A stretch of 64,000 nucleotides of DNA, taken from the IMG/VR virus record IMGVR_UViG_3300025011_000019, positions 1 to 64,000 of that record; one strand, written 5' to 3'. The DNA is from a virus. The notes below the pieces were generated by a model. It was not told where the DNA came from and did no database searches. It was given only the letters and a program-made list of their open reading frames with translations. A program made the position numbers and the translations under genes. The stretch's first letter is position 1; each line of letters opens with the position of its first letter. Positions 1-64,000 of the stretch are shown here, in pieces.

Positions 1-1
1 A

Positions 2-460
2 AATGAAATCCATATATGATTCTGCATTTTTATAAGTTTTAGTTAATAATACTAAGTCTCTTTCTTTGAACTCTTCATCTATTCCATTAATATTATATTT
101 AGTTTTAGCAACTGCAATTTTACTACCCACACCTTTTATCTGTGGACTATACCTGACTCCATTTTTAATTAAGCATAATTCTTCTTGTTTCTTATGTTTA
201 CATTTATCACACGCATCTTTTATTATAGGTTGATTTTTATGACTATTTGTGTATTTATAATATGGTTTAGATATAACTGTTTCTATTCCTTCTTCTAAGC
301 AATAATCACATAAACATTGGATTGGTGCATTACTACCATCTAATAATTTATGAACATTAATTGTAATGACTTTTTTGTATTCCCATTTATGACCTAAACT
401 TTCAATGTATTTCTTATTGTTTGACAGGCAAGTTACTTCTACCTCTTTTGTAATTAACAT
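2..460 (-). CDS. Cys-rich (CDYC/CDKC) putative phage endonuclease, N-terminal part; runs off the window edge
   Basis: ATG at 460 after AGAAGGA; open frame MLITKEVEVTCLSNNKKYIESLGH...CLCDYC...DACDKC; not in the ORF track because no stop lies in the window. Confidence 0.6.
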   Translation of the reverse strand, partial: MLITKEVEVTCLSNNKKYIESLGHKWEYKKVITINVHKLLDGSNAPIQCLCDYCLEEGIETVISKPYYKYTNSHKNQPIIKDACDKCKHKKQEELCLIKNGVRYSPQIKGVGSKIAVAKTKYNINGIDEEFKERDLVLLTKTYKNAESYMDFI

Positions 461-703
461 CTCTAATTCCTTCTTTCTATGCGTAATATTATTTCTGTGC
501 GATACAAAATAAATAGAGTAAGAAAGCCGCACAGAATGAGGTAGCTACTCCTCACAATTTACTTCCTTACTCATATGAACAAATTATGCTCACATAAATA
601 CCTAGTCAATTAAGACTAGGCATAATCTAAACACAATTCCATCCACACAGAAAACGCCTGATTGCTCAAGCGTCTTATAACTTACAAAATATTAAATTAT
701 TAT

Positions 704-1465
704 CTAATTCAATAAATCCTTATTACTATTATCCAACGTTTTATTTCCATATTTAACCTCTAATTGATGCTTTATATAATCCTGCTTAAATCCCAAAGTA
801 GTCAATGCAGTTACAATCGTCTCTGCTTCATCTACAATCTTTAATTCAGTCTCAGTTAAATAATCTCTAGTTAAATCACTTTTCTTATTTATATTTCTGG
901 TTTCTCTTATTTGTTTTGCTTTCATATTGAATAAAATAAGATATACCATGTCAGTGTAATTGCTATATGTATACTTATTTATATTTGGAACATATTCTTG
1001 AATACTAGAAGTCATTCTTTTCCTATCTACTTTACCTACTTCACGTTGTAAGTCCCATTTTTCTTGTTTTCCAAAAAATGCTTTAGATAATACATCTTTA
1101 GCATTCAATTGATAATCAATAAGTTTATCCATAACTTCAGGTTTATTTTTTTGCATATCTTTAGTAATAGAAATTTTAGCCAACCATAAAGGTAAAAAAT
1201 CTAACTCAAGACATAATGACTGCTGATTACCTCCTTTTGTGGGGAGGATGAGATTACGTCCCCCTTTAGAAAGTACAATATCTTCTTGAATCTTTTTTCT
1301 CTCATTTTTTAACTGACCTTCTGACAAACCTATTCCATTACAAATCCAATTCACACCTACATAACTTTTACCAGTGTCTTTCATTTTTACGACTATGATT
1401 AGATTACCATTAAAATCAACTTCCATTAACTCCAGTTCTTTAAGTTTTACTAATTGATTTGACAT
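704..1465 (-). CDS. Phage antirepressor N-terminal domain protein
   Basis: YVGVNWICNGIGL...ERKKIQ...LCLELDFLPLWLAKI resembles P22-type antirepressor N-domains; AGGAGG SD. Confidence 0.75.
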   Translation of the reverse strand: MSNQLVKLKELELMEVDFNGNLIIVVKMKDTGKSYVGVNWICNGIGLSEGQLKNERKKIQEDIVLSKGGRNLILPTKGGNQQSLCLELDFLPLWLAKISITKDMQKNKPEVMDKLIDYQLNAKDVLSKAFFGKQEKWDLQREVGKVDRKRMTSSIQEYVPNINKYTYSNYTDMVYLILFNMKAKQIRETRNINKKSDLTRDYLTETELKIVDEAETIVTALTTLGFKQDYIKHQLEVKYGNKTLDNSNKDLLN

Positions 1466-1619
1466 AGCAAATCCTCCTGCTCATTTTTATAGTGGAAGTA
1501 CGAGCAATACTTATCAGTGCATTTATATAGCAACCTATCCTTGTATAACTTATTTTGTTACACAAAAATACTCCTAACAAAAGCTAGGATCACTATCTAT
1601 AGCAAAATTTTATTTATTT

Positions 1620-2429
1620 CTATTCCAAATAACTCCCACATCTATCACAAAACTTAGCATCAGATCCACTAACTTTACCGCAAATCTTACATTGCAATTT
1701 ATCTCTTACAGTAACAACCTTCTCAACTTTGTCTCCGATATCATTAAACCCAACTAATCTTAAAATAATCACATGAGAATTTTCTTCCAATACACCGATA
1801 TTCCCATATTTAAATTCTTGATTAATCTCTTCGCCTTTTACAGTAATTCCCTCATCAAAACTTTTAAGATTTACAGAATTATTTAAAGAACAATTCTGTG
1901 CAGTAAAACTAGTTTGGCAAATACTATTATCAAACGATCTTAAACAATCAGTCTGTACAGATTTAGGTGTTGTACTAGACGTAACAGTTATCCAAGTAGG
2001 ATTATAATCATAAATAGGTTGTTTATAAGTAATCCAAGGGCTAATAGGATTAAATACTTGATTAATCTGTTGAGTAATTGGTTTTAATTTCTCATACCAA
2101 AATTCAACCCTAATCAATCCATCTTCAATTTTATCTCCACGATATTCAGAAATTTCTTTTGTTTTTGGTATAAATTTAAACTTATTTTTTGCAGTACAAT
2201 CACTTAAAAATCCTTCTAATTCAGTTGTCTCATTTGGATTAACTAATAATGACTGGCCATTAAGTACATCTACTCCATCTATAGATATCTTAACTTTTGC
2301 TTTTCTTGATTCCATATTCTTGATATAAATAGAATACTCGCTACCAAATGGAATTTGAATTATCCCCTCTTTTTCTCTAAGGATTTTGCCATTATTTTTG
2401 AGACAGACCACCATTTTCTCTTGATACAT
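1620..2429 (-). CDS. Conserved phage protein with C-terminal zinc ribbon
   Basis: PFGSEYSIYIKN...ISIDG beta-rich domain; C-terminal CKIC...CDRC. Confidence 0.7.
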   Translation of the reverse strand: MYQEKMVVCLKNNGKILREKEGIIQIPFGSEYSIYIKNMESRKAKVKISIDGVDVLNGQSLLVNPNETTELEGFLSDCTAKNKFKFIPKTKEISEYRGDKIEDGLIRVEFWYEKLKPITQQINQVFNPISPWITYKQPIYDYNPTWITVTSSTTPKSVQTDCLRSFDNSICQTSFTAQNCSLNNSVNLKSFDEGITVKGEEINQEFKYGNIGVLEENSHVIILRLVGFNDIGDKVEKVVTVRDKLQCKICGKVSGSDAKFCDRCGSYLE

Positions 2430-2578
2430 TTTTTATCATCCTTTCTAGAGCACTGACTAAACTCTAAATATTAAAGTCAGTTATTTTTATTAATGCTTAT
2501 TTATTTATAAGCACAAGTAGACACACCAAATTAATGATGTGTCTGATCTACTTATAAATAAATTACAATCTAATAATT

Positions 2579-3373
2579 TTATCTCTTTCTCAAATTATCC
2601 TCAATCTTTAAAATAGTATATTTTGCAATTTTATCTAAATTTTCTTTGTCAAGTTTACTATTATCCCAAATCAAATTATCAATATGAATATTAACAGTAT
2701 TTTTTCCTTCGATTTCTTCATCATTTTCTTCTCTAGCATTTTCATACCCCATAGACATACATTCCTGCAACATACTATAAAGAATATTCCTTAATTCTGA
2801 TCCATACTCACATTCACTATTCTCAATATATCCAGCATAATGTTCTACTAAACCAATTTCATATTCTTCATCTTCAGTAAATTCTCCACGGAATTGTTTG
2901 CATGATACACAAGAACAATTTTGATAATGCTCTTCACCATCTAACAATTCATCAACATTTTCACAATCATATTCTTCTTCCAAACAATTCTCATTATCAA
3001 ATTCACAAAATATTACCCTACCTTTTCCTGCTAAGAATTCTCTAACATCTCCAAAACTCATATCAGACATCACAAAATAATCTATATTATCTACCTCGTC
3101 ATATTTATATGTACCATCATCCATTTTAGCAAATTCACAAAAGAAACCAATTTCTTTATCTTTGTAAAATTGTAAACTGACATAGTATTCATCAACATCA
3201 CTTGACAATTCCATACATTCAGCATCTATCCCATAGTAATTGTGGATATAATCATAAATATAATGAGCTACTGAAAAGTCGCAAATAAACATTAAATTTT
3301 GTTCAGAGTCTAAGTGAGAATCAATAATTTCTTCAACTTGAGATAATGTATATTTTATTTTGTTAATCAGCAT
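2579..3373 (-). CDS. Acidic hypothetical phage protein
   Basis: 264-aa ORF with SD; contains CSCVSC. Confidence 0.7.
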   Translation of the reverse strand: MLINKIKYTLSQVEEIIDSHLDSEQNLMFICDFSVAHYIYDYIHNYYGIDAECMELSSDVDEYYVSLQFYKDKEIGFFCEFAKMDDGTYKYDEVDNIDYFVMSDMSFGDVREFLAGKGRVIFCEFDNENCLEEEYDCENVDELLDGEEHYQNCSCVSCKQFRGEFTEDEEYEIGLVEHYAGYIENSECEYGSELRNILYSMLQECMSMGYENAREENDEEIEGKNTVNIHIDNLIWDNSKLDKENLDKIAKYTILKIEDNLRKR

Positions 3374-3453
3374 AATTAATATTCCTCGCTTTTATATTTT
3401 ATTTTATCTTTATATGTTAAAGTTAGATTGTATTATTTATGTTTTAATAAAAC

Positions 3454-3846
3454 TTACAACATATCCTTCTCTTTTAATAATACACTATTCTTAGAAACTT
3501 CAATGCTTCCATCTGTCTGAATACGAGACATGGTAATATTGTGATCAACATTCATTTTATTCATAATAATAGAAACTACATCTTCCATAGACATACCTGA
3601 ATTAATCAAACAAGTATAAAATCCAGAAAAATAACTTGCTTCTTTTATTCCTTTAATAAATTCATCTTTATCAATTTGAATATCTTTATCATTTTCTAGA
3701 TTATCTGTAGAAATGGAAAAAGGTTCTGTGAACATGAGGATGTCATCTAATGGTGATTTTGTTTCTGGTTCTGTATTTGTATCTGGTTTAGATGTTTCTG
3801 AGGTTTCTGAGGTTTCTGTGATTATTTCTTTGCAGTTATCGCACAT
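3454..3846 (-). CDS. Hypothetical protein
   Basis: 130-aa ORF, AAGGAG SD, TSE repeats near the N-terminus. Confidence 0.7.
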   Translation of the reverse strand: MCDNCKEIITETSETSETSKPDTNTEPETKSPLDDILMFTEPFSISTDNLENDKDIQIDKDEFIKGIKEASYFSGFYTCLINSGMSMEDVVSIIMNKMNVDHNITMSRIQTDGSIEVSKNSVLLKEKDML

Positions 3847-3866
3847 ATGTTATTTCTCCTTGTAAT

Positions 3867-4466
3867 TTAGATTATTTTGTCTACACATCCCAGTAAAATT
3901 GCTTCTTCAGGCCATAAATATACGTCCAAATCATGTTCAGTAATATCATCAAGTTTTTCTTGAGTAATATTAGTATATTTAAGAATTACATCTTGACACC
4001 TACGCCATGATGCCTCTAGGTCTTTTAACTTTCTTTTTGTTTGCTCTACTGATGTATTTCCCATTTCAAAACTTTGTACTTGATGGTAGAGAAATCGAGT
4101 ATGGTTTTGACAAATACGCTCAGAAGTAGATATGAAAATCTTAAACGCACCACTCATTATTTTTCCATATGCTTTACCAATGATTTTATAACCACTCTCC
4201 TTGAGTGTTTCTATGGTAGCAATTATACTTAGTGATGCAAAAACTGAGCCACCATAACTAGAAATTTTAAGAATAATTGGTTCTGCTTTGGAAGGTGTTA
4301 TTCCACTTGCTTTATCTCTTTCTACTATTTTCTCAAACATTCTATTAACAATAAATTCGGTTTCTTCATTGATAGAATCGTCGTTAATGTAGATTGTGCG
4401 CTCATTAATGTAGGCATTGAGTTTAATTTCCTCGATAATTTTATTAATTGGTATCATAATTTCCAT
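3867..4466 (-). CDS. clpP: ClpP-like protease subunit
   Basis: NERTIYI, ISSYGGSV, KIMSGA (Ser nucleophile region), FLYHQ, YLWPEEAILLGCVDKI. Confidence 0.85.
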   Translation of the reverse strand: MEIMIPINKIIEEIKLNAYINERTIYINDDSINEETEFIVNRMFEKIVERDKASGITPSKAEPIILKISSYGGSVFASLSIIATIETLKESGYKIIGKAYGKIMSGAFKIFISTSERICQNHTRFLYHQVQSFEMGNTSVEQTKRKLKDLEASWRRCQDVILKYTNITQEKLDDITEHDLDVYLWPEEAILLGCVDKII

Positions 4467-4492
4467 ATACTTATTACCCTTCAGTTATTTAA

Positions 4493-5827
4493 TTAATCCT
4501 TAATCACAGTATTCATAATATCAATAATCCCATATTCCTTACTAACAATAAAACTTTGACTCTTCTTAACTGTACCAGTATAAGCTTGAGAATAAGACCA
4601 CTCTGAATTAGAACTCACAGTTGGTAATCTCCTAATCTCAACCCCATAATCGTCAATGACCATTGTCTTATGCTGATGTGCAACAAACCAATACAAATAA
4701 TCACAATCACTAATATATTCTTTTGCTTCATTATGTATTGTCTTAAATGCTGACTTTTCATTAATATCGTGTGCTATCCCCACTAATACTCGCCCATACT
4801 TAATATATTTCCTATCCAATGTCCCGGTATCAATCCACACATTATCATTATTTCTATACCACGAATTTAAAACTTGAAAGATTCCAAACGTAGTATATCT
4901 ATCATGATTAGAATTGCAATTCCATACTTCTACAGGAGCAATTTGTGATAAAATATCAATAGCTTTAATTAATAAATCAGATACTTTCGTAAACATTTGA
5001 TAATGACTTACTGAGTGATCTGTCTGAGGAGTTCCTTTTGTAGTCTGATATGGGGTATCAAAATTACATATATCACCTAGATTTAATAATATAATCTTAT
5101 CTATTTCTTTATGTTTAATTCTACTTACAACATCATTAATTACATAGAAAAATCTATTAGTTGCAATTACATCATCATATTCATTATTACTTGTTTCTAA
5201 GTAACTTTTTAATCCTACATGTAAATCTGCTATGTTTAATATAAGCAAATTTCCATTTGTGATGGGATTATATTTAGTATGTTTAGGGGATGGGATAGAG
5301 TAGTTTTTGATTAAATTGTCTAGTATTTTTGTAATATTGTCTTCATTAAGTAATATTTCAGTCCTTGGTTTAACGCTCACCTTTGAACTGTAGAGAACCT
5401 TTACTCCATCTTCCTTAGTATTCATATGCCACATGCTATTTTTGGCACTAAGCAAAATAAACTTATCAGGCGAATATCCATGTGATTTCAAAACAAATTC
5501 AGGATCTTTAGATTCTTCAAGACTCATAGAAATTAATTTATCAGAAACTTGAGAATCATCTTGCTTGATTTCTACAGATTCTTTATAATTAGGTTTAGAT
5601 GGAGTAGAAGCAGGAATAATTAATTCTCTATCACCATTACCAAGAATAATACCATTAATAATATCTTTTGCTTTTAATGTTCCATTTGCTTTTCTATATT
5701 TCTTGAATTTACTTCTTAATCCTTCACCTGTGCTTTGAGGATAATACAATTTTGCTAAAGTATCCCAAGAATCAGATATTTTCTTATTGTACTTTTGGTA
5801 ACAAATTTCTATTAATTTTTTATCCAA
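4493..5827 (-). CDS. Calcineurin-like metallophosphoesterase (position of SPbeta yonJ)
   Basis: ADLHVG, LGD, NHD, H and HQH metal-binding motifs. Confidence 0.8.
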   Translation of the reverse strand: MDKKLIEICYQKYNKKISDSWDTLAKLYYPQSTGEGLRSKFKKYRKANGTLKAKDIINGIILGNGDRELIIPASTPSKPNYKESVEIKQDDSQVSDKLISMSLEESKDPEFVLKSHGYSPDKFILLSAKNSMWHMNTKEDGVKVLYSSKVSVKPRTEILLNEDNITKILDNLIKNYSIPSPKHTKYNPITNGNLLILNIADLHVGLKSYLETSNNEYDDVIATNRFFYVINDVVSRIKHKEIDKIILLNLGDICNFDTPYQTTKGTPQTDHSVSHYQMFTKVSDLLIKAIDILSQIAPVEVWNCNSNHDRYTTFGIFQVLNSWYRNNDNVWIDTGTLDRKYIKYGRVLVGIAHDINEKSAFKTIHNEAKEYISDCDYLYWFVAHQHKTMVIDDYGVEIRRLPTVSSNSEWSYSQAYTGTVKKSQSFIVSKEYGIIDIMNTVIKD

Positions 5828-5853
5828 TATGTTGTTAATACCACCCTATATAT

Positions 5854-6672
5854 TTATTTTATACTTTTATATAACCTACATATACTTAAATAATATCTTT
5901 CATTTAACATCTTTTTAAGCTCTTTGCGATTATAAAACTTAAACAAGCACTTTACAAATGAATTTAAGTAATTGTTTTCTTCTTTATTCACAATAAACTT
6001 TTCTTTATTATCATCATCAATACTATAATTTATTTTGTAAGAATTTGTTTGTATCGTATTTCTACTTACAATATTAATAATTCCACTATTATTAAACTGA
6101 TTAATAATTTTTATTAAAGTATTTTTTGATTTAATTCCAGTTTTTCTAGACATTTCTTTATAAGACATATAGAAAACACCATTATCATCTGAATATCTTT
6201 TACTATTTATAAGCATAGCATATAGCAATAATTTTTCATTCTTTGTCTTTTGTTTTAAAACTTCCAAAATTTCTAAATATGTAATATCTATATTAGTTGC
6301 ATCAATCTCATACATCCCTTTTCTTCTAATGCTTATGTTTATTTTATGCTCTTCTGAAAATACATCTTTAGTACCACCATAATCAATATTATATCCGTGA
6401 AATCTGTCTCTACTATTATAAAATTCTATCCAATAAGATTCCCTCTCATTAATAATATCCTCACTACATTCTTCTTGAATTTCATATGTAAAACTATCAA
6501 TACCATACTTATTATAAGCTCTTTGTAAATGAATATTAAAATGAGTGTTCGCTTTTAATGTGCTTTTGTGTCCTCTTAACCTAGTATCTATATCTTGACT
6601 TTGACCAATATATACTTTATTATTTATTATATTAGTTATTTTATATATTCCTATTTTCTTATCCTTTGCCAT
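5854..6672 (-). CDS. Free-standing GIY-YIG endonuclease with C-terminal HTH
   Basis: GIYKITNIINNKVYIGQS...RLRGH...ERESYWI...GYN; start refined to MAKDKK. Confidence 0.85.
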   Translation of the reverse strand: MAKDKKIGIYKITNIINNKVYIGQSQDIDTRLRGHKSTLKANTHFNIHLQRAYNKYGIDSFTYEIQEECSEDIINERESYWIEFYNSRDRFHGYNIDYGGTKDVFSEEHKINISIRRKGMYEIDATNIDITYLEILEVLKQKTKNEKLLLYAMLINSKRYSDDNGVFYMSYKEMSRKTGIKSKNTLIKIINQFNNSGIINIVSRNTIQTNSYKINYSIDDDNKEKFIVNKEENNYLNSFVKCLFKFYNRKELKKMLNERYYLSICRLYKSIK

Positions 6673-6843
6673 TATCGCATAACCGCCTTTCATCATCTCG
6701 AAATGCCTACACAACAAGTAAACCCCTCTACACCTACTGGCATAAGGGATTCAGACATTGGTGACATTCATGTCCCGACTCCTAAAATAAAACCTTGTTT
6801 AACCTACTTTTTAAAACTTCTCAAGTGACATCTATGACACTAA

Positions 6844-7479
6844 TTATTGCTCAGAATCCTTGATTTTAGTGCGTTTTGTGGCTGTATCCTTTCTATTACT
6901 TCTACACTTTTCGTATCCTATGGTGTCGAATAATCTAGGAACTAGAATATTGATATTTTTACCACAATAAAGAAGATAAGGATTAACCAAATAAAAGGTT
7001 TCCTTACCCAATTCATAACTAACTATTGCTAATTTTCCTCTTAAATTTTTCATATTTCTATTTACAGTTCTTCTATCAATGTCTAATAATGTTGCCAAAC
7101 TAATTTGATTTAATGGATTATCTTCCAAATCAACGATTAAATTCATTTCCCATTTTAAATAAGGAGATAAAGAATATAAAAATGCTAATTCACTTTTTGT
7201 AATTCCATATTGTTCAACAGCATGAGCAATTTCTAAATTAAATACTTTAGTGAAATGATCTTTTGGTTTCCAGTGTTGTTTCTTAACATCCTTTACAAAA
7301 AGAGAAGCAGTTAAAGTATTATCTTCATCTTTTTTAAGATATTGTTTTATAAAGTCTCCAATTTCTTTTTGTGCTTTTATATCCTTAAACGTATCAACGT
7401 CACTAACAAAAATATCTGCTAATATCCGCATAGTTTTATCTTCCATTGTAGGCATCACCTCTTTCATCATCACAGACAA
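6844..7479 (-). CDS. RepL-like / winged-helix DNA-binding protein
   Basis: LNQISLATLLDIDRRTVNRNMKNL HTH followed by YLVNPY. Confidence 0.6.
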   Translation of the reverse strand: MSVMMKEVMPTMEDKTMRILADIFVSDVDTFKDIKAQKEIGDFIKQYLKKDEDNTLTASLFVKDVKKQHWKPKDHFTKVFNLEIAHAVEQYGITKSELAFLYSLSPYLKWEMNLIVDLEDNPLNQISLATLLDIDRRTVNRNMKNLRGKLAIVSYELGKETFYLVNPYLLYCGKNINILVPRLFDTIGYEKCRSNRKDTATKRTKIKDSEQ

Positions 7480-7485
7480 ATAAAA

Positions 7486-7731
7486 TTATTTTAAAATTTT
7501 ATGTTTGTCTAATTCCCTTCTTAATAGGGATGTTGCTTTAGTTAATTTGTTTAAATTAACCATTGCTTTATAATTTAAAAAATCATTAATTAATTTTTGA
7601 AATAATTCAGGTTTATTATTATCAATTTTAAAATAAACACTTTCATCTTTTTTCTCTGAACCAACTAATTGAAATTTGTAACTAACAAATAATGCTGCCA
7701 AGTAGAAATCTTTTGTTTCAAAAATATTCAT
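7486..7731 (-). CDS. Small DUF5659-like protein
   Basis: TKDFYLAALF...VYFKI pattern; start refined to MNIFETK. Confidence 0.55.
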   Translation of the reverse strand: MNIFETKDFYLAALFVSYKFQLVGSEKKDESVYFKIDNNKPELFQKLINDFLNYKAMVNLNKLTKATSLLRRELDKHKILK

Positions 7732-7865
7732 TGTTTTATCACCTTTCATCATCAAAATATGTAACATAAACTTTACGACTTTTTGCATTGTTATGATTTT
7801 TTATTTCCTCTGTCACGCATTAATTCACGCTTCCCTTCATATCTCTTCATATCATGTAGGAATTT

Positions 7866-8045
7866 TTATTTCCTACGACACCATTCACCGAATGCTTGTT
7901 TTACTTCATCTGTATTTTTAAACATAGTATATGTATCGCCTTTACTTCCATTTCCTACTTTTAAAGGTAAAATTCCTTTAGAAAAATAAAATTGTGACTG
8001 AAATTGATTGTAAATATAAACAAATTCTTTTTCCTTAGTAATCAT
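7866..8045 (-). CDS. 59-aa protein, paralogue of 27594..27821 (below the ORF-track cutoff)
   Basis: MITKEKEFVYIYNQFQSQFYFSKGILPLKVG...AFGEWCRRK aligns with FIFIYNLIQAEFYFHKGIAPYRVG...AFTDWCNRK. Confidence 0.75.
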   Translation of the reverse strand: MITKEKEFVYIYNQFQSQFYFSKGILPLKVGNGSKGDTYTMFKNTDEVKQAFGEWCRRK

Positions 8046-8067
8046 ATCAAATCCCCACTTTCTTAAA

Positions 8068-8436
8068 CTAAATCAATTCACTATACCAACAATCCCTACA
8101 CACTAAATAAGTCTTATCATAAAAGAATGCCAACCAGTATCTCTTATTACTATTTTTACAAATAGGGCAAGTAGTATCAGCATTTTCTATGTCATAATCA
8201 TTATTATCAATATCACCACCGACAATCCTAATCTTATCCTCCAATTCAGGATAAACATAATATTTCTCAGTCGGCTTACTAACACAATATAGCACCGGAA
8301 TATTTATATTATTATTATCAATATCTACGATATCATCAACAATTGCAAATAAACCATTCCAATTTGAGTTGTCAAGAATTTGTACTTGAGTTCCTGTACT
8401 TAGTTTAGTTTTGTTGTTTAGTTTCATTTTATCCAT
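8068..8436 (-). CDS. Hypothetical protein, SH3/KOW-like N-terminus plus zinc finger
   Basis: CPIC...CRDC; AAGGAG SD. Confidence 0.65.
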   Translation of the reverse strand: MDKMKLNNKTKLSTGTQVQILDNSNWNGLFAIVDDIVDIDNNNINIPVLYCVSKPTEKYYVYPELEDKIRIVGGDIDNNDYDIENADTTCPICKNSNKRYWLAFFYDKTYLVCRDCWYSELI

Positions 8437-8525
8437 TTGATAAAAATCATCTCCTTATTAGAGAAAAGTTTATAATGATAGTTTTTATATGGGTTGTACT
8501 ATCAAACCCATTTAGTGTTTTATAT

Positions 8526-8953
8526 ACTAACCAGAAAAGCAAGCAAAATAAGACTATTTTTCTTAATTAATTATATTATCCATTTATTTATTAAAAATCA
8601 ATATCCTCTTATTTCTAAGAGAGTATCTTTTAAAATACTTTATTTTTAATATTTGTTCTTCTATAAGGATTTAAAATCCTAAAATTTATCAAATGGTGAT
8701 TAACGAAACGATTGTCGTATTTATGAATAATGTACTAATGTCATATCGTATTGGTGAATAATGATTTTGCGCTTAGTGATAGATTAGCGATTCTTCTTGC
8801 TTGTGACAGCAAACCTAAATTTTGTTTTATTATTATGTATTTAATATACATAACCTGCACTATTTTGCAATGTTTGAATATGGTAACTTGAATTTACATC
8901 TAATTTCAGATGTCCAAATAAATAGTCTATATCTTGCTTTGCTTCTGGTTAGT
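8526..8953 (-). ncRNA. Candidate structured ncRNA with degenerate heptamer-repeat core
   Basis: Imperfect ~33-bp terminal inverted repeat (8526-8559 with 8921-8953), several internal hairpins, no ORF. Confidence 0.55.
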
Positions 8954-8958
8954 TGTTT

Positions 8959-8996
8959 TAATTAGTAGAGATGTGGTTAGGCATCTCTACTAATTA
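8959..8996. terminator. Strong hairpin after the 232-aa gene (terminator or processing stem)
   Basis: TAATTAGTAGAGATG / CATCTCTACTAATTA 15-bp stem. Confidence 0.55.
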
Positions 8997-9024
8997 ATTG
9001 TCATGGTTAATTATTAGATAAAGA

Positions 9025-9723
9025 TTATAAATCAATAGAATATAAATATTTACTCACAATATCTGCTGTTGAATCATGAATGCTATAAGGGAATTCATAT
9101 TCCACAATTTCTTCCATCATGGATTTTTCAATAGAAATACTAAGTTTATCAGCTTTTTCTAGTAATGACTTATAATTATCACTAACAATACTTCTATCAA
9201 AATTAATTGTTTTAGTAATTACTACATCATACCTATATGGAGTCTCATTACCTTCCTGATTGAATTTAAATCCTTGTGCGACAGTCTTTTTCTCGTCTGT
9301 TTTTATATTGATAAGACTATTTAATACATTAGCTAAATTTCTAGATTGTTTTGCATTTGATATAGCAGAATCTAAGCTAAGATTTTTATTATCCTTAGTT
9401 TGAATTACTATATTTCTTTTTGCTAACTCTACTGAAATTTCTAATTTTGTCTTTTCTGAAATCAAGTCTTGAATAAGATTAATTACATCTACAGTTGAAG
9501 CATCTGGATATTCTTTAATAGTAGTTGTATCTAATTCCTCATTTTTTGCTTCTGGATTGGACTTTTCTTTAAGATGTTGTTCAAGTACAGAAATAGAATT
9601 ATTTTTATTAGAAAGATATGAAGTTAGAGATGAAATAGTTTTATCAATATAAACCAATGTGCGAAAGGACTCTTTTAGTGAAATTGTTGAATTAGTGTTT
9701 TGTGAATTTTGTGAATTAGACAT
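9025..9723 (-). CDS. Coiled-coil hypothetical protein
   Basis: 232 aa, helical heptad pattern; motifs SLKESFR, GFKFNQEGNETPYRYDV, TINFDR. Confidence 0.75.
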   Translation of the reverse strand: MSNSQNSQNTNSTISLKESFRTLVYIDKTISSLTSYLSNKNNSISVLEQHLKEKSNPEAKNEELDTTTIKEYPDASTVDVINLIQDLISEKTKLEISVELAKRNIVIQTKDNKNLSLDSAISNAKQSRNLANVLNSLINIKTDEKKTVAQGFKFNQEGNETPYRYDVVITKTINFDRSIVSDNYKSLLEKADKLSISIEKSMMEEIVEYEFPYSIHDSTADIVSKYLYSIDL

Positions 9724-9848
9724 ATTGTTTTCCTTCTTTCAATTTGTATTTTTCTTCTTTGTTAGAGTAATTAACTCAATTCTTTCTGTATGAAGGAGAA
9801 TTATACCCCTATAAATTCTCCTTATCTCTTTTGGCATACTTATATATT

Positions 9849-10166
9849 TCATCAGTCTCATTGCAGTATGCCATTTTTCTCTATCACTAAAGTTTAAATG
9901 AACTGTGATTAACGCCATAAAGAACAAACAATGAGTGATGAGGGGAATTTTGTGCATCTATAAACCTCATACTCTTTATCAGAGCAATGCCTGTCTTTCA
10001 AGGTCTTACTAACTTATGCACATGATTTTAGGGAGGGTTTGTAATTGCACTAACATTGACCCAATTTTATCAAACCCTAAAACAAGTTTTTATTGTTGCT
10101 GTCTTGGCTTATGCAATTTCCAAAAATCATCACCACAACAATTTATAGAGGGAAGTTTACTGATGA
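9849..10166 (-). ncRNA. Candidate multi-stem ncRNA (~320 nt)
   Basis: Nested helices closed by 9849-56/10159-66; G-U pairs favour the minus strand. Confidence 0.5.
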
Positions 10167-10363
10167 TAACAATTTTTATGTTACTTTGTAATAATTATTA
10201 TAAAGAAATTAATATTACTATCTATTATAAGTTAATAATATTTGTTTAATCCAATTCATGTTCACAAATGTTTCCACGTTCATCTTCAGTAAACATATTA
10301 ACCATCTCCTTCAGTAAACATAACATATCACCTCATAAATTAGATTGTAAATTAATAATAAAA

Positions 10364-10600
10364 TTAATCTTCTTCATCTTCCGACTCTTCACTATCTTCA
10401 TCCATTACATCTTCAATTGCTTCTTCTGTAATAGATAATTTTACATAGCATCCTGAGAAATTTTTAATTACCTCATGAAGATTCTTAACACCTTCATCTG
10501 GGATATTAATTACAATTACTGAATCTACAATTGTTAATTCACCTTCAGTTGCTAATTTATGTGTAATTTTCTTTGTTTCAGTGAGTTTTGATTTTGCCAT
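10364..10600 (-). CDS. yonK: YonK-like protein
   Basis: NLHEVIKNFSGCYVKLSITEE resembles the SPbeta YonK C-terminus; lies just downstream of the HU gene as in SPbeta. Confidence 0.6.
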   Translation of the reverse strand: MAKSKLTETKKITHKLATEGELTIVDSVIVINIPDEGVKNLHEVIKNFSGCYVKLSITEEAIEDVMDEDSEESEDEED

Positions 10601-10762
10601 TGTTTTGTTATTCCACCTTTTTATATTTATTTTATATTATGAATATATCATTTGTATTAAAGAATTTGCCTTACGCTCAAATATTGCAACGTATCGCTTT
10701 GCCTTATATTTAAAGATATCTATTAAATATAAGGACTTACTGTGCGATACAAGATTATATAT

Positions 10763-11047
10763 TTATTGCTTAACTAAATCTGCAAACTCCTTACCAACTT
10801 TAAATCCAACCCTAAATGAATCTTCTGAAGTCCAAGTTTCACCTTTACGATCTCCAAATCGAATTATACCAGTTGTACCTTTAGTAGGTTTCTTCTCAAA
10901 GTTACCAAAATTAACGATTTTCACAGGTTCTCCAGTTGCTACAGTCTCTTTAATCACATCTAATACAACATTAATTGCTTTTTCGGCGTCCTTTTTTGAC
11001 ATTTCACCTTTTAAACTTACTGCTGTAATCATTTCGTTTTTCGTCAT
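10763..11047 (-). CDS. hup: HU family DNA-binding protein (YonN-like)
   Basis: MTKNEMITAVS...SKKDAEKAIN...VKIVNFGNF...FKVGKEFADLV. Confidence 0.92.
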   Translation of the reverse strand: MTKNEMITAVSLKGEMSKKDAEKAINVVLDVIKETVATGEPVKIVNFGNFEKKPTKGTTGIIRFGDRKGETWTSEDSFRVGFKVGKEFADLVKQ

Positions 11048-11337
11048 GTTTTAATATATCCCCTTTTATTCTTAATTTTTATTTTTTGTTATTAATTGTT
11101 ATGATGTTTTGGTATTTTAATCTAAAACCTTGTGAGTTTTAGATTATGTAGTTAATATTGGTGCATTGTGCTTTTTTATTAAGCACAAAGACCTATCTTC
11201 AATGATTTTACTTTTCTACCTAACAAAAATCCATTAATATAATGACTACCCTCCTTGAATTAATTTAAAGAGGTAACAGATATACACTCTGTCCCTTGAC
11301 TCCGTACAGAAAGACAGTCTGAGGGAGTAAAATTGTA

Positions 11338-12579
11338 TTATTTCTTCTCAAATAAATCTGAGAATATACCAGAAGCAACGCTTCTTACATCTTCTTCTAA
11401 ATAAATGCACCCAAATTCTTTAGTTCCTTTTAATTCATTACACATTTGTACTAAAGCATTTCTTTCTGAAGAATCTACACTAGATTGTTTATAATCTCCT
11501 GCTAAATAAATTTTAGATTTATCCCCTAGTCTTGTACCGACAAGTTTTAATTGCTTGGGCGAAAGATCCTCAGATTCATCGACAACAATTACTGTCTCAT
11601 CGTATGTTGTTCCTTTAAGGTAAAATGGAATATTAGATTCCAACACTCCACGGGATAAAAGGATTTGTAATTCTCTTTCTCCACCTTCTAATGAATGAAC
11701 AATTGGTTTAAAGAACATTTCTGTTTTTTCTTCAAATGTGCCTTTAAGATATCCAACTTCTTTTCCTTCGCCTATTGCTTCTCTAATTGCTAAAAGTTTA
11801 TTAAAATCACCTTTATCTACTGTTTGATGCAATCCCATTCTTACACACAAATAAGTCTTTCCACTCCCGACTTTTCCGTTGACACAAACTATTGGTATCT
11901 CTTTGTTATTCAACAAATCTAAAGCACATCTCTGTAAACTATTCTTACCTTTAATAACTTTTGAATCAGGTAGTTTCAATCCGACAAACTTTTTACCATT
12001 AAATCTATATTCATTTTCTTTCTTTTCATCTGAATTATAAAATATTAGATACTCATTTACTACAAATTGATACTTATTGATGCCATTATCAATGTCTGTA
12101 AAAAAGTTATTTATGAAGTTTGTATCTCCTGATAATTTTTGATATCCTTTATAAATATCATTAGATGTTTCACCACCATATTGTTTACAAGGAATATTAA
12201 GAGAATCACATTTAACTCTAAATAACATATCATTACTATAAGCGATTGTATTATTATCTTTTTCGTACAAAACCTTCAGAAGTGAGATTATTTTATTATC
12301 CATAATCCCTTTATCAAAGCATGAAGGAAGATTATTATAATCTGTTTCATCGATGATATATGTAATTTTGTCTCGATTAGCGTTTATATATCTAGTCGCT
12401 CTACGGGCCTGAAATTTTACCTCTTCTGTTTTACCATTTTTCTTTAAATTATCTAATTCACCAAGAACAAATCCTGATAATTGTATCCCCGAATCTGAAA
12501 AATCTTCAAAAACTTTTTTAGGGTGATCCATTAATACATTTGAATCAATGTAAGGTGATTGACATGGTTTATCGGGCAA
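11338..12579 (-). CDS. phoH: PIN-PhoH (PhoH2/YlaK-type) protein
   Basis: IDSNVLM...ELDNLK PIN domain; GKVGSGKT Walker A, GYLKG, VVDESED, AGDYKQ. Confidence 0.9.
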   Translation of the reverse strand: MPDKPCQSPYIDSNVLMDHPKKVFEDFSDSGIQLSGFVLGELDNLKKNGKTEEVKFQARRATRYINANRDKITYIIDETDYNNLPSCFDKGIMDNKIISLLKVLYEKDNNTIAYSNDMLFRVKCDSLNIPCKQYGGETSNDIYKGYQKLSGDTNFINNFFTDIDNGINKYQFVVNEYLIFYNSDEKKENEYRFNGKKFVGLKLPDSKVIKGKNSLQRCALDLLNNKEIPIVCVNGKVGSGKTYLCVRMGLHQTVDKGDFNKLLAIREAIGEGKEVGYLKGTFEEKTEMFFKPIVHSLEGGERELQILLSRGVLESNIPFYLKGTTYDETVIVVDESEDLSPKQLKLVGTRLGDKSKIYLAGDYKQSSVDSSERNALVQMCNELKGTKEFGCIYLEEDVRSVASGIFSDLFEKK

Positions 12580-12618
12580 TATAAACCAATCCTCTACTAT
12601 TTATTTTACTACTTAGTA

Positions 12619-12894
12619 TCATAAGACACGTTTGCTATTGTTACTATTATCCATACCACTACTAAACAAATACCTTTGATTATCTTTTATATCATCAATA
12701 GTCTGTTTATTTTTATCGTTTTGTTTCAATCTGAGTAGATAATTATAGTATGGGTCTGTAATGTAACGTTGTTTACGAGATTTGCTACTGAATTTTCCTA
12801 TTACTACTAGATTATCTCCATAGTTGCCGTGATGTTGTTTGAGAATTTTTAGATTGATTAAGTATGACATTTCTTGTTTTGTAATTTTTTTCAA
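12619..12894 (-). CDS. Small basic hypothetical protein
   Basis: AAGGAG SD with TTG start; MKKITKQEMSYL. Confidence 0.65.
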   Translation of the reverse strand: MKKITKQEMSYLINLKILKQHHGNYGDNLVVIGKFSSKSRKQRYITDPYYNYLLRLKQNDKNKQTIDDIKDNQRYLFSSGMDNSNNSKRVL

Positions 12895-13019
12895 TGTATG
12901 TTATTGATGCTCCTTTTGGGATTGTTTTTGGAGTTTAATTGTTTTGTTATGTTTTTAATTATAAGATATTTTTTATATAAATCGCAATCGACCAATACGA
13001 TTTAATAACTAATTTAGTA

Positions 13020-13440
13020 GGGAAGAGTAAGTAATAAATTTAAAACCTACTCTTTTACCCTCTATTTAGTTCGATATGCTGTGGTCTAACACAAGTCCTC
13101 ACCTCTGTAAATCGGGTTTGGCAAATTTTCATGTGCTAACAGCATATTTGTCTCCTATTTTCATCCGACCAAAGACTACTCATATTCGACGTTGATTTAG
13201 TTGAGATTTTGTATTATCTAAAACCCTTTAGTGCATATTTCAGCGTTACTTCGATAATACATGCCAAATTATCTTCAAGTCCTATTGGCAAAACTCGATA
13301 GATAATTTTAAGCAAAGTTTTCTACTAACATAGCCAATTGTGTATGATTTAGTTAGTAAGGAAAGATTAATGGTCTTAAATTTTGTATGAACGTAAGGGT
13401 ATAATTAATTTAAAATCATACCCTTCTTTAAAGGGTGTTT
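13020..13440 (-). ncRNA. Candidate structured RNA or long leader with kissing loop
   Basis: Multiple 7-9 bp helices and complementary loops in an ORF-free 700-bp gap after the RNAP gene. Confidence 0.45.
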
Positions 13441-13589
13441 GCATATCTCTTATTTTTGTATATTAGTCTATGTTTCCCTTAGAGACTATTATGGCAAAAC
13501 GCTGAAAGTGTTGGTATGACTACGTTTGAGTAAATCAAGTAATATAGCTGTTTTTCAAACCCTTGTGGGAGTAGGGTTGTAGAGGTTTT

Positions 13590-14525
13590 CTATTTTCGAC
13601 TATTTCTATTTTTTTGCATCCTCTCCCTATCCTTCTTCATTTTTATGTCTTTTGCACACTTTTCACAATACTTAGATTTATTGTTTTCTTGTACTATTAA
13701 ATCACCACAAACTTCACAATATATTTTACTAGTTTCCACATTTGTTTTCAGATTATCAACAATAATATCCCCAAAGCACTCCCATAAAGTAGTTTTAAAG
13801 TTTGACTTCTTAAATTCATACAGATATTTTACTAACACATCTGTTACATAATAAACATCACTATTTATTTCTAGTATGCTTTTTACAATTTCTTGATATA
13901 AATAAATCACATTGTTTTGTTCATCTTCCTCATATGTAGAATTTATCATAAAATGCTTTTTTAAATCTAACTCCTTATATTTTTTTATAATATCTTCGTT
14001 TAACTCCACTTTTTTATTTCTCATAAGCATTTTATAATCAAAATTTCCTAATCCTGTAGCAGTAAAACTAATTTTAGTATTTGGAATTATCTTCTCTAAT
14101 CTATTTACAACGCTATTGTTAACTAATTCAACCTTATCTTTCTCTTTATCTTTAGCATAAATAAAAAAATGAGGGGTCTTTAATTTAGTATAATCAGTAA
14201 TCATATTCTTTTTAGACTTTGGTCTTACTGGTTTATACAAAGTTTTAGCATAATCAATTGTAAAATTGTTTTCCATACATAGTAATTTAATTACATCTAA
14301 ATTTACTTTACCACTATTCCATATCTTTGTAATATTATTACTACCCATTCCAATGTTTCCACCAGTATATGCCATTTTTAAACCATTATAAATACTTTTT
14401 TTAGTAATTAATTCTGCTGGTGCTTTTCTCATATTATAATAAAGTGGAACTATATCTTTCATATTACGTTCTGCAATTGAAATTAATGTAGGACAAGCAA
14501 CAACTAAAGATTTATCTCCATCTAC
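13590..14525 (-). CDS. yonO: YonO-type single-subunit RNA polymerase, exon 2
   Basis: Begins GTA GAT GGA GAT (VDGD) immediately after the intron's terminal G; IGMGSNNITKIWN, NNFTIDYAKT; C-terminal CxxC...CxxC. Confidence 0.9.
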   Translation of the reverse strand, partial: VDGDKSLVVACPTLISIAERNMKDIVPLYYNMRKAPAELITKKSIYNGLKMAYTGGNIGMGSNNITKIWNSGKVNLDVIKLLCMENNFTIDYAKTLYKPVRPKSKKNMITDYTKLKTPHFFIYAKDKEKDKVELVNNSVVNRLEKIIPNTKISFTATGLGNFDYKMLMRNKKVELNEDIIKKYKELDLKKHFMINSTYEEDEQNNVIYLYQEIVKSILEINSDVYYVTDVLVKYLYEFKKSNFKTTLWECFGDIIVDNLKTNVETSKIYCEVCGDLIVQENNKSKYCEKCAKDIKMKKDRERMQKNRNSRK

Positions 14526-15605
14526 CGCGTAATCCATACTTTTATATGGCACAGACTATATCTTCATAATAATACATTACAGTATTATTATGCTTGGCGT
14601 TTCGAGTTATGATTTTCACATAATCTCTACTCTACTCGGTTATTCGGAAATATTTTTCAATTTCCTATCCTTTCGATAGTCGTTAGAGGTTATCGGTCTA
14701 TTCTTTTAATATTATTTTATAATTTAATAAACTTAAAATTCTTATATGGAACATCGTTTTTAATACTTCTTCTAATACCAAGTCTTACAATTTCCGCATT
14801 ACTTGAAAATCCATAATTATTATGTAGGTATTCACAACATAAACCTATATAATCAAATTCTTTTAAAAAATTCATATTCTGATCATATAATTGTATTTTT
14901 GTTGACATTCCATTTTTAATGCCTTTTCTTGATTGTTTCTCTAAAGCTAAATCTGGGTTTTCCTTATATTTTATTTTTAATGTATCATTATTATAATTAG
15001 GATTGGAAGAACCCATTTTTACTTCACTCATTTTAATTAACCAATCTTCATAATTATCTCCCATCCTTTCTTTTGGGGATACTCCAAATTGACTATTTAG
15101 TTCTCCTTTATGGGTTTCTGATATTTTTATTTTTGTTTCTTGTGAGTGTATGTATCCACTAATACCTTCACCACCATTCGTATAATTGCAATTACATTGA
15201 TTATTACTTTTATATTTTTCAATTGTATCTTTTTCTAATTTAAAAGATTCCTCTTCTTTTAAATTAGAATGGGTTATTCTAACATCGCAATTATATTTAT
15301 TTTTATAATTCAGAAAGTGTTTACTTCTGACTGACTTTGTAGACAATTTATATCTTTTTCCACATCCCTTACCAACATAAAACACATATCCCGTATCAAC
15401 ATTATACCACTCATAAATGTAAAAATTATTTATAGCCTTTCAAACCCCCTCTAAAGGTTTAAAAGAATAGACCGATTTTCCTACGGGATTGTCGGTGACA
15501 TTACTCACTACGATTTCCCCGTTAGCCATATAACTATTTTTTCCGATGTTATATGACACCCTATTTTTATAGGTTAGCCAAGTTTTGATTCGACATGTAA
15601 TGTCT
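14526..15605 (-). mobile_element. Group I intron (1080 nt) in the RNAP catalytic motif
   Basis: P1 UUCGAU/GUCGAA with U.G at the 5' splice site; P3 CUUGGC/GCCAAG; ACGGGGAA and AAUCCCGUAGGAA (P/Q-like); CUAACGACUA (R); AAGAUAUAGUCU (S); terminal G; splicing restores QFDVDGD. Confidence 0.93.
14717..15433 (-). CDS. Intron-encoded GIY-YIG homing endonuclease with NUMOD-like repeats
   Basis: In-frame upstream extension gives FYIYEWY...VFYVGKG..R; NYTNGGEG, HSQETKIKISE; enclosed by an 18-bp stem (14692-14709 with 15459-15476); start codon uncertain (ATA at 15433 proposed). Confidence 0.85.
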   Translation of the reverse strand: MNNFYIYEWYNVDTGYVFYVGKGCGKRYKLSTKSVRSKHFLNYKNKYNCDVRITHSNLKEEESFKLEKDTIEKYKSNNQCNCNYTNGGEGISGYIHSQETKIKISETHKGELNSQFGVSPKERMGDNYEDWLIKMSEVKMGSSNPNYNNDTLKIKYKENPDLALEKQSRKGIKNGMSTKIQLYDQNMNFLKEFDYIGLCCEYLHNNYGFSSNAEIVRLGIRRSIKNDVPYKNFKFIKL

Positions 15606-17288
15606 ATCGAATTGTAAAATTTTGGATATTAGATCATGACAAGATGTGTATACTCCATTAGTTATAAACCAGTCTTTCTTTTTATCATCAATTACATTGT
15701 TTCTAATTGCATGTTCTCTATACAAATGTGGGCTTCGCAAGCAATCTAACTTAGGATAAGTTTCATATAATTTACAATACACGTCTCCATCATTAAGTAA
15801 TCCTTTTGGATTTTTATCTCCAAGAATTAAAAATTCACAAAAGGCATAAATATCTGGAATAATGAATGTATATACTCCATTTATATCTAATTTTGCAGAC
15901 CTACCTTCTTTAACCATGCTTTTTTTAACTTGTTTTAATATTTCTTTACTGTATGTATCATTCAACAATTCAGGATAAATCTCTAATGCTTGCTGAATAT
16001 TGTTTTTATTTTTATTTGATTTTTTTACCCCCAATACCTTTAACATTGTCTTTCTATCTCTACCGATGTTCAGTATATTATGTTTAGTAGTTTTCGCAAT
16101 TATTTCTAATTCTTTATTATCCATATCTGTTAATGTCTGAAGCATCTGATAATTTATTTTTGCGTCACTAAAATCAATTTCTTCTTCATTACATTTCCCA
16201 GCTTGGCACTTATATTTTAAATAATTGTCTTTATAAACATCCCATCCATACTTAGTAATTACTTCTTGCTCATTATGGCTATTTTGATAATATTTATACA
16301 TTTTGAATTGACTACGTGTAAAAATTACCTCTATTCCTTCTTTTATAATATCGTGTTCTTTTCCATAAATATCGAATATATTGCCATATATTTTACCTTC
16401 CTCATTTTTATTTGCTTCAATAATGAATTTATCAAATGCAAATGGGACTAGCAATCCCTTTATCCACGGTAATCTAACCATCATGCTTTTATCACTTAAA
16501 CTTGGTAACATCATTCCACATCCATCTGTATGAGAAACTGGGATTTTCATTTTTTGTCTAATAATTTCATATGTTATATCATTTATAAAATCGACAACAC
16601 CTTCTACTTCTGTTTCCATATCTTCCACAACAATTGATTTTGTAATATCAAATTCTTTCCATACATCTGTCGCTGAATTTGCTAAGGCTAAGTAAGCTAA
16701 GTATTTATTAATATTTACTCCACCTAATACATTAATATCTTCAATTGTTAATCCGCACATTAATGTATTCCTATATTCTAATAAAATACTTTCCTTAATA
16801 AAAACTGTCTTTTTTGTTCTTATTTGTCCTGCACTGGCAGTTAAACATACATATTTTTCATTTCCGAACATAAAATCATCAAGTATTATGTCTTCAATTA
16901 CATCAAAGAAATATGTTTGAACAATAATAATATCAGCAGTTAATGTATTTTCTGGAATCTGTATTGTTCTTGTAAGAACTGAATCAAAAACAGAAATTAC
17001 ATTGTATTTATTTAACGCATCTCTACGTAAATTTCTAATACCACTATTTAATTTGAATTCATCATATAAAGAATTTTTATATTTTTTTAATCTCATATTG
17101 GTATTCTGTATAAACTTCTCCAGAATACCAATATATTTTGAATCAGATTTTAATTTACTTATCTTTTTTATTAATTTGTTTCTAAGATAATAGTTTTTAT
17201 TCAAACGTTTATGTATAATCATTTCTTTATCATTATAAAAACTACTGGTATCAACACTATAGATATGAATTTGTTTATTTAGACTAAT
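15606..17288 (-). CDS. yonO: YonO-type single-subunit RNA polymerase, exon 1 (ATT start inferred)
   Basis: TASAGQIRTKK, HTDGCGM, RLPWIKGLL, NYQMLQTL, CLRSPHLYREH, ISKILQFD; AAGGAGGAG SD 6 nt before ATT. Confidence 0.9.
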
Positions 17289-17303
17289 ATTGATCTCCTC
17301 CTT

Positions 17304-17948
17304 TTAATCTTCAAAGAACCATGCATCTGCGGGATCGTTTGGATCTAAACTTGCTATAAACTCTCTATTTTCATCATAAGATGATTTGGTTTGTCCATCA
17401 TGATTTTTTGATTTCCACATAGGACATTCATCGTTATAACAATACTTTTCTTCACAAGTATCATCAAAGTCCTCTTCTCCATTGCACATATCTAGAGCAT
17501 CATTGCATTCTTCATGTGCATTTTCTGGATAATATTCACGATATTCTCTACATTCAGGACACATTTGTTCTCCACATTCTTCACATATTTTTATATCAGA
17601 ATAAATTGATTCTTTTTCACAATGCTCACAATCATATAAACCATTTCTGGGGAAACTAATTGAACTACACCATATAGCATGTTTTAAATATTTTAATACT
17701 TCTAAAAATTCTTTGGTATATTTATTGTCCTTATACAATTGTATTTCACTATATTTATCTTCAATTACTTTTTGAAATAAAGATCCCCATTCATTATTGA
17801 TTGTATCTCTAAATTCATAAAATAAATACTCATTATTATTCAATCCATTAATATGTTTATTTGTCTTTCTTTGATCGGTGTATAAATAAGATTCTAGCCC
17901 CTCTATTCCATTTTCAACAACCAAATATGCAACTCTATTCTTTTTCAT
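17304..17948 (-). CDS. Cys-rich hypothetical protein
   Basis: Multiple CxxC motifs; start refined to MKKNRV after GGAGG. Confidence 0.65.
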   Translation of the reverse strand: MKKNRVAYLVVENGIEGLESYLYTDQRKTNKHINGLNNNEYLFYEFRDTINNEWGSLFQKVIEDKYSEIQLYKDNKYTKEFLEVLKYLKHAIWCSSISFPRNGLYDCEHCEKESIYSDIKICEECGEQMCPECREYREYYPENAHEECNDALDMCNGEEDFDDTCEEKYCYNDECPMWKSKNHDGQTKSSYDENREFIASLDPNDPADAWFFED

Positions 17949-18037
17949 ATAATTATTCCTCCGTCTTTCATTTATTAATATAGGTATAAGGAGAGCAAAA
18001 TACTCTCCTACCCATCCAAAATTCACACAAATCCCAT

Positions 18038-18463
18038 CTAATCCAACTGTCTCAATTTATATCCACCATAACTCTTTCCATCTCTCAAACACATTAATGC
18101 ATCCATCATTCCTTCAAATATATCTCTAATTCTAAGCAAACTACCTTTCTCTACAGCAAATATTTCATATTCAATGCCATTAAACAACTTATCATACATT
18201 TTTAACAAATCATCTTCTTTCATCTGCCAAGCAGTAACACCATTTGATTTATAATTATGAGGATTAACCATTATACAATCATAAATATTATCTAATTTTT
18301 CAATATAAACAGTAACTCCATCTTCTTTAAATTGAATTGTCAACATATCATTGTTATTCAAGTGTTTTACTATATCTGAGTAATTATTTTCAACAAAATT
18401 AAGATTCAATCTTGGTCTTTTGATATTCATATTGTTTTTGTTATTTTTACTCTTATTTTTCAT
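18038..18463 (-). CDS. Hypothetical protein
   Basis: AAGGAG SD then MKNKSK. Confidence 0.65.
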   Translation of the reverse strand: MKNKSKNNKNNMNIKRPRLNLNFVENNYSDIVKHLNNNDMLTIQFKEDGVTVYIEKLDNIYDCIMVNPHNYKSNGVTAWQMKEDDLLKMYDKLFNGIEYEIFAVEKGSLLRIRDIFEGMMDALMCLRDGKSYGGYKLRQLD

Positions 18464-18543
18464 ATTATTTCTCCTTCTTGCTATTGATTGCAACCCATAA
18501 TATTATTCTAATCTATCCCTTAAAACTCACCTTCTATGGGATA

Positions 18544-18747
18544 TTATTTATCCATTCTAACTGTTCCACATTCAGGATATAAATCAACTGTCAATGGTCT
18601 TCTATTCTCTACATATTCATAATTATTATTAAACGGCATATTTCTTTTAGGATTAGATATTGTAAAATCATATATTTTTGTAGTATTTGTGTCTCTTATA
18701 CGTATTTCAGTAAACTCACCAGAATAATTACAAACTTTGCAAATCAT
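18544..18747 (-). CDS. Small zinc-ribbon-like protein
   Basis: CKVC ... PECGTVR; overlaps the upstream gene. Confidence 0.55.
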   Translation of the reverse strand: MICKVCNYSGEFTEIRIRDTNTTKIYDFTISNPKRNMPFNNNYEYVENRRPLTVDLYPECGTVRMDK

Positions 18748-19003
18748 TATATTCCCTCATTTCACTCTTATTATGCCATAAAAATCTCTTTACCTCACCT
18801 TCAAACCAAATCTGATTTATAAATGGTTCATCTGAATATTTAGCACAAAAATGATAATAATGATTATCTCTTTTATCAAACCAATAAAAATGAGGCCATT
18901 TACATTCAAATATTTCTAACCATGAACCACGTTTTATAATTTTTATATTTGTAGGATTTAATATGTATTGTTTTATTGAATGTAATAGACAATTGCTATA
19001 CAT
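18728..19003 (-). CDS. Hypothetical protein
   Basis: SNCL...WPHFYW; coupled to neighbouring genes. Confidence 0.65.
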   Translation of the reverse strand: MYSNCLLHSIKQYILNPTNIKIIKRGSWLEIFECKWPHFYWFDKRDNHYYHFCAKYSDEPFINQIWFEGEVKRFLWHNKSEMREYNDLQSL

Positions 19004-19511
19004 TATTGTTTAACTTCTCCTTTCTAAATTCCATTCGTAACTTACACATTTCTCTATTATAACTATTTTTAATTCTTAACTCTTTCATAAAATCAATCAA
19101 ATAATCCTTAACTATTTTGAAATTACACATAGAAGTAAAATTTAAAATCTTAATACTTGATTTTCCAACTCTATCAAAACTATCTTCTTTATACCAATCA
19201 ACTAACACAGGATACTCGTCCTCAGATGGAACTAATGTATCTTTATTAATATTTTTTAATAAAAATTCTTCTAATTCAGATATATCTTTTATTAATAAAC
19301 CACCTTCCTCATCATCTCCTTCATAATCATAATTTTCATATTTGACATCTAATTCTTCACAAATGTCCCATATATTTTCAAACATAGGAACATCATTTCC
19401 TACATAATCTTCTGCACCATGTTTAAGAAAGAATTTTAATAGTCTAATAAACTCTGAATGATTATTGATTATACATTTATGACCACTATATTTATAATCT
19501 TTTAATGCCAT
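18996..19511 (-). CDS. Hypothetical protein
   Basis: 171-aa ORF with AAGGAG SD. Confidence 0.7.
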   Translation of the reverse strand: MALKDYKYSGHKCIINNHSEFIRLLKFFLKHGAEDYVGNDVPMFENIWDICEELDVKYENYDYEGDDEEGGLLIKDISELEEFLLKNINKDTLVPSEDEYPVLVDWYKEDSFDRVGKSSIKILNFTSMCNFKIVKDYLIDFMKELRIKNSYNREMCKLRMEFRKEKLNNNV

Positions 19512-19545
19512 TAATTTATATCTCCTTTATTAATATTACTTTATT

Positions 19546-19755
19546 TTAATAATCCATTTCTGCACAAGGAACTGAATTTAAACCATATTTATTATCACAC
19601 GTTTTACATATGTAATTACCTGAATCTAAATCATAATAGATATATTTTATATTTGTCATACGTTTTCCACAGTGAACACATCGTTCATCAACTCTATCTA
19701 ATTCTACATCGCTATAATTACTATCCCCTCCTTTACATTGCTTTAACTTTGTCAT
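19546..19755 (-). CDS. Small zinc-finger protein
   Basis: CVHC...CKTC; GGAGG SD; start approximate. Confidence 0.55.
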   Translation of the reverse strand: MTKLKQCKGGDSNYSDVELDRVDERCVHCGKRMTNIKYIYYDLDSGNYICKTCDNKYGLNSVPCAEMDY

Positions 19756-20176
19756 TATGCATATCCTCCGATGTCCCAGTAGAATTATTATAATCCTCAG
19801 TAATAAACTTACCAATAGAATCTGTTAAATCAATCAACGTCAGTTCAACATTAGTATCTAACAATTCAAATAATATTTTTTCTAATGAAAAATTTCCAAC
19901 AAAATAAGATTCAACTTTTGTGTTATAATTCTCTCTACCAATGATTAATTTCCCAAAACCTTTGTGCTCTATGCCTGTAATATATTCTACTAGCTTTACT
20001 TCAATTAATTTATCAACTGTATTTTTAGAAGAAAAAATTGTATCTAGAATTTGAGTTACTGATTTGGTTGAGTTGTCGATTATTGATGTGATTATGTAGT
20101 TTGGTTTATTTAGTTTGTTGGATATGGAGGGGATTTCTGATAGGGATATTGTTCCTGAGAGTGTTAGTTTTTGCAT
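19733..20176 (-). CDS. Hypothetical protein
   Basis: Start refined to MQKLTL. Confidence 0.6.
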   Translation of the reverse strand: MQKLTLSGTISLSEIPSISNKLNKPNYIITSIIDNSTKSVTQILDTIFSSKNTVDKLIEVKLVEYITGIEHKGFGKLIIGRENYNTKVESYFVGNFSLEKILFELLDTNVELTLIDLTDSIGKFITEDYNNSTGTSEDMHNDKVKAM

Positions 20177-20430
20177 TATATTTTGCCTTCTTTCTATTAT
20201 TAATATTATTTTGTATTTTAGATTTGTAACCAAGGGTTGATATGCCGATTATAGACTTTTTATAATAATTAAAATAAACCTCTGTAACCATTGTGAGAGT
20301 AGTATTACATGTTATTTATAATCATTACATATTTCATAAAAATTTAGCTAGAATCAATTGTAATAATTTGTTGGTAAGATTGTGTCAAATAGTAAATCTA
20401 CACCTTAAATGGACTATAAATTTCAATTAT

Positions 20431-20832
20431 TTATTTATTTTTATTAGATTCTTCTTTTAACTTTGCTTTTAATTTATCTTGTTTTTGTTTAAGTTTTAAG
20501 TCTTTTAGTTGTTGATTACTCCCCATTGTCATTATCTTGATTATTTTATGTATTCTATGAATGTCTTCAGTGTTAAAAATCAACACAGCTTCTTCGCATA
20601 CCTCACCACTTATGTAAGTCCATACCTTTATATTTTCTGCTTCAAACTTTGGCATTAAAGTATTTACTGAACTTGCACCAGAGGGTAGATAAAGTGCTAG
20701 AGTTGAATCTGAATATTTATAAACTTGACCGTTGTAGCGACATTTCAAATAGTTGTCATTTTTGTTCTTGCTGATAGATCCGTCTGTGTTCAAAGTATGA
20801 AAAACTGTATATGTCCCAATATAGTCTAAAAT
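20431..20832 (-). CDS. Hypothetical protein (ATT start inferred)
   Basis: AAGGAGGTG SD just upstream of an in-frame ATT; DNYLKCRYNGQVYKY. Confidence 0.6.
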   Translation of the reverse strand: MLDYIGTYTVFHTLNTDGSISKNKNDNYLKCRYNGQVYKYSDSTLALYLPSGASSVNTLMPKFEAENIKVWTYISGEVCEEAVLIFNTEDIHRIHKIIKIMTMGSNQQLKDLKLKQKQDKLKAKLKEESNKNK

Positions 20833-20878
20833 TTCTTTTCACCTCCTTAAATAATATTTATTTTAGTATTTATAAAAT

Positions 20879-21052
20879 TCAATATGTATTATAACTATAC
20901 ATTAACTTCTTATTATCACATTCTTCACAAACTAAATGAACCCAATGTTCTGTGTAACTGTCATCATACCACATATTAAATTTTTCAGTATGTTTTATTG
21001 AAGTATTATTACTGTTACAAGCTTTACACTCAATATGAAAACCTATATCCAT
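20879..21052 (-). CDS. Small zinc-ribbon protein
   Basis: CKAC...CEEC; AAGGAGG SD; sigma-A promoter at 21080-21108. Confidence 0.7.
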   Translation of the reverse strand: MDIGFHIECKACNSNNTSIKHTEKFNMWYDDSYTEHWVHLVCEECDNKKLMYSYNTY

Positions 21053-21188
21053 TAATCTCACCTCCTTTGCTACTTAATTATTATAACATTATTTTTACAA
21101 CATGTCAAATAATTATTTATTACTTTATACACCTATGTATTCTATTGAATTTTCTTTATTACTCCTTTTTTATCACGATACTTTTTAA

Positions 21189-21350
21189 TTATAAAATCAA
21201 GAAACTCTTTTTCATATTAAACATTTGCAAACCTAAATCAAATACTTTCTCCCATACTTTCAATAGAGCAATTAATAAAACTCCACTGGTGACAATTAAG
21301 GATAGTCCAATAGTTACTTTTATTAGGTTATCTATGATTACAATATCCAT
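21189..21350 (-). CDS. Small membrane protein (possibly frameshifted near the 3' end)
   Basis: MDIVIIDNLIKVTIGLSLIVTSGVLLIALLKVW; an alternate frame continues EFLDFIIKKYRDKK after an A-run. Confidence 0.5.
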   Translation of the reverse strand: MDIVIIDNLIKVTIGLSLIVTSGVLLIALLKVWEKVFDLGLQMFNMKKSFLIL

Positions 21351-21381
21351 TATTTATACTTCCTTTCAATATTAATTACAT

Positions 21382-21693
21382 TTAATCTGCTAATTGACAC
21401 AACCCTCCTGCGGAACCATATTGCTGTACCCACAAAAACTTTTTCTTAGTTTCCATGTCTTGATAAATTAAAATAGTATAATTATTATTATCCCTTTGAG
21501 TATAGATGATTTCAAATCTATTATTTGTAAATGTTTGTTTAATTTTTAATTGCTCTTCTTGTTGAATCTTAATCTCCTGTGCTTCTTTAGTTTTCTGTTG
21601 AATTTGTTGTTCTGATATTTGTTGTTGACTGCATCCAATTATTCCAAATAAACTAATAATCACGATGATTAAATTTCTTAACAATTTTTTCAT
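21382..21693 (-). CDS. Putative lipoprotein
   Basis: MKK + hydrophobic stretch + IIGC lipobox; ends AGGLCQL. Confidence 0.7.
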   Translation of the reverse strand: MKKLLRNLIIVIISLFGIIGCSQQQISEQQIQQKTKEAQEIKIQQEEQLKIKQTFTNNRFEIIYTQRDNNNYTILIYQDMETKKKFLWVQQYGSAGGLCQLAD

Positions 21694-22278
21694 TTAATTG
21701 ATTCTCACATCCTCTAAATCTCTTTCAACAATCCTAATCACCTTATAATCAAATATCCCCATAATAAACTGTGCTAATATCTGTAATCCAATTAATATAT
21801 TAATACTTACTTCTAATTTTATTACAACTATTGCTAATGTTGCTCCCATGATCTGTGCTATTGAAACTAAATAACTTTCTTGTGTTTGATAATTAGTTAA
21901 ATCATCTCCTTGCCATATTTTATTTATATTTGACTTCATAATGCACATCCATATAGCTGAAGATGTACCATTGAGTATAGAAATTCCGAAGAATCTTATG
22001 TTTATATTATGTAATCCATAAATTGATACAAATAAGAATCCTAAAACATCTAGAATTACAATCAGTAAGAAGAATTTTTGCAATAATTCTCTATTCTTTT
22101 GTTTCTTTAATATATAATTTATAAGAAAGATTGTGATAATTCCTACCCAATTTACTATAGAATATATGTAAGTGGATACCTGTTGCATAAAATATATGTT
22201 TATTGTAGGTGTTGTTAGAGCGAATAGTAGGCAATTGGTGAATATACCTGTGTATAGATATAGTTTTATGTTTTTGAT
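21694..22278 (-). CDS. Multi-pass membrane protein (half-MFS-like)
   Basis: About 6 hydrophobic helices when extended in frame to ATC at 22278, which follows AAAGGAGG. Confidence 0.55.
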   Translation of the reverse strand: MKNIKLYLYTGIFTNCLLFALTTPTINIYFMQQVSTYIYSIVNWVGIITIFLINYILKKQKNRELLQKFFLLIVILDVLGFLFVSIYGLHNINIRFFGISILNGTSSAIWMCIMKSNINKIWQGDDLTNYQTQESYLVSIAQIMGATLAIVVIKLEVSINILIGLQILAQFIMGIFDYKVIRIVERDLEDVRIN

Positions 22279-22317
22279 ATAGTGATAAACCTCCTTTCTA
22301 TTAGTTTATTTGTATAA

Positions 22318-22767
22318 TTACCTAAAGAATATCTCAAATGGTTTTAGTTTTTCTTTTAGATTCTTTTCCTTGTTTTTTCTTTCTGTGGTTTCTATGATTT
22401 TTATTTCCATTCTTTTTTCATCAACAAATACTTCTAACTTATTTAAATACTCCTCAATATAATCTACCCAAGCACCATAAATGAGCCAATCATAATTAAT
22501 CCCCTCTTTTGTTGTATTCCCGTAAACATGTAATACAGGTATCCCACTGAACCGAAAACACTTATTATTGCGTATTAAACTTAAATCTTCTGTCTGATAA
22601 ACGTAAATGTCTACACCATTATATGGAATATAGTTAAACATTATATTTTTATGTACATAAAGGTCACAGCCCATACCCATTGAATCAACTATATCTACTA
22701 AGCCAACTACATCTAACAAACCTAAATCTTTTGCTTCCCATAAATACCATAATTTCAAGAAAATCAC
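22318..22767 (-). CDS. Hypothetical protein
   Basis: 149-aa ORF; sigma-A promoter at 22877-22905. Confidence 0.6.
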   Translation of the reverse strand: MIFLKLWYLWEAKDLGLLDVVGLVDIVDSMGMGCDLYVHKNIMFNYIPYNGVDIYVYQTEDLSLIRNNKCFRFSGIPVLHVYGNTTKEGINYDWLIYGAWVDYIEEYLNKLEVFVDEKRMEIKIIETTERKNKEKNLKEKLKPFEIFFR

Positions 22768-22940
22768 CTACTTTGTATTTATTATATTTTATTTATTGGA
22801 TATTGAGGAAGGGGGTAGGTATATTTTAGTGTGATTTATTGATGTGTAAACCAGACCGCCCTGCACCTCTATATACAGTATACCACTTTATTAACCACAT
22901 GTCAAATAATTTATTTATATATTTATAAAATGTATACAAC

Positions 22941-24560
22941 CTATCTCTTCTTAATAATCCAACTGATCTTATTTGCTTTCACACAAGTGTGAACATCAAA
23001 TTTAGTTCTTAATACCTTACCATTAGCCCACCATTCATTCTTTAACCAATCTAATTGCTTTTGAGTTGCAGGTTCATATTTCCATTTTGCTTTTCTATCA
23101 AGGAATGTAGAATATTTCCTTGAAGCATATTTTTCTGATTCTTCAATGAGATTAATTAAATTATCATCCTCAGACACATATTCTTTTCTATTAACTTTAT
23201 TTGTGGTATCAACAATGAATAATTCAAATATATTCTCTTTTATATTCTTATAAATTACATAATGTAAATCAGAATTTATAGACAATGCAAACGTATCTCT
23301 ATCACACTTATACCAATCATAATAACTTTCAGAGAAATACTCACTCATATTTGCCTTAAATAGTTTTAATTCTTCTGCAATTAATGCCAATCTCTCTATT
23401 TCTTTTTGTTTTGCTAATTCTTCTCTTTCTAATTTCTCTGCCTTATTCTTTTCTTCACGTTCGATTGCTTCAGTTAAAGTTTCTTGATCTTTAATTTCTA
23501 CACCAAATATATCTGTCATTGTCATTAAGTCATGTTTACGCACAATATCAACTACATCAATGATTAGACAATTGGATTTGCCTTCTGAGGTTCTAAGTCC
23601 TCTTCCAATTATTTGGGTATAGAGGATTTTAGATTTCATGGGGCGACATAGCAAAATACAGTCACATGGAGGATAGTCGAATCCTAAAGTTAGAATTCCA
23701 ACATTTACAATAACTGGAATTTTACCTGACTTAAAATTATTAATAACTAATTCTCTTTGTTTATCTTCAATAGTAGAATCAATATACTCACAAACGATAT
23801 TATTATCCTTAAACTTTTGGCATATATCTCTGGCATGAGCAATACCTGAAGCAAATACTATTGTTGCTTTTCTATCTGAAGCATATTTTATATAAGATTC
23901 TACTACAAGATCATTTCTAGTTTCTGTATTTACAGTATCTTCTAATTGTCTCTGATTAAATTCTCCTGCGATTGTTTTTACATTAGATAAATCTGTATCA
24001 GAATGAACATATATTGCTTTTGGCTCACATAAGTAATTGCTTTTAATCATTTCCAATATAGACTTTTCATAGATTATTCCGTGGAACACTTTCTTCATAT
24101 CCTCATTAAAAGGTGTAGCTGTTAGACCGACTACCTTTATATTCGGATTCAATTTATCTAATATCTTTTTAATTTGTCCTACTGAACTGTGACATTCATC
24201 AAAGAATACTAATTCAAAATCACCATATTCAGACATCTTTTCTAATCTAGTAGATTTAGAATGTGTGAGCGATTGACGGGTAGCTACAACAATTTTATTA
24301 GACACCATATTTAATGATGCTTGTACTGATCCAACATCTAAATCAGGATTTGTATTGTAAAGTTTCTCAACAGTTTGCTCACGAAGTTCCTGTGATTGGA
24401 CTACAATCAAACACCTAGACTTTACTTCATTTGCTATTGCAGATACTATTACCGTCTTTCCGGTGCCAGTAGAAAGTGATAGAATACCATTAAAATTTGG
24501 TTTCAGATTTTTTACTGCTTCTATTGCTTCTAATTGATATGGTCTTAATTCATATGCCAT
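22941..24560 (-). CDS. SF2 DEAD/DEAH-box helicase (ResIII-type)
   Basis: LRPYQ, TGTGKT, DECH, LTATP, GFDYP, QIIGRGLR. Confidence 0.92.
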   Translation of the reverse strand: MAYELRPYQLEAIEAVKNLKPNFNGILSLSTGTGKTVIVSAIANEVKSRCLIVVQSQELREQTVEKLYNTNPDLDVGSVQASLNMVSNKIVVATRQSLTHSKSTRLEKMSEYGDFELVFFDECHSSVGQIKKILDKLNPNIKVVGLTATPFNEDMKKVFHGIIYEKSILEMIKSNYLCEPKAIYVHSDTDLSNVKTIAGEFNQRQLEDTVNTETRNDLVVESYIKYASDRKATIVFASGIAHARDICQKFKDNNIVCEYIDSTIEDKQRELVINNFKSGKIPVIVNVGILTLGFDYPPCDCILLCRPMKSKILYTQIIGRGLRTSEGKSNCLIIDVVDIVRKHDLMTMTDIFGVEIKDQETLTEAIEREEKNKAEKLEREELAKQKEIERLALIAEELKLFKANMSEYFSESYYDWYKCDRDTFALSINSDLHYVIYKNIKENIFELFIVDTTNKVNRKEYVSEDDNLINLIEESEKYASRKYSTFLDRKAKWKYEPATQKQLDWLKNEWWANGKVLRTKFDVHTCVKANKISWIIKKR

Positions 24561-24751
24561 TTATTATTTTCTCCTTCAAAGTCATTTTATTTATTTTATA
24601 ATTCAATTGTGGAAGGTGCAACGCACCGACACCCAAGGGAAATGCTCCCACGCTGGCATTTCGCTTGTATACGTTCCTGCTCTCGTTGGGTTCTCTTTAA
24701 TTGTTGTTAATATGTACGCACTATATCTCATTGTTTTATCTCCTTTATATT

Positions 24752-25333
24752 TTACACTAGATAATTACCTTTTTTTACAGTATGTGTTTTAAACCATTCT
24801 CTAACAAAAGTATTGCTTTTCTTTAAGCCATTAAGAATGCCAGTATCTAACTCACTTTCTAATAATAAATCTTTAGCCTTTACTGACATACCACTTATTT
24901 GAACATCTAACCAATTCTTAAATTTTGTATATGCAATCCCTTTATTAATTCTGGAATCTGCTTTGTTTTCTTGGTATTTAATAGTATTCTTAGTTATATC
25001 ATTTTCTATTTTTATCATTGCAATATATTCATCTTTATTCATCCATTCTATAATTGGTAATTGTATTGTCAAAGCATCTTCAGTTTTAAAATCATCATTA
25101 TACTTTGGTTTATAAATATTTATTAAATATGGTTCATAAACATTTACATCAGCATGACTATTCAATTCACATATTTCTATCCTATCTATTGAATCATAGC
25201 ATTCCTTACCAAGATGTCCATTACAAGAATGTTGATTGAATCTTAATTGTGGATTAATTGAACAAGTTTTACCAATGTATATTATTTCATTGTTTCTGTC
25301 TATAAATTTGTATATACAATATCTCATTTTCAT
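24752..25333 (-). CDS. GIY-YIG nuclease fused to a copy of the neighbouring gene's C-terminal domain
   Basis: YCIYKFIDRNNEIIYIGKT..R..QH...E.YLINIYKPKYN. Confidence 0.8.
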   Translation of the reverse strand: MKMRYCIYKFIDRNNEIIYIGKTCSINPQLRFNQHSCNGHLGKECYDSIDRIEICELNSHADVNVYEPYLINIYKPKYNDDFKTEDALTIQLPIIEWMNKDEYIAMIKIENDITKNTIKYQENKADSRINKGIAYTKFKNWLDVQISGMSVKAKDLLLESELDTGILNGLKKSNTFVREWFKTHTVKKGNYLV

Positions 25334-25409
25334 TGTTATATCTCTCCTTTTAATTTCTATCCCCATAATATCCTATTATAGTTCTATAGGGGAAATGGGG
25401 GATAGATTT

Positions 25410-27563
25410 TTACACTAAATAATTTCCTCTCTTAACTGTATGTTTTTTAAACCAATCTTTAACAAATGCATTACTACTTTTTACTTTGTCTAATTCCTTA
25501 GATTCCAATTCACTCTCTAATAATAACTCCTTTGTTTTAACTTCTCTACCTACTATTTGTACATCCAACCAATCTTTAAATTTTGTATATGCTATTCCTT
25601 TATTCTTCCTACCATCTGCTTTACTCTCTTTAAATTCCACCAACTCATCATCTATAACATTAATTAATTCTCCCTTTCTAGGAAACAATTGCTCTATCAT
25701 TTTTAATATGATACTCTTTATTGCAAATACATGACAAACTATTTTATCATTACAACTATATTTTCTTAATTTTGTTCTATGAATTTCTTGATAAAAATCT
25801 GTTACCATTGTAAAGTATTTATATTTATTTAATGGTTCATATCCAAATTCCCAATTCTTATAATTTGTACCATAATCATCACCATTATATTCTGCTATAC
25901 TCCTATCTTTAACTTCTAACTTTTCACTCATTTCTATAGCTTTTTCAAGATTAGAACATTTATTTATCACTCCATCCCAATTAATATATATAGACAACCA
26001 TTGGATGACATATTCAAAATCAGGCATTGTATGCCATCCTAACATAAACATATTAACACATTCTTGCATATTATTATTGCCCTTTGTACTATTATAATAA
26101 TATACTTCAAAGTCATTAGGAGTAGGAATATAATCTAAGTGCTTTAATTGCCCATATAAATCACTTGCTACTCTTTGATATGTTACTACATAAGTTTTCT
26201 TAGTAAATCCAATTCTCATCTTATTATTAATAAATGATGCACAAGCATTAACTAAATGATTCTTTTCTCTAAATGTTGTCTGAGTTAATTTATGTTTATT
26301 ATATACATTTATTGTAAGATTATCATATGATCTTGTATTTTCTATGTCTAGATACTTTATACTACCTTTATTATACATTCCTAAATACTGAGGATCATAC
26401 AGAGCAGTACCATCAAATATTATTGTTTTGAATGTTTTACAGTATAATTCCTTCAAGTCCCTACTGCCTATTGTACATATAAATTCTATATTCTTTTGAT
26501 AGACATAGAAACCTCCCAATGTTAGTATTGTATGTATATGTTCAAGTTCTCTTTTATTCTCAAATCTCATATATTTATCCCATAAAGTCATAAACTCTAA
26601 ATCATTTTTACAAATCATGTCATTATTAATATTGGATACTATAAATCTTTTGTGTTCACTTCCTCTTAATCTTTGCATTTTAGTATTTATTGTGTCAGAT
26701 ATTTCTTTAAACTTATTTTCCAATGTAGTTTTATCTTCAGTGGTATTATAACTTAATTTACTCAATGTTGTAGATATTTTGTTCAGGAGTTCCTTACTTA
26801 CTTTTACAACATCTAATACATCTGGACGCTCATCAATAAGTAATATCGTTCTAGTACCATTCTCCCAATCCTTATATTTAATAATACTATCTGCACATTC
26901 TCTTAGTCTGGCATTGGTGATTAATAATATAGGGAATTTCTCTTGTTCTTTTTGTTGCTTACTGATTTTACATTTAGAAAAGAAATTACAATTATTAGGA
27001 GTGCAAACTTTAGCATCAGATTGTTTAATCTTTTTGTTAATACATATATCTTTATTCCAACCTTCTAATATGTATGTGTATCCATCTAAATTTATATGCT
27101 TTAGATATTCAACTGTATTTCTTAAACTTTCTAATCTATCAGTTACAATTATTATTCCATCAGTAGATTCCTTATTTATATGAAGAGAAATTATCTTTTG
27201 TAATATTTCAGATGTAATACTGCTCTTACCAAATCCGCAAGGAGCTGGTATTACAGTAATTATATCTTCTATTAATTCACCAAATATTATTTTAGATGTC
27301 TCATTAGCAAAGTTAATTTGTTCAGTAGTTAAACCTCCTCTTGATTCAAATGTATTAATAAAGTTATTTGTTATATCAGTGGCGATTAATTCTAATTCAG
27401 GAGTAATAGTTACTATTTCATTTGCTGTGTAGACTTCTTTGGATAATTTTATTACTTCATTTAATCTATTGTCTCCATCAAGTAAGAGTTTGTTATTTTC
27501 ATGATTTAATATTTTATATTTGTAATTATAATCTAGGTCTTTGATTAAATTAATTTCTCTCAT
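25410..27563 (-). CDS. Divergent SF2 helicase-like (putative replication/origin-binding) protein
   Basis: APCGFGKS Walker A, LLIDERP Walker B, FDGTA motif III, Cys cluster. Confidence 0.7.
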   Translation of the reverse strand: MREINLIKDLDYNYKYKILNHENNKLLLDGDNRLNEVIKLSKEVYTANEIVTITPELELIATDITNNFINTFESRGGLTTEQINFANETSKIIFGELIEDIITVIPAPCGFGKSSITSEILQKIISLHINKESTDGIIIVTDRLESLRNTVEYLKHINLDGYTYILEGWNKDICINKKIKQSDAKVCTPNNCNFFSKCKISKQQKEQEKFPILLITNARLRECADSIIKYKDWENGTRTILLIDERPDVLDVVKVSKELLNKISTTLSKLSYNTTEDKTTLENKFKEISDTINTKMQRLRGSEHKRFIVSNINNDMICKNDLEFMTLWDKYMRFENKRELEHIHTILTLGGFYVYQKNIEFICTIGSRDLKELYCKTFKTIIFDGTALYDPQYLGMYNKGSIKYLDIENTRSYDNLTINVYNKHKLTQTTFREKNHLVNACASFINNKMRIGFTKKTYVVTYQRVASDLYGQLKHLDYIPTPNDFEVYYYNSTKGNNNMQECVNMFMLGWHTMPDFEYVIQWLSIYINWDGVINKCSNLEKAIEMSEKLEVKDRSIAEYNGDDYGTNYKNWEFGYEPLNKYKYFTMVTDFYQEIHRTKLRKYSCNDKIVCHVFAIKSIILKMIEQLFPRKGELINVIDDELVEFKESKADGRKNKGIAYTKFKDWLDVQIVGREVKTKELLLESELESKELDKVKSSNAFVKDWFKKHTVKRGNYLV

Positions 27564-27593
27564 TAAGTATTATTCCTTTCATAATCATTGTAT

Positions 27594-27821
27594 CTACATT
27601 TTTCTATTGCACCAATCTGTGAATGCATTTGTTAACTCATCATTTTTAAGGAATTGTACAAATACATTCTTTTGACTGCTAAGACCTACTCTATAAGGAG
27701 CAATTCCTTTATGGAAGTAGAATTCTGCTTGTATGAGATTGTAGATAAAAATGAATTTATTATTATTTTGTTTAGATGTAGTTGTGTTTGTTTGATTTTC
27801 AATCTTAATGTTCCCAATCAT
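27594..27821 (-). CDS. Small DUF5659-like protein, paralogue of 7866..8045
   Basis: IYN..QA.FY..KG..P..VG pattern; GGAGG SD. Confidence 0.7.
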   Translation of the reverse strand: MIGNIKIENQTNTTTSKQNNNKFIFIYNLIQAEFYFHKGIAPYRVGLSSQKNVFVQFLKNDELTNAFTDWCNRKM

Positions 27822-27960
27822 TTTAAGTCCTCCAATTTATTTGATATTTATAATTTGATTTAATTTGACATTAGAAGGAAACGAAAATATTAATTGTTCT
27901 TCACAAGTTCATCTCAATTAATATTTTATGCTATATAGAATAATAATTTTATTTTTATAC

Positions 27961-28026
27961 TTATGTAAAACCACTAGCAATAATATTAATTTGTATATGC
28001 AATAGAAAATGTAATAGAATTATCAA
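27961..28026 (-). CDS. 21-aa hydrophobic peptide
   Basis: AAGGAGG SD + TTG; MIILLHFLLHIQINIIASGFT; downstream of a TTGACA-17-TACAAT promoter (28073-28101). Confidence 0.45.
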   Translation of the reverse strand: MIILLHFLLHIQINIIASGFT

Positions 28027-28130
28027 TATATTTCCTCCTTCTGAATTTATTTCATATTTATCCCTTACCTATATTGTACCACTTTATATTCTATATGTCA
28101 AGCATTTTTATTTATATATTTATAGAAGAA

Positions 28131-28424
28131 TTAATCCATATTAATCAAATACTCAATATACTTTTTCATCTCAATCTTTACTGCTAGTCTAACTTGATCA
28201 ACTCCATGACCAGATTCTACATGATATATTTCAGTAGATATATTTTGTCTGAATGGTTTAGGTATTTGTGAACTGATTTCTCTCCATTTAGATTTACCTT
28301 TATTGAAGGAATATGTACAGAATATATTGTTTAGGATGTAATCAAAATCTTGAGCAATGGAATAGACATTGGATATGGATTTGAGTTGTGATTTATAGTT
28401 AGAGAATTGGTTAAGATTGTTCAT
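28131..28424 (-). CDS. Hypothetical protein
   Basis: AAGGAGG SD. Confidence 0.7.
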   Translation of the reverse strand: MNNLNQFSNYKSQLKSISNVYSIAQDFDYILNNIFCTYSFNKGKSKWREISSQIPKPFRQNISTEIYHVESGHGVDQVRLAVKIEMKKYIEYLINMD

Positions 28425-28523
28425 TGTGTTTCCTCCTTTGCTTTTTATAGAAGAATTTCAATCTAACAACCTAATGAAAGTTATTAGATTGAAACTATCA
28501 AAACAAAAAAATTAATTATGTAA

Positions 28524-28748
28524 TTAAATTTCTCCATTGATTTCATTTTCTGTACACCAATCTAAAAATTCATCCTCTAATTTAGTTATACTATCCTCTA
28601 CCTCTTCCTCAGACATTCCATTAATAATAGAATCTTCATAAATATCTTCTTTAGTTTTATAACCATTAACTTTTAACCAAACACTAAAATCAGAATACTT
28701 TTCTCTATCAATTGTACGAACCATGACTCCATCAATATATTCTTCCAT
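28524..28748 (-). CDS. Small acidic hypothetical protein
   Basis: AGAGG SD, own promoter-like sequence. Confidence 0.65.
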   Translation of the reverse strand: MEEYIDGVMVRTIDREKYSDFSVWLKVNGYKTKEDIYEDSIINGMSEEEVEDSITKLEDEFLDWCTENEINGEI

Positions 28749-28847
28749 TTTGTGTAGCCTCTTTCTGTTAAGTATTGATTCTTGATTATATTATACACTT
28801 ATTACTTTGTAGATGCAATAAGTGTATAATATTATTTGTTGATTTGA

Positions 28848-30116
28848 TTAGAATAAAGCACATCCAGATAGTTTAAATTCATTTATATATGTATTCCATT
28901 GTTCTTTATCAATTTCTAAATATTCCATAAGATGTTTTTTGCAAAAATAATCATCCATATTTCTACCTAGTAACTTTAAATTCATTGCTATATCGTCATT
29001 TTTGTTTACCTTTTTATCACATATTTTGCATTTATGATTGAAGTATTTTTCTACTATATCAATATTAACTCCCTTATGTTCTGCAAATTCATTAATAACT
29101 TCCAAAGTTGGTTCTGATCTTAATAATCCTCCATTCCAACAGAGATGATATTCTTTTATTGTGCAGTTTAATTTAGTCCATTTTTGATTATCAATAAAGT
29201 CATTGTTTAATATATCATGCCATCTCTTATACATACTAGGATACCAATATTTATCTAGTACCCAAGTTGTTTTAGTATAATTTGGGCAAGCTATAGCACA
29301 GCCAACCCTAGAATAACCTTTTTTATATTTAGGATTAATATCAATTTGTTTCCATAATGTGTATAACCATATTTGTTCTTCGTTCCATTTGCGAATAGGA
29401 AGTACACCTTCCCATTGACGATTACCCCATTTTTCATTTTTCCATTCATCCGTATATCCAGAACGACTCGTTGATTCTTCATTTCTCATTCCTAAGAAGA
29501 ATAAATACTTTATATCTTTGTCTAGATAATCCATAGTGGATTTTTCTTTCAACAATGTACAACATGCACGACTTAATCTTGTGGGGATAAATTGAATTCT
29601 TTTACTCCATTGATAAAATCCTTCCTTTGGATTGATTATTTCTACATTATTCATTGTCTTAACAAATTTATATGTATCAGCAGAGTCCAATGATGTATTA
29701 TTAAATATTTTTCTAGAATTTATGACTTTATCAACCAGATAAGAAGTTGCTTGGCTATCCTTACCTGTAGATGTTAGTGTAATTGGACTATACCACTCAT
29801 ACTTTTCAATGCTATTTTTAATTAACTCGATACTCTCATTCTCTAATTCTACTAATTTGTCCTTATTTCTCTCCATTGTTTCCTCCCAAGATTCAATCTC
29901 ATAAGTTTCCTTCTTATAATCAGTAGCAGTAATATTTAATTCATCATCAATATGAATTCTTAAAACTTTGTGAATTTTTCCTTCAACATCATAACATTTA
30001 ATAATTGATCTATCTAACCAATAATATCCCTCAACTAAATTATATTTATTAATATCTACGCCTTTATCTTTTAAGAATCCCAAATACTCATTAAATACTA
30101 AATTCAATACATACAC
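28848..30116 (-). CDS. PAPS reductase family protein with C-terminal Cys cluster
   Basis: STGKDS PP-loop, RACCTLLK, GMRNEES..R, GYSRVGC; start probably TTG at 30107. Confidence 0.88.
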   Translation of the reverse strand: MYVLNLVFNEYLGFLKDKGVDINKYNLVEGYYWLDRSIIKCYDVEGKIHKVLRIHIDDELNITATDYKKETYEIESWEETMERNKDKLVELENESIELIKNSIEKYEWYSPITLTSTGKDSQATSYLVDKVINSRKIFNNTSLDSADTYKFVKTMNNVEIINPKEGFYQWSKRIQFIPTRLSRACCTLLKEKSTMDYLDKDIKYLFFLGMRNEESTSRSGYTDEWKNEKWGNRQWEGVLPIRKWNEEQIWLYTLWKQIDINPKYKKGYSRVGCAIACPNYTKTTWVLDKYWYPSMYKRWHDILNNDFIDNQKWTKLNCTIKEYHLCWNGGLLRSEPTLEVINEFAEHKGVNIDIVEKYFNHKCKICDKKVNKNDDIAMNLKLLGRNMDDYFCKKHLMEYLEIDKEQWNTYINEFKLSGCALF

Positions 30117-30310
30117 CTTATTTATTTACATTAAGCAAATAAATAAGGAAAACATAACTAATTACCCAAACTGTGGCTTTTACATGTAAAGCATACGCAA
30201 TACACCACAATGCAAATGGTATATGTTTTTATGTTTCTCACACATTTTTATACGGCATCCTTACGCATCGGATTTGTAAGATTATTGATTGCTCTATTCT
30301 CAATGCCGAT

Positions 30311-30568
30311 TTAACAACCAGTTATATCTGGATCGTATGTATTGAAATGGATGGAAGTTTGTTCAATTTCTAATAATTTAAATATCCAATAATATTTATC
30401 ATTGCGATAGTCTATATTAGTTATTTTATTAGGGTTGTGTCTGTTATTTCTTATTTCTTGTGTAAATGCATCTGTGATGGTTATTCCTTGATTGAGATTA
30501 TGAATGACATTTTTACAATTGTTGTCATTAAATTTTGCTGTGTGGTTTTTTACTATTATAATTCTCAT
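30311..30568 (-). CDS. Hypothetical protein
   Basis: AAAGGAG SD, promoter at 30611-30640; start uncertain. Confidence 0.5.
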   Translation of the reverse strand: MRIIIVKNHTAKFNDNNCKNVIHNLNQGITITDAFTQEIRNNRHNPNKITNIDYRNDKYYWIFKLLEIEQTSIHFNTYDPDITGC

Positions 30569-30649
30569 CTCCTTTCTAGGTAAATAATTTACAGATTTGT
30601 ACCTGTGAATATTGTAACACAGATTAATAAGTTTTGTCAAGGAAATTTA

Positions 30650-32930
30650 TTTTAGCATTTATAAACATAAGAACTATATAATAATAAATTTTTACCAGAG
30701 GAATTATTTTTATAATCCTTGAAAGTATTGCTAGAGTAGTATTACAGGGATTTGTATGAATGAAGTGTATTATATAGTATAGCACTTTTTCCGAGTGAAT
30801 TGGTGTAATGGTTGTTAGAGTAAGGATAGAGGGATTATTTGATTTGTGTTGTTTGGTAAATTTTTATGGATTGATTTGATTTAGAATTAATTTTATTTTG
30901 AGATATTATTTTGATGTGAATTGTTAAAAATATTTTATTCAATTTTTAGATGGTCGGATATATGGTATAATTGATTCGGATGAATTTGTTAAAGTACGCC
31001 CCTCTATAGTAGAAGGGATTGTTAGAATGTGTTATAATTGGTTAGGATCAAGGATTTTAAGGTTATTTGTAGGATTAGATTTGTTAGGAATTTGTGATTA
31101 ATTTTGAATGCATAATTATGAATTTTCATTAGATTTTTTTGTTCGATGAGATTTATGATAATTATATTTTGATTTTAATATTTGGTAGAAATTTATAGAT
31201 CAAAATATGAATTAATATAAGGTTGAATCTGGTAAAGAAACTGTATGAGAGTAGGATTTATTGGTTATTTTGTATGGATTGATTTAGTGATATTTATTAA
31301 GATTATGTGAGAATTTTATATTATTTTATGAGATTAATTTACAAAATTATTTGACTTTTGAGAAGTTTTGTGATTTGGAATATGTATTTATTGGGTTGGA
31401 AATTGTTGTGATGATTATGTTTTTGCGATGTGAGAACGAAGGGGAAATTTGGATGGATTTGTCTCGAAATCGATTTCTAAAATTTCGATGTGTAAACAAG
31501 TACTCTGCACATAATGTCGAATAATGTCGAATAATAATTTGTAATCTATGCCCCACCTATGATAAAGTTGGCATGGTTTTTGAAAGTGAATGTTAGCACA
31601 GGTTTTTGCTATCAGCTTTACCTATGACAAACTGAAAATAGCATAGGCCGATTACCTGCTAATCCCTGAAACCCTTGCTATAAGCCGATTCCTGCTATTT
31701 TCTGAATGTGACACAATGGGAATGTGTCACATTGGATGAGGATTGGGCCTTATATTATGTCTCGGAATGAGTTTGAAGAGGTTAGAAGGGGAAATATGAG
31801 GCAGGAAATAGAATGGAATGATAATGGATAAAATACAGATAATGTCCTAGTATTGTATCGGCTGCAGTCGGGAATGATTTGTCGAATTGAATTGATCGGG
31901 AGAAAATGGAATGAATCGTAATGCGCTGATGATGCTGATTATACGTATATGAGTATATACGTATATACGTATAAAATATCGAGGTCTATAACATAGGCGA
32001 AATTAGTGAAGACTTAAATAAATGAGTAACCACTCATATGTACAACCATTCATATAATAAAATTGTAATTACATTGTACATACACATATAATACTTTGAA
32101 TATCAAACTATATTAGTCTCAAAATATTCTATATTCAAACTAATATCACATAACCCATAATCCTATCATACTACCATACAATACAGTCACTTGACTACAT
32201 TACACGTTCAATATAATCATAATCATATTATCCCATCACATTAACCACATTATATGATCATTATGATCACATATCACCTATACTATCATAATCCAAACTA
32301 ATATCAACCATTTCACTAAACTATAATCCACACCAAATTACTATGCTTTAATACCTACTATATTACTTGGTATTTATATCCTATCATTCTACTATACATT
32401 AATACCAACTAATTAACTATGCTATATATATCCATATCATTTCACTACACTATAATAAATTAGTACACAACATAAATATATAACCTGTTATATATCACTA
32501 TACCCTCAAGGGGTATACTCTAACCTCAAAACTACCATACCCACGTAGGGTATAAAATTCCACATCTCGTAATACCCCTAAAATAAAATTCTACACACTA
32601 ACATATACCTCTAAACCTCAAACCGCTTAAACGCCCCTTTCTGTCGCTCTAATCTTATAATTTTATTTCTTGCTTCAACGCATTATATCAACTCTTATTT
32701 TACATTGGCATAAGTTTTGCTAGTATAATACAGTAATACATAAACCATATCTGTATTAATACACAGTCTTCATATCCTACGATCATATCATAATCAAACC
32801 AACAACATACAATTATAAATACTCATAGTAAATATCCTAAAATCCCTACAAATTCATAACTATAAAAATAAATTTTATTGCAAATGGTTTTCCCTATTGT
32901 TTTTGTGATATAATAATATAGGAAATCAAT
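30650..32930. other. Large non-coding divergent control/terminus region
   Basis: No credible ORF; transcription direction switches here; palindromes; G-rich then C-rich composition. Confidence 0.7.
32706..32721 (+). promoter_or_regulatory. Sigma-54-type -24/-12 element
   Basis: TGGCAT-AAGTT-TTGCT. Confidence 0.4.
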
Positions 32931-32951
32931 TAATTAAAAGGAGTGCTAACA

Positions 32952-33278
32952 ATGATTAAAGCAACGAAAGCAACTAAAAAAAGATTAACTACTGAAGACT
33001 TTACACCTTATGTTCGCCTTTCAACTCTCATAGAATCAATAATCAAAGAAGCAGAACGAGTTGAAAGACATGGAGAAGAGACAGACTTTAGAGCTTGCTA
33101 TACAGATAGAGGATTATTTTACAAATGTTATGAAGACGAAAAACCATTATTTAGAGGATTTGAAAGTAGATACCCTGAATTAATTGAAACAACATTAACA
33201 CATGGTTTAAACCAAATTAAAATACCAGATGTGAATAAATTTGTTAAAGTTATGTTGCAAAGAAAATTTGAAGACTAG
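32952..33278 (+). CDS. Hypothetical early protein
   Basis: AAAGGAG SD; terminator overlaps the stop codon. Confidence 0.75.
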   Translation: MIKATKATKKRLTTEDFTPYVRLSTLIESIIKEAERVERHGEETDFRACYTDRGLFYKCYEDEKPLFRGFESRYPELIETTLTHGLNQIKIPDVNKFVKVMLQRKFED

Positions 33279-33322
33279 AGATAGTCTTCTTTTTTGACCA
33301 TAAACCCCAAAATAAAATTATC

Positions 33323-33350
33323 TTGACATTCTCCCAAATTTATTTATAAT
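33323..33350 (+). promoter_or_regulatory. Sigma-A promoter
   Basis: TTGACA-16-TATAAT with A-rich UP element. Confidence 0.75.
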
Positions 33351-33440
33351 TATATTTATACCTCAACTAAATCAATTACATAAAAAATCCTAAACCCAAT
33401 TCCCTAAACCAAACCAAAAATAAAAGGAGCGTGTACCCAA

Positions 33441-33947
33441 ATGAACAAATTTAAATTTTTCTCAACCTGCAAAACCATCCAGGAGCTAAAAACTACATTC
33501 CGCGAACTCGTAAAACTCCATCATCCAGACAAACCGACCGGAAACCTCGAAACAATGAAATCCCTAAACATAGAGTATGAATTAGCATTCGAATACATCA
33601 AAAACAATCCAATTAACGACACTGAGAAAAAATCCTCTTTCTATGCAAATGTAAACGATGGATTCCGCGAAACCTTAGAAAAAATTATCTTCATTCCTGA
33701 AATTTTTATAGAAATATGTGGCTCCTGGATTTGGGTCAATGGTGAGACAAAAGCAGTAAAACATCTACTAAAAGATGCTGGTCTATGGTATGCAACAAAC
33801 AAAAAAGCATGGTATTTTAAACCTGCTGATTATAAGGCCAAAAAGCATAAGGCATTTAGCATGGAAGATATTCGCGGTAAATATGGTTCAGAAACAGTCG
33901 AGAAGAAGGAAAGAGTAAAGGTAGAAAATCCAATGGCAGCAAAATAA
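33441..33947 (+). CDS. J-domain (DnaJ-like) protein
   Basis: FRELVKLHHPDK; C-terminal GSWIWV..G.T...WYF domain. Confidence 0.85.
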   Translation: MNKFKFFSTCKTIQELKTTFRELVKLHHPDKPTGNLETMKSLNIEYELAFEYIKNNPINDTEKKSSFYANVNDGFRETLEKIIFIPEIFIEICGSWIWVNGETKAVKHLLKDAGLWYATNKKAWYFKPADYKAKKHKAFSMEDIRGKYGSETVEKKERVKVENPMAAK

Positions 33948-34172
33948 AATTGTTAAATAAAATGAGGCTTAAACAGTCTCATTTTTCTTTTTTATGTGCT
34001 AACATTTTGCTCTTATCTATTTTGTGCTACCTGGTAAACATTTTTGTATTAATTCTAAATAATTAACCATTAATAAAACCTTAAAATAATTTTCCAAAAT
34101 CTATAGACATTCGCTTAAAAATATATATAATAATAAGTAAGAAGTTGTTCAAATTTGAAAGGAGTTTTTAAA

Positions 34173-34550
34173 ATGGCAAGTATTAAAACTGCTAAAATTG
34201 GAGATATGCTACAAGTTCCTTCGATCTTATTATTCCCTCAAAGGACTGGAAAATTTAATAGACATGGTTATTCTATAGGTAAAGTAATCAATGTTTTTAA
34301 ACATTCTGAAACAGGCGAAACGGTTGTAGAGGTCGAATATTTAGAAGCATTCCGCTACAAAAGCGATTTCCCTTTACAAGTAAAAAAATTCTTTGTTGGA
34401 AATTGTATGAAATTTAAACTGGAACCATGTACTTTATCTGATAAAGATGCAGAATTATATATCTCAAAAGCTGGATATAAACGCATAAATGGAAATGTAT
34501 ATGATCTTTATCAATCGGCATGTATTGATACATTTAATTTAGAAGTATAA
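34173..34550 (+). CDS. Hypothetical early protein
   Basis: Own promoter, SD and terminator (34550-34573). Confidence 0.7.
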   Translation: MASIKTAKIGDMLQVPSILLFPQRTGKFNRHGYSIGKVINVFKHSETGETVVEVEYLEAFRYKSDFPLQVKKFFVGNCMKFKLEPCTLSDKDAELYISKAGYKRINGNVYDLYQSACIDTFNLEV

Positions 34551-34681
34551 AAGGAAGGGAAACCTTCCTTTTTCTCTATTTCTAAAAATGCTCTCTAGTG
34601 ACCTCTGACATCATTCCATAACCCTTTATATCAATACTATCTTATCCAATCATCTTGCAAATACAAATATAAAATATTTTC

Positions 34682-34709
34682 TTGACATTGGCCTAAATAA
34701 GCGTATAAT
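34682..34709 (+). promoter_or_regulatory. Sigma-A promoter
   Basis: TTGACA-16-TATAAT. Confidence 0.75.
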
Positions 34710-34716
34710 AGTAAAT

Positions 34717-34894
34717 GTAGAGATAAGAGGAAAAAGCACATAGGGCATATGTTGAGGAAATGACTTGTTAATCAAGTGTATAAGACCTCACTAGTTCGGG
34801 AGGCTGGAAGGCCTATAATCCTCACTATTGGTTGAGGGAACAAAGATAACCCGGAACCCCTACAACTTGATAGAACTATCTACTTATCTCTATA
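34717..34894 (+). ncRNA. Structured 5' leader or sRNA candidate
   Basis: Closed by GTAGAGATAAG / CTTATCTCTAT; internal GC-rich hairpins. Confidence 0.5.
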
Positions 34895-34920
34895 CTAAAT
34901 CTTAAAAGGAGTTTTGACTA

Positions 34921-35130
34921 ATGAGAATAGTGCAAAGTCAAACTGAAGGTAATTGCACAAAAATTATGATTATTACTTATAATGAAGGTGTTTCAATTTT
35001 TATAACTGGTGCATATGTAACCAGTGAAGGAAAACCAAATGCACTAAATCAATGCTTTGGAGTAAGAAGTTTTTCAAAATTTGAAGAGGCAGAGGAAAGA
35101 TTAAATTCTAGTTGTAAAAATTGGGGTTAA
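34921..35130 (+). CDS. Hypothetical protein
   Basis: AAAGGAG SD. Confidence 0.65.
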   Translation: MRIVQSQTEGNCTKIMIITYNEGVSIFITGAYVTSEGKPNALNQCFGVRSFSKFEEAEERLNSSCKNWG

Positions 35131-35146
35131 TTGGAGGTTTTAATTA

Positions 35147-35371
35147 ATGAAAAAAGGCCAAAAATTCTGGTATTATGGTGAATTAGTTACTTATACTTAC
35201 TATAGCATAAAATACAATTCCCATCATTTTAGCAATTCGGTTTGCAAAGATAATCAAATTTCTGTCATTGGTACAAAAGACTATCATAATTTTTCTGAAG
35301 TCCTTGCTAATCAGGAATATCATAAAAGTTATAAAATTCCTGAAATCAATGAAAATGAAGTATTATTTTAA
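35147..35371 (+). CDS. Hypothetical protein
   Basis: GGAGG SD. Confidence 0.65.
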   Translation: MKKGQKFWYYGELVTYTYYSIKYNSHHFSNSVCKDNQISVIGTKDYHNFSEVLANQEYHKSYKIPEINENEVLF

Positions 35372-35862
35372 AGACTCGATTCCCTCCTATTACATATGTA
35401 GAAGCAGCAAAATAAACACAAACCACAAAATAAATTCTCTAAGAGGCTCTAACGAGTCTCTTTTCTATTCCCCTTATAATCCTTCACCTATCCACAAAAA
35501 CCTTCTTACAATCAATCCTAGCGCATATCACAGCAATATAAACCACATTCCGCTACAATCTCAAATCCTATAATCCTAATAATTATCAACCATCCTTATC
35601 AATCCCATATTCCCGATCACAACAAAAACAAACCCTAAAATAAATATTGACATATCATATTCAATCATGCTATAATTAATTTTACCCAATTATACAAAAT
35701 AAATTTCTAAGGAAAGGAGTTGAGCGAACTATACTAATTATTAATTTTATTAATTTTGCTATTACTATCTATAGATCCGGCTATACATAATAATCTAATC
35801 AATTATCCGTCCTTAATCTTTAGTCAATTATAAAAATAAAATAATGAAAGAGGTAAAACAAA

Positions 35863-36168
35863 ATGAATGAATTTGATCTATTTGATTTTATGTACAATCC
35901 TTATGGCCCTAATGGACTGGAAGAAGAGCAGGAACCTCAAGTATTAAACCTTAAATACATCCTAGAATACTGTAATGAATATTCCTTAGAGTCAGCACCA
36001 GAGACAATATATCATGAATGGATACAATTATTAGAAAGTCAGCATCTATTTGTTTGTGAAATGATACTAGAGCCTTATATGAGGGTAATCGAGAGAAACA
36101 CTGGTAAAATAGTAATGGAACATAATGAACAAAGACAAAATATAAATATAGAAGAAGAAGAAAAATAG
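35863..36168 (+). CDS. Acidic hypothetical protein
   Basis: AGAGGT SD; promoter at 35647-35676. Confidence 0.7.
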   Translation: MNEFDLFDFMYNPYGPNGLEEEQEPQVLNLKYILEYCNEYSLESAPETIYHEWIQLLESQHLFVCEMILEPYMRVIERNTGKIVMEHNEQRQNINIEEEEK

Positions 36169-36169
36169 A

Positions 36170-37180
36170 ATGAATATATCTAAACTATATTTAGGATTAA
36201 CAATAAAAAATTACAAGGAATTATGTATTTTCTTAGAAATACCAGTCAAAGGAGGCAACGGCAAACAAATACAATTAAACGAATTATCTAGATATTGTAA
36301 TTTTACTAAAGAAGGTAAAAAATTTACTTTTAATGAGATATATGAGGAACCACTAGAAAAAATAGATTTAAGATCAGAGGGTAATAATTCTAAATATGTA
36401 GAACATATTCAAGCTCAATTATTACATACACTATCTAAGGCTGAAGGGCATAAATATACTATTACTAAAAATAATTTATTTGAATCTCTTGGAATGGTTA
36501 ACGCTCAATACTTAGATAAAGCACTAGTAATAAAATTCTTGTCTAAAAAGGATAGTAGATTTACAAAATTCAATATTAATCACTTATATTTAAGAACCAA
36601 TGATAGATTGACTAGAATCCTATTTGATTCTTTAAATAGTTTAAAAAGAAGATGTCTAATTGACTATAATGAATTACATATAATAGTTAAAATAGATGAT
36701 GAAGGAAAAGAGCATCATCTAAGGGCCAATGATGATGAAAAAACTTTAATTATGAGTATTAAATATAATGTATTGCAAGACATGAAACTTAATACTATCA
36801 CTCAGGTTATGTTTAAATTTAAGACTGAAGAATTTTACAAAAGAGTTAATAAGAAACTAAAAGAATATGGTATAGATTACGCATATAAGCAAATAGAGTT
36901 ATTATTTGAACAAGAAGATGTATTACACGAACTTAATAAGATTGAATTACAGCAACATAAAAAGAATTTAAATGATAAAGTAATCGAAACAATGACTATA
37001 AATACAAGAGATACCTTTTACAATAATGAAAAAGAATACAATGAAGGGTTAATGGATTTCTTACTTAATGAAAGACCAATGATAGGGAGATATAATGAAA
37101 TGAAGTTTACAGGATTTAAACATAATTCAGACTATATTGATATACAATTAGAATTAATTGAATATATATTAAGAATTTAA
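36170..37180 (+). CDS. Putative replication-initiator-like / DNA-binding protein
   Basis: KNYKELC..L......GN.K..QL..L.RY N-terminus; followed by an inverted-repeat region; function is inference. Confidence 0.45.
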   Translation: MNISKLYLGLTIKNYKELCIFLEIPVKGGNGKQIQLNELSRYCNFTKEGKKFTFNEIYEEPLEKIDLRSEGNNSKYVEHIQAQLLHTLSKAEGHKYTITKNNLFESLGMVNAQYLDKALVIKFLSKKDSRFTKFNINHLYLRTNDRLTRILFDSLNSLKRRCLIDYNELHIIVKIDDEGKEHHLRANDDEKTLIMSIKYNVLQDMKLNTITQVMFKFKTEEFYKRVNKKLKEYGIDYAYKQIELLFEQEDVLHELNKIELQQHKKNLNDKVIETMTINTRDTFYNNEKEYNEGLMDFLLNERPMIGRYNEMKFTGFKHNSDYIDIQLELIEYILRI

Positions 37181-37531
37181 TAAATTAAAATTTAGTTGAC
37201 AGTTTATAAATCATAAATATAATATAGCATGGTGACAAATGTTATAGTTCTTTATACTACGACTTTTAAACTGTCAACTAATTTCTTTTTCTCTATTTGT
37301 CTTTTTAAAAGTGCCAACTTTTCTCTAATCCTTAAATTTATACGGTGACTTAGGAACGCAAGCATAATTTCCGGCAAGTGTGCGGAAATTCTGGTATATA
37401 CTTCTAATAATTTTTTTCTTATAATCTTAAATCTATAAACACTAATATAAATTATTCTATAGACATTGCTCTCCTATTTTGTTATACTATCAATATTAAA
37501 CATACCCAAATCAATAAAAGGAGGTTTCCCA

Positions 37532-37981
37532 ATGGCAAAGCGTAGAACTAAACAAGACATGCAAAAAGCAGCAAATACATGTCGCTTATTTCTCTTATCC
37601 GACAATAATCCCCATACTGCATACGAGCAATACATAAAAGACCATATGCTTTCTGGTCAACCAATGCCTTATTATATCCAAGGAATCAAAGACTTTATTA
37701 CAGCATCAAAACTCTTGGAATCTGATATCCTGGCAATCAAAAAAGAAAAAGAACGCTCAGAGAATCAATTAGCAGAAAAACAATCTGATATGGAATTGAT
37801 CAAATCATTAGACGTTAAGTTAGTAATGCAAGCTTATAAAACATCATCGGGCAATGCTAAACTAGAATTATGCAATTTAGCAAATATGGTACACGCTAAA
37901 GACTTTACCGGAATTACGCAATCAGAAATCTACACTGCAAAGGAATTCCAATTAATTAAAGAAAGTAGGTACACCTCATGA
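37532..37981 (+). CDS. Hypothetical protein
   Basis: AAGGAGG SD; TAGACA-17-TATACT promoter. Confidence 0.7.
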   Translation: MAKRRTKQDMQKAANTCRLFLLSDNNPHTAYEQYIKDHMLSGQPMPYYIQGIKDFITASKLLESDILAIKKEKERSENQLAEKQSDMELIKSLDVKLVMQAYKTSSGNAKLELCNLANMVHAKDFTGITQSEIYTAKEFQLIKESRYTS

Positions 37982-38295
37982 AAAAACTAATATCTATCTT
38001 AACAATTTCCCTCACTCTCCTAACATCCTCTATCCTAACAACTTCAGCAAATCCCACAATACAACCTGGCTCTGACACCTCATACACAATGATAGCACTG
38101 GCCACACAATCTATCTACAATCCACCAAATTCTTGTTACCATACAACTATTCAAAATGAAAATGGCGATGCCTTTATAATCCTCACAACAGACAATGTTA
38201 CAAACAAATGGTTTGAATGCTCAGTTGACAGTAATAATACACCGGAAAATATAAAAGATGATAAAATAATTGATCTTGGATTGCTAGAGGAATAA
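37978..38295 (+). CDS. Secreted hypothetical protein
   Basis: MKK + hydrophobic signal peptide; DSNNTPENIKDDKII. Confidence 0.7.
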   Translation: MKKLISILTISLTLLTSSILTTSANPTIQPGSDTSYTMIALATQSIYNPPNSCYHTTIQNENGDAFIILTTDNVTNKWFECSVDSNNTPENIKDDKIIDLGLLEE

Positions 38296-38410
38296 ATCTT
38301 AAAATAAAATTATCTACTACCAAAACTATTCAACCTATGCTATAATGTTGGCATAGGTTTTTTATTGTAATTAATTCAAATCTAAAATATTAGAAAGAAG
38401 GTAAATACAT

Positions 38411-38959
38411 ATGATCAAATTAACCGAACTCAAACGCATGATAAAAGCCAATAACTTGAACCCTTGTTTTTATGCTGAAGGATTAAATAATGTCATTTTC
38501 AACTATAAGCAACAACTTACTATTATTTTAAAGCAAATTGACCAACCAAAACTATTTGCTTATTTACAATCAACTAATTATGTCTCTGCTGATCTAAAAT
38601 TCACTCCTTATAATCTAGATATGGATCTTAAAAATAAATTTGAGAGAATCACAGCTAACAAACTGGAGCATACACAAATGTTAGTGGACACCGGAATACA
38701 ATTCCACAAAAAAGGAAAATGGAAAGACGAAGAGAAAATTCTTTACAAAGTATTCAAAACTGAAAAAGGATTAATGAAGATCAAAGATGAATACCTTTGT
38801 ATACTTAATCAAGATGTTAAAAAAGGAGTTATGCTAAAAACAAATGAAGCGCATAGCATGGTATTTATATATAATAATACATTTGACATTATCGGCGTTT
38901 GCGTGGGAGAAAAATTCGAAATGAGCGAACTAACAGAATATACACAATGGGGATCTTAA
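38411..38959 (+). CDS. Hypothetical protein
   Basis: SD and downstream terminator. Confidence 0.7.
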   Translation: MIKLTELKRMIKANNLNPCFYAEGLNNVIFNYKQQLTIILKQIDQPKLFAYLQSTNYVSADLKFTPYNLDMDLKNKFERITANKLEHTQMLVDTGIQFHKKGKWKDEEKILYKVFKTEKGLMKIKDEYLCILNQDVKKGVMLKTNEAHSMVFIYNNTFDIIGVCVGEKFEMSELTEYTQWGS

Positions 38960-39446
38960 GGAGCTTTACAGCTTCTTTTTTCTTTGCCTTAATACTAATT
39001 CCCTCTATCCATAATCCAACCTCTTAAAACCCTATCCACGGGCCTTAAAAACTAAAATAAAATAGTTTGACATTGCGCTATCTATCTATTATAATCTTAA
39101 TTAATAGATCAAATATAAATTATTAGTACCGGAAACAATAGAAGAAGCAGAAATATGGATAAAAAATTATCAAAGAATCAGAACTCAAATTTGGGAATAT
39201 AATCAAACTCAATTAGATAATTACAAGGACTGAATAAGTCCTTTTCTTTTTGTCTCACAATCCCTCCATACCTTCCACGATGCCTTGTAAGCTCTCAGAT
39301 ATCCTACACTAATACAAATATACCACTAAATCATCAATAAGGCCACAAACAATGCTAAAATAATATTTATGTTTTGCTATTGTAATTGCGCTAGAAATAG
39401 ATTAATATATAAATATCAGATTAATTAAATAAAAGGAGTGCTTCAA

Positions 39447-39653
39447 ATGGCAAACTACAAAGCAATCTTATTAAATGATCAAGGCGCATGTCTGGCTGAA
39501 AGAAATTGTGATACAGTCGAGGAAATCAGAAATCTACTAAATGAGTATTCAGACCCAGAAAATATTGACTTAAGAGTGTTAGAAGATCATGAAGAAGTAG
39601 AAATAGGATGGTACATAGATAATGGATTTATGGAAGATTATGAAGAGAATTAG
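39447..39653 (+). CDS. Small acidic protein
   Basis: Cassette with promoter, SD and terminator. Confidence 0.7.
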   Translation: MANYKAILLNDQGACLAERNCDTVEEIRNLLNEYSDPENIDLRVLEDHEEVEIGWYIDNGFMEDYEEN

Positions 39654-39820
39654 GAGCCAGTAATGGTTCCTTTTCTTTTTGTCTAAATACTTTCAAACTC
39701 TTGATTTATGGGATATAGTAAAGTGTAAAATAATTATTTTTAAAAACATTAAAAATCTATTGCATTAATCTTAAAAATGATTATAATTATATTATAAGGT
39801 AAATAAAAGGAGTGCTGAAG

Positions 39821-40075
39821 ATGAGTAAAAAGTCGCGGTCAGTCGATACACAAACCCTTACTAAAATTAAAAAAGATGCTGAGAAAGTCAGAAAAATACA
39901 TGAGAAAATGGAAAAAATGGTTCAAGAACTAAAGGAAATTCACGAAGAGAATAATTGGTTAAATTACTTAAACAGTGCTAACGTGGAATTAACCGAGCAA
40001 GAAACTGGAGAATTTTATGAAGCATCAGACATTATAAATAGAGCAGAAAAAGTAATTATAAGAAAAGGCCAGTAA
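39821..40075 (+). CDS. Small coiled-coil protein
   Basis: Cassette with promoter, SD and terminator. Confidence 0.7.
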   Translation: MSKKSRSVDTQTLTKIKKDAEKVRKIHEKMEKMVQELKEIHEENNWLNYLNSANVELTEQETGEFYEASDIINRAEKVIIRKGQ

Positions 40076-40161
40076 TGGTCTTTTCTTTATTCTTTTTGTT
40101 TGACCTTATAATATATCCTATGATAAAATAGAGTATAAATAATTTTAGAAAGGGTGATGAT

Positions 40162-40320
40162 ATGATTAAAATTGAAATCGAAGAATCTCCTGAATATTCG
40201 CGCTGCACTTCATGTTTTGCAAAAGAGAATCTTAAAAACTTAATTATTGGATCAATACAGGTAACTTTATGCAAAACATGTCAAAATAAAATTATAAATA
40301 TTTTAAAAGATGCTGAATAA
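40162..40320 (+). CDS. 52-aa zinc-finger protein (not in the ORF track)
   Basis: MIKIEIEESPEYSRCTSC...LCKTC; promoter, SD, terminator. Confidence 0.7.
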   Translation: MIKIEIEESPEYSRCTSCFAKENLKNLIIGSIQVTLCKTCQNKIINILKDAE

Positions 40321-40432
40321 AGCATCTTTTTCTTTTCAATTTCTCAAACCAAATGCCCATTTTATTTGACATATCTAATAATATCTATACACTGTTAATT
40401 AATCATATAATAAATTTGAAAGGAGCGATAAA

Positions 40433-40665
40433 ATGAATATCAAAAAGAAGCATATTAATAAATTTATCAAATTAGCTAATGAATTGGATACGCTAATTAA
40501 AGAAATTAAAGAGTATTGCCCGGAAGCTCAATATTATGTGTCTGTAGAAACATTAAACCTAATGAACGGAGAAACGCACGATGACAAACATTTTCAGCAT
40601 TCATTGAGAGAGAAAATATAGTGAAAAGTGTTGCTGTAAAAACATTGAGTGATGGAGACTGGTAA
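40433..40665 (+). pseudogene. Small phage gene with probable frameshift in a GA run
   Basis: Frame stops at 40621, but an alternate frame continues ENIVKSVAVKTLSDGDW* to 40665, just before the terminator. Confidence 0.55.
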
Positions 40666-40777
40666 AATCAATAATTTTAAAATAAGAGTACAAAAAGACA
40701 TAAATAATTATTGTACTCTTATTTGTTTTGTGTTAAAATATAAATATCAGATACATATTAAAAAGGAGGTTTTCCAA

Positions 40778-41944
40778 ATGAAAGTATACAAATGTTTTAC
40801 ATCAGATTTCCAAGACCTAGAAAAGAAAATTAAGCGCATCACTAAAAAACTCGACAAGAACTCCCTCAAATGGTCTTTCGAAGTCCTTGGAGAATCAGGC
40901 GAAGAAGTTAGAGTTATTGACTATGTTAACCGCGATAATATACCATCTTGGCAATTCAGCCCTAAAGATTGTGGAATGGTTGTAGTCGATGTTACCTTAT
41001 ACACTTTTGAAATGGAATCACTAAAATTAGGCGAATTTGAAGTTCTGGCAGTAATTGAACATAATGCGGTTGAAGGCTCAAACGAAAATATCATACACGT
41101 TATCAAGGAAAATGCTTCAATCCCTGTTGAATATCGAACAGTAAAAAGTCACTGTCAACATTGCAATTCTGACAGAAAGAGAAACAAAACAGTCCTTCTG
41201 ATTAATTCAGAAAATGAAATTATCCAAGTTGGCAGCACTTGCATAAAAGAGTATACAGGGATTGACGGACTAAGCATCATAGGTAATTATCAAGACATAC
41301 ACGACATTTGTATTGAAGAACCTGCAATGGATTATGATAACCTCGGAAAACAATCTAAGTATTTAAAAACTCTTGATTATCTTACAAATTGTCTAAACTT
41401 GATTAACTCAGAAGGGTACAAAAAGGAAGAAACTAAAAACGAAGCTTGGGATCTAACCAAAAAATCTGGCAAAAATGAAAAATATGAAGTAATGGCCCAG
41501 GAAGTTATAACCTACTTCAAAAGCAAAGAGTTCAAAGAGTATGAAACATTCCAAAACAATATCAAAATATATCTTAGTAATGAGTACACCAAAATAAACG
41601 GAATTGTGGCCTATGCTTATGTAACTTATCAAAAGGAAATTGAAAAGGATATCAAAAGAGCAAAGGAAAACGAAGGTAAAAAAGATTCCAATTACGTTGG
41701 AGAAGTCAGTGAAAAAATTCAAACTGAATTAACCTATATGAATTCATATTCTTTTGATACCGAATGGGGAACCTCCTATATTCATAAATTTTTAGATCAA
41801 AATGGAAATATTTTTGTATGGAAGTCCTCAAATTCAGTAAGAGCGGATCAAGGTGAAGTTGTTAAAATCAAAGGTACAATTAAAGATCATTCCGAATACG
41901 CAGGAGCGAAGCAGACAATTTTAACTAGATGTAAAATAGCTTGA
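40778..41944 (+). CDS. Zn-finger plus C-terminal OB-fold-like protein
   Basis: CQHC...QVGSTC; KGTIKDHSEYAGAKQTILTR; AAGGAGG SD. Confidence 0.7.
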   Translation: MKVYKCFTSDFQDLEKKIKRITKKLDKNSLKWSFEVLGESGEEVRVIDYVNRDNIPSWQFSPKDCGMVVVDVTLYTFEMESLKLGEFEVLAVIEHNAVEGSNENIIHVIKENASIPVEYRTVKSHCQHCNSDRKRNKTVLLINSENEIIQVGSTCIKEYTGIDGLSIIGNYQDIHDICIEEPAMDYDNLGKQSKYLKTLDYLTNCLNLINSEGYKKEETKNEAWDLTKKSGKNEKYEVMAQEVITYFKSKEFKEYETFQNNIKIYLSNEYTKINGIVAYAYVTYQKEIEKDIKRAKENEGKKDSNYVGEVSEKIQTELTYMNSYSFDTEWGTSYIHKFLDQNGNIFVWKSSNSVRADQGEVVKIKGTIKDHSEYAGAKQTILTRCKIA

Positions 41945-42249
41945 AGGGATACTAAAGACTAGGCAAAAACCTAGTCTTTTTCTTTTATCTAAATATAAAA
42001 TATAATAAAATTACTCCTTCCGGCTCCCACTAATCCAAACACCTCGCACAGAATGCCACCTATAAGCCCTCAGAATCTATACCCCTATATAATTGCACTT
42101 TAACACGTTTTAAACTTGTTAAAATCAAAATGCAGGTATAAGGTCTATAAATTATAAAATAATTTTTCTGTATAACTTCTATTTTCCTTTATTCTATGAT
42201 ATACTTAATAAAATTAAATATATTGGAATTTGAAAGGAGAAAACTACAT

Positions 42250-42702
42250 ATGAAAAACTTAAAATCTGGAATGATTGTCAAGCACAATAACGAATTATGC
42301 AAACTGTCCAGGGGTGCCGAAAAGAAATTATACTTCGTTCCTGCTAAATATTATGTGCAATCATGGGAGGATTTAGAGGTAGCCTCTGAGGAAAATACTC
42401 AAGATACTACCCACGATGAAAAAGTAGAATTCCTCAAAAATGATTTTACATGGGGCGAAGTAGTTAAGACTTATACTATTGGAGAATATGTTGTCTTTGA
42501 ATATATAGATGGTTACGATCTAGAGCATGAAAAAGTAAAAAACATCAGATTCCACGCTCTAATCAATTATCAAACTGTTAGTATCTCATATCATTCTTTA
42601 GATTCCTGCTTAGTTGGCACAATCGCATATAAATTTGATGGAGCGAACTCTCAAGCAGCAGGTTACTTTGAAAAAATGATTGGAATGAAAGGAGCAAAAT
42701 AA
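42250..42702 (+). CDS. Hypothetical protein
   Basis: AAAGGAG SD. Confidence 0.7.
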   Translation: MKNLKSGMIVKHNNELCKLSRGAEKKLYFVPAKYYVQSWEDLEVASEENTQDTTHDEKVEFLKNDFTWGEVVKTYTIGEYVVFEYIDGYDLEHEKVKNIRFHALINYQTVSISYHSLDSCLVGTIAYKFDGANSQAAGYFEKMIGMKGAK

Positions 42703-42831
42703 ATGAATTACAACAAAACTCAAAAACGAGTCCTGCGCTACAGATTAGCACAAAAAATGGACGTTTGTTGTTGGCCTACAAATCAATGGGGAATATCTAG
42801 TATTCCATTTCTTAAAAAAGTAATTAAATAA
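42703..42831 (+). CDS. 42-aa hypothetical protein
   Basis: AAAGGAG SD inside the previous gene; terminator follows. Confidence 0.55.
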   Translation: MNYNKTQKRVLRYRLAQKMDVCCWPTNQWGISSIPFLKKVIK

Positions 42832-42991
42832 AACAAAATTAAGAGCTAACAATTAGCTCTTTTTCTTTTCTCTCCAATCCATTAAAAATCCATTTTTATA
42901 GCATAAATAGAGATATAAAAACCTTGACTTTAAGTCATAAATCGTTATACTTATATTATAAATTGTTTCAAATTTGAAGGGAGTTTTTCAA

Positions 42992-43144
42992 ATGAAATAC
43001 GAAGTAACTAAAAAATTCATCGGCGGGATCTTAAAGGGATTAAATCACACTAGCATTACCTCAGTAAAATTCGAAGTTGGATTCACCTGTAGGGATTCAA
43101 TCGGAGGCAGTCCTTATAAAATAATTTCCTGTAATCCAGTGTAA
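42992..43144 (+). CDS. 50-aa hypothetical protein
   Basis: MKYEVTKKFIGGILKGL; TTGACT/TATACT promoter, SD, terminator. Confidence 0.7.
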   Translation: MKYEVTKKFIGGILKGLNHTSITSVKFEVGFTCRDSIGGSPYKIISCNPV

Positions 43145-43198
43145 ACTAAAAAGGAAGGGTAAAACCTTCCTTTAATAATTTGAAGGAGTGATAAACAA

Positions 43199-43546
43199 AT
43201 GTTTAAACCAGTAACAACCAAACAAACTAATAAAATGTCTCAAAACTATAAAAAATTCATTTCTACACTATTCGGAGTTGAGGCAATCGGAGCCACAAAG
43301 CAAGAAGCTGAACAAAATTTATATGATCTCATTAACTGGAATACAAAGCAATTCAGAAAATACTTTCAGCATGAAAATATAATTGCTATATTATCAAATA
43401 GTCCTTACGATCTTAATCAATATCATTATTCTTATATTCGAGAAGGAAGGGAGTCGGGAACAACCATATTCGATGCAATAAGCGACAAGGAAGCAATAAA
43501 TAAAGCTCAGAGATATTTTGATGAATACATAGGATGTTCAAATTAA
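43199..43546 (+). CDS. Hypothetical protein
   Basis: AAGGAG SD, terminator. Confidence 0.7.
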   Translation: MFKPVTTKQTNKMSQNYKKFISTLFGVEAIGATKQEAEQNLYDLINWNTKQFRKYFQHENIIAILSNSPYDLNQYHYSYIREGRESGTTIFDAISDKEAINKAQRYFDEYIGCSN

Positions 43547-43717
43547 GACTCTTAGGAGTCTTTTTCTTTGTCTTGCTATAAAGTTTTACCTTAAACATAT
43601 TCTAGTGCCTAAAAAGTGCCATTATGGGCCTTAAAATTAAATATAATTACTATTTGACGTTTATATTTGTTCTATGGTATTATATCAATAAGAAATAAAT
43701 TCAGGAGGTTATTACTT

Positions 43718-44209
43718 ATGAAAAAATATGATTTCGTAAAAATTCCAAACATCGGCGTAGGTAAAATTGAAAACATTTGGGACAACAAAGACGTTGAAGT
43801 TATTATTTGTGGTACTAAATACTATAGGGATTTAACCGAGGATAGGCCAGACATAGGAAACGTTGAACCTGCCACGGAAAAAGAATACATAGAATTTATT
43901 AAATTCATGGTTAAAGAACTAACCGCAAAGTCTAAAAATAAAAGGAGCGAAGCAACAGAATATAATAAGGAAGTTGATGGAGAAGCCACAAAGCGAAAAG
44001 GAAAAGTAAGTGTAATAAATGGTCAGTATGCTTTTGGATTATGTGAGAATTCAATATCTAGTCATCATAGAGAATTATTGTCTGATGCTAAGAAAGCAAA
44101 GGAGTTAAAAGAAAAACTTAAAAAAGAAATTGCATGGTATAAACATAGGGATAAATTAATAAAAGAGGCTGAAAAGGAAAGAAAGAATAGAGAAAAGAAC
44201 GCAGGGTAA
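43718..44209 (+). CDS. Hypothetical protein
   Basis: AGGAGG SD, promoter, terminator. Confidence 0.7.
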   Translation: MKKYDFVKIPNIGVGKIENIWDNKDVEVIICGTKYYRDLTEDRPDIGNVEPATEKEYIEFIKFMVKELTAKSKNKRSEATEYNKEVDGEATKRKGKVSVINGQYAFGLCENSISSHHRELLSDAKKAKELKEKLKKEIAWYKHRDKLIKEAEKERKNREKNAG

Positions 44210-44730
44210 ACCATCTAAAGACTAGAAATAAAATTCTAGTCTTTTTTATGTTCATTCAGCCCGATCAACTCATTTCCCCATTTAAATCCTTGACAAACCA
44301 AAAACACACCCACAAAAACGGCCTTTCCTGCCCTCAGATTGTATTACCCTTTATAATCTTACCTAGTATACCTTTTAAACGTCTCAGAATCAAAATACAT
44401 CAATTATCCCTGCTAATCTAGGCTATTTTATCCAAGATCCCATTCAAATCTAAAAATAATATTAATTATATAGTAATACTGAGCAAACAATAGTAATCAA
44501 TAGATAATGTCATATAATCCACTGTAAATAGGCTAAAACATGGTTATTTGAGAGTATACAATATTATTTTAAGTATGTTATACTTAAGAGTACCATAAAT
44601 ACAAAAATAAATTGAAAGGAGATAGAGAGATTTTAATTAATATTTTTGGTTATACATAAGTAGGTTTTTATTGATAATGGGATAATGGGTTGATAAATAA
44701 AATTATAAAAAGAAAGAGGATGAATAATTA

Positions 44731-45786
44731 ATGCCAAAATTAGTATCTTATGAAGAAAATCACAGAATTAATGAAAATGAAGAATTGGAAAAGTTATGCA
44801 GTAAACATTATATCTATTTCCCTGAAGAAAGTTCTTGGTTTCCTTGTAATGATAAATATTTTAATAAAAATCCAACAAATACTAAAGACGGCTTAAATGG
44901 ACTATGTAAAAAATGTTTAGGTAAAAATAGTAAAAAATACAATAAACCTAAAAAACCTAAAAACATAATACCAGAAAGATTACAACAAACTTATGAAAAT
45001 ATGAGACAAAGATGCTACAATCCTAATGCAAAAAGTTATAAATATTATGGGGATAAAGGAGTTATTATTTGTGATGAATGGTTAAAAGATAGAAAAACTT
45101 TTTATAATTGGGCTTTGTCTAATGGTTATGAAGAAAATCTAACTATTGATAGAAAAGATACTAACGGAAATTACGAACCAAATAATTGTAGATGGATAAC
45201 TCATAAAGAGCAACAAAACAATAAAACAAATAACGTATTTATTGAACACGAAGGGGAAGTAAAAACAGTATCACAATGGAGTGAAGAAACTGGAATTAGT
45301 GGTAACTCTATAAAAGGAAGATATGAGAAAGGGAAAAATATTATGGAAGATTATTTCCACATAAAAATAAGTATAAACGGAGAGATAAAAACACTAATAG
45401 AATTATCGGAAGAATATGAAATACCATATTCAGCAATGTTAGATAGATACCACAAAGGCTGTAGTTCAGAAGATTTAATTAGGGATCTTGAACCAAGAGA
45501 GACTAAACATATAGAAATTAACGGAGAAATACATACGATTACGGAATGGGCCGAAATTTCAGGTCTAACAAGAGAAATAATTATAAATAGAATAGCTTAT
45601 GGATGGAATATAAATGATTTATTAAAACCTAGAACAAGAGAGGGTAGAAAGAAGTATATAGAAATAAATGGGACTAGTCACACAGTTCCAGAATGGTGTG
45701 ATATTATTGGAATAAGTCCTGTTGGAATGTATAATAGAATTAAGAAAGGACTAAAAGGAAATGATTTATTAGCACCAGCAAAGTAA
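44731..45786 (+). CDS. HNH-type homing endonuclease with repeated C-terminal DNA-binding modules
   Basis: MRQRCYNPN...YGDKG..ICDEW...TIDRKDTNGNYEPNNCRW...QQNNK; four I.INGE..T..EW-type repeats. Confidence 0.85.
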   Translation: MPKLVSYEENHRINENEELEKLCSKHYIYFPEESSWFPCNDKYFNKNPTNTKDGLNGLCKKCLGKNSKKYNKPKKPKNIIPERLQQTYENMRQRCYNPNAKSYKYYGDKGVIICDEWLKDRKTFYNWALSNGYEENLTIDRKDTNGNYEPNNCRWITHKEQQNNKTNNVFIEHEGEVKTVSQWSEETGISGNSIKGRYEKGKNIMEDYFHIKISINGEIKTLIELSEEYEIPYSAMLDRYHKGCSSEDLIRDLEPRETKHIEINGEIHTITEWAEISGLTREIIINRIAYGWNINDLLKPRTREGRKKYIEINGTSHTVPEWCDIIGISPVGMYNRIKKGLKGNDLLAPAK

Positions 45787-45912
45787 TTAAATAAAAGACA
45801 AAAAGACTAAGTATAAATATCTAGTCTTTTTGTCTTCAGAAGCTTTAAATTGTTTATAAAATATCTACAATAAAATAGGACTCCATAAACAAGTAATATA
45901 TAAAAGTTTTCC

Positions 45913-45941
45913 TTGACTTATTTAGTTCATTACTATAAAAT
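45913..45941 (+). promoter_or_regulatory. Sigma-A promoter of the long early transcript
   Basis: TTGACT-17-TAAAAT. Confidence 0.65.
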
Positions 45942-46106
45942 AGGGAACATAAGAGGGAGCAAACAAAAACCTCTTAGCACTTAGAAAAGTCAACTATTCA
46001 CTTGAATCGAAAAATAAATGTACATAAGGAGGGCCAACAATCACAAAGTATCTTGTGGCGTGACTAGGAAAACAACCTAGCATGAATTCTTTAAAAAGAG
46101 TTGAGA

Positions 46107-46124
46107 TGATCTTTGAAAACTGAA
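46107..46124 (+). promoter_or_regulatory. rRNA-operon-type boxA antitermination-like element
   Basis: TGATCTTTGAAAACTGAA in a ~540-nt ORF-free leader, preceded by the hairpin CTAGG-AAAACAA-CCTAG. Confidence 0.6.
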
Positions 46125-46489
46125 TTAAGAGACTAGCCAGCCAACACTTGTCAAATAACATACATTAGAGTATTCTATCTTAGAATATCCTCTGAGGGTT
46201 ATAATCAAGAACGTGGTAAAAAATTCGAGTGCGATATGGGCTAGTATAAATTTCTTTTATCTTATCTAATTCTCTATCCTTTCTAAATTCTAGCATATGG
46301 GATATTCCCTCTATATCAAAATTTTCTTAACAGCGTCCCTTAGTCGAATGATGATCTAAGACAGCCAAAAGAAAATAAAGATACACGGAATACAAAATAT
46401 GTTAGATTTTATAAAGGATAGAGGAAAGGATAAAAACATTCTAGGGATATGCTCCTGTTAGTGCCTACTCAAAAGGAGTATGATAATTT

Positions 46490-46765
46490 ATGATAGCTTT
46501 AATTTCTTCTGATTATATCGTTAAAAATCACTTCGAGGAAATTGTGGATAATTTTCCTCAATTAAAGGTATTCAATACTAACGATGAAATAATCAGAAAC
46601 GAAGAAAATTATAACCAATTCGATCAAATTTGTTTTTGTAATTTCGAAATAACAGCCTACACTTCTATGAAAATTTCGAAATATGCTCCAGAAAAGAAAA
46701 TACAATTTTCTGATTTATACAGTTTGAAAAATTATCTTTGCAAATTAAAAAACATTCTTAACTAA
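46490..46765 (+). CDS. Hypothetical protein enclosed by a 24-bp stem
   Basis: AAAGGAG SD. Confidence 0.7.
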   Translation: MIALISSDYIVKNHFEEIVDNFPQLKVFNTNDEIIRNEENYNQFDQICFCNFEITAYTSMKISKYAPEKKIQFSDLYSLKNYLCKLKNILN

Positions 46766-47049
46766 AAATTAAAATGTAGGCATTAACAAAAGCATATCCC
46801 TTAAGCAAAAAAAGAGAGAATTAACCTAAAACATTCTACTAAATCCCTTCAGTTTATTCATTATTACTATTTAATCATAACAATTGCTTTAAACTTGCAT
46901 AACAAAATTAAAATGCAGGTTGTTGTAATTTAATGCTAAATTGTCTATGCTATAGGCTGAAGGGATTGAATTTTCCATAAGGTGTGAGCTTATAACAATT
47001 GGAGTTTAGACCTTGTGCAAAAATTTAAGAATGAAAGAGGTTGTGTAAA

Positions 47050-47238
47050 ATGGCAAAGGTAAGAGAATTAAAACTTTACACTTTAGAAACTACTAATTAT
47101 CTCGCAGTGGTAGAAGCTCATACAAAAGCTGAAGCCATCGAAAAAAGTGATTTCACAAAAAGTCAAGTAATTGTCAGGGAGGCCACGGAAGAAGATATAA
47201 ACTATTTAAAAGCAATGGGAGGGTATATAGTTAGGTAA
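47050..47238 (+). CDS. Hypothetical protein
   Basis: AAAGAGG SD. Confidence 0.65.
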   Translation: MAKVRELKLYTLETTNYLAVVEAHTKAEAIEKSDFTKSQVIVREATEEDINYLKAMGGYIVR

Positions 47239-47382
47239 AATCATAATCCATTAAAAAAGACAATTTATGGGAAATGAAGTGCTTTATAATACTGGATTAT
47301 AGAGCACTTTGAATTTTATTAAACTATGTACTAAGCAAAAATAATTAGTTTGTATTTTAGTAAAATAAAAGGAGTGGTCAGA

Positions 47383-47637
47383 ATGACAAAAGATACCATT
47401 CAGGCACTAAATGAAAACAAACGATTCACTATAACCATGATGAATAAAAATGGTTATACAGTCATGAGAAAATTTTCTACCATTCAATCCTGCAAGACCT
47501 TTGCAAAACATTTTCCTTTGTCTGTATTCTTCGCTTGGATTTATGACAAGTCAAAGGACGCTATAATAATGCAAAATAATTATAGCGACAAGTTATATAA
47601 ATGTAACGAAGAATCATTTATTCCTTATTGGTGTTAG
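47383..47637 (+). CDS. Hypothetical protein
   Basis: AAAGGAG SD. Confidence 0.65.
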   Translation: MTKDTIQALNENKRFTITMMNKNGYTVMRKFSTIQSCKTFAKHFPLSVFFAWIYDKSKDAIIMQNNYSDKLYKCNEESFIPYWC

Positions 47638-47731
47638 CCCCTTAAAGTTTGTTTGCCTCTAGCAACAAAATCAAAATAACAGCATAAAAATTTTGTTGCT
47701 AGTGTCGAGTAAATTAGAAGGAGTGGTTAAA

Positions 47732-48955
47732 ATGGCAAGAAGAAAACCAACCACAATGTCATGGAATATCAAGCAAATTAACACTATGATCAATAAGGGA
47801 ACAATCCTCTTTACTCATCCTTTACAACGTCCTACGGGCCAATGGGAGCAAGCAGACAAATCCTTATTAGTTGATTCTCTTTTAACCCTCTATTGTCCAG
47901 ATTGTTTCGCCATCAAGGAAAAGACAGAGAATGGAAATACATACAGCATCATTGATGGTCTTCAAAGGTTATCGACTATTCATGAACTTCTAGCAGACAA
48001 ATTAACTATGACAGAATTAGAAGACTTTTGCCTAGACGCTACCGGAAATGAAGTCTATAACATTTCAGGCAAAACATGGTCACAATTTCCCGAAGAAGTT
48101 CAAAACGAAATAATGGGTTATACTTTAGGTCTTAAAGTTTTTGAAATCGAAGAGGGAGACGACGAAGAGTCAATCATTGAAGAAATCTTTTACCGCCTTA
48201 ATAACGGTAAAGGAATGTCACTAGAGCATAAAGCACTAGTAAAAGCTAGTCATAAGGTGCAAAAGTTTGTTCACAGAATTGCGACAGAACACAAATTATT
48301 CACCAACAGTGCAAAGTATTCTGAAAAAGCGGTTAAAAAATCAGATATTCCAATGACCATTATGCAAGCAATTCTTCTTATCTCAAGGTTAGATTATCCT
48401 AGCCTAGCAGCAAAGGACATTGAACTGGTATTCTCAAAGAATGAAATAACAGATCAAGTCCTAGCACTTGTGGAAAAATCCTTTGACTTAATTGCTACAG
48501 CATTTCCAGAACAGCATAAATTTGTTACAAAAATCAACATTGTTTCAATGGCCTATTTGTTTGCTAATAGTCTTAATCATGATCAAACAATTGTTAATCT
48601 TTTGAGATATGTTAATCAAGAGATTAAACCAGGGGACGCTTATAAAGGATATACTGGCTCTGGTAATGTTAAAAAAGAAAAAACCATTAATAGACTTAAA
48701 GGTATTCTTAAATTATGCGGTGTTAATGACATTGGATTACCGATAGTGGAAGAAGTCGAAGTTGAGCAAAAATTAGAACAAGAAATAATTGTTGAAGAAC
48801 AACCGCAACAAACTGAAAACCTTGATTCTGCTATAACAGTGACCCCAGAAGAGTTCAGCGAAAATCAAGAAGAGCAACCGGAAGAAAATGAAACATCAGA
48901 CCAAAACCAAGAAGATGCTCAAGCAATTCTAAACATCATTGACAATGTTGCTTAA
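47732..48955 (+). CDS. DUF262 (ParB/GmrS-like) domain protein with acidic tail
   Basis: LQR..GQW, SLLVDSLL, IIDGLQRL, IFYRLNNG. Confidence 0.85.
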   Translation: MARRKPTTMSWNIKQINTMINKGTILFTHPLQRPTGQWEQADKSLLVDSLLTLYCPDCFAIKEKTENGNTYSIIDGLQRLSTIHELLADKLTMTELEDFCLDATGNEVYNISGKTWSQFPEEVQNEIMGYTLGLKVFEIEEGDDEESIIEEIFYRLNNGKGMSLEHKALVKASHKVQKFVHRIATEHKLFTNSAKYSEKAVKKSDIPMTIMQAILLISRLDYPSLAAKDIELVFSKNEITDQVLALVEKSFDLIATAFPEQHKFVTKINIVSMAYLFANSLNHDQTIVNLLRYVNQEIKPGDAYKGYTGSGNVKKEKTINRLKGILKLCGVNDIGLPIVEEVEVEQKLEQEIIVEEQPQQTENLDSAITVTPEEFSENQEEQPEENETSDQNQEDAQAILNIIDNVA

Positions 48956-49054
48956 TCATTAAATAATTGTATCTGGAAGCTAGACAATAACAATGTTAAC
49001 TTGCTATTGTCTAGCATTCGAGGTAAAGTTATTATATTCAAAGGAGGTCAAACA

Positions 49055-49363
49055 ATGCAATTCTTAACCCACTACGAGCGTTATAACGTGTCAAAATGGG
49101 AGCAACGTCAAATCATGCCACAATCTAATTTTATAGCCTTAAACAATTCATTTATGAACCACAATTCTTCTCTAATCGGTTTCCAAATTGAACATGAAGA
49201 AAAACGAGTACATTATTCAGTTAGTAATATGTTTCTCGAAAGGTTGCAAGCTCAATTCCCTGATAACTGGCTTGATATTCTAAATGACGGTATGGTTTAT
49301 GAGTTCAAACAGTGGGAGCGTGGTATTTATTCTAATATGTATCAAGAGGGATTTTTTAGTTAG
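49055..49363 (+). CDS. Hypothetical protein
   Basis: AAGGAGG SD. Confidence 0.7.
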   Translation: MQFLTHYERYNVSKWEQRQIMPQSNFIALNNSFMNHNSSLIGFQIEHEEKRVHYSVSNMFLERLQAQFPDNWLDILNDGMVYEFKQWERGIYSNMYQEGFFS

Positions 49364-49536
49364 TAAAATACATTACCTAAACTAAAAAATAATTATTTAG
49401 AGAATTAGCCTTAATTCTCTTCTAAGTTCATGAAAAAAGTGATATAATATATATCATAAGGCTATGAAATTAGAAGGCAATTGTGGAAAATATCTATAAC
49501 AGTTGGCCTAGAATAAATCAAAGGAGCGTGTATATT

Positions 49537-49932
49537 ATGCAAAAAGTAACTGAAGCAGAATTCCAAAACCTTTTAAACCAAAATAACTATTCTTTAAAAG
49601 GTCTTGAAAATTATGAAATTGTTCCAGACTTCACACCTGTCGGAAACAAAATTATTGATTCATGTTTACATTCAAGGGTTAAAGATTGTGGAAGTACATT
49701 ATACTTTGGAGGCTATACTAATTCAGGTTGTTACTCATTCCAAATTATGGTCAATAAATCCTATAACACGACTGCACTATTCGTTGACGGATACAGGGCA
49801 GTATTGACTGACAATGATTCCCATAACATTTACACTTATTGCGAAGGTGATATTTCTGTTGAATCGTTCGGAAGTATCGAAGAATATCAAGTAGGAATTG
49901 CTGAAGCACTAGAATTTTATGAGGTTAATTAA
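49537..49932 (+). CDS. Hypothetical protein
   Basis: AAGGAG SD; TYCEGDI motif. Confidence 0.7.
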   Translation: MQKVTEAEFQNLLNQNNYSLKGLENYEIVPDFTPVGNKIIDSCLHSRVKDCGSTLYFGGYTNSGCYSFQIMVNKSYNTTALFVDGYRAVLTDNDSHNIYTYCEGDISVESFGSIEEYQVGIAEALEFYEVN

Positions 49933-49952
49933 TAAAGGAGAGTGGACGCTAA

Positions 49953-50201
49953 ATGATCACAATTATTAAATTAACCCATACCCTAGATGAAATCAAACCT
50001 AAATTTGATAACTGGAATGAACTTTCCAAAACTCAAAGAGATTTTCTTGAATCCTATAACGAATTCAGAATAACAAATTATGGTCAAGAAATGCTAGTAT
50101 ATGAAGGAAGACAAATTATTGCTAGTTGTTCAACATCAATAACTTATCATGATAAAATAGTTATTGACAGCATATGGACAAAAGAAGGTAAAATATTATA
50201 A
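49953..50201 (+). CDS. Hypothetical protein
   Basis: AAAGGAG SD. Confidence 0.65.
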   Translation: MITIIKLTHTLDEIKPKFDNWNELSKTQRDFLESYNEFRITNYGQEMLVYEGRQIIASCSTSITYHDKIVIDSIWTKEGKIL

Positions 50202-50294
50202 CCATTCTTTATCTCGACAGTGGGCAGGTAACATTATAACAATAACAAATGTTATTTGCCTAGTTTCGAAATTAAGAAAAGGAAGTGTATTTTA

Positions 50295-50537
50295 ATGAAA
50301 AATTTTGTAATTAATAACGTGAATATGATTAAAGAAGATTTTTCGCAAATGATTAACTATGTAGGGTCAAGAGCTATAGCATTGTCCGAAGTAGAAGAAG
50401 GTATTGCAATTAATACTTCTAGCCCTTCAAACGAAAAAGATGTTCATAGTAGTATTGTGTTTTTCTTTGAAAAATGGAATAATGCTTATAAATTAGATTA
50501 TGAAAGGAAAGACATATTGATTACTTGGAGGGAATAA
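50295..50537 (+). CDS. Hypothetical protein
   Basis: AAAGGA SD. Confidence 0.6.
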   Translation: MKNFVINNVNMIKEDFSQMINYVGSRAIALSEVEEGIAINTSSPSNEKDVHSSIVFFFEKWNNAYKLDYERKDILITWRE

Positions 50538-50585
50538 CCCGACCAAACACGAATTTTAAGCTAAATATGAAAGGAAGTTTTTGGA

Positions 50586-50780
50586 ATGTATGAAATTAAT
50601 GTATCTTTAAACGGTTATCATTTATTTGCTACTCATGAAAGGTCTCTAACCAATGAAAATATGTTTAAACATGCGTTAGAAATTTTCAAAGAAAAATTTC
50701 CAGAATCAGAAGGTTATCAAATATCAGCTTCCTTATTGCAACCTAGAACTAGTAAAATATTAGATATTAATAAATTTTAA
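50586..50780 (+). CDS. Small hypothetical protein
   Basis: YEINVSLNGYHLFAT...KFPESEGY. Confidence 0.7.
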   Translation: MYEINVSLNGYHLFATHERSLTNENMFKHALEIFKEKFPESEGYQISASLLQPRTSKILDINKF

Positions 50781-50888
50781 CATGAAATCTAATTTTGATT
50801 GTATGGAAATAGGGCGAAGTGATATAACAATAACAGGACTTCGCCTTGATTCGAGACTATTAAAATTAGAAGGAGAGTGTTTTAGATT

Positions 50889-51326
50889 ATGAACGCAATG
50901 GCAGAAGCATTAAATAAGGCGCAAATAAAAGCAAATGATTTTGAGGATAAACAAGTCGATGAGAAAGCAATTGAAGCAGAAATGCAAATTGATTTTCTCG
51001 AAACATGGTTGAAATTACTTGAAAGAAATGCTTCTGAAAAGGAAAAGTATAACTTTGTGATAAAGCATGGTTTTGTATCAGTTTTACAATTTAACCTGCA
51101 TATGTCATGCATGGAAGATGTTCATAACCTGAAGGATATCTTAGATGATATTCGATATGATATTTCAGCCAGTGAAATTGCAGAACGTGAAAAAGAAATA
51201 ACAGAGAAAGAGGCAATGGCAAAGAATATCAAGAACTTGTTTTATTACAAAATGATTCTAAGGGGTTTAGGTAAAAAGGATATTACTCCTTATGGAGAGG
51301 ATATTTTGAAAAGAAAACTAACATAA
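50889..51326 (+). CDS. Hypothetical protein
   Basis: AAGGAG SD; terminator at 51343-51381. Confidence 0.7.
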   Translation: MNAMAEALNKAQIKANDFEDKQVDEKAIEAEMQIDFLETWLKLLERNASEKEKYNFVIKHGFVSVLQFNLHMSCMEDVHNLKDILDDIRYDISASEIAEREKEITEKEAMAKNIKNLFYYKMILRGLGKKDITPYGEDILKRKLT

Positions 51327-51483
51327 AACCAAACTTTTATATGACAGAGCGAGAAATAAAAATAATTTATCTCGCTCTGTGTGCTTTAATTATTCTCTAG
51401 ACCGTGATATAATGTAAATATAAAATATTACGGTTTGGAGAGCATTTAAAACTCTCTTAAAATCTAAAAGGAGCGTGTTACAT

Positions 51484-53751
51484 ATGTATTATGGAGATCA
51501 AAGAGAATCAATGGTCAATCTGTCTTATGCATTAGAAGGCAAAGGTTGGGAAATTTTTGGTTATAGTGCGGATCAATCTGATTCCCAGTCTGATTATTAT
51601 CATCCTGCATCATGGGACGGTATTGCTACTAAAAATGGCTTTGTTCTCTGTGTAGATATTAAAGATTATCAAGTTCAAAATTCAGGCAAAGGAGTCTATG
51701 AGTACACAAAAAATTATACAAATGTTTCAGATTATTCTAAAATTCAAAAACTCCAAGCACTAGCTAATGATTCGGCAGCGAGTCCAGAAGAAAAAGACAC
51801 AGCACTAAAATTTATCGAGAAACTACATAATAATCAAGAAATCAAAGATCAAGACCGCGAAGCAACAAGAGTTTTAAAATATACTTATCCTATATTCCAA
51901 GCAAATCCTCCTTCTTGTAATTGGCATGTCGAAAAAGATGGTGTAATTTTAGCTAAAGGAAAAGGAGCTTTCCAATTTTCAGACCTCCCCTATGACTATG
52001 ATTGTTCAACAGGTTTACAAAAAACATGGAGAAGTAGAGAATGGACACCGGATGAGAAAGAGCAAAAAGTTATTAACAAATTCTTATCATTCGTTGCAAA
52101 AATAAATAATGTTGCATCGGGTGTGGCTAACATGGGCGATGGAACAGAAGAAACAGAACAGGAAGGATTAGAAGCCGAAAAGAATTCTGGTTATGAAACC
52201 ATCACTGTAACTGAATATAAAAGCGAAATTCAGGCTAATGAGATTGAAACACCAGAAACTTTAATTGTTGGAATGCATTTCAAATTAAAGGCAAGCTTTA
52301 CGCACTGTAATTCAGGAGATATTTATGTAATTACCACAATTCGTGAGAATCAATATAACAACAAGTGGTATATTACAGCATCGAGAATGAACCGCAAACT
52401 TAACAAAGTGTTAACTGGCAGAGCAACAGCAAGCAATAATTTTGACTGTGAACTTGAAAAGCTTAATACTTGGATAAGTAAAAAATTTATTTCCATCGTC
52501 GAACTTGAGGAAGTAAAAACGCCTTATCAAGTACAAAAATGTGTAAAAATTACAAGGGATAAGACCACTAAACCAACCCAAAAGAAAACTAAAATTGAAG
52601 ACGAAAAGACTGAAAATCCAATAACACCAGACCATGAAGAATACCAAGATGAAGTCTTGAGTGCCGATATAAGCGACACAACATCAATTAATGAAGAATC
52701 AGCAACCGAATTTATTCAGGCTTCCAAACGTCAATTATATGCCTTATATATTGGTACTAAGATCAAGACCACTGACCTAGTAATTAGCAAAGAAAAAGCA
52801 GGAGAATTGATATCTAAGAGTATCAAAGGAATCAATATCACTGAAGAACTTCAGGCATTTATAAATGGGGAGACCTTTATAACAGAAGTCTCAGAACCAT
52901 TGCAGGAATTAGAAGAGATTAAACAAGAGGAGGAAATTAAAATAATGGAAAATGTTGATAATATACTCAGTAAATTTGATGAAATAGAGGTGAAAAATAG
53001 TTCGCGTATCTCCTTAGATGATCAAACATTCTGCGAGGATCAAGAAAGAAACTACAATGAATTTATAAAATTCTCCAATGACTACATAAATTATCTAAAT
53101 GAAAATTCCTTATCAAATACATTCTATAACAGCGAGTCTTTAGTCAATGAGATGAATAAAACCAGAGATATTAAAAAGGATATGTTTATTTCTAAAGTGG
53201 TAAATTATTTTAGAGATAAATACAAAGTAACGCTAAAAAGCGAACCGATTCAAAAGAAGTATGATATTTCTGTAAAGTATGATATAATTGTCGATGAAGT
53301 CATAGAACAACTGGGAGGTTATAACTTCATTGATAAAGCAGAAAAAGAGATTAAAGACGAATTCAAAAACACTTTAAGACATGACAAAATTAAACTTAAA
53401 AATAAAAAACTATCAATTGAAAGTTTTTTTCAAACTGATTACTTTAGCATTAAGTATGGAACATATGAAGTTGGATATGGAAGCGATGAAAAGTTTTATA
53501 AGTTGTTCAAGGCCATGTCTCACTTTTTATATGAGAGTAACGAGAATCTTTTTGATAATGTATATAGCACTATAACTAGACAAAAAGATGATGATGTATT
53601 TAAAACTCATGAGATAATTGGCAAGGATATTATCAAAACTTTGAAAGTATATAAAAATGGAAAAATTGATTTAGAATTTAGCAACTCGGATCATATGCGA
53701 AAGTTTGCGAAGGATTACTGCGGATACACAGGTGATATTGCAGCCAAGTAA
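51484..53751 (+). CDS. Multi-domain polyvalent-type protein
   Basis: GWEIFGY..DQSD...DYY.PASWDGIA.KNG N-domain; DUF2786-like IQKLQALA..EK..A; C-domain paralogous to the next gene. Confidence 0.7.
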   Translation: MYYGDQRESMVNLSYALEGKGWEIFGYSADQSDSQSDYYHPASWDGIATKNGFVLCVDIKDYQVQNSGKGVYEYTKNYTNVSDYSKIQKLQALANDSAASPEEKDTALKFIEKLHNNQEIKDQDREATRVLKYTYPIFQANPPSCNWHVEKDGVILAKGKGAFQFSDLPYDYDCSTGLQKTWRSREWTPDEKEQKVINKFLSFVAKINNVASGVANMGDGTEETEQEGLEAEKNSGYETITVTEYKSEIQANEIETPETLIVGMHFKLKASFTHCNSGDIYVITTIRENQYNNKWYITASRMNRKLNKVLTGRATASNNFDCELEKLNTWISKKFISIVELEEVKTPYQVQKCVKITRDKTTKPTQKKTKIEDEKTENPITPDHEEYQDEVLSADISDTTSINEESATEFIQASKRQLYALYIGTKIKTTDLVISKEKAGELISKSIKGINITEELQAFINGETFITEVSEPLQELEEIKQEEEIKIMENVDNILSKFDEIEVKNSSRISLDDQTFCEDQERNYNEFIKFSNDYINYLNENSLSNTFYNSESLVNEMNKTRDIKKDMFISKVVNYFRDKYKVTLKSEPIQKKYDISVKYDIIVDEVIEQLGGYNFIDKAEKEIKDEFKNTLRHDKIKLKNKKLSIESFFQTDYFSIKYGTYEVGYGSDEKFYKLFKAMSHFLYESNENLFDNVYSTITRQKDDDVFKTHEIIGKDIIKTLKVYKNGKIDLEFSNSDHMRKFAKDYCGYTGDIAAK

Positions 53752-53781
53752 CCAAAAAATTAAAAATTGGAGTGATTTATT

Positions 53782-54609
53782 ATGTTAAATTTATTGAGTA
53801 AATTCGATGAAATCAAAATTGAGAATGTAAACAGAATTGATGAGGAAGATAAAAAATTCTGTGAGATGTTCAACAAAATTTATGATGAAACATTAGTATG
53901 CTATAGGAACACCTTAGAAAGTTTAATATCCTTATATAATGAACAAATCCTGTTAGTAAAAAACAGTTATGATTTATGTATTTCAAAATATGGCGGTGGA
54001 AGGAACGATCTTAGTATTGACGGTGTTAAAAATGGCATTTTTCACGTAAAGGAAAATTTTATCAGTAAGATTTGTTATTATTTTAGCAGAAAATATAATG
54101 TTACTATTGATCACAGTAAAATTTATGAAAGATACAAAGATATTGAACTCCCCTACGGTAAACAAGAGAACAGAGATAAGACACTTAATATAAATTTGCT
54201 TGAATATGTACATATTGATTATAACATTATTTTGGATGAGATATTCGCTCAATTAAATGGTTTTAGTTTTCTTGAAAAGGCAATTGATGAAATTAAGCAA
54301 AAAGCAAAAATACCCTTACGTTGGTACGAACATCGTAAGTATTGGAATTATGAGGTTAAAGGTAAAACGATCAAATTTAGAACAAGTATAGATGATATTA
54401 AGTCAGCACTATATTTTTATGATAATAATGAAACACAGCTAATTGACTGCTACACTCATAACAAAGTTGATGATTATACAAGTTATGATAATGGTAATAC
54501 GAATATTAAGTTTATTAATTCTTCTTATGCTCTTGATTTTGCAAAAAGATATTTAGGATATATTGAAATGACTGAGGAGCAAAGAGAAGCATTTAAGAAA
54601 AGTTGTTAA
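53782..54609 (+). CDS. Paralogue of the C-terminal domain of 51484..53751
   Basis: Shared LSKFDEI, FISK...YF..KY.VT, KA..EIK, Y.NG....F and FAK.Y.GY blocks. Confidence 0.75.
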   Translation: MLNLLSKFDEIKIENVNRIDEEDKKFCEMFNKIYDETLVCYRNTLESLISLYNEQILLVKNSYDLCISKYGGGRNDLSIDGVKNGIFHVKENFISKICYYFSRKYNVTIDHSKIYERYKDIELPYGKQENRDKTLNINLLEYVHIDYNIILDEIFAQLNGFSFLEKAIDEIKQKAKIPLRWYEHRKYWNYEVKGKTIKFRTSIDDIKSALYFYDNNETQLIDCYTHNKVDDYTSYDNGNTNIKFINSSYALDFAKRYLGYIEMTEEQREAFKKSC

Positions 54610-54631
54610 TTGAATTAAGGAGTTGAAGAGA

Positions 54632-57600
54632 ATGAAATACGCTATAACAAATGTTGTAATACCTCAAGAAAGACGCAAGGAAATAAATTCTAAATGTTTA
54701 TATGTTGTTGAAAATAATTTAGATGTATTAACTCAACAAGATGTATTTTCTTGCTATTCTGGCGAGGGTGGACTTCATGGTTTAGAATTTAAAGAGTTTG
54801 ATAACTATCATTCGTTCTCTGAAGCGAAAAAAGAAATAGAACTTGGAGCCTTCTTTACTCCTGCTACAATATCGAAATTTATGGCTGATTGTATAAAACC
54901 AAGTAATCAAGATTTAATTTGTGACATGACTTGTGGCGCAGGTTCATTCTTTAATTATCTTCCAGTCGAACACAATGTCTATGGTAATGAAATTGATATT
55001 AAATCTTATAAAGTTTCTAAATATCTTTATCCAAAAGCAAATATTTCTAATGATGATATTAGAAATTATGCACCAGACGTTAGATTCGATCTAATTCTTG
55101 GAAATCCTCCATATAACTTAAAATTAAGAGTAGGTAAAGAAGAATACCTTTCACAACTTTATTATTGTATGAAAGCTTCAGAACTTCTTAAACCTGCCGG
55201 ATTCATGGTATTAATTGTTCCTAATTCATTTCTAGCAGATACCTTCACAGATTCGGGAATGATTAAAACTATTAACAAATCATTTAATTTCATATGTCAA
55301 TTCGATCTTCCTACAAATGCCTTTAAATCAGTAGGGGTTGAAAACTTTGCAACAAAAATAATGTTCTTTCAAAAACAATCAGAACATTTATTGACTATGC
55401 CTTATACCACTGATAAAATTCCTAACATTTTCATTACAGATGCATATGCTGAGATCATACATAATCAATATCTACTTCCATACATAACTAAAAAGGAATC
55501 CTTAAAAGGCAAATTATTCTTTGAAAATGTACATAATAGTGATACTCAAGAGAATGCAGAATTTCAGTATAAAGTAAAAAAGATGTTATTTGCAATTAAA
55601 CAACATCCTGCAATTAATTCATATTATGGAAAATGCTTATCTTATTTAGATAAATTTAATACTCAGAAAATGCCAGAGGGTATGAAGTATGAGGAATGGT
55701 CTAAGGTTAAAATCACTGAGAAAAAAGTATTATCTTATCTTAAAAGAACATTGGCAAAACAATCTAAAAATGAACGTGATGAGATCCGATTAGTTAAAAC
55801 ATCTTATTCAATCAAGTTAAAGGGATATTCCCAAAAGAACAAAGTGTTTCTGTCTAAATATGCAGGAGAAAAGAATATCTCTATTAATGATATGATTATT
55901 TCTGGGAAATATCCTTTTGAAGATAAAACATATCAAAAATTAATTGATAAAAAAGTCAATGATTATAACTTTAATAGTTCTAATTTGCGTGAACTTCTTG
56001 CTAATTTAAACATATCTAATTTCCTTAATGAGTTTTCTCTTACAGATACATCCACAGGGGAAATATTACGCCTTAACGACATTCAAAAAAGTGACATGAA
56101 TAATATCATTCAAAGACGTTATAGTGTCCTTAATTACAGTATGGGTGCTGGTAAAACTCCATGTGGTATTGCATGGTATAAATATCTATTGTCCCAAAAT
56201 AAAGTCAGAAATGTATTTATTGTATCGGCAGCACTAGGAATAAATTTAACATGGGATGTAAAACTGAATGATTACAAAGAGGATTATATTAAAATTAAAT
56301 CATTAAAAGACATTAATTCTATTAAACCTAAACAAATTGTAATATTATCATTCAATATGTTAATTAAATATCAAAGACAAATTAAAAAGTTTATTAAAAT
56401 GCAATCTCAAAAAGTGGCTTTGATTGTAGATGAATCAGACGAATTGACTAATGATAAGTCACAAAGAACAAAAGTTACTTTAGATTGTTTTAGAAAGGTA
56501 AATTATAAACTCTTAACTACTGGAACTACTACACGTAATAATATTAATGAATTATACAGTCAACTTGAATTACTTTATAATAATTCTGTTAATATGTTGT
56601 GTGAAGCTGATTATATTTATAAATTCAATAAGGAGAAAGAACTTAAGGAAGAATACAATGAACATTATATGAACCCCTTTCCTGCTTATCATGGGAAAAA
56701 GTTGTTTGTTGCTAGTTTTTCACCATCTAAAATAAGTGTATTTGGTATTAAAAAAGATTGTCAGGACATTTATAACATTGAATATCTTCAGAAAATTATT
56801 GAAAAAACAATTATTACACGTAAATTTCAGGAGGTAGTTGGGCGTAAAATTTATGAGATTATTACTCATAGGATTAAACAAAATTCAGCAGAAAGAGAAG
56901 TTTATAAAGTAATTATGGAACAGTTTTATGAAATGCTTTATTTGTTTAGAAGTACTGGGAACAGTCGTAAAGACGCTATGTTACGTCTAATTAGGCAAAT
57001 TCAATTATTAATTAAATCAACTTCAACACCAGAACAATTTAAGGAATATGCTAGTACCGAAACGCCTAATAAATACTTAAAAATCTTTAGCTTATTAGAC
57101 AAGTGGAAAAATGAAAAAGTAGCAATTGGTACAGTATTCCTAGATACTGCAAATAGTTATTATTCTAAACTTCGTCAAAGGTATCCAGAACGAGAGATAT
57201 TTATGATTCAAGGCAATGTATCCTTTACTAAAAGAAAGAGCATTATAAGCCAATTTGAGGCAACTAGTAATGGAATTTTAGTTAGCACTCAACAAAGTTT
57301 AAAATCCAGTGTCAATATTCCAACTTGCGATAAGGTTATTATTGAGTCCATGCAATGGAATATACCAAAGATTAGTCAGTATTATTTTAGGTTTATTAGA
57401 TTCAATTCAACGCAAAATAAGGAAGTACACTTCGTAACCTACGATCACACGATTGAGCAAAATTTAATGGCCTTATTAATGGCGAAAGAAAGAATTAATG
57501 AGTATATCAAAACATTAGATTTTCAAGACCAAGAGGAAATTTATGAGGAATTTGACGTAGATTTGGGCATACTCGACGCACTAATAGAAAAGGGAGAAGA

Positions 57601-57649
57601 TGAGAATGGACATGTAAAGTTGACATGGGGAGAACAAAAGATAGTATAA
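54632..57649 (+). CDS. N6-adenine methyltransferase / SNF2 helicase fusion (DarB-like antirestriction)
   Basis: GAFFTP, DMTCGAGSF, GNPPY; MGAGKT, DESD, TGT, helicase C-lobe. Confidence 0.85.
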   Translation: MKYAITNVVIPQERRKEINSKCLYVVENNLDVLTQQDVFSCYSGEGGLHGLEFKEFDNYHSFSEAKKEIELGAFFTPATISKFMADCIKPSNQDLICDMTCGAGSFFNYLPVEHNVYGNEIDIKSYKVSKYLYPKANISNDDIRNYAPDVRFDLILGNPPYNLKLRVGKEEYLSQLYYCMKASELLKPAGFMVLIVPNSFLADTFTDSGMIKTINKSFNFICQFDLPTNAFKSVGVENFATKIMFFQKQSEHLLTMPYTTDKIPNIFITDAYAEIIHNQYLLPYITKKESLKGKLFFENVHNSDTQENAEFQYKVKKMLFAIKQHPAINSYYGKCLSYLDKFNTQKMPEGMKYEEWSKVKITEKKVLSYLKRTLAKQSKNERDEIRLVKTSYSIKLKGYSQKNKVFLSKYAGEKNISINDMIISGKYPFEDKTYQKLIDKKVNDYNFNSSNLRELLANLNISNFLNEFSLTDTSTGEILRLNDIQKSDMNNIIQRRYSVLNYSMGAGKTPCGIAWYKYLLSQNKVRNVFIVSAALGINLTWDVKLNDYKEDYIKIKSLKDINSIKPKQIVILSFNMLIKYQRQIKKFIKMQSQKVALIVDESDELTNDKSQRTKVTLDCFRKVNYKLLTTGTTTRNNINELYSQLELLYNNSVNMLCEADYIYKFNKEKELKEEYNEHYMNPFPAYHGKKLFVASFSPSKISVFGIKKDCQDIYNIEYLQKIIEKTIITRKFQEVVGRKIYEIITHRIKQNSAEREVYKVIMEQFYEMLYLFRSTGNSRKDAMLRLIRQIQLLIKSTSTPEQFKEYASTETPNKYLKIFSLLDKWKNEKVAIGTVFLDTANSYYSKLRQRYPEREIFMIQGNVSFTKRKSIISQFEATSNGILVSTQQSLKSSVNIPTCDKVIIESMQWNIPKISQYYFRFIRFNSTQNKEVHFVTYDHTIEQNLMALLMAKERINEYIKTLDFQDQEEIYEEFDVDLGILDALIEKGEDENGHVKLTWGEQKIV

Positions 57650-57794
57650 GGCATAGAGGAAATGAACTAAAATGGTTTGTTTCCTCTCTTTGTTCCCTAT
57701 TATAAAGTAAAAAATAATTATTTATCTATTGCAATTTGTTTAGTTTTCATATAAAATAAGCAATAAGAAGCAAACTAGAAGGAGCGTGTAACTT

Positions 57795-58151
57795 ATGTCT
57801 AAATTAGCAGTACATAATGATGGTGTTTGCTCAGTGGTTGACCCATTCATAACAACTAATGAAAGATGTTTAACTTTTAAGTATGCAGGAAATGACAAAG
57901 TAGAGAAAGCAAAAAATCTTTCAAACTTATTAGATCAAAACAAAATAGATTATGTTTGCTATCTTGAAACAGGGAATTATTACCCTTGTCAATTTATCCT
58001 TAGAAGAAGTGGCAGAAAGTGGAATGATATAATGAAGTTGGTTAACAGTGTTCAATCTCCAAAATACGATTATGCTAAGATTGACTTCTATATAACTGAC
58101 GAAGTAAAGAAAAATGTTTTAGGTAAAATTCAAGTAATTCAATATTGTTAG
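57795..58151 (+). CDS. Hypothetical protein
   Basis: TTGCAA-17-TAAAAT promoter, AAGGAG SD. Confidence 0.7.
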   Translation: MSKLAVHNDGVCSVVDPFITTNERCLTFKYAGNDKVEKAKNLSNLLDQNKIDYVCYLETGNYYPCQFILRRSGRKWNDIMKLVNSVQSPKYDYAKIDFYITDEVKKNVLGKIQVIQYC

Positions 58152-58227
58152 TCCAATAAACCTTACATTTCCAATACTAAAATGGTATAATATGTATAAC
58201 AAAATCAACTAGAAAGAGGGAATTAAA

Positions 58228-58386
58228 ATGGAAATTACTTTTGAACAACTGAAGAAAACTATGCTAAATGGATTAGAAGGAGAATTTAAAAGATCAATTG
58301 AAGGGATTATTGATTGCAGTGAGAAAATCGGAAAAACAGTTCCAGAAACAATGGATAAAATTACTAAGATATTATTAGGACAATAG
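58228..58386 (+). CDS. 52-aa hypothetical protein (not in the ORF track)
   Basis: AAAGAGG SD; MEITFEQLKKTML. Confidence 0.6.
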   Translation: MEITFEQLKKTMLNGLEGEFKRSIEGIIDCSEKIGKTVPETMDKITKILLGQ

Positions 58387-58471
58387 GTTGATTGAAGGTT
58401 ACACACCAATAATTCTATAACAAATTGGCGTGTGACATTGAACCAAAATATTGTAGAAAGAAGGAATTATA

Positions 58472-58825
58472 ATGAATTTATCAGAAATTACTCAAGATGC
58501 TTTTCAGATAATCAAAGATTTTAAACATGGTCATGGTCGTTATTCTTTGATTGTATCAAGTGAGTCAAAATATGGAGATTTTTCAATTGAATATCGAATG
58601 TTAAATAATGAAATTAATCAAATTTTGGTATCTGAGAGAATAGCACCTAATCATAGTTCTAAATTCGTGGTTACTCCAAATAATTTCCGTACTATCACAG
58701 AACAAGGATTCGAAGCAGACAAATTCTTTGATAAAATCATAAAGGAAATGAATTTTGATGCTGTAGAGGTTCGTTGTTTTCCAGCCGATATGGAAGAAAT
58801 ATATTGTCAAGAATTTAATATCTAG
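58472..58825 (+). CDS. Hypothetical protein
   Basis: AGAAGGA SD. Confidence 0.65.
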   Translation: MNLSEITQDAFQIIKDFKHGHGRYSLIVSSESKYGDFSIEYRMLNNEINQILVSERIAPNHSSKFVVTPNNFRTITEQGFEADKFFDKIIKEMNFDAVEVRCFPADMEEIYCQEFNI

Positions 58826-58910
58826 GTTGAAATCTGAGGTATTAGTATAACAATAACGATATGATCCCTCGACTTGAGTCTATAAATTAATTAGAAAGAG
58901 GGAATATATT

Positions 58911-59174
58911 ATGGGTATGATTAAAGAAAATGCAATGGAATTAAAGGCTAAAATCGAGAACCGTCACACCTTCGAACCAATTAATTTAAAATGTAATGGC
59001 GGTACGTTCTATGGAAGAGGTTGCCTTAATTATGTAGATTCTGGTGATAATGTAAATGGAATTTGGTGGTTTTCTAATGGTAGTGTAGGTGGTAGTTTTG
59101 AGGCCAGTGAAGAATTTGTGCTAACCACTATCGGAATTAATTACCAAGAAATTAAGGAGTATTTTGAAGGATAA
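58911..59174 (+). CDS. Hypothetical protein
   Basis: AAAGAGG SD. Confidence 0.65.
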   Translation: MGMIKENAMELKAKIENRHTFEPINLKCNGGTFYGRGCLNYVDSGDNVNGIWWFSNGSVGGSFEASEEFVLTTIGINYQEIKEYFEG

Positions 59175-59200
59175 ATCAATTAAGAAAGAAGGAATTATTT

Positions 59201-59386
59201 ATGTCTGAAATTTCAATTTGGCAATTAAACAGAACTGATAATCAAGGCAATATCATTTCAGGTTATCAAGACATTTCCAAAAACGTAACACGCGAACAGG
59301 CAATAACAGATTATCTTTACTACTTGGAGACCTCAGAAGGGATTGAAAATCCTAAGTGTGAGTGCATTGAAATTGATTGGGAATAA
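59201..59386 (+). CDS. Small acidic protein
   Basis: AGAAGGA SD. Confidence 0.65.
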   Translation: MSEISIWQLNRTDNQGNIISGYQDISKNVTREQAITDYLYYLETSEGIENPKCECIEIDWE

Positions 59387-59499
59387 ATTAATTGCATATG
59401 GAGAATAGGCAATAACAATAGTACCATAACAGAACCGTTATAACAGGTTGTTGCCTTCCTTTCGAGGTAAAGTTGACTAAATATGAAGGAGTGGAAATT

Positions 59500-59661
59500 A
59501 TGGAGAAAATTGACTCTATTAATATTCATTGTAGATGGTTTGATAGCAATACAGAAAGGGAGCGTATTCAAAGATTAATACTCAAAGGTAAAGTAGAAGG
59601 GGAAATAATCCAACATAACGAAACTGGAGAAGATTATTGGGGATGGTGGAAAAGATCCTAG
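59500..59661 (+). CDS. Small hypothetical protein
   Basis: AAGGAG SD. Confidence 0.6.
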   Translation: MEKIDSINIHCRWFDSNTERERIQRLILKGKVEGEIIQHNETGEDYWGWWKRS

Positions 59662-59695
59662 TAAACAATAATTTTAAATGAAAAGGAGAAAAATT

Positions 59696-59887
59696 ATGAA
59701 AAACTATTTAGTAGAATTAATACTTGAACCGAGACTACCACAAGGAAAATATATTGGGCGTAGGTATATAACTATTAAATTACCTGCTGATAATGAAATT
59801 GACGCAGGTAATTTTGCAAAAGAATCAATAGAAGTGTTATTGATTTCTAATGTATTGGTTATAGTAAATAAAGTATTGGAAAGTTAA
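59696..59887 (+). CDS. Small hypothetical protein
   Basis: AAAGGAG SD. Confidence 0.6.
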   Translation: MKNYLVELILEPRLPQGKYIGRRYITIKLPADNEIDAGNFAKESIEVLLISNVLVIVNKVLES

Positions 59888-60018
59888 TGTCTAGGGGCAT
59901 TTAAAGCCCTTCTGAGCGTCAATAATGCTATAACAGTCATATATATCCATAACAGCAGAGTAAGGGACGTTCAGAAGAGTTCTGAAGACTCTAAAAATAA
60001 ATTGTTGGAGGTTATTTT

Positions 60019-60357
60019 ATGAAAATATTGCAATTTGATTATCTTCAGGCAGAATATGATGGAGAAGTGCTAAAAGATTTTCTTATCGAACAGTTACCAC
60101 GCTTTATAAATTGTGAACAAATGCAAACATACATAAAATCATCCGATGGATTTTGGCAAGATGTTAGAAATGAAATAACAAAGCAAAAAAGAGTTAAAAG
60201 GTTCAGTGAATTAGAAGATTATAAATGGATATTAGATTACCTTAATTTTTTAGCTGACAGAGATTTAGCAAAGGCAATAAACAAAGGATTGAACACAAGA
60301 AATAAAAAGTATGCGGATCTTGAAAAATTCTTTATTAAATATTCAAAGGCAGCATGA
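60019..60357 (+). CDS. Hypothetical protein
   Basis: GGAGG SD. Confidence 0.65.
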   Translation: MKILQFDYLQAEYDGEVLKDFLIEQLPRFINCEQMQTYIKSSDGFWQDVRNEITKQKRVKRFSELEDYKWILDYLNFLADRDLAKAINKGLNTRNKKYADLEKFFIKYSKAA

Positions 60358-60397
60358 ATGTACCATTTGCTCAGGTTAACAAAAGGAGGAATAACAA

Positions 60398-60604
60398 TTG
60401 ATTATTAATATTGATCCTTATCAAAATACCTTTTATTCTCGTAAAATCAATAATAATCTATACAGACATGAGGGCAGACAGAATACAATTGAATTTGTGA
60501 TTGATAGTAAAACTCCAAAGACTCAAGAAGAAATTCTCGATTTTTTAGAATCAAAGTCAATAGATTATCTATTAAATAGAGAAGGAACTATCATAGATAT
60601 TTAA
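60398..60604 (+). CDS. Small hypothetical protein
   Basis: AAGGAGG SD + TTG. Confidence 0.6.
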   Translation: MIINIDPYQNTFYSRKINNNLYRHEGRQNTIEFVIDSKTPKTQEEILDFLESKSIDYLLNREGTIIDI

Positions 60605-60726
60605 AGAGTTTATGCTCTTTATCTTAAATCTATCATAACAGAAGCCCTATATAGGTTGATGGATTTAAGATAAAGGATATAAATCTAATCATTATATCCT
60701 AAAATAAAATCAAAGGAGGTAACAAA

Positions 60727-60834
60727 ATGAGCAAATTAAAATTACTCCAAGAATTCAAAAACATTTGCGATACTCATTCTATTCCATTCACTTTTAAGTC
60801 ATTTGACATGTTTCTTACTCATATTTCTAAATAA
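60727..60834 (+). CDS. 35-aa peptide (not in the ORF track)
   Basis: AAGGAGGT SD; MSKLKLLQEFKNICD. Confidence 0.55.
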   Translation: MSKLKLLQEFKNICDTHSIPFTFKSFDMFLTHISK

Positions 60835-60894
60835 TCTTACATATTCTATATCAACTATAAACCAAAAATAAAATTATTGAAAGAAGGTAATCAA

Positions 60895-61185
60895 ATGCAA
60901 AAACCTAAAAATATCAAAAACTTAACCCATTCTGCTTCAAAACTTAATATCTTATACTTAGGCAAAGAAATTGTTTACACAGGCACAGGACACTCCTTAA
61001 GACCTTATCGTGGAGAAATCATTAACATTGCTTATTACTCAGACCTTGAACCTGTTCCATATGCAGAAATCAAGTTAAAGATATGGAACAGCCGGACAGT
61101 AACTAAAATTCTTCCATTATCTGATGTTGTTTTGGTATCTTCTTTGAAGAAAACTAAAACTAAGAAATCTAAGATAGCAGCATAA
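60895..61185 (+). CDS. Small basic SH3-like protein
   Basis: AGAAGGT SD. Confidence 0.6.
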   Translation: MQKPKNIKNLTHSASKLNILYLGKEIVYTGTGHSLRPYRGEIINIAYYSDLEPVPYAEIKLKIWNSRTVTKILPLSDVVLVSSLKKTKTKKSKIAA

Positions 61186-61341
61186 TTCAATATCTTTTCT
61201 ATGGACACTGTAAAGCGTAAAATAATTATAACAATTGATTCCCATACGTTGTACAGTGTAATTCTTAAAAGGTATTAGTTAAACTCAATGCTAATATCTC
61301 AACTATTGTATAACAAAATCAAAAGGAGGACAGGAGATATC

Positions 61342-61671
61342 ATGTCAAAATTATCTAATGTAGAAATCATTGCAATTGAAGCATCTAAAAAAGAATATAT
61401 TTATAATGGTGAGAATATTTTTACTTTTGCTCAGTGGGAAAAGAGAGGATTCGGAGTTAAGAATGGGCAAAAAGCATTTATCAAGACTAGATTAATGAGT
61501 CAGGGAGAAAATCCAAGATCGATCCCAGTATCGCTTTATACCATCGAACAGGTAAAATATAACGAAGACTTATGGAATGGCAGACCTCGCAAACCACGAC
61601 AAATAAAAGATGAAATTGGTTATTATCTTGTAAGCAAGCAACGTACCCAGAGGGAAGTTATTATGGTATAA
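61342..61671 (+). CDS. ArdC N-terminal-like ssDNA-binding protein
   Basis: FTFAQWEKRGFGVKNGQKA...LYTIEQV matches the ArdC-N pattern TFxQWxxxGxxVxxGxKA. Confidence 0.65.
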   Translation: MSKLSNVEIIAIEASKKEYIYNGENIFTFAQWEKRGFGVKNGQKAFIKTRLMSQGENPRSIPVSLYTIEQVKYNEDLWNGRPRKPRQIKDEIGYYLVSKQRTQREVIMV

Positions 61672-61751
61672 TCTTGTAAATGTCATAACAGCCATAACAC
61701 GGACGTTCGAGAGGTTCAGAAGATATTTTTAAATTATTAGGAGGAATTATT

Positions 61752-62003
61752 ATGCAAAGTGGTTTACAGTCTAAAAATGAGTATATTCTATATCGTTCTA
61801 TGTATAACAATGAACTTCACAATGCTATAATGGATAAGGATGTTCAAGCGATTGAAATATTATTAGATGGATTAACAAAAGCACATTTGAAGAATTATGA
61901 TTTTAGCCTATATGATTCAAATACTTTTATTGATATTGATTATGTTTACAATGAGCACGTAAAACAAATTGAAGAATTGGAGGCATATTGTCGTGGTTTA
62001 TAA
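61752..62003 (+). CDS. Hypothetical protein
   Basis: AGGAGG SD. Confidence 0.65.
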   Translation: MQSGLQSKNEYILYRSMYNNELHNAIMDKDVQAIEILLDGLTKAHLKNYDFSLYDSNTFIDIDYVYNEHVKQIEELEAYCRGL

Positions 62004-62139
62004 ATTCAAGCAAGCAATTGTAAATGGTGATCAATATATTTATGGATTTGGATTTTATTTGTCAATTGTGAAGTGGTATAGGTAATTATCCCATAAGTCT
62101 ATTATTTAACTTATTCTAAATTAGAAAGGAAATGATAAA

Positions 62140-62583
62140 ATGAAATTTGCAAAATATTATGATGTTACAAGTAAAATGAATCAACTAATTGATAAAGGTG
62201 AATTATTCTCCTATGCAAAAGACTACTATAAGAAGTTATTTATATGTATGGATACCAATGACTTTTGGATTAGTAGAGTGTTAGAGGGATATAACAGTGA
62301 GTATGACCAGGAACAGGGTAAATGGCTAATCGAGAGAGAAAAGATTGATAAATATGCTTTTATTGATTTCCTCTCAGAAAAGACTGATAAAAAGTATGAG
62401 GTTAACGACAGACATCAAAGAAAAGATATTATTGATAAAATACCAGTAGACAAAGTAATTAAATACCTAATATTAATGGATGATGATAGAGGACTTGAAG
62501 GTTGGGACAGTCTTGAATGTGATAGTTTAGAAGAAGTTATAGAAGCATTAGATGGTGGATTTGGAATTGAAGTATTGACATAA
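62140..62583 (+). CDS. Hypothetical protein
   Basis: AAAGGA SD; ends ALDGGFGI. Confidence 0.7.
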   Translation: MKFAKYYDVTSKMNQLIDKGELFSYAKDYYKKLFICMDTNDFWISRVLEGYNSEYDQEQGKWLIEREKIDKYAFIDFLSEKTDKKYEVNDRHQRKDIIDKIPVDKVIKYLILMDDDRGLEGWDSLECDSLEEVIEALDGGFGIEVLT

Positions 62584-62646
62584 GAAAATTAGCATGAAAG
62601 CAAGCTTACTAGAAAGCAGAATTAAATTAAGGGAGAGTGTATTAAT

Positions 62647-62856
62647 ATGTTAGCAAGAACATTTGAACCATTTGACATGGAATCTTTTATTGAGTATGTG
62701 GAAAGATTGTTTGAAATATGGGACAGAATGGTTAAAAGAAATCAAAGAAATGATTTCTCCATTGGAGGCATTTTTAATGGTTTTAATGTAGTAGTTGATA
62801 GTAATTCAACAGTTGATTCTATAAAGTTAGCTTGGGTTAATTATTGGAAGGAATAA
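62647..62856 (+). CDS. Small hypothetical protein
   Basis: GGGAG SD. Confidence 0.6.
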   Translation: MLARTFEPFDMESFIEYVERLFEIWDRMVKRNQRNDFSIGGIFNGFNVVVDSNSTVDSIKLAWVNYWKE

Positions 62857-62958
62857 ATTAACTGGTCTGATCCAGTATAAAACGCCTTAAGCTCAGAGCG
62901 TTAGCAGGGTTCATAACAATCCTGCTAGGTGGTATCAAAAAATAGGAGGTGCAATAAT

Positions 62959-63075
62959 ATGACAAAAGTGGTATGCCCAAACTGTAAAACTAGTTTTGAA
63001 AATTTTGAAATGAACATTAACCTAGAATCAGGTGAAGTAGAGTTCTTTTGTCCTGCTTGCGGAGAGAGTCTATAA
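62959..63075 (+). CDS. 38-aa zinc-ribbon peptide (not in the ORF track)
   Basis: AGGAGGT SD; CPNC...CPAC. Confidence 0.7.
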   Translation: MTKVVCPNCKTSFENFEMNINLESGEVEFFCPACGESL

Positions 63076-63116
63076 AAAGTAAAACTTAACGGAGTGAAGA
63101 AAGGAGTTAATTTAAA

Positions 63117-63254
63117 ATGAACGAGTATAAAGTTGAAAAGAAACCACTAACAAAGAAAGAATATTTTCAAACACTTTCAGGCAATTTGGTTACATCAGAC
63201 GATCTTAACAAAATGTATAACAATTACCTTATGGGATTCTATGGTTATTATTAA
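63117..63254 (+). CDS. 45-aa hypothetical protein
   Basis: AAAGGAG SD. Confidence 0.55.
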   Translation: MNEYKVEKKPLTKKEYFQTLSGNLVTSDDLNKMYNNYLMGFYGYY

Positions 63255-63363
63255 TCTGTGCTAGTGATTTAAGCCCATATTCGCTATAACAGCAGAGCAT
63301 ATGGGTTTGTGGGTTTATATCATAGTATTGGTTACTAAATTAAATCCAAAGGAGAGTGAATTA

Positions 63364-63633
63364 ATGAACGGTTGGTTATCCCCTGAAGGTAAATTTTACA
63401 GCACTTTCAATTTGCTTTCTCATTATAAAAAGGCTGAAGAAATAGCAGATTGGAATGAGATTAGTTTTAATATCATCGATCCCTTAACCAATACTCATCC
63501 TTGGTGTGCAGAAAGATTGTTGGAAGTCTTAGGTTGGGTAAAATTAGGTAGTGATGAAAGAATTATAGATTTAGATATTGATACTTTGACGGATAAGCAA
63601 ATCAAGTTTTTGTTGAAGCATAAATTAGTTTAA
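63364..63633 (+). CDS. GWLSP.G-motif phage protein
   Basis: NGWLSPEGKFY...H...LGWVKL...LTDKQ. Confidence 0.65.
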   Translation: MNGWLSPEGKFYSTFNLLSHYKKAEEIADWNEISFNIIDPLTNTHPWCAERLLEVLGWVKLGSDERIIDLDIDTLTDKQIKFLLKHKLV

Positions 63634-63643
63634 TAAATGGAGG

Positions 63644-63892
63644 ATGATTATTGTGAATCATATTTCTGTAGGAGTTTATGCAAATGGGAGTCATGTAGTA
63701 AATATTGTTAGGGATGAATATGTCAATGATCATATTAAGTATAACAAATTGTTTAGGTCTGGAAGAGCATTGTTTGTAGACGGAGAATGTCTTAATACGG
63801 GATATCTAAATAATGAAGAGGTTAAAAAATGGAAAGATAAAATTAAGGGAATGAATATTGATTCTTCTATTGCATCAGAAAAATATCATTAA
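63644..63892 (+). CDS. Hypothetical protein
   Basis: 82-aa ORF after GGAGG. Confidence 0.6.
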   Translation: MIIVNHISVGVYANGSHVVNIVRDEYVNDHIKYNKLFRSGRALFVDGECLNTGYLNNEEVKKWKDKIKGMNIDSSIASEKYH

Positions 63893-64000
63893 TTTGTTAT
63901 ATTTCTAAAATCTCAAACCCTAAAAACCTTACTACACTAGGCTTTTGTAATTCAATATTTGGCATAAAATGTTATTTTTATGTGGTGGGATAGAAAGGAG

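What the first reader, a model, noticed from the sequence alone, without database searches (positions are those of the whole stretch)
8526..9723. Coiled-coil gene plus downstream ~430-nt closed RNA with a degenerate 7-nt repeat core: candidate undescribed ribonucleoprotein module
Seen directly. After the 232-aa helical protein and a 15-bp hairpin lies an ORF-free segment closed by a ~33-bp imperfect inverted repeat (8526-8559 with 8921-8953). It contains small hairpins (8606-21, 8666-80, 8797-8812, 8833-53, 8896-8913). Its centre (8694-8791) is a poorly pairing run of about 12 quasi-periodic units reading on the minus strand AUCGCUA, AUCACUA, AUCAUUA, UUCACCA, UACGAUA, GACAUUA, UACAUUA, UUCAUAA, UACGACA, AUCGUU, UCGUUA, AUCACCA (about WWCRYYA). 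Inference: an RNA scaffold with repeated sites for an oligomeric protein (the adjacent coiled coil), or an antitoxin/decoy RNA. I know of no named system that fits.
Basis: partly seen in the sequence, partly recalled or inferred. Interest (0 to 1): 0.75.

Follow-up and report, generated by a model that had tools for sequence, protein, structure and literature searches.

The report
Phage protein gene with partner RNA
Right behind a small phage gene of unknown function lies a real, conserved, about 430-base folded RNA with a row of evenly spaced short units; the gene and this RNA travel together in nearly every relative examined and match no catalogued family, so they are probably the two halves of an undescribed protein-RNA particle.

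Summary
Window 8526-8953 (minus strand) is an ORF-free, strongly folded segment (MFE z = -7.15). It is closed by a 32-pair helix (8920-8953 with 8526-8559) and preceded by a perfect 16-bp hairpin.

- Its centre (8694-8790) carries 14 C sites, 11 of 13 spacings being 7-8 nt, mostly with A at +4.
- The upstream 232-aa protein belongs to a large uncultured-phage family (923 clusters at 50% identity). In 72 of 77 non-identical loci a comparable closed RNA follows the stop codon.
- In a sister clade 30 of 50 pairs show compensatory changes (0/500 shuffles reach this).
- A 5' H-type pseudoknot and the periodic C-N3-A core are conserved across clades whose sequences no longer align.
- No Rfam, Pfam, PHROG or NCBIfam family fits. 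The protein's predicted fold matches only PDB 3KDQ, of unknown function. It is predicted to self-associate, but it is acidic.
- Neighbours are often tRNA arrays, RNA ligases, RtcB, Thg1 and PIN-PhoH.

Best reading: a co-transcribed protein-RNA module whose unpaired array is a repeated binding platform. The binding partner and the function are inferred, not shown. This scan had already noted the same kind of pair on other DNA in at least 15 genomes. Expression could not be tested.

The parts
9025..9723 (-). Gene of the 232-aa partner protein. The predicted fold is two helix / beta-hairpin / helix repeats, like PDB 3KDQ. The protein is acidic (pI 5.15).
   Evidence: ORF. No Pfam, PHROG or NCBIfam hit. 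AF2 pLDDT 88.5. 3kdq_A Z 10.6, rmsd 3.2 A, 150 of 152 residues aligned. 923 clusters at 50% identity in public data. Single copy in the 146-kb genome.
8958..8997 (-). Perfect 16-bp hairpin directly after the gene, with no U tract. Its loop CCUAACCA (8974-8981) is conserved and repeats the first bases of the 5' arm.
   Evidence: I2. Stem covaries and loop TAACCA is invariant in alignment A1. Loop and 3' tail covary. No terminator called.
8920..8953 (-). 5' arm of the closing helix.
   Evidence: MFE. 32 pairs, 96.4% of cells paired in 14 relatives. Nine pairs vary on one side only, mostly A-U to G-U, which is tolerated only on this strand.
8889..8913 (-). Conserved hairpin or H-type pseudoknot. 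S1 is 8909-8913 with 8896-8900. S2 is 8903-8908 with 8889-8894, 5 of 6 pairs here.
   Evidence: helix 3, 92.9% paired. A pseudoknot at the equivalent place in 68 of 78 loci against 26 of 78 shuffles. S1 and S2 covary across at least 6 clades.
8796..8870 (-). Three hairpins: 8855-8870, 8832-8854 and 8796-8813 (the GUUUGCUGUCACAAGCA hairpin).
   Evidence: MFE. Kept in relatives, with UUGCU/AGCAA replaced by UUUAC/GUAAA.
8694..8790 (-). G-poor, largely unpaired core with 14 C sites at 7-8-nt spacing (unit about YC-R-N-N-A-W). It is bracketed by UCGCUAAUC and UCGUUAAUCA.
   Evidence: Read. The helices predicted inside it are poorly kept (helices 8, 9, 14, 15). The core profile finds only the expected place and strand in 27 of 27 included hits. 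Spacing test 0/200000.
8589..8680 (-). 3' domain: hairpin 8666-8680, and helix 8589-8651 enclosing hairpins 8622-8639 and 8606-8621.
   Evidence: MFE. Helices 16 and 19 are kept, with GGAU/AUCC replaced by GAAU/AUUC and three compensatory pairs.
8526..8559 (-). 3' arm of the closing helix. Its last bases UGGUUAG (8527-8533) are complementary to both the 5' arm and the upstream hairpin loop.
   Evidence: (I16, I18, I25). Conservation in relatives stops within about 6 nt of this arm.

Best explanation
The 232-aa gene and the roughly 430-nt RNA behind it are one conserved two-part module of a large lineage of uncultured phages, many of them from gut-type bacterial bins.

Shown here:
- The RNA is a real, strand-specific, conserved structure.
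- Its parts are a long closing helix that brings the two ends together, a 5' H-type pseudoknot, several hairpins, and an unpaired G-poor centre with about 13-14 C-N3-A units spaced 7-8 nt.
- It follows the stop codon of this protein family in almost every relative, whatever lies downstream.

Inferred:
- Gene and RNA are co-transcribed. The closing helix is where the RNA is cut out or has its ends held or joined.
- The periodic centre is a repeated docking platform for an oligomer, one subunit per unit, in the manner of TRAP or HutP on their RNAs. The most likely oligomer is the encoded 3KDQ-fold protein, which is predicted to self-associate.
- The particle acts in RNA or tRNA maintenance during infection, judging from its neighbours.

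My odds:
- real conserved RNA partnered genetically with this protein family: about 0.9;
- the array is a protein-binding platform: about 0.6;
- the binder is the adjacent protein: about 0.45;
- a role in RNA repair or tRNA biology: about 0.35.
For: Structure:
- Fold z = -7.15.
- The closing helix is 96.4% paired in 14 relatives, and its one-sided changes give G-U.
- Sister clade A5: 50 pairs, 95.7% paired, 30 pairs with compensatory change against 16.0 +/- 2.2 in shuffles (0/500) and at most 11 in slid controls.
- Long-range pairs: median 41 against 19 for upstream control segments and 17 for shuffles. 78 of the 80 loci folded have long-range pairs.

Linkage:
- 77 viral and 14 genome-bin loci encode the protein.
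- The RNA is alignable in all close loci.
- The core profile hits only the + strand, 186-320 nt after the stop, in 27 of 27 included hits.
- The pseudoknot class is shared by at least 6 clades.
- Downstream genes vary.

Periodicity.

Protein:
- Self-association ipSAE 0.68 against a best control of 0.00. That mark was reached by 20 of 30 proteins solved as pairs and 1 of 23 solved as single chains. The runs agree in at least 74% of contacts and partner pLDDT is at least 79.
- The nearly invariant residues are polar or aromatic: K17, H50, K102, N124, N155, G158, Q160, Y163, Y165.

Context:
- 23 of 60 loci have same-strand tRNA genes within 3 kb, some abutting the module.
- RNA ligases, RtcB, Thg1, PIN-PhoH and YonO occur among the neighbours.

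Strand: the sense fold is more stable in 16 of 23 clades, p = 0.014.
Against:
- The protein is acidic in all 17 members tested, pI 4.7-5.6. That is unusual for an RNA binder.
- Protein and RNA divergence are discordant. L028 has 43% protein identity but 81% RNA identity. L018 has 76% protein identity but a barely alignable RNA. A tightly co-evolving pair is therefore not evident.
- One relative (L026) keeps the closing helix but lacks the whole periodic core.
- The predicted protein interface is two-fold symmetric, which does not by itself give a ring.
- For the window itself, sense and antisense folds are equally stable.
- Within the window's own clade covariation is modest.
- Part of the core can pair with the 3' domain in the MFE: helices 11-13, 59-79% kept.
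Confidence: 0.55

Rival explanations
1. An RNA-only particle or RNA machine in the manner of GOLLD and ROOL. The RNA acts by itself, perhaps as a multimer or a ribozyme, and the upstream gene is merely a constant neighbour or transcription driver.
For: - It is large, ornate and pseudoknotted, it is phage-borne, and it is often next to tRNA genes. That is the context described for GOLLD and ROOL (PMC5737381).
- The protein is acidic.
- Protein and RNA divergence are uncoupled.
Against: - GOLLD and ROOL have no constant protein neighbour. Here the same protein family precedes the RNA in almost all of the ~80 non-identical loci, spanning 24-91% protein identity.
- The most conserved part is an unpaired periodic array, not a compact core.
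Confidence: 0.17
2. The periodic array is a platform or sponge for another factor, not the adjacent protein. Candidates are the phage PIN-PhoH RNA helicase/nuclease, a host RNA chaperone, or Rho, for which the array would be a C-rich, G-poor decoy.
For: - The centre is G-poor with regularly spaced C.
- PIN-PhoH genes lie within 3 kb in 21 loci, on either side of the module.
- The adjacent protein is acidic.
Against: - No neighbour other than the 232-aa family is constant.
- The module occurs in hosts as different as Clostridia and Bacteroidales bins, so a single host factor would have to be very conserved.
Confidence: 0.13
3. A purely cis-acting mRNA element. It would be a processing site (a double-strand-specific RNase cutting the closing helix), a 3' stabiliser of the upstream message, and an insulator before the next gene, with no function as a free RNA.
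For: - It starts within 1-25 nt of the stop codon in distant loci, and the next ribosome-binding site follows the 3' arm closely.
- No promoter or terminator of its own is predicted.
- In distant clades the terminator-like hairpin shares bases with the 5' arm.
Against: - A processing stem needs about 20-40 bp, not 430 nt.
- The element keeps a conserved pseudoknot and a conserved unpaired periodic core across clades that no longer align.
Confidence: 0.1
4. A DNA-level element: a replication origin with iterons, a packaging site, or a miniature inverted-repeat transposable element.
For: - Terminal inverted repeat of about 33 bp.
- Short direct repeats in the centre: D2, 18 nt, 31 nt apart.
- AT-rich sequence.
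Against: - Single copy in the 146-kb genome.
- The arms change by G-U-compatible and compensatory substitutions, not by sequence conservation.
- The position is fixed after one gene family.
- The DnaA-box-like words are not conserved in relatives.
Confidence: 0.03

Closest known systems
GOLLD and ROOL RNAs (large ornate RNAs of phages and prophages)
   Same: Several hundred nucleotides long, with multiple stems and a pseudoknot, phage-borne, often beside tRNA genes, function unknown (PMC5737381 read).
   Different: No match to either covariance model, even at E <= 10 (window) or E <= 1 (10 loci). This RNA has a constant protein-gene partner and a conserved unpaired periodic array, which those RNAs are not described as having.
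TRAP with the trp leader, and HutP with hut mRNA (Bacillus subtilis)
   Same: A row of short sequence units at fixed spacing in unpaired RNA. From established knowledge, TRAP reads 11 triplets 2-3 nt apart and HutP reads UAG units with a 7-nt period, each unit by one subunit of a homo-oligomer. Here there are about 13-14 C-N3-A units at 7-8 nt and a self-associating protein.
   Different: Those arrays sit in 5' leaders and control the downstream operon. This one lies 3' of the protein's own gene, inside a closed 430-nt RNA, and the downstream genes vary. The protein folds are unrelated. Binding is not shown.
PDB 3KDQ (Corynebacterium diphtheriae protein of unknown function), which earlier notes of this scan call DIP1984 / Pfam DUF6847
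   Same: Same fold over the whole 3KDQ chain: Z 10.6, rmsd 3.2 A, 150 of 152 residues. ESM Atlas neighbours include a cluster in which 14% of members carry DUF6847.
   Different: No sequence-level membership (details in the membership table). The protein is about 60-80 residues longer than 3KDQ.
Ro60 (Rsr) with Y RNAs in rsr-yrlBA-rtcBA type operons
   Same: A small non-coding RNA whose 5' and 3' ends pair in a long stem, encoded beside its protein partner and near RNA-repair genes. RtcB, RNA ligases and Thg1 occur among the neighbours here.
   Different: No TROVE or vWA domain was found in the protein, and no Y RNA model matched. The RNA is 3-4 times longer and has the periodic array.
Type III toxin-antitoxin RNAs (ToxI and relatives)
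   Same: A repetitive RNA encoded next to a protein gene in phage-related DNA.
   Different: ToxI-type antitoxins are exact tandem repeats of about 34-40 nt placed upstream of an endoribonuclease toxin. Here there is no tandem repeat, the units are 7-8 nt and degenerate, the order is reversed, and PADLOC-type or toxin features were not seen in the protein.

Membership tests
Any Rfam 15 family (including GOLLD, ROOL, HEARO, RAGATH-27, Y RNA, 6S, tmRNA) | Match to the family's covariance model at or near its gathering score | tested here: not met
   Window 8400-9100 at E <= 10 gave only chance miRNA/snoRNA hits. The whole window at gathering gave only Pistol, elsewhere. Twenty relatives at gathering and ten at E <= 1 gave nothing in the element.
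Pfam DUF6847 (PF20935) / DIP1984-like | Sequence match to the family HMM | tested here: not met
   No hit at E <= 1 in the whole phage genome. None of 113 family members hits DUF6847 or DUF7873 at E <= 0.1. No NCBIfam hit.
Pfam DUF6847 (PF20935) / DIP1984-like | Fold of the solved representative 3KDQ | tested here: met
   VIA-align Z 10.6, rmsd 3.2 A, 150 of 152 residues. The next rows have Z about 8 and cover only a helical hairpin. Foldseek probability 0.93, TM by target 0.63.
TRAP / HutP-type oligomer-on-repeats regulators | Regularly spaced short sequence units in unpaired RNA | tested here: met
   helices inside the core are poorly kept.
TRAP / HutP-type oligomer-on-repeats regulators | Ring-shaped homo-oligomer with as many subunits as units | tested here: inconclusive
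   Self-association is supported: ipSAE 0.68 against a best control of 0.00. That mark was reached by 20 of 30 proteins solved as pairs and 1 of 23 solved as single chains. The interface is two-fold symmetric, and only 4 copies could be folded.
TRAP / HutP-type oligomer-on-repeats regulators | Array in the 5' leader of the operon it controls | tested here: not met
   The array lies 3' of the protein gene, and the downstream genes differ between loci.
Type III toxin-antitoxin | Tandem direct repeats of about 34-40 nt upstream of an endoribonuclease toxin gene | tested here: not met
   TRF finds no array at score >= 30. Only two 18-nt copies lie 31 nt apart. The RNA is downstream of the protein.
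Miniature inverted-repeat transposable element / insertion sequence | Multiple copies, arms conserved in sequence, target-site duplication | tested here: not met
   One copy in the 146 kb genome. The arm word is found only at the element itself. The arms covary. Flanking TAAAACA words are not adjacent to both arms.
Ro60 / Y RNA module | TROVE-domain protein beside an RNA with a conserved bulged closing stem | tested here: not met
   No Pfam domain in the protein. No Y RNA model match. Only the closing stem and the RNA-repair neighbourhood resemble it.

The most novel reading that the evidence does not exclude
The pair is a new class of phage ribonucleoprotein. The RNA would be excised, with its ends locked or even ligated into a circle at the closing helix and the hairpin-loop/3'-tail pairing. 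Its roughly 13-14 evenly spaced C-N3-A units would each seat one subunit of the 3KDQ-fold protein. The particle would work with the neighbouring tRNA, RNA-ligase, RtcB, Thg1 and PIN-PhoH genes in RNA damage control or in countering host RNA-targeting defence. This would give a first function to a family of more than 900 protein clusters and to the 3KDQ fold.
Probability: 0.3. Interest if true: 0.9.

Novelty: categorically new. Interest (0 to 1): 0.8.

Why it matters
- The protein family is large: 923 clusters at 50% identity, with E <= 0.001. It has no described function.
- Its only structural relative is a structural-genomics orphan.
- I found no paper linking this family to an RNA. The terms DIP1984, DUF6847, 3KDQ, DUF7873 and septicolysin bring up only annotation labels.
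- A dedicated 430-nt RNA with a pseudoknot, a long end-joining helix and a periodic single-stranded array would be a new kind of protein-RNA particle in phages. It would sit in the same genomic niche (tRNA clusters, RNA repair genes) as the unexplained giant RNAs GOLLD and ROOL.
- The finding is directly testable, because both parts are small and can be expressed.

Tried and rejected
Searches and tests that gave nothing:
- Cultured phages: DNA of the locus and three family proteins found nothing in 50,697 phage records.
- A degenerate core pattern scanned over viral contigs gave 22 places. Apart from one weak hit (L096, E 0.0012), only those already known by the protein matched the RNA profile.
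- Sequence-profile search of the PDB with 17 or 113 members: only chance helical hits (PspA/Vipp1, E about 0.05), and 3KDQ is not found by sequence.
- Foldseek against the PDB: nothing at E <= 0.001. The TolC-like rows have TM about 0.2.

Methods that failed:
- RNAduplex between the ends of long segments was uninformative, because whole segments were paired.
- The Fourier test of the period was not significant, because the spacing alternates between 7 and 8.

Ideas dropped:
- DnaA-box reading of TTATTCACC-like words: these words are not conserved in relatives.
- A small peptide in the core: the ATG-led frames differ between relatives.
- A covariance model of the whole RNA was not built, because the alignment exceeds the 400-column limit.
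Full report
**Setting**

The window is the first 64 kb of a 146-kb IMG/VR virus record, estimated 88% complete. The genome is AT-rich, about 27% G+C. Genes around the finding run on the minus strand. They include:
- a PIN-PhoH protein and an HU-like protein;
- a GIY-YIG endonuclease;
- an SbcD/Mre11-like exonuclease and a ClpP-like protease;
- a YonO-type single-subunit RNA polymerase, Pfam RdRP, at 15567-17222.

**The observation**

- The segment 8437-9024 has no credible ORF.
- Directly after the stop codon of the 232-aa gene (9025-9723) comes a perfect 16-bp hairpin, 8958-8973 with 8982-8997, without a U tract.
- The RNA 8520-8960(-) folds to -93.7 kcal/mol against -61.0 +/- 4.6 for shuffles, z = -7.15.
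- The centre, 8694-8790, has C at 14 sites. The spacings are 7,4,7,8,7,8,8,8,7,8,7,5,7, and A stands four bases after 13 of the 14 sites (read).

**Is it more than chance? Comparative evidence**

The 232-aa protein has relatives at 72-91% identity in nine viral contigs. All of them keep the downstream element at 71-84% nucleotide identity, and conservation ends within a few bases of the 3' arm. An alignment-based search then gave 77 viral loci and 14 loci in metagenome-assembled bins of Clostridia, Oscillospiraceae, Bacteroidales and others.

*Closing helix in relatives*
- In MFE folds, 78 of the 80 non-identical loci folded have long-range pairs behind the gene.
- In a separate run with controls, 72 of 77 regions have at least 25 such pairs. 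The median is 41, against 19 in control segments taken upstream and 17 in shuffles.

*Covariation*
- Within the window's clade the closing helix is 96.4% paired. Its changes are A-U to G-U or C-G to U-G, which are compatible only with the gene-sense strand.
- A sister clade (alignment A5, 12 sequences) is diverged enough for a real test. Of its 50 pairs, 95.7% of cells are paired.
- In that clade 30 pairs carry compensatory changes, against 16.0 +/- 2.2 in shuffles (0 of 500 reach this) and at most 11 when partners are slid.

*Strand*
- The sense strand folds better than the antisense in 16 of 23 clades, p = 0.014.
- For the window itself the two strands are equal.

**Conserved features across clades that no longer align**

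*(a) Pseudoknot*
- An H-type pseudoknot lies about 55-105 nt after the stop. It is found in 68 of 78 loci against 26 of 78 shuffles.
- One class, G(C/G)UUCA-G-NNGCAG-A-UGAA(C/G)U-N5-6-CUGCNN, recurs in at least six clades with both stems covarying.
- In the window, S1 is 8909-8913 with 8896-8900. S2 is 8903-8908 with 8889-8894, with one A.A mismatch.

*(b) Periodic core*
- A profile of the core was iterated with nhmmer over whole loci on both strands. It included 27 hits, all on the gene strand and all 186-320 nt after the stop codon, and none elsewhere.
- In 17 non-redundant members the conserved columns are C at 6, 13, 18, 25, 33, 40, 48, 56, 64, 72, 80 and 87, with A four bases later at 11 of 15.
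- Ten of 14 gaps between conserved C columns are 7-8 nt. This was reached by 0 of 200000 random placements, or 17 of 200000 allowing any period.
- C autocorrelation over all loci peaks at lags 7-8 and 15-16.
- The helices that the MFE draws inside the core are poorly kept.

*(c) Loop and tail, in the window's clade*
- The hairpin loop CCUAACCA repeats the start of the 5' arm.
- The 3' tail UGGUUAG is complementary to both.
- Loop and tail covary (CU with AG, UC with GA, UU with AA), even where the 5' arm does not. This suggests an extra lock or an alternative pairing of the 3' end.

**What it is not**

- No Rfam family matches, in the window or in relatives.
- It is single-copy and has no tandem repeat.
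- Its arms evolve by compensation rather than by sequence conservation.

Together these points exclude a transposable element, an iteron origin and a ToxI-like antitoxin.

**The protein**

- No Pfam, PHROG or NCBIfam family matches.
- AlphaFold gives a confident model, pLDDT 88.5, of two helix / beta-hairpin / helix repeats.
- The only clear structural relative is PDB 3KDQ, a Corynebacterium diphtheriae protein of unknown function: Z 10.6, rmsd 3.2 A, 150 of 152 residues.
- ESM Atlas and BFVD neighbours are uncharacterised phage proteins, with DUF6847 on a minority. Sequence-level membership in DUF6847 was tested and not met.
- The family is large, 923 clusters at 50% identity.
- Four copies are predicted to associate: ipSAE 0.68, best control 0.00. 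That mark was reached by 20 of 30 proteins solved as pairs and 1 of 23 solved as single chains. The runs agree in at least 74% of contacts and partner pLDDT is at least 79. This is model confidence, not a measurement.
- Nearly invariant residues are polar or aromatic: K17, H50, K102, N124, N155, G158, Q160, Y163, Y165. Several lie on the long beta-hairpin, which looks like a ligand surface. That is inference.
- Against an RNA-binding role, all 17 members tested are acidic.

**Context**

- The only constant neighbour of the RNA is this protein.
- tRNA genes on the same strand lie within 3 kb in 23 of 60 loci, sometimes abutting the module.
- Among 116 neighbouring ORFs of distant loci are three Rnl2-type RNA ligases, one Rnl1-type ligase, one RtcB, two Thg1, two PIN-PhoH and two YonO.
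- PIN-PhoH lies within 3 kb in 21 loci.
- This is the genomic niche described for GOLLD and ROOL (PMC5737381).

**Mechanism**

Shown: a conserved, strand-specific, closed RNA tied genetically to one protein family.

Inferred, with odds:
- The two are co-transcribed.
- The closing helix, together with the upstream hairpin, marks where the RNA is excised or has its ends held.
- The unpaired periodic array docks a homo-oligomer, one subunit per 7-8-nt unit, as TRAP and HutP do on their RNAs (about 0.6).
- The oligomer is the adjacent protein (about 0.45).
- The particle serves RNA or tRNA maintenance (about 0.35).

Unexplained:
- the acidic protein;
- the natural variant L026, which lacks the core;
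- protein and RNA divergence that do not track each other.

**Earlier notes of this scan**

Notes found report the same kind of pair on other DNA in at least 15 genomes: a DIP1984/DUF6847-like gene followed by an RNA with 7-nt units.
- Two of them claim head-to-tail joined RNA in public data. One claims a link to RtcB operons.
- I treated these as leads.
- I reproduced here the 3KDQ fold match, the strict gene-RNA linkage, the periodic array, the absence of an Rfam family and the RNA-repair neighbourhood.
- I could not test circularity.

This member is larger than those described there: about 430 nt, with a helix of 32-37 pairs.

**Verdict**

The module is real, widespread, uncatalogued, and unlike any described system that I could find.

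Noticed in passing
window 62861-62934 (+): A Pistol self-cleaving ribozyme match well above the gathering score: 55.3 bits against 34.5, E 2.4e-07.
   Followed up: no
window 13590-17222 (-): The YonO-type RNA polymerase appears split. 15567-17222 hits Pfam RdRP. 13590-14552 matches the C-terminal part of phrog_8308 (positions 551-846 of 847). Between them lies a NUMOD3 endonuclease ORF, 14717-15385.
   Followed up: partly
window 9004-9009, 8974-8981, 8946-8952 and 8527-8533 (-): The word UAACCA occurs three times in a row of conserved places: just after the stop codon, in the hairpin loop, and at the start of the 5' arm. The 3' tail UGGUUAG is complementary to it. Loop and tail covary between subclades.
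   Followed up: partly
L026:3676-4010: A natural short form of the RNA, about 225 nt. It keeps the upstream hairpin, the closing helix and the 3' hairpins but lacks the whole periodic core. Its fold has z = -6.05.
   Followed up: partly
L028, L029, L031-L033 versus L018, L021-L027: Protein and RNA divergence are discordant. Loci with only 41-43% protein identity carry an RNA 71-81% identical to the window's. A locus with 76% protein identity has a barely alignable RNA. This points to recombination between the gene and the RNA.
   Followed up: partly
L071:4145-4227 and L077:4177-4260: ARAGORN calls a tRNA with a four-base anticodon (acag) directly after a tRNA-Tyr and just behind the RNA element. 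It could be a frameshift-suppressor-type tRNA.
   Followed up: no
L025:4545-4775 and L114:372-440: A HEARO RNA (135.9 bits) lies about 500 nt behind the element in L025. A near-threshold HDV-like ribozyme match (38.1 bits against a cut-off of 44) lies in L114.
   Followed up: no
window 8068-8436 (-): The 122-aa ORF after the RNA ends in a CxxC...CxxC zinc-ribbon-like motif, with a weak DUF7573 hit. Its C-terminal part recurs behind the RNA in 16 related loci, usually just before the SbcD-like exonuclease gene.
   Followed up: no
window 9739-10166 (-): The stretch upstream of the 232-aa gene is also largely ORF-free. I did not examine it.
   Followed up: no

What the first reader, a model, noticed from the sequence alone, without database searches (positions are those of the whole stretch)
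46842..63308. About 15 intergenic hairpins with unrelated stems all presenting AUAACA: candidate undescribed RNA-level control system of the early polycistron
Seen directly on the sense strand, in gaps shortly upstream of SD sequences: 46842-967 (2 copies), 46976-47017, 47659-702, 48979-49015, 49475-509, 50221-262 (loop exactly ATAACAATAACA), 50811-847 (2), 58398-436, 58837-870 (ATAACA+ATAACG), 59407-456 (3 copies at 14-nt period), 59909-977 (2), 60617-675, 61205-259, 61672-712 (2), 62901-928 and 63271-308. Stem sequences differ and often need G-U pairs, which points to RNA. The hexamer is conserved, mostly in or at the edge of the loop. Several stems are followed by TCGA(G) and some are preceded by ATTGYAT..GGA. 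I did not see such hairpins in the 33-45 kb cassette zone; they begin right after the boxA leader. Inference: multivalent sites for one RNA-binding factor, such as an N/boxB-like antiterminator, a translational regulator, or a sequence-specific processing/decay nuclease that times anti-defence gene expression. The cognate protein is not identifiable here.
Basis: partly seen in the sequence, partly recalled or inferred. Interest (0 to 1): 0.88.

Follow-up and report, generated by a model that had tools for sequence, protein, structure and literature searches.

The report
AUAACA hairpin-loop signal in phage early operon
A large Clostridium-type phage marks the transcripts of its early, anti-defence gene block with the six-letter word AUAACA, often shown at the tip of RNA hairpins between genes, and removes that word from the rest of its genome; this points to an undescribed sequence-specific control of early messages whose reader protein is still unknown.

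Summary
The window is the first 64 kb of a 146-kb SPbeta/c-st-like phage record.

- **Enrichment.** Plus-strand ATAACA is the top over-represented hexamer between genes at 46.8-64.2 kb (26 seen, 3.1 expected). It is also selected inside genes there (23 seen, 7.1±2.4 expected from synonymous-codon resampling).
- **Depletion.** It is purged at 33-46 kb (1 seen, about 12 expected) and 72-146 kb (13 seen, 46-58 expected).
- **Hairpins.** Twelve of the 16 listed hairpins beat at least 198 of 200 shuffles. Intergenic copies sit at the apex of stable hairpins in 39% of cases, against 7% for other intergenic positions. The hairpins fold better on the plus strand.
- **Flank.** About half carry a 3' TCGAG.
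- **Ribozymes.** One hairpin is the P3 stem of a genuine pistol ribozyme. Two relatives that share the motif carry pistol or hammerhead ribozymes in equivalent gaps.
- **Known families.** No Rfam family fits the other hairpins.

Best reading (about 45%): an RNA-level recognition code for a sequence-specific binder or endonuclease that processes or shuts off the early operon, in the manner of T4 RegB/RegA. Phage MazF-like nucleases are candidates, but co-occurrence does not support them. A strand-specific DNA signal remains a serious rival. The scan has noted ribozyme-punctuated phage operons before on other DNA.

The parts
45913..45941 (+). Sigma-A-type promoter-like site ahead of the leader
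   Evidence: TTGACT-17-TAAAAT, 10 of 12 matches; consensus match only
46107..46124 (+). rrn-type boxA-like word in the roughly 540-nt leader
   Evidence: GATCTTTGAAAACTG read directly. Its likeness to the Firmicute rrn boxA is from memory and was not tested.
46889..46925 (+). Hairpin; ATAACA straddles the stem-loop edge (second copy at 46877)
   Evidence: dG -8.9, z -3.3
46976..47017 (+). Hairpin with ATAACA in the loop
   Evidence: dG -16.6, z -5.3, 4 G-U pairs
47659..47709 (+). 13-bp hairpin with an 18-nt loop holding ATAACA, followed by TGTCGAG
   Evidence: z -5.8; sequence
48962..49033 (+). Long composite hairpin: ATTGTAT..GGAAG lower stem, ATAACA at the upper stem/loop edge, 3' TTCGAGG. 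Paralogue of 59393 and orthologue of the one in L134.
   Evidence: dG -28.1, z -7.3. One stem pair reads A-U here, G.U in L134 and G-C in the 59393 paralogue.
49475..49509 (+). Weak hairpin downstream of an internal promoter; ATAACA partly paired
   Evidence: z -2.1
50208..50268 (+). 15-bp hairpin whose loop is exactly ATAACAATAACA, flanked by CTCGAC and TTTCGAA
   Evidence: dG -20.4, z -5.8
50796..50862 (+). Hairpin with two ATAACA in a 17-nt loop; ATTGTATGGAA on the 5' side and TTCGAGA on the 3' side
   Evidence: dG -19.6, z -5.0
58196..58201 (+). Unstructured copy just after an extended -10 (TGGTATAAT); homology with relative L134 ends exactly here
   Evidence: Alignment A2
58398..58436 (+). 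12-bp hairpin with ATAACA in a 13-nt loop
   Evidence: z -4.4
58835..58880 (+). ATAACAATAACG in a weak hairpin, followed by TCGACTTGAG
   Evidence: z -0.8, structure not significant
59393..59472 (+). Composite hairpin with three ATAACA at a 14-nt period and 3' TTCGAGG
   Evidence: z -2.2; paralogue of 48962 with a loop insertion
59909..59977 (+). 12-bp stem closing a large loop with two ATAACA
   Evidence: dG -19.1, z -4.0
60617..60675 (+). 22-bp hairpin with ATAACA at the loop edge
   Evidence: dG -22.1, z -6.4
61205..61259 (+). Hairpin whose apical 7-nt loop is ATAACAA
   Evidence: dG -16.6, z -4.8
61678..61712 (+). Two ATAACA, 9 nt apart, followed by TTCGAGA; stem not significant
   Evidence: z +0.2
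62861..62934 (+). Pistol self-cleaving ribozyme; its P3 hairpin (62901-62928) carries CATAACA as loop
   Evidence: RF02679, 55.3 bits against a gathering score of 34.5, full length
63271..63312 (+). Hairpin with ATAACA in or at the loop
   Evidence: z -2.8
47732..57649 (+). Coding copies of ATAACA inside the early genes (GmrSD_N/DUF262 protein, 755-aa protein, methylase-SNF2 helicase), with no local structure
   Evidence: 23 seen against 7.1±2.4 over the coding DNA of 46.4-64.3 kb; frames 0 and 1 used equally; 0 of 24 at hairpin apices; domains

Best explanation
AUAACA (extended Y-AUAACA-R) is a cis-acting recognition word on the sense RNA of the early, anti-defence gene block.

Proposed mechanism:
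- The block is read from sigma-A-type promoters through a boxA-bearing leader as long polycistronic RNA.
- Between cistrons the word is displayed single-stranded, often in two or three copies, at the tip of stable hairpins that lack U-tracts. Inside genes it is written in by codon choice.
- A sequence-specific factor reads it. This would be either an endoribonuclease or a tightly binding RNA protein, probably phage-encoded and made after the first genes.
- The factor cuts or silences these messages, giving intercistronic processing and timed shut-off of the early regulon.
- Genes that must stay expressed have been purged of the word.
- Self-cleaving ribozymes do the same intercistronic cutting at some junctions of this phage and its relatives.

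Shown: the selection pattern, the structures and the ribozymes.
For: 1. Intergenic enrichment is 26 seen against 3.1 expected, the top hexamer. Single-mismatch variants are not enriched, so the word is read precisely.
2. Positive selection in coding DNA of the block: 23 seen against 7.1±2.4. In relative G001: 35 against 17.5±3.7.
3. Purifying selection elsewhere on sense strands: 9 seen against 22.4±4.1 at 72.5-146 kb, and 0 against 3.6 at 33-46 kb. ATAACA is among the four most depleted hexamers there. Depletion this strong suggests the word is harmful in other messages, as expected of a cleavage or repression signal.
4. Apex placement in hairpins (odds ratio 8.4, P = 4e-6), with 12 of 16 hairpins at z <= -3.3.
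5. Plus-strand folding is favoured, with G-U pairs. One stem pair reads A-U in hairpin 48962, G.U in its L134 orthologue and G-C in the 59393 paralogue.
6. The motif never lies in the terminator-to-promoter spacers (47239-47382, 51327-51483, 57650-57794, 62004-62139).
7. It forms the P3 loop of a bona fide pistol ribozyme. Relatives with the motif have a hammerhead or pistol in equivalent gaps.
8. In G001 and L136 the word often abuts the Shine-Dalgarno sequence, as in ATAACAGGAGG.
9. Multiple copies occur at variable spacing (6, 9, 14, 19 nt), which fits a multivalent binder.
10. Clustered ribozymes that flank anti-restriction genes in prophages are a published precedent for intercistronic cutting (PMC3088659).
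Against: - No reader protein is identified.
- No RNA data could be obtained.
- Plus-DNA-strand ATAACA is also depleted where genes run on the minus strand: G000 1-30.5 kb, 4 seen against 13.7±2.6; G001 36-91 kb, 8 against 23.1±3.7. A purely sense-RNA model does not predict this.
- Coding copies show no structure, so the hairpin is not required for selection of the word.
- The phage MazF-like candidates fail a co-occurrence test. Three phages whose long-form MazF is 49-54% identical to that of G001 show no ATAACA enrichment upstream, whereas G000's own copy is only 31% identical.
- No covariance model could be built, because the stems do not align.
Confidence: 0.45

Rival explanations
1. The word is a strand-specific DNA signal. 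ATAACA on the plus DNA strand, exposed in extruded or single-stranded hairpins, would be read by a polar DNA process such as stepwise genome entry, priming or single-strand initiation, nicking, or a translocase. It would therefore be tolerated only in the first-expressed block.
For: In G000 the plus strand is purged everywhere outside 46-72 kb whatever the gene orientation, and the minus strand is near neutral everywhere. The same antisense depletion is seen in the minus-strand block of G001. The block encodes proteins typical of DNA-entry counter-defence: a DarB-like methylase-helicase, a weak ArdC-N match, DUF2786/DUF7168 and GmrSD_N. G-T pairs are also tolerated in single-stranded DNA.
Against: In G001 the plus-strand gene blocks outside the early region are not depleted (12 seen against 14.8; 19 against 16.4). 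One copy is the loop of an RNA ribozyme. The motif abuts ribosome-binding sites in relatives. It is absent from untranscribed spacers. Tailed phages inject double-stranded DNA, and no HUH nickase or dedicated primase was linked to the block.
Confidence: 0.2
2. The hairpins are ordinary intercistronic processing or stabiliser structures, such as host RNase III or RNase Y sites or 3'-end protectors, as in T7 and SP82 early RNA. ATAACA would then be a secondary feature, for example a leftover of a duplicated spacer family or a host-factor enhancer.
For: Several hairpins are long and imperfect, with 19-29 pairs and internal loops. Two are paralogues. RNase III sites in SP82 early mRNA are a known precedent (reference 19 in PMC4838370). 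No phage RNase III was found, so a host enzyme would be needed.
Against: RNase III does not read loops. The word is selected in coding DNA and purged genome-wide. It recurs on unrelated stems in close relatives and in phages only 43-56% identical in protein sequence. Many stems are too short (9-13 bp) for RNase III.
Confidence: 0.12
3. The word marks recombination joints for shuffling of single-gene cassettes, like PeSLs of T4-type phages or attC-like folded sites.
For: Close relatives differ by whole small genes between conserved genes. One 45-nt block that is 98% identical ends exactly after TATAACA at 58201. One-sided homology pairs number 7 for ATAACA against a mean of 0.76 for control hexamers.
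Against: Most of the 7 one-sided pairs are explained by indels or offsets, and one control hexamer reached 6. Other homology breaks lie 20-60 nt from the word. The conserved word is in the loop, not at the stem base as in attC. Most hairpin gaps have no promoter and no U-tract, unlike PeSLs. No integron-type integrase is nearby. Coding copies and genome-wide purging are not explained.
Confidence: 0.08
4. The composite element (GGA internal loop, variable helix, AUAACA loop, 3' UCGAG) is a new self-cleaving ribozyme class standing in for hammerhead or pistol.
For: It occupies the same intercistronic slots as known ribozymes in this clade. About 20 semi-conserved nucleotides are present. No Rfam match was found.
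Against: Loop length (6-35 nt), copy number and position of the word vary freely, which is unlike a catalytic core. The flanks are present in only about half of the copies. The word works without any hairpin in relatives and in coding DNA.
Confidence: 0.05

Closest known systems
T4 RegB endoribonuclease and RegA translational repressor acting on early mRNAs
   Same: A short RNA word concentrated in early messages is read by a phage factor to shut off the early class. Later genes escape because they lack the word in the right context. In relatives the word lies next to ribosome-binding sites.
   Different: The word here is AUAACA, not GGAG or an AU-rich operator. It is shown in hairpin loops and written into coding DNA. 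No RegB homologue was found, although that search was uninformative. The comparison rests on textbook knowledge, not on a test.
Clustered self-cleaving ribozymes that punctuate prophage operons (Perreault et al. 2011, PMC3088659)
   Same: Same genomic niche: gaps between small early or anti-restriction genes on one long transcript. Pistol and hammerhead ribozymes are present in this clade.
   Different: Fifteen of the 16 loci match no ribozyme family, and they share a loop word rather than a catalytic core.
RNase III processing hairpins of T7 and Bacillus phage SP82 early RNA
   Same: Imperfect intercistronic hairpins without U-tracts in a host-transcribed early polycistron of a phage.
   Different: Those sites are defined by the helix, not by a loop word. 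They show no genome-wide enrichment and purging of a hexamer.
MazF/PemK sequence-specific mRNA interferases
   Same: These enzymes cut single-stranded RNA at 3- to 7-nt words that often contain ACA. G000 encodes two homologues and G001 and L136 one each. The G001 and L136 genes (for L136) lie just upstream of a DndB-like gene and the MrpR-type repressor gene; in G000 one further ORF intervenes.
   Different: Their specificity is unknown. The canonical Firmicute word TACAT is not skewed. Co-occurrence with the motif is not supported. MazF-like genes are common in phages.
PeSL regulatory cassettes of T4-type phages (Arbiol et al. 2010, PMC2839356)
   Same: Repeated short stem-loop modules lie between non-essential early genes whose content differs between close relatives.
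   Different: PeSLs combine a strong promoter with a terminator hairpin. Here most gaps have neither a promoter nor a U-tract, and the conserved part is the loop.
Lambda N/boxB nut sites
   Same: A hairpin loop is read on nascent RNA, with a boxA-like word in the leader.
   Different: There are dozens of sites instead of two, loops are variable and not GNRA-like, copies lie in coding DNA, and no N-like protein was identified.

Membership tests
Pistol ribozyme (Rfam RF02679), locus 62861-62934 | Full-length match to the covariance model above the gathering score, with P1, pseudoknot loop, P2, P3 and the GU cleavage dinucleotide | tested here: met
   55.3 bits against 34.5, model positions 1-68. 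Self-cleavage itself was not tested.
Any Rfam 15 family, the other 15 hairpin loci | A match at or near a family's gathering score | tested here: not met
   Only chance-level miRNA or snoRNA hits, E 0.04-10, far below the gathering scores
Lambda-type N/boxB antitermination site | Short stem with a GNRA-like pentaloop next to boxA, at one or two sites per operon | tested here: not met
   Loops are 6-35 nt with AUAACA, at 16 or more intergenic sites plus 23 coding copies
T4 RegB system | A RegB-family nuclease gene (PF10715) | tested here: inconclusive
   No match in G000, but the control genomes gave no hit either, so the search is uninformative
T4 RegB system | Target word GGAG within early Shine-Dalgarno sequences | tested here: not met
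   The selected word is ATAACA; AAGGAG enrichment reflects ordinary ribosome-binding sites
MazF/PemK toxin and its target word | A PemK-fold endoribonuclease encoded by the element | tested here: met
   G000 105819-106142 (84.8 bits) and 110209-110544 (65.3 bits); G001 116722-117069. The best matches in the Protein Data Bank are S. aureus MazF and B. subtilis EndoA.
MazF/PemK toxin and its target word | The enzyme cuts at the word, and the word co-varies with the enzyme | tested here: inconclusive
   Cleavage is not testable here. The co-occurrence test leaned negative: contigs with orthologues 49-54% identical lack ATAACA enrichment in the 6-10 kb upstream, whereas the contig with the 65% orthologue has it.
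RNase III processing site | About two helical turns of mostly paired RNA | tested here: inconclusive
   Met by 48962 (29 pairs), 60617 (22), 50796 (21) and 50208 (19). Not met by 46889, 47659, 58398 and 62896, which have 9-13 pairs.
PeSL cassette | A strong sigma-70 promoter joined to a terminator stem-loop | tested here: not met
   Motif hairpins lack U-tracts. Terminator-plus-promoter spacers are separate and free of the motif.
Integron attC site | Conserved inverse-core and core sites at the stem base, with an integron integrase nearby | tested here: not met
   The conserved word is in the loop. Stem bases vary apart from TCGAG in about half of the copies. Pfam scans of the block's proteins found no integrase.
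YonO (SPbeta late RNA polymerase) promoter | The sequence shared by the phi3T yonK-upstream region and the equivalent G000 region | tested here: not met
   The shared word there is AACATAAAAAYTTG, not ATAACA. YonO starts at one late promoter in SPbeta (PMC5467207).
SPBRE / MrpR operator of SPbeta | A 15-bp double-stranded operator in promoter regions | tested here: not met
   By its description (PMC10516654), SPBRE is a promoter operator found at about ten sites. The hairpin loci are intercistronic and strand-specific.

The most novel reading that the evidence does not exclude
The phage uses a private RNA code. AUAACA tags every message of the early anti-defence regulon for destruction or silencing by a phage-encoded, sequence-specific RNA reader. 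The rest of the genome has been recoded to be immune. This would be a self-directed RNA restriction that sets the early-to-late switch or enforces lysogeny, with hairpin loops and ribozymes as interchangeable cutting devices.
Probability: 0.22. Interest if true: 0.85.

Novelty: new variant of a known kind. Interest (0 to 1): 0.72.

Why it matters
Early anti-defence genes decide whether an infection succeeds, yet little is known of how large Firmicute phages time them.

- This is a clean, statistically strong case of a six-letter word that is both selected for in one temporal gene class and selected against in the others. It survives across phages with only 43-56% protein identity.
- It gives a direct experimental handle (one hexamer, one hairpin) for finding a new RNA-binding or RNA-cutting specificity.
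- It links the unexplained ribozyme punctuation of phage operons to a protein- or word-based alternative at the same positions.
- It offers a way to read temporal class from sequence alone in uncultured SPbeta-like phages.

Tried and rejected
- **DNA search of the phage collection.** A search with 7.9 kb of the block found nothing.
- **Phage D-1873 and high-GC gut contigs.** They share the methylase-helicase but show no motif enrichment.
- **Pattern scan of viral contigs for triple ATAACA.** It returned mostly chance hits and tandem repeats.
- **Apparent private words in relatives.** All were artefacts: ACCTTC in L137 is a pentapeptide-repeat gene, AGATAG in L144 is a tetranucleotide repeat, and ATTGAC in L143 is a set of promoter -35 boxes.
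- **Unpaired probability.** It does not separate the motif from other A-rich hexamers.
- **A loose stem-counting descriptor.** It is uninformative in this AT-rich DNA, because 34% of random positions qualify.
- **tRNA-Asn anticodon-loop pairing.** Rejected: the invariant first A and the A/G at +1 do not fit, and the only phage tRNA is Thr.
- **Antisense small RNA with a UGUUAU loop.** None was found. The CTGTTATA at 32485 lies in a stem.
- **Reverse strand as a TcdR/BotR-type -10 element (TGTTATA).** This lead came from memory. No -35-like word was noticed at the right spacing in the flanks printed; the spacing was not scanned systematically.
- **YonO promoter, SPBRE operator and N4-type hairpin promoter.** Rejected.
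- **Host-type MazF word TACAT.** Not skewed.
- **RegB, RNase III and RtcB genes.** Not found in the record.
- **Covariance model.** Not built. The sequence aligner registers only TAAC, not the unrelated stems.
- **Genome-collection scan with the 755-aa protein.** Found nothing.

Full report
**Context**

The window is bases 1-64000 of a single 146,043-bp virus record with 28.7% G+C. A YonO-type single-subunit RNA polymerase gene matches SPbeta-like Bacillus phages at 54% identity and Clostridium phage D-1873 at 62%. PHROG matches to PhoH, exonuclease, NAMPT and homing endonucleases confirm a large phage.

From about 33 kb onward the genes run on the plus strand. The block at 46.4-64.3 kb holds 33 mostly small ORFs of unknown family. 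It also encodes:
- a GmrSD_N/DUF262 protein;
- a 755-aa protein whose N-terminal domain is conserved in SPbeta-like phages;
- a 1005-aa N6-methylase/SNF2-helicase of the DarB kind;
- a weak ArdC-N match, with ORF6N and DUF2786/DUF7168 proteins just downstream.

This is the content expected of an early anti-restriction region. A promoter-like site at 45913, and a leader containing GATCTTTGAAAACTG, precede it. That word resembles the Firmicute rrn boxA; the resemblance is from memory.

**The observation**

Strand and location:
- Over the whole window ATAACA is not enriched (89 seen, 90 expected).
- It is sharply local and strand-specific: 48 plus-strand and 6 minus-strand copies at 46.8-64 kb.
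- In the full record the enrichment spans about 46-72 kb.

Enrichment in the block:
- Between genes there are 26 copies against 3.1 expected. This is the highest-scoring hexamer.
- Single-mismatch variants are not enriched. The flanks prefer a pyrimidine-rich 5' side (T at -1, C at -2, never G at -1) and a purine at +1.

Depletion elsewhere:
- At 72.5-146 kb there are 9 coding copies against 22.4±4.1 expected. At 33-46.4 kb there are 0 against 3.6.
- On whole-sequence Markov expectations these regions have 13 against 46-58 and 1 against 11-12.
- ATAACA is among the four most depleted hexamers of the 72.5-146 kb sense strand.

**Structures**

- Twelve of the 16 listed hairpins fold far better than dinucleotide shuffles (z -3.3 to -7.3). 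Three are marginal and two (58835, 61678) are not significant.
- Intergenic copies sit at the apex of a stable hairpin in 39% of cases, against 7% for other intergenic positions (P = 4e-6). Their surroundings are more stable, at -14.1 against -9.8 kcal/mol.
- Coding copies show no structure at all, 0 of 24.
- The hairpins are more stable on the plus strand (-240 against -181 kcal/mol summed; 33 against 19 G-U pairs).
- Hairpins 48962 and 59393 are paralogues. With the L134 orthologue, one stem pair reads A-U, G.U and G-C across the three copies. This is the classic compensatory pattern, and it selects for plus-strand pairing.
- About half of the hairpins are followed by T(T/G)TCGAG. All five intergenic TCGAG copies in the block lie there.
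- Several hairpins are preceded by ATTGYAT..GGA, which pairs with the 3' flank as a lower stem with a purine-rich internal loop.
- True terminators with U-tracts, and the promoter spacers, are separate and free of the motif.

**Known families**

Rfam identifies 62861-62934 as a full-length pistol ribozyme at 55.3 bits. The ATAACA hairpin at 62901-62928 is its variable P3 stem-loop. Nothing else in the block matches any family, even at permissive thresholds on short stretches.

**Relatives**

The 755-aa protein has homologues in several contigs.

- Two contigs at 93-94% protein identity (L134, L135) carry different small genes around the conserved core. They have further hairpins on unrelated stems, again with ATAACA loops and 3' TCGAG or TTGAG.
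- G001 (135 kb, 43% identity by tblastn, 56% over the N-terminal domain) has 59 plus-strand and 9 minus-strand copies in 21 kb. Many are in coding DNA (35 seen against 17.5±3.7) and many directly abut the Shine-Dalgarno sequence. It has a hammerhead ribozyme in one gap.
- L136/L146 (50% identity) shows the same pattern: 26 seen against 13 expected in the array, but 9 against 10-11 downstream of it. It has a pistol and a visible hammerhead core. Its pistol P3 loop lacks the word.
- More distant relatives show little or no enrichment. These are a Bacillus SPbeta-like prophage, L139, L140, L137 and D-1873.

The word is therefore a property of one subclade. Hairpin display is most developed in the lineage of this record.

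**Level of action**

Most evidence points to RNA:
- the sense-strand bias;
- pairing that needs G-U;
- absence of the word from untranscribed spacers;
- its use as a ribozyme loop;
- its contact with ribosome-binding sites in relatives.

One result does not fit. Where genes lie on the minus strand, it is again the plus-DNA-strand word that is depleted (G000 1-30.5 kb, 4 seen against 13.7±2.6; G001 36-91 kb, 8 against 23.1±3.7). The sense strand there is neutral or enriched. In G000 a plus-DNA-strand rule describes all blocks. In G001 it does not, because its plus-strand gene blocks at 1-35 and 112-135 kb are not depleted. I keep a DNA-level signal as the main rival.

**Mechanism**

Strong purging from other gene classes implies that the word is harmful when present in their messages. 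This favours a cleavage or repression signal over a mere enhancer. Concentration in the first-expressed genes then gives a timed shut-off, the logic of T4 RegB and RegA (comparison from established knowledge). Known clustered ribozymes that flank anti-restriction genes in prophages show that intercistronic cutting is a recurrent need of such operons (PMC3088659). RNase III sites in SP82 early RNA are another precedent (cited in PMC4838370).

The record has no detectable RegB, RNase III or RtcB. It does encode two PemK/MazF-fold proteins, at 105.8 and 110.2 kb, and G001 encodes one. Their nearest solved relatives are S. aureus MazF and B. subtilis EndoA.

A long form of about 200 aa is conserved in synteny directly after the small-gene array. 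In G001 and L136 it lies immediately before a DndB-like gene and the MrpR-type repressor gene. SPbeta biology already ties lysis-lysogeny control to MazF (PMC10516654; abstract of PMC10769878).

- Contigs whose long-form MazF is 49-54% identical to that of G001 show no ATAACA enrichment in the upstream array.
- G000's own long form is only 31% identical.
- MazF-like genes are also common in phages, and the canonical TACAT word is unbiased here.

They remain candidates only.

**Cassette shuffling**

Close relatives differ by whole genes. One shared promoter module ends exactly after TATAACA at 58201. A screen for one-sided homology gave 7 pairs against a control mean of 0.76, but most are explained by indels, and one control hexamer reached 6. 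The word may help recombination, as PeSLs do in T4-type phages (PMC2839356). This does not explain the coding copies or the genome-wide purging.

**Verdict**

The feature is real, strongly non-random and conserved in a subclade of SPbeta-like Clostridium-type phages. Apart from one pistol ribozyme it is not covered by any catalogued RNA family. Its most likely role is a sequence-specific RNA-level control (processing, decay or translational shut-off) of the early anti-defence operon.

Noticed in passing
window 62861-62934: Full-length pistol self-cleaving ribozyme between two small early genes. Related phages carry a pistol (L136 9880-9950) and hammerheads (L007 5018-5072; L136 about 7100-7165).
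   Followed up: yes
G000 105819-106142 and 110209-110544 (outside the window; L003 1762-2184 and 5861-6685): Two PemK/MazF-fold genes. The second has N- and C-terminal extensions. Long-form orthologues in five related contigs lie just before a DndB-like gene and the MrpR-type repressor gene.
   Followed up: partly
window 30650-32900: A 2.3-kb region without ORFs between the divergent gene blocks, with extreme strand composition: G/T-rich to about 31.5 kb, then A/C-rich from about 32.0 kb. It contains tandem TGTCGAA words (31516-31540) that look like Spo0A boxes. It may be an origin or partition region.
   Followed up: no
window 10080-10200, minus strand; L141 10340-10480: AACATAAAAAYTTG occurs twice upstream of a non-coding stretch in both this phage and Bacillus phage phi3T, at the place where SPbeta's YonO-dependent late transcript starts. 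This is a candidate YonO promoter word.
   Followed up: partly
window 13590-17222, minus strand: The YonO polymerase homologue is split into two ORFs (15567-17222 and 13590-14552). The phi3T gene is split too (L141 5821-7698 and 8114-8728). This is consistent with the group I intron noted by another reader.
   Followed up: no
window 47703, 49016, 50263, 50849, 59461, 61707: The TCGAG/TGTCGAG words 3' of the hairpins are one letter from the Spo0A box TGTCGAA. A sporulation-linked DNA role for this flank was not tested.
   Followed up: no
G000 72.5-146 kb, sense strand: AGATCT is almost absent (2 seen, 26 expected), as expected if the host has a restriction system for this palindrome.
   Followed up: no
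L144 5231-5304: A run of about 19 AGAT units directly before a ribosome-binding site in a related phage. This may be a phase-variable leader.
   Followed up: no
window 63963-63985: A small hairpin, CATAAAA/TTTTATG, whose loop TGTTA is complementary to part of the AUAACA word, in the gap just after the array. It may be chance.
   Followed up: no
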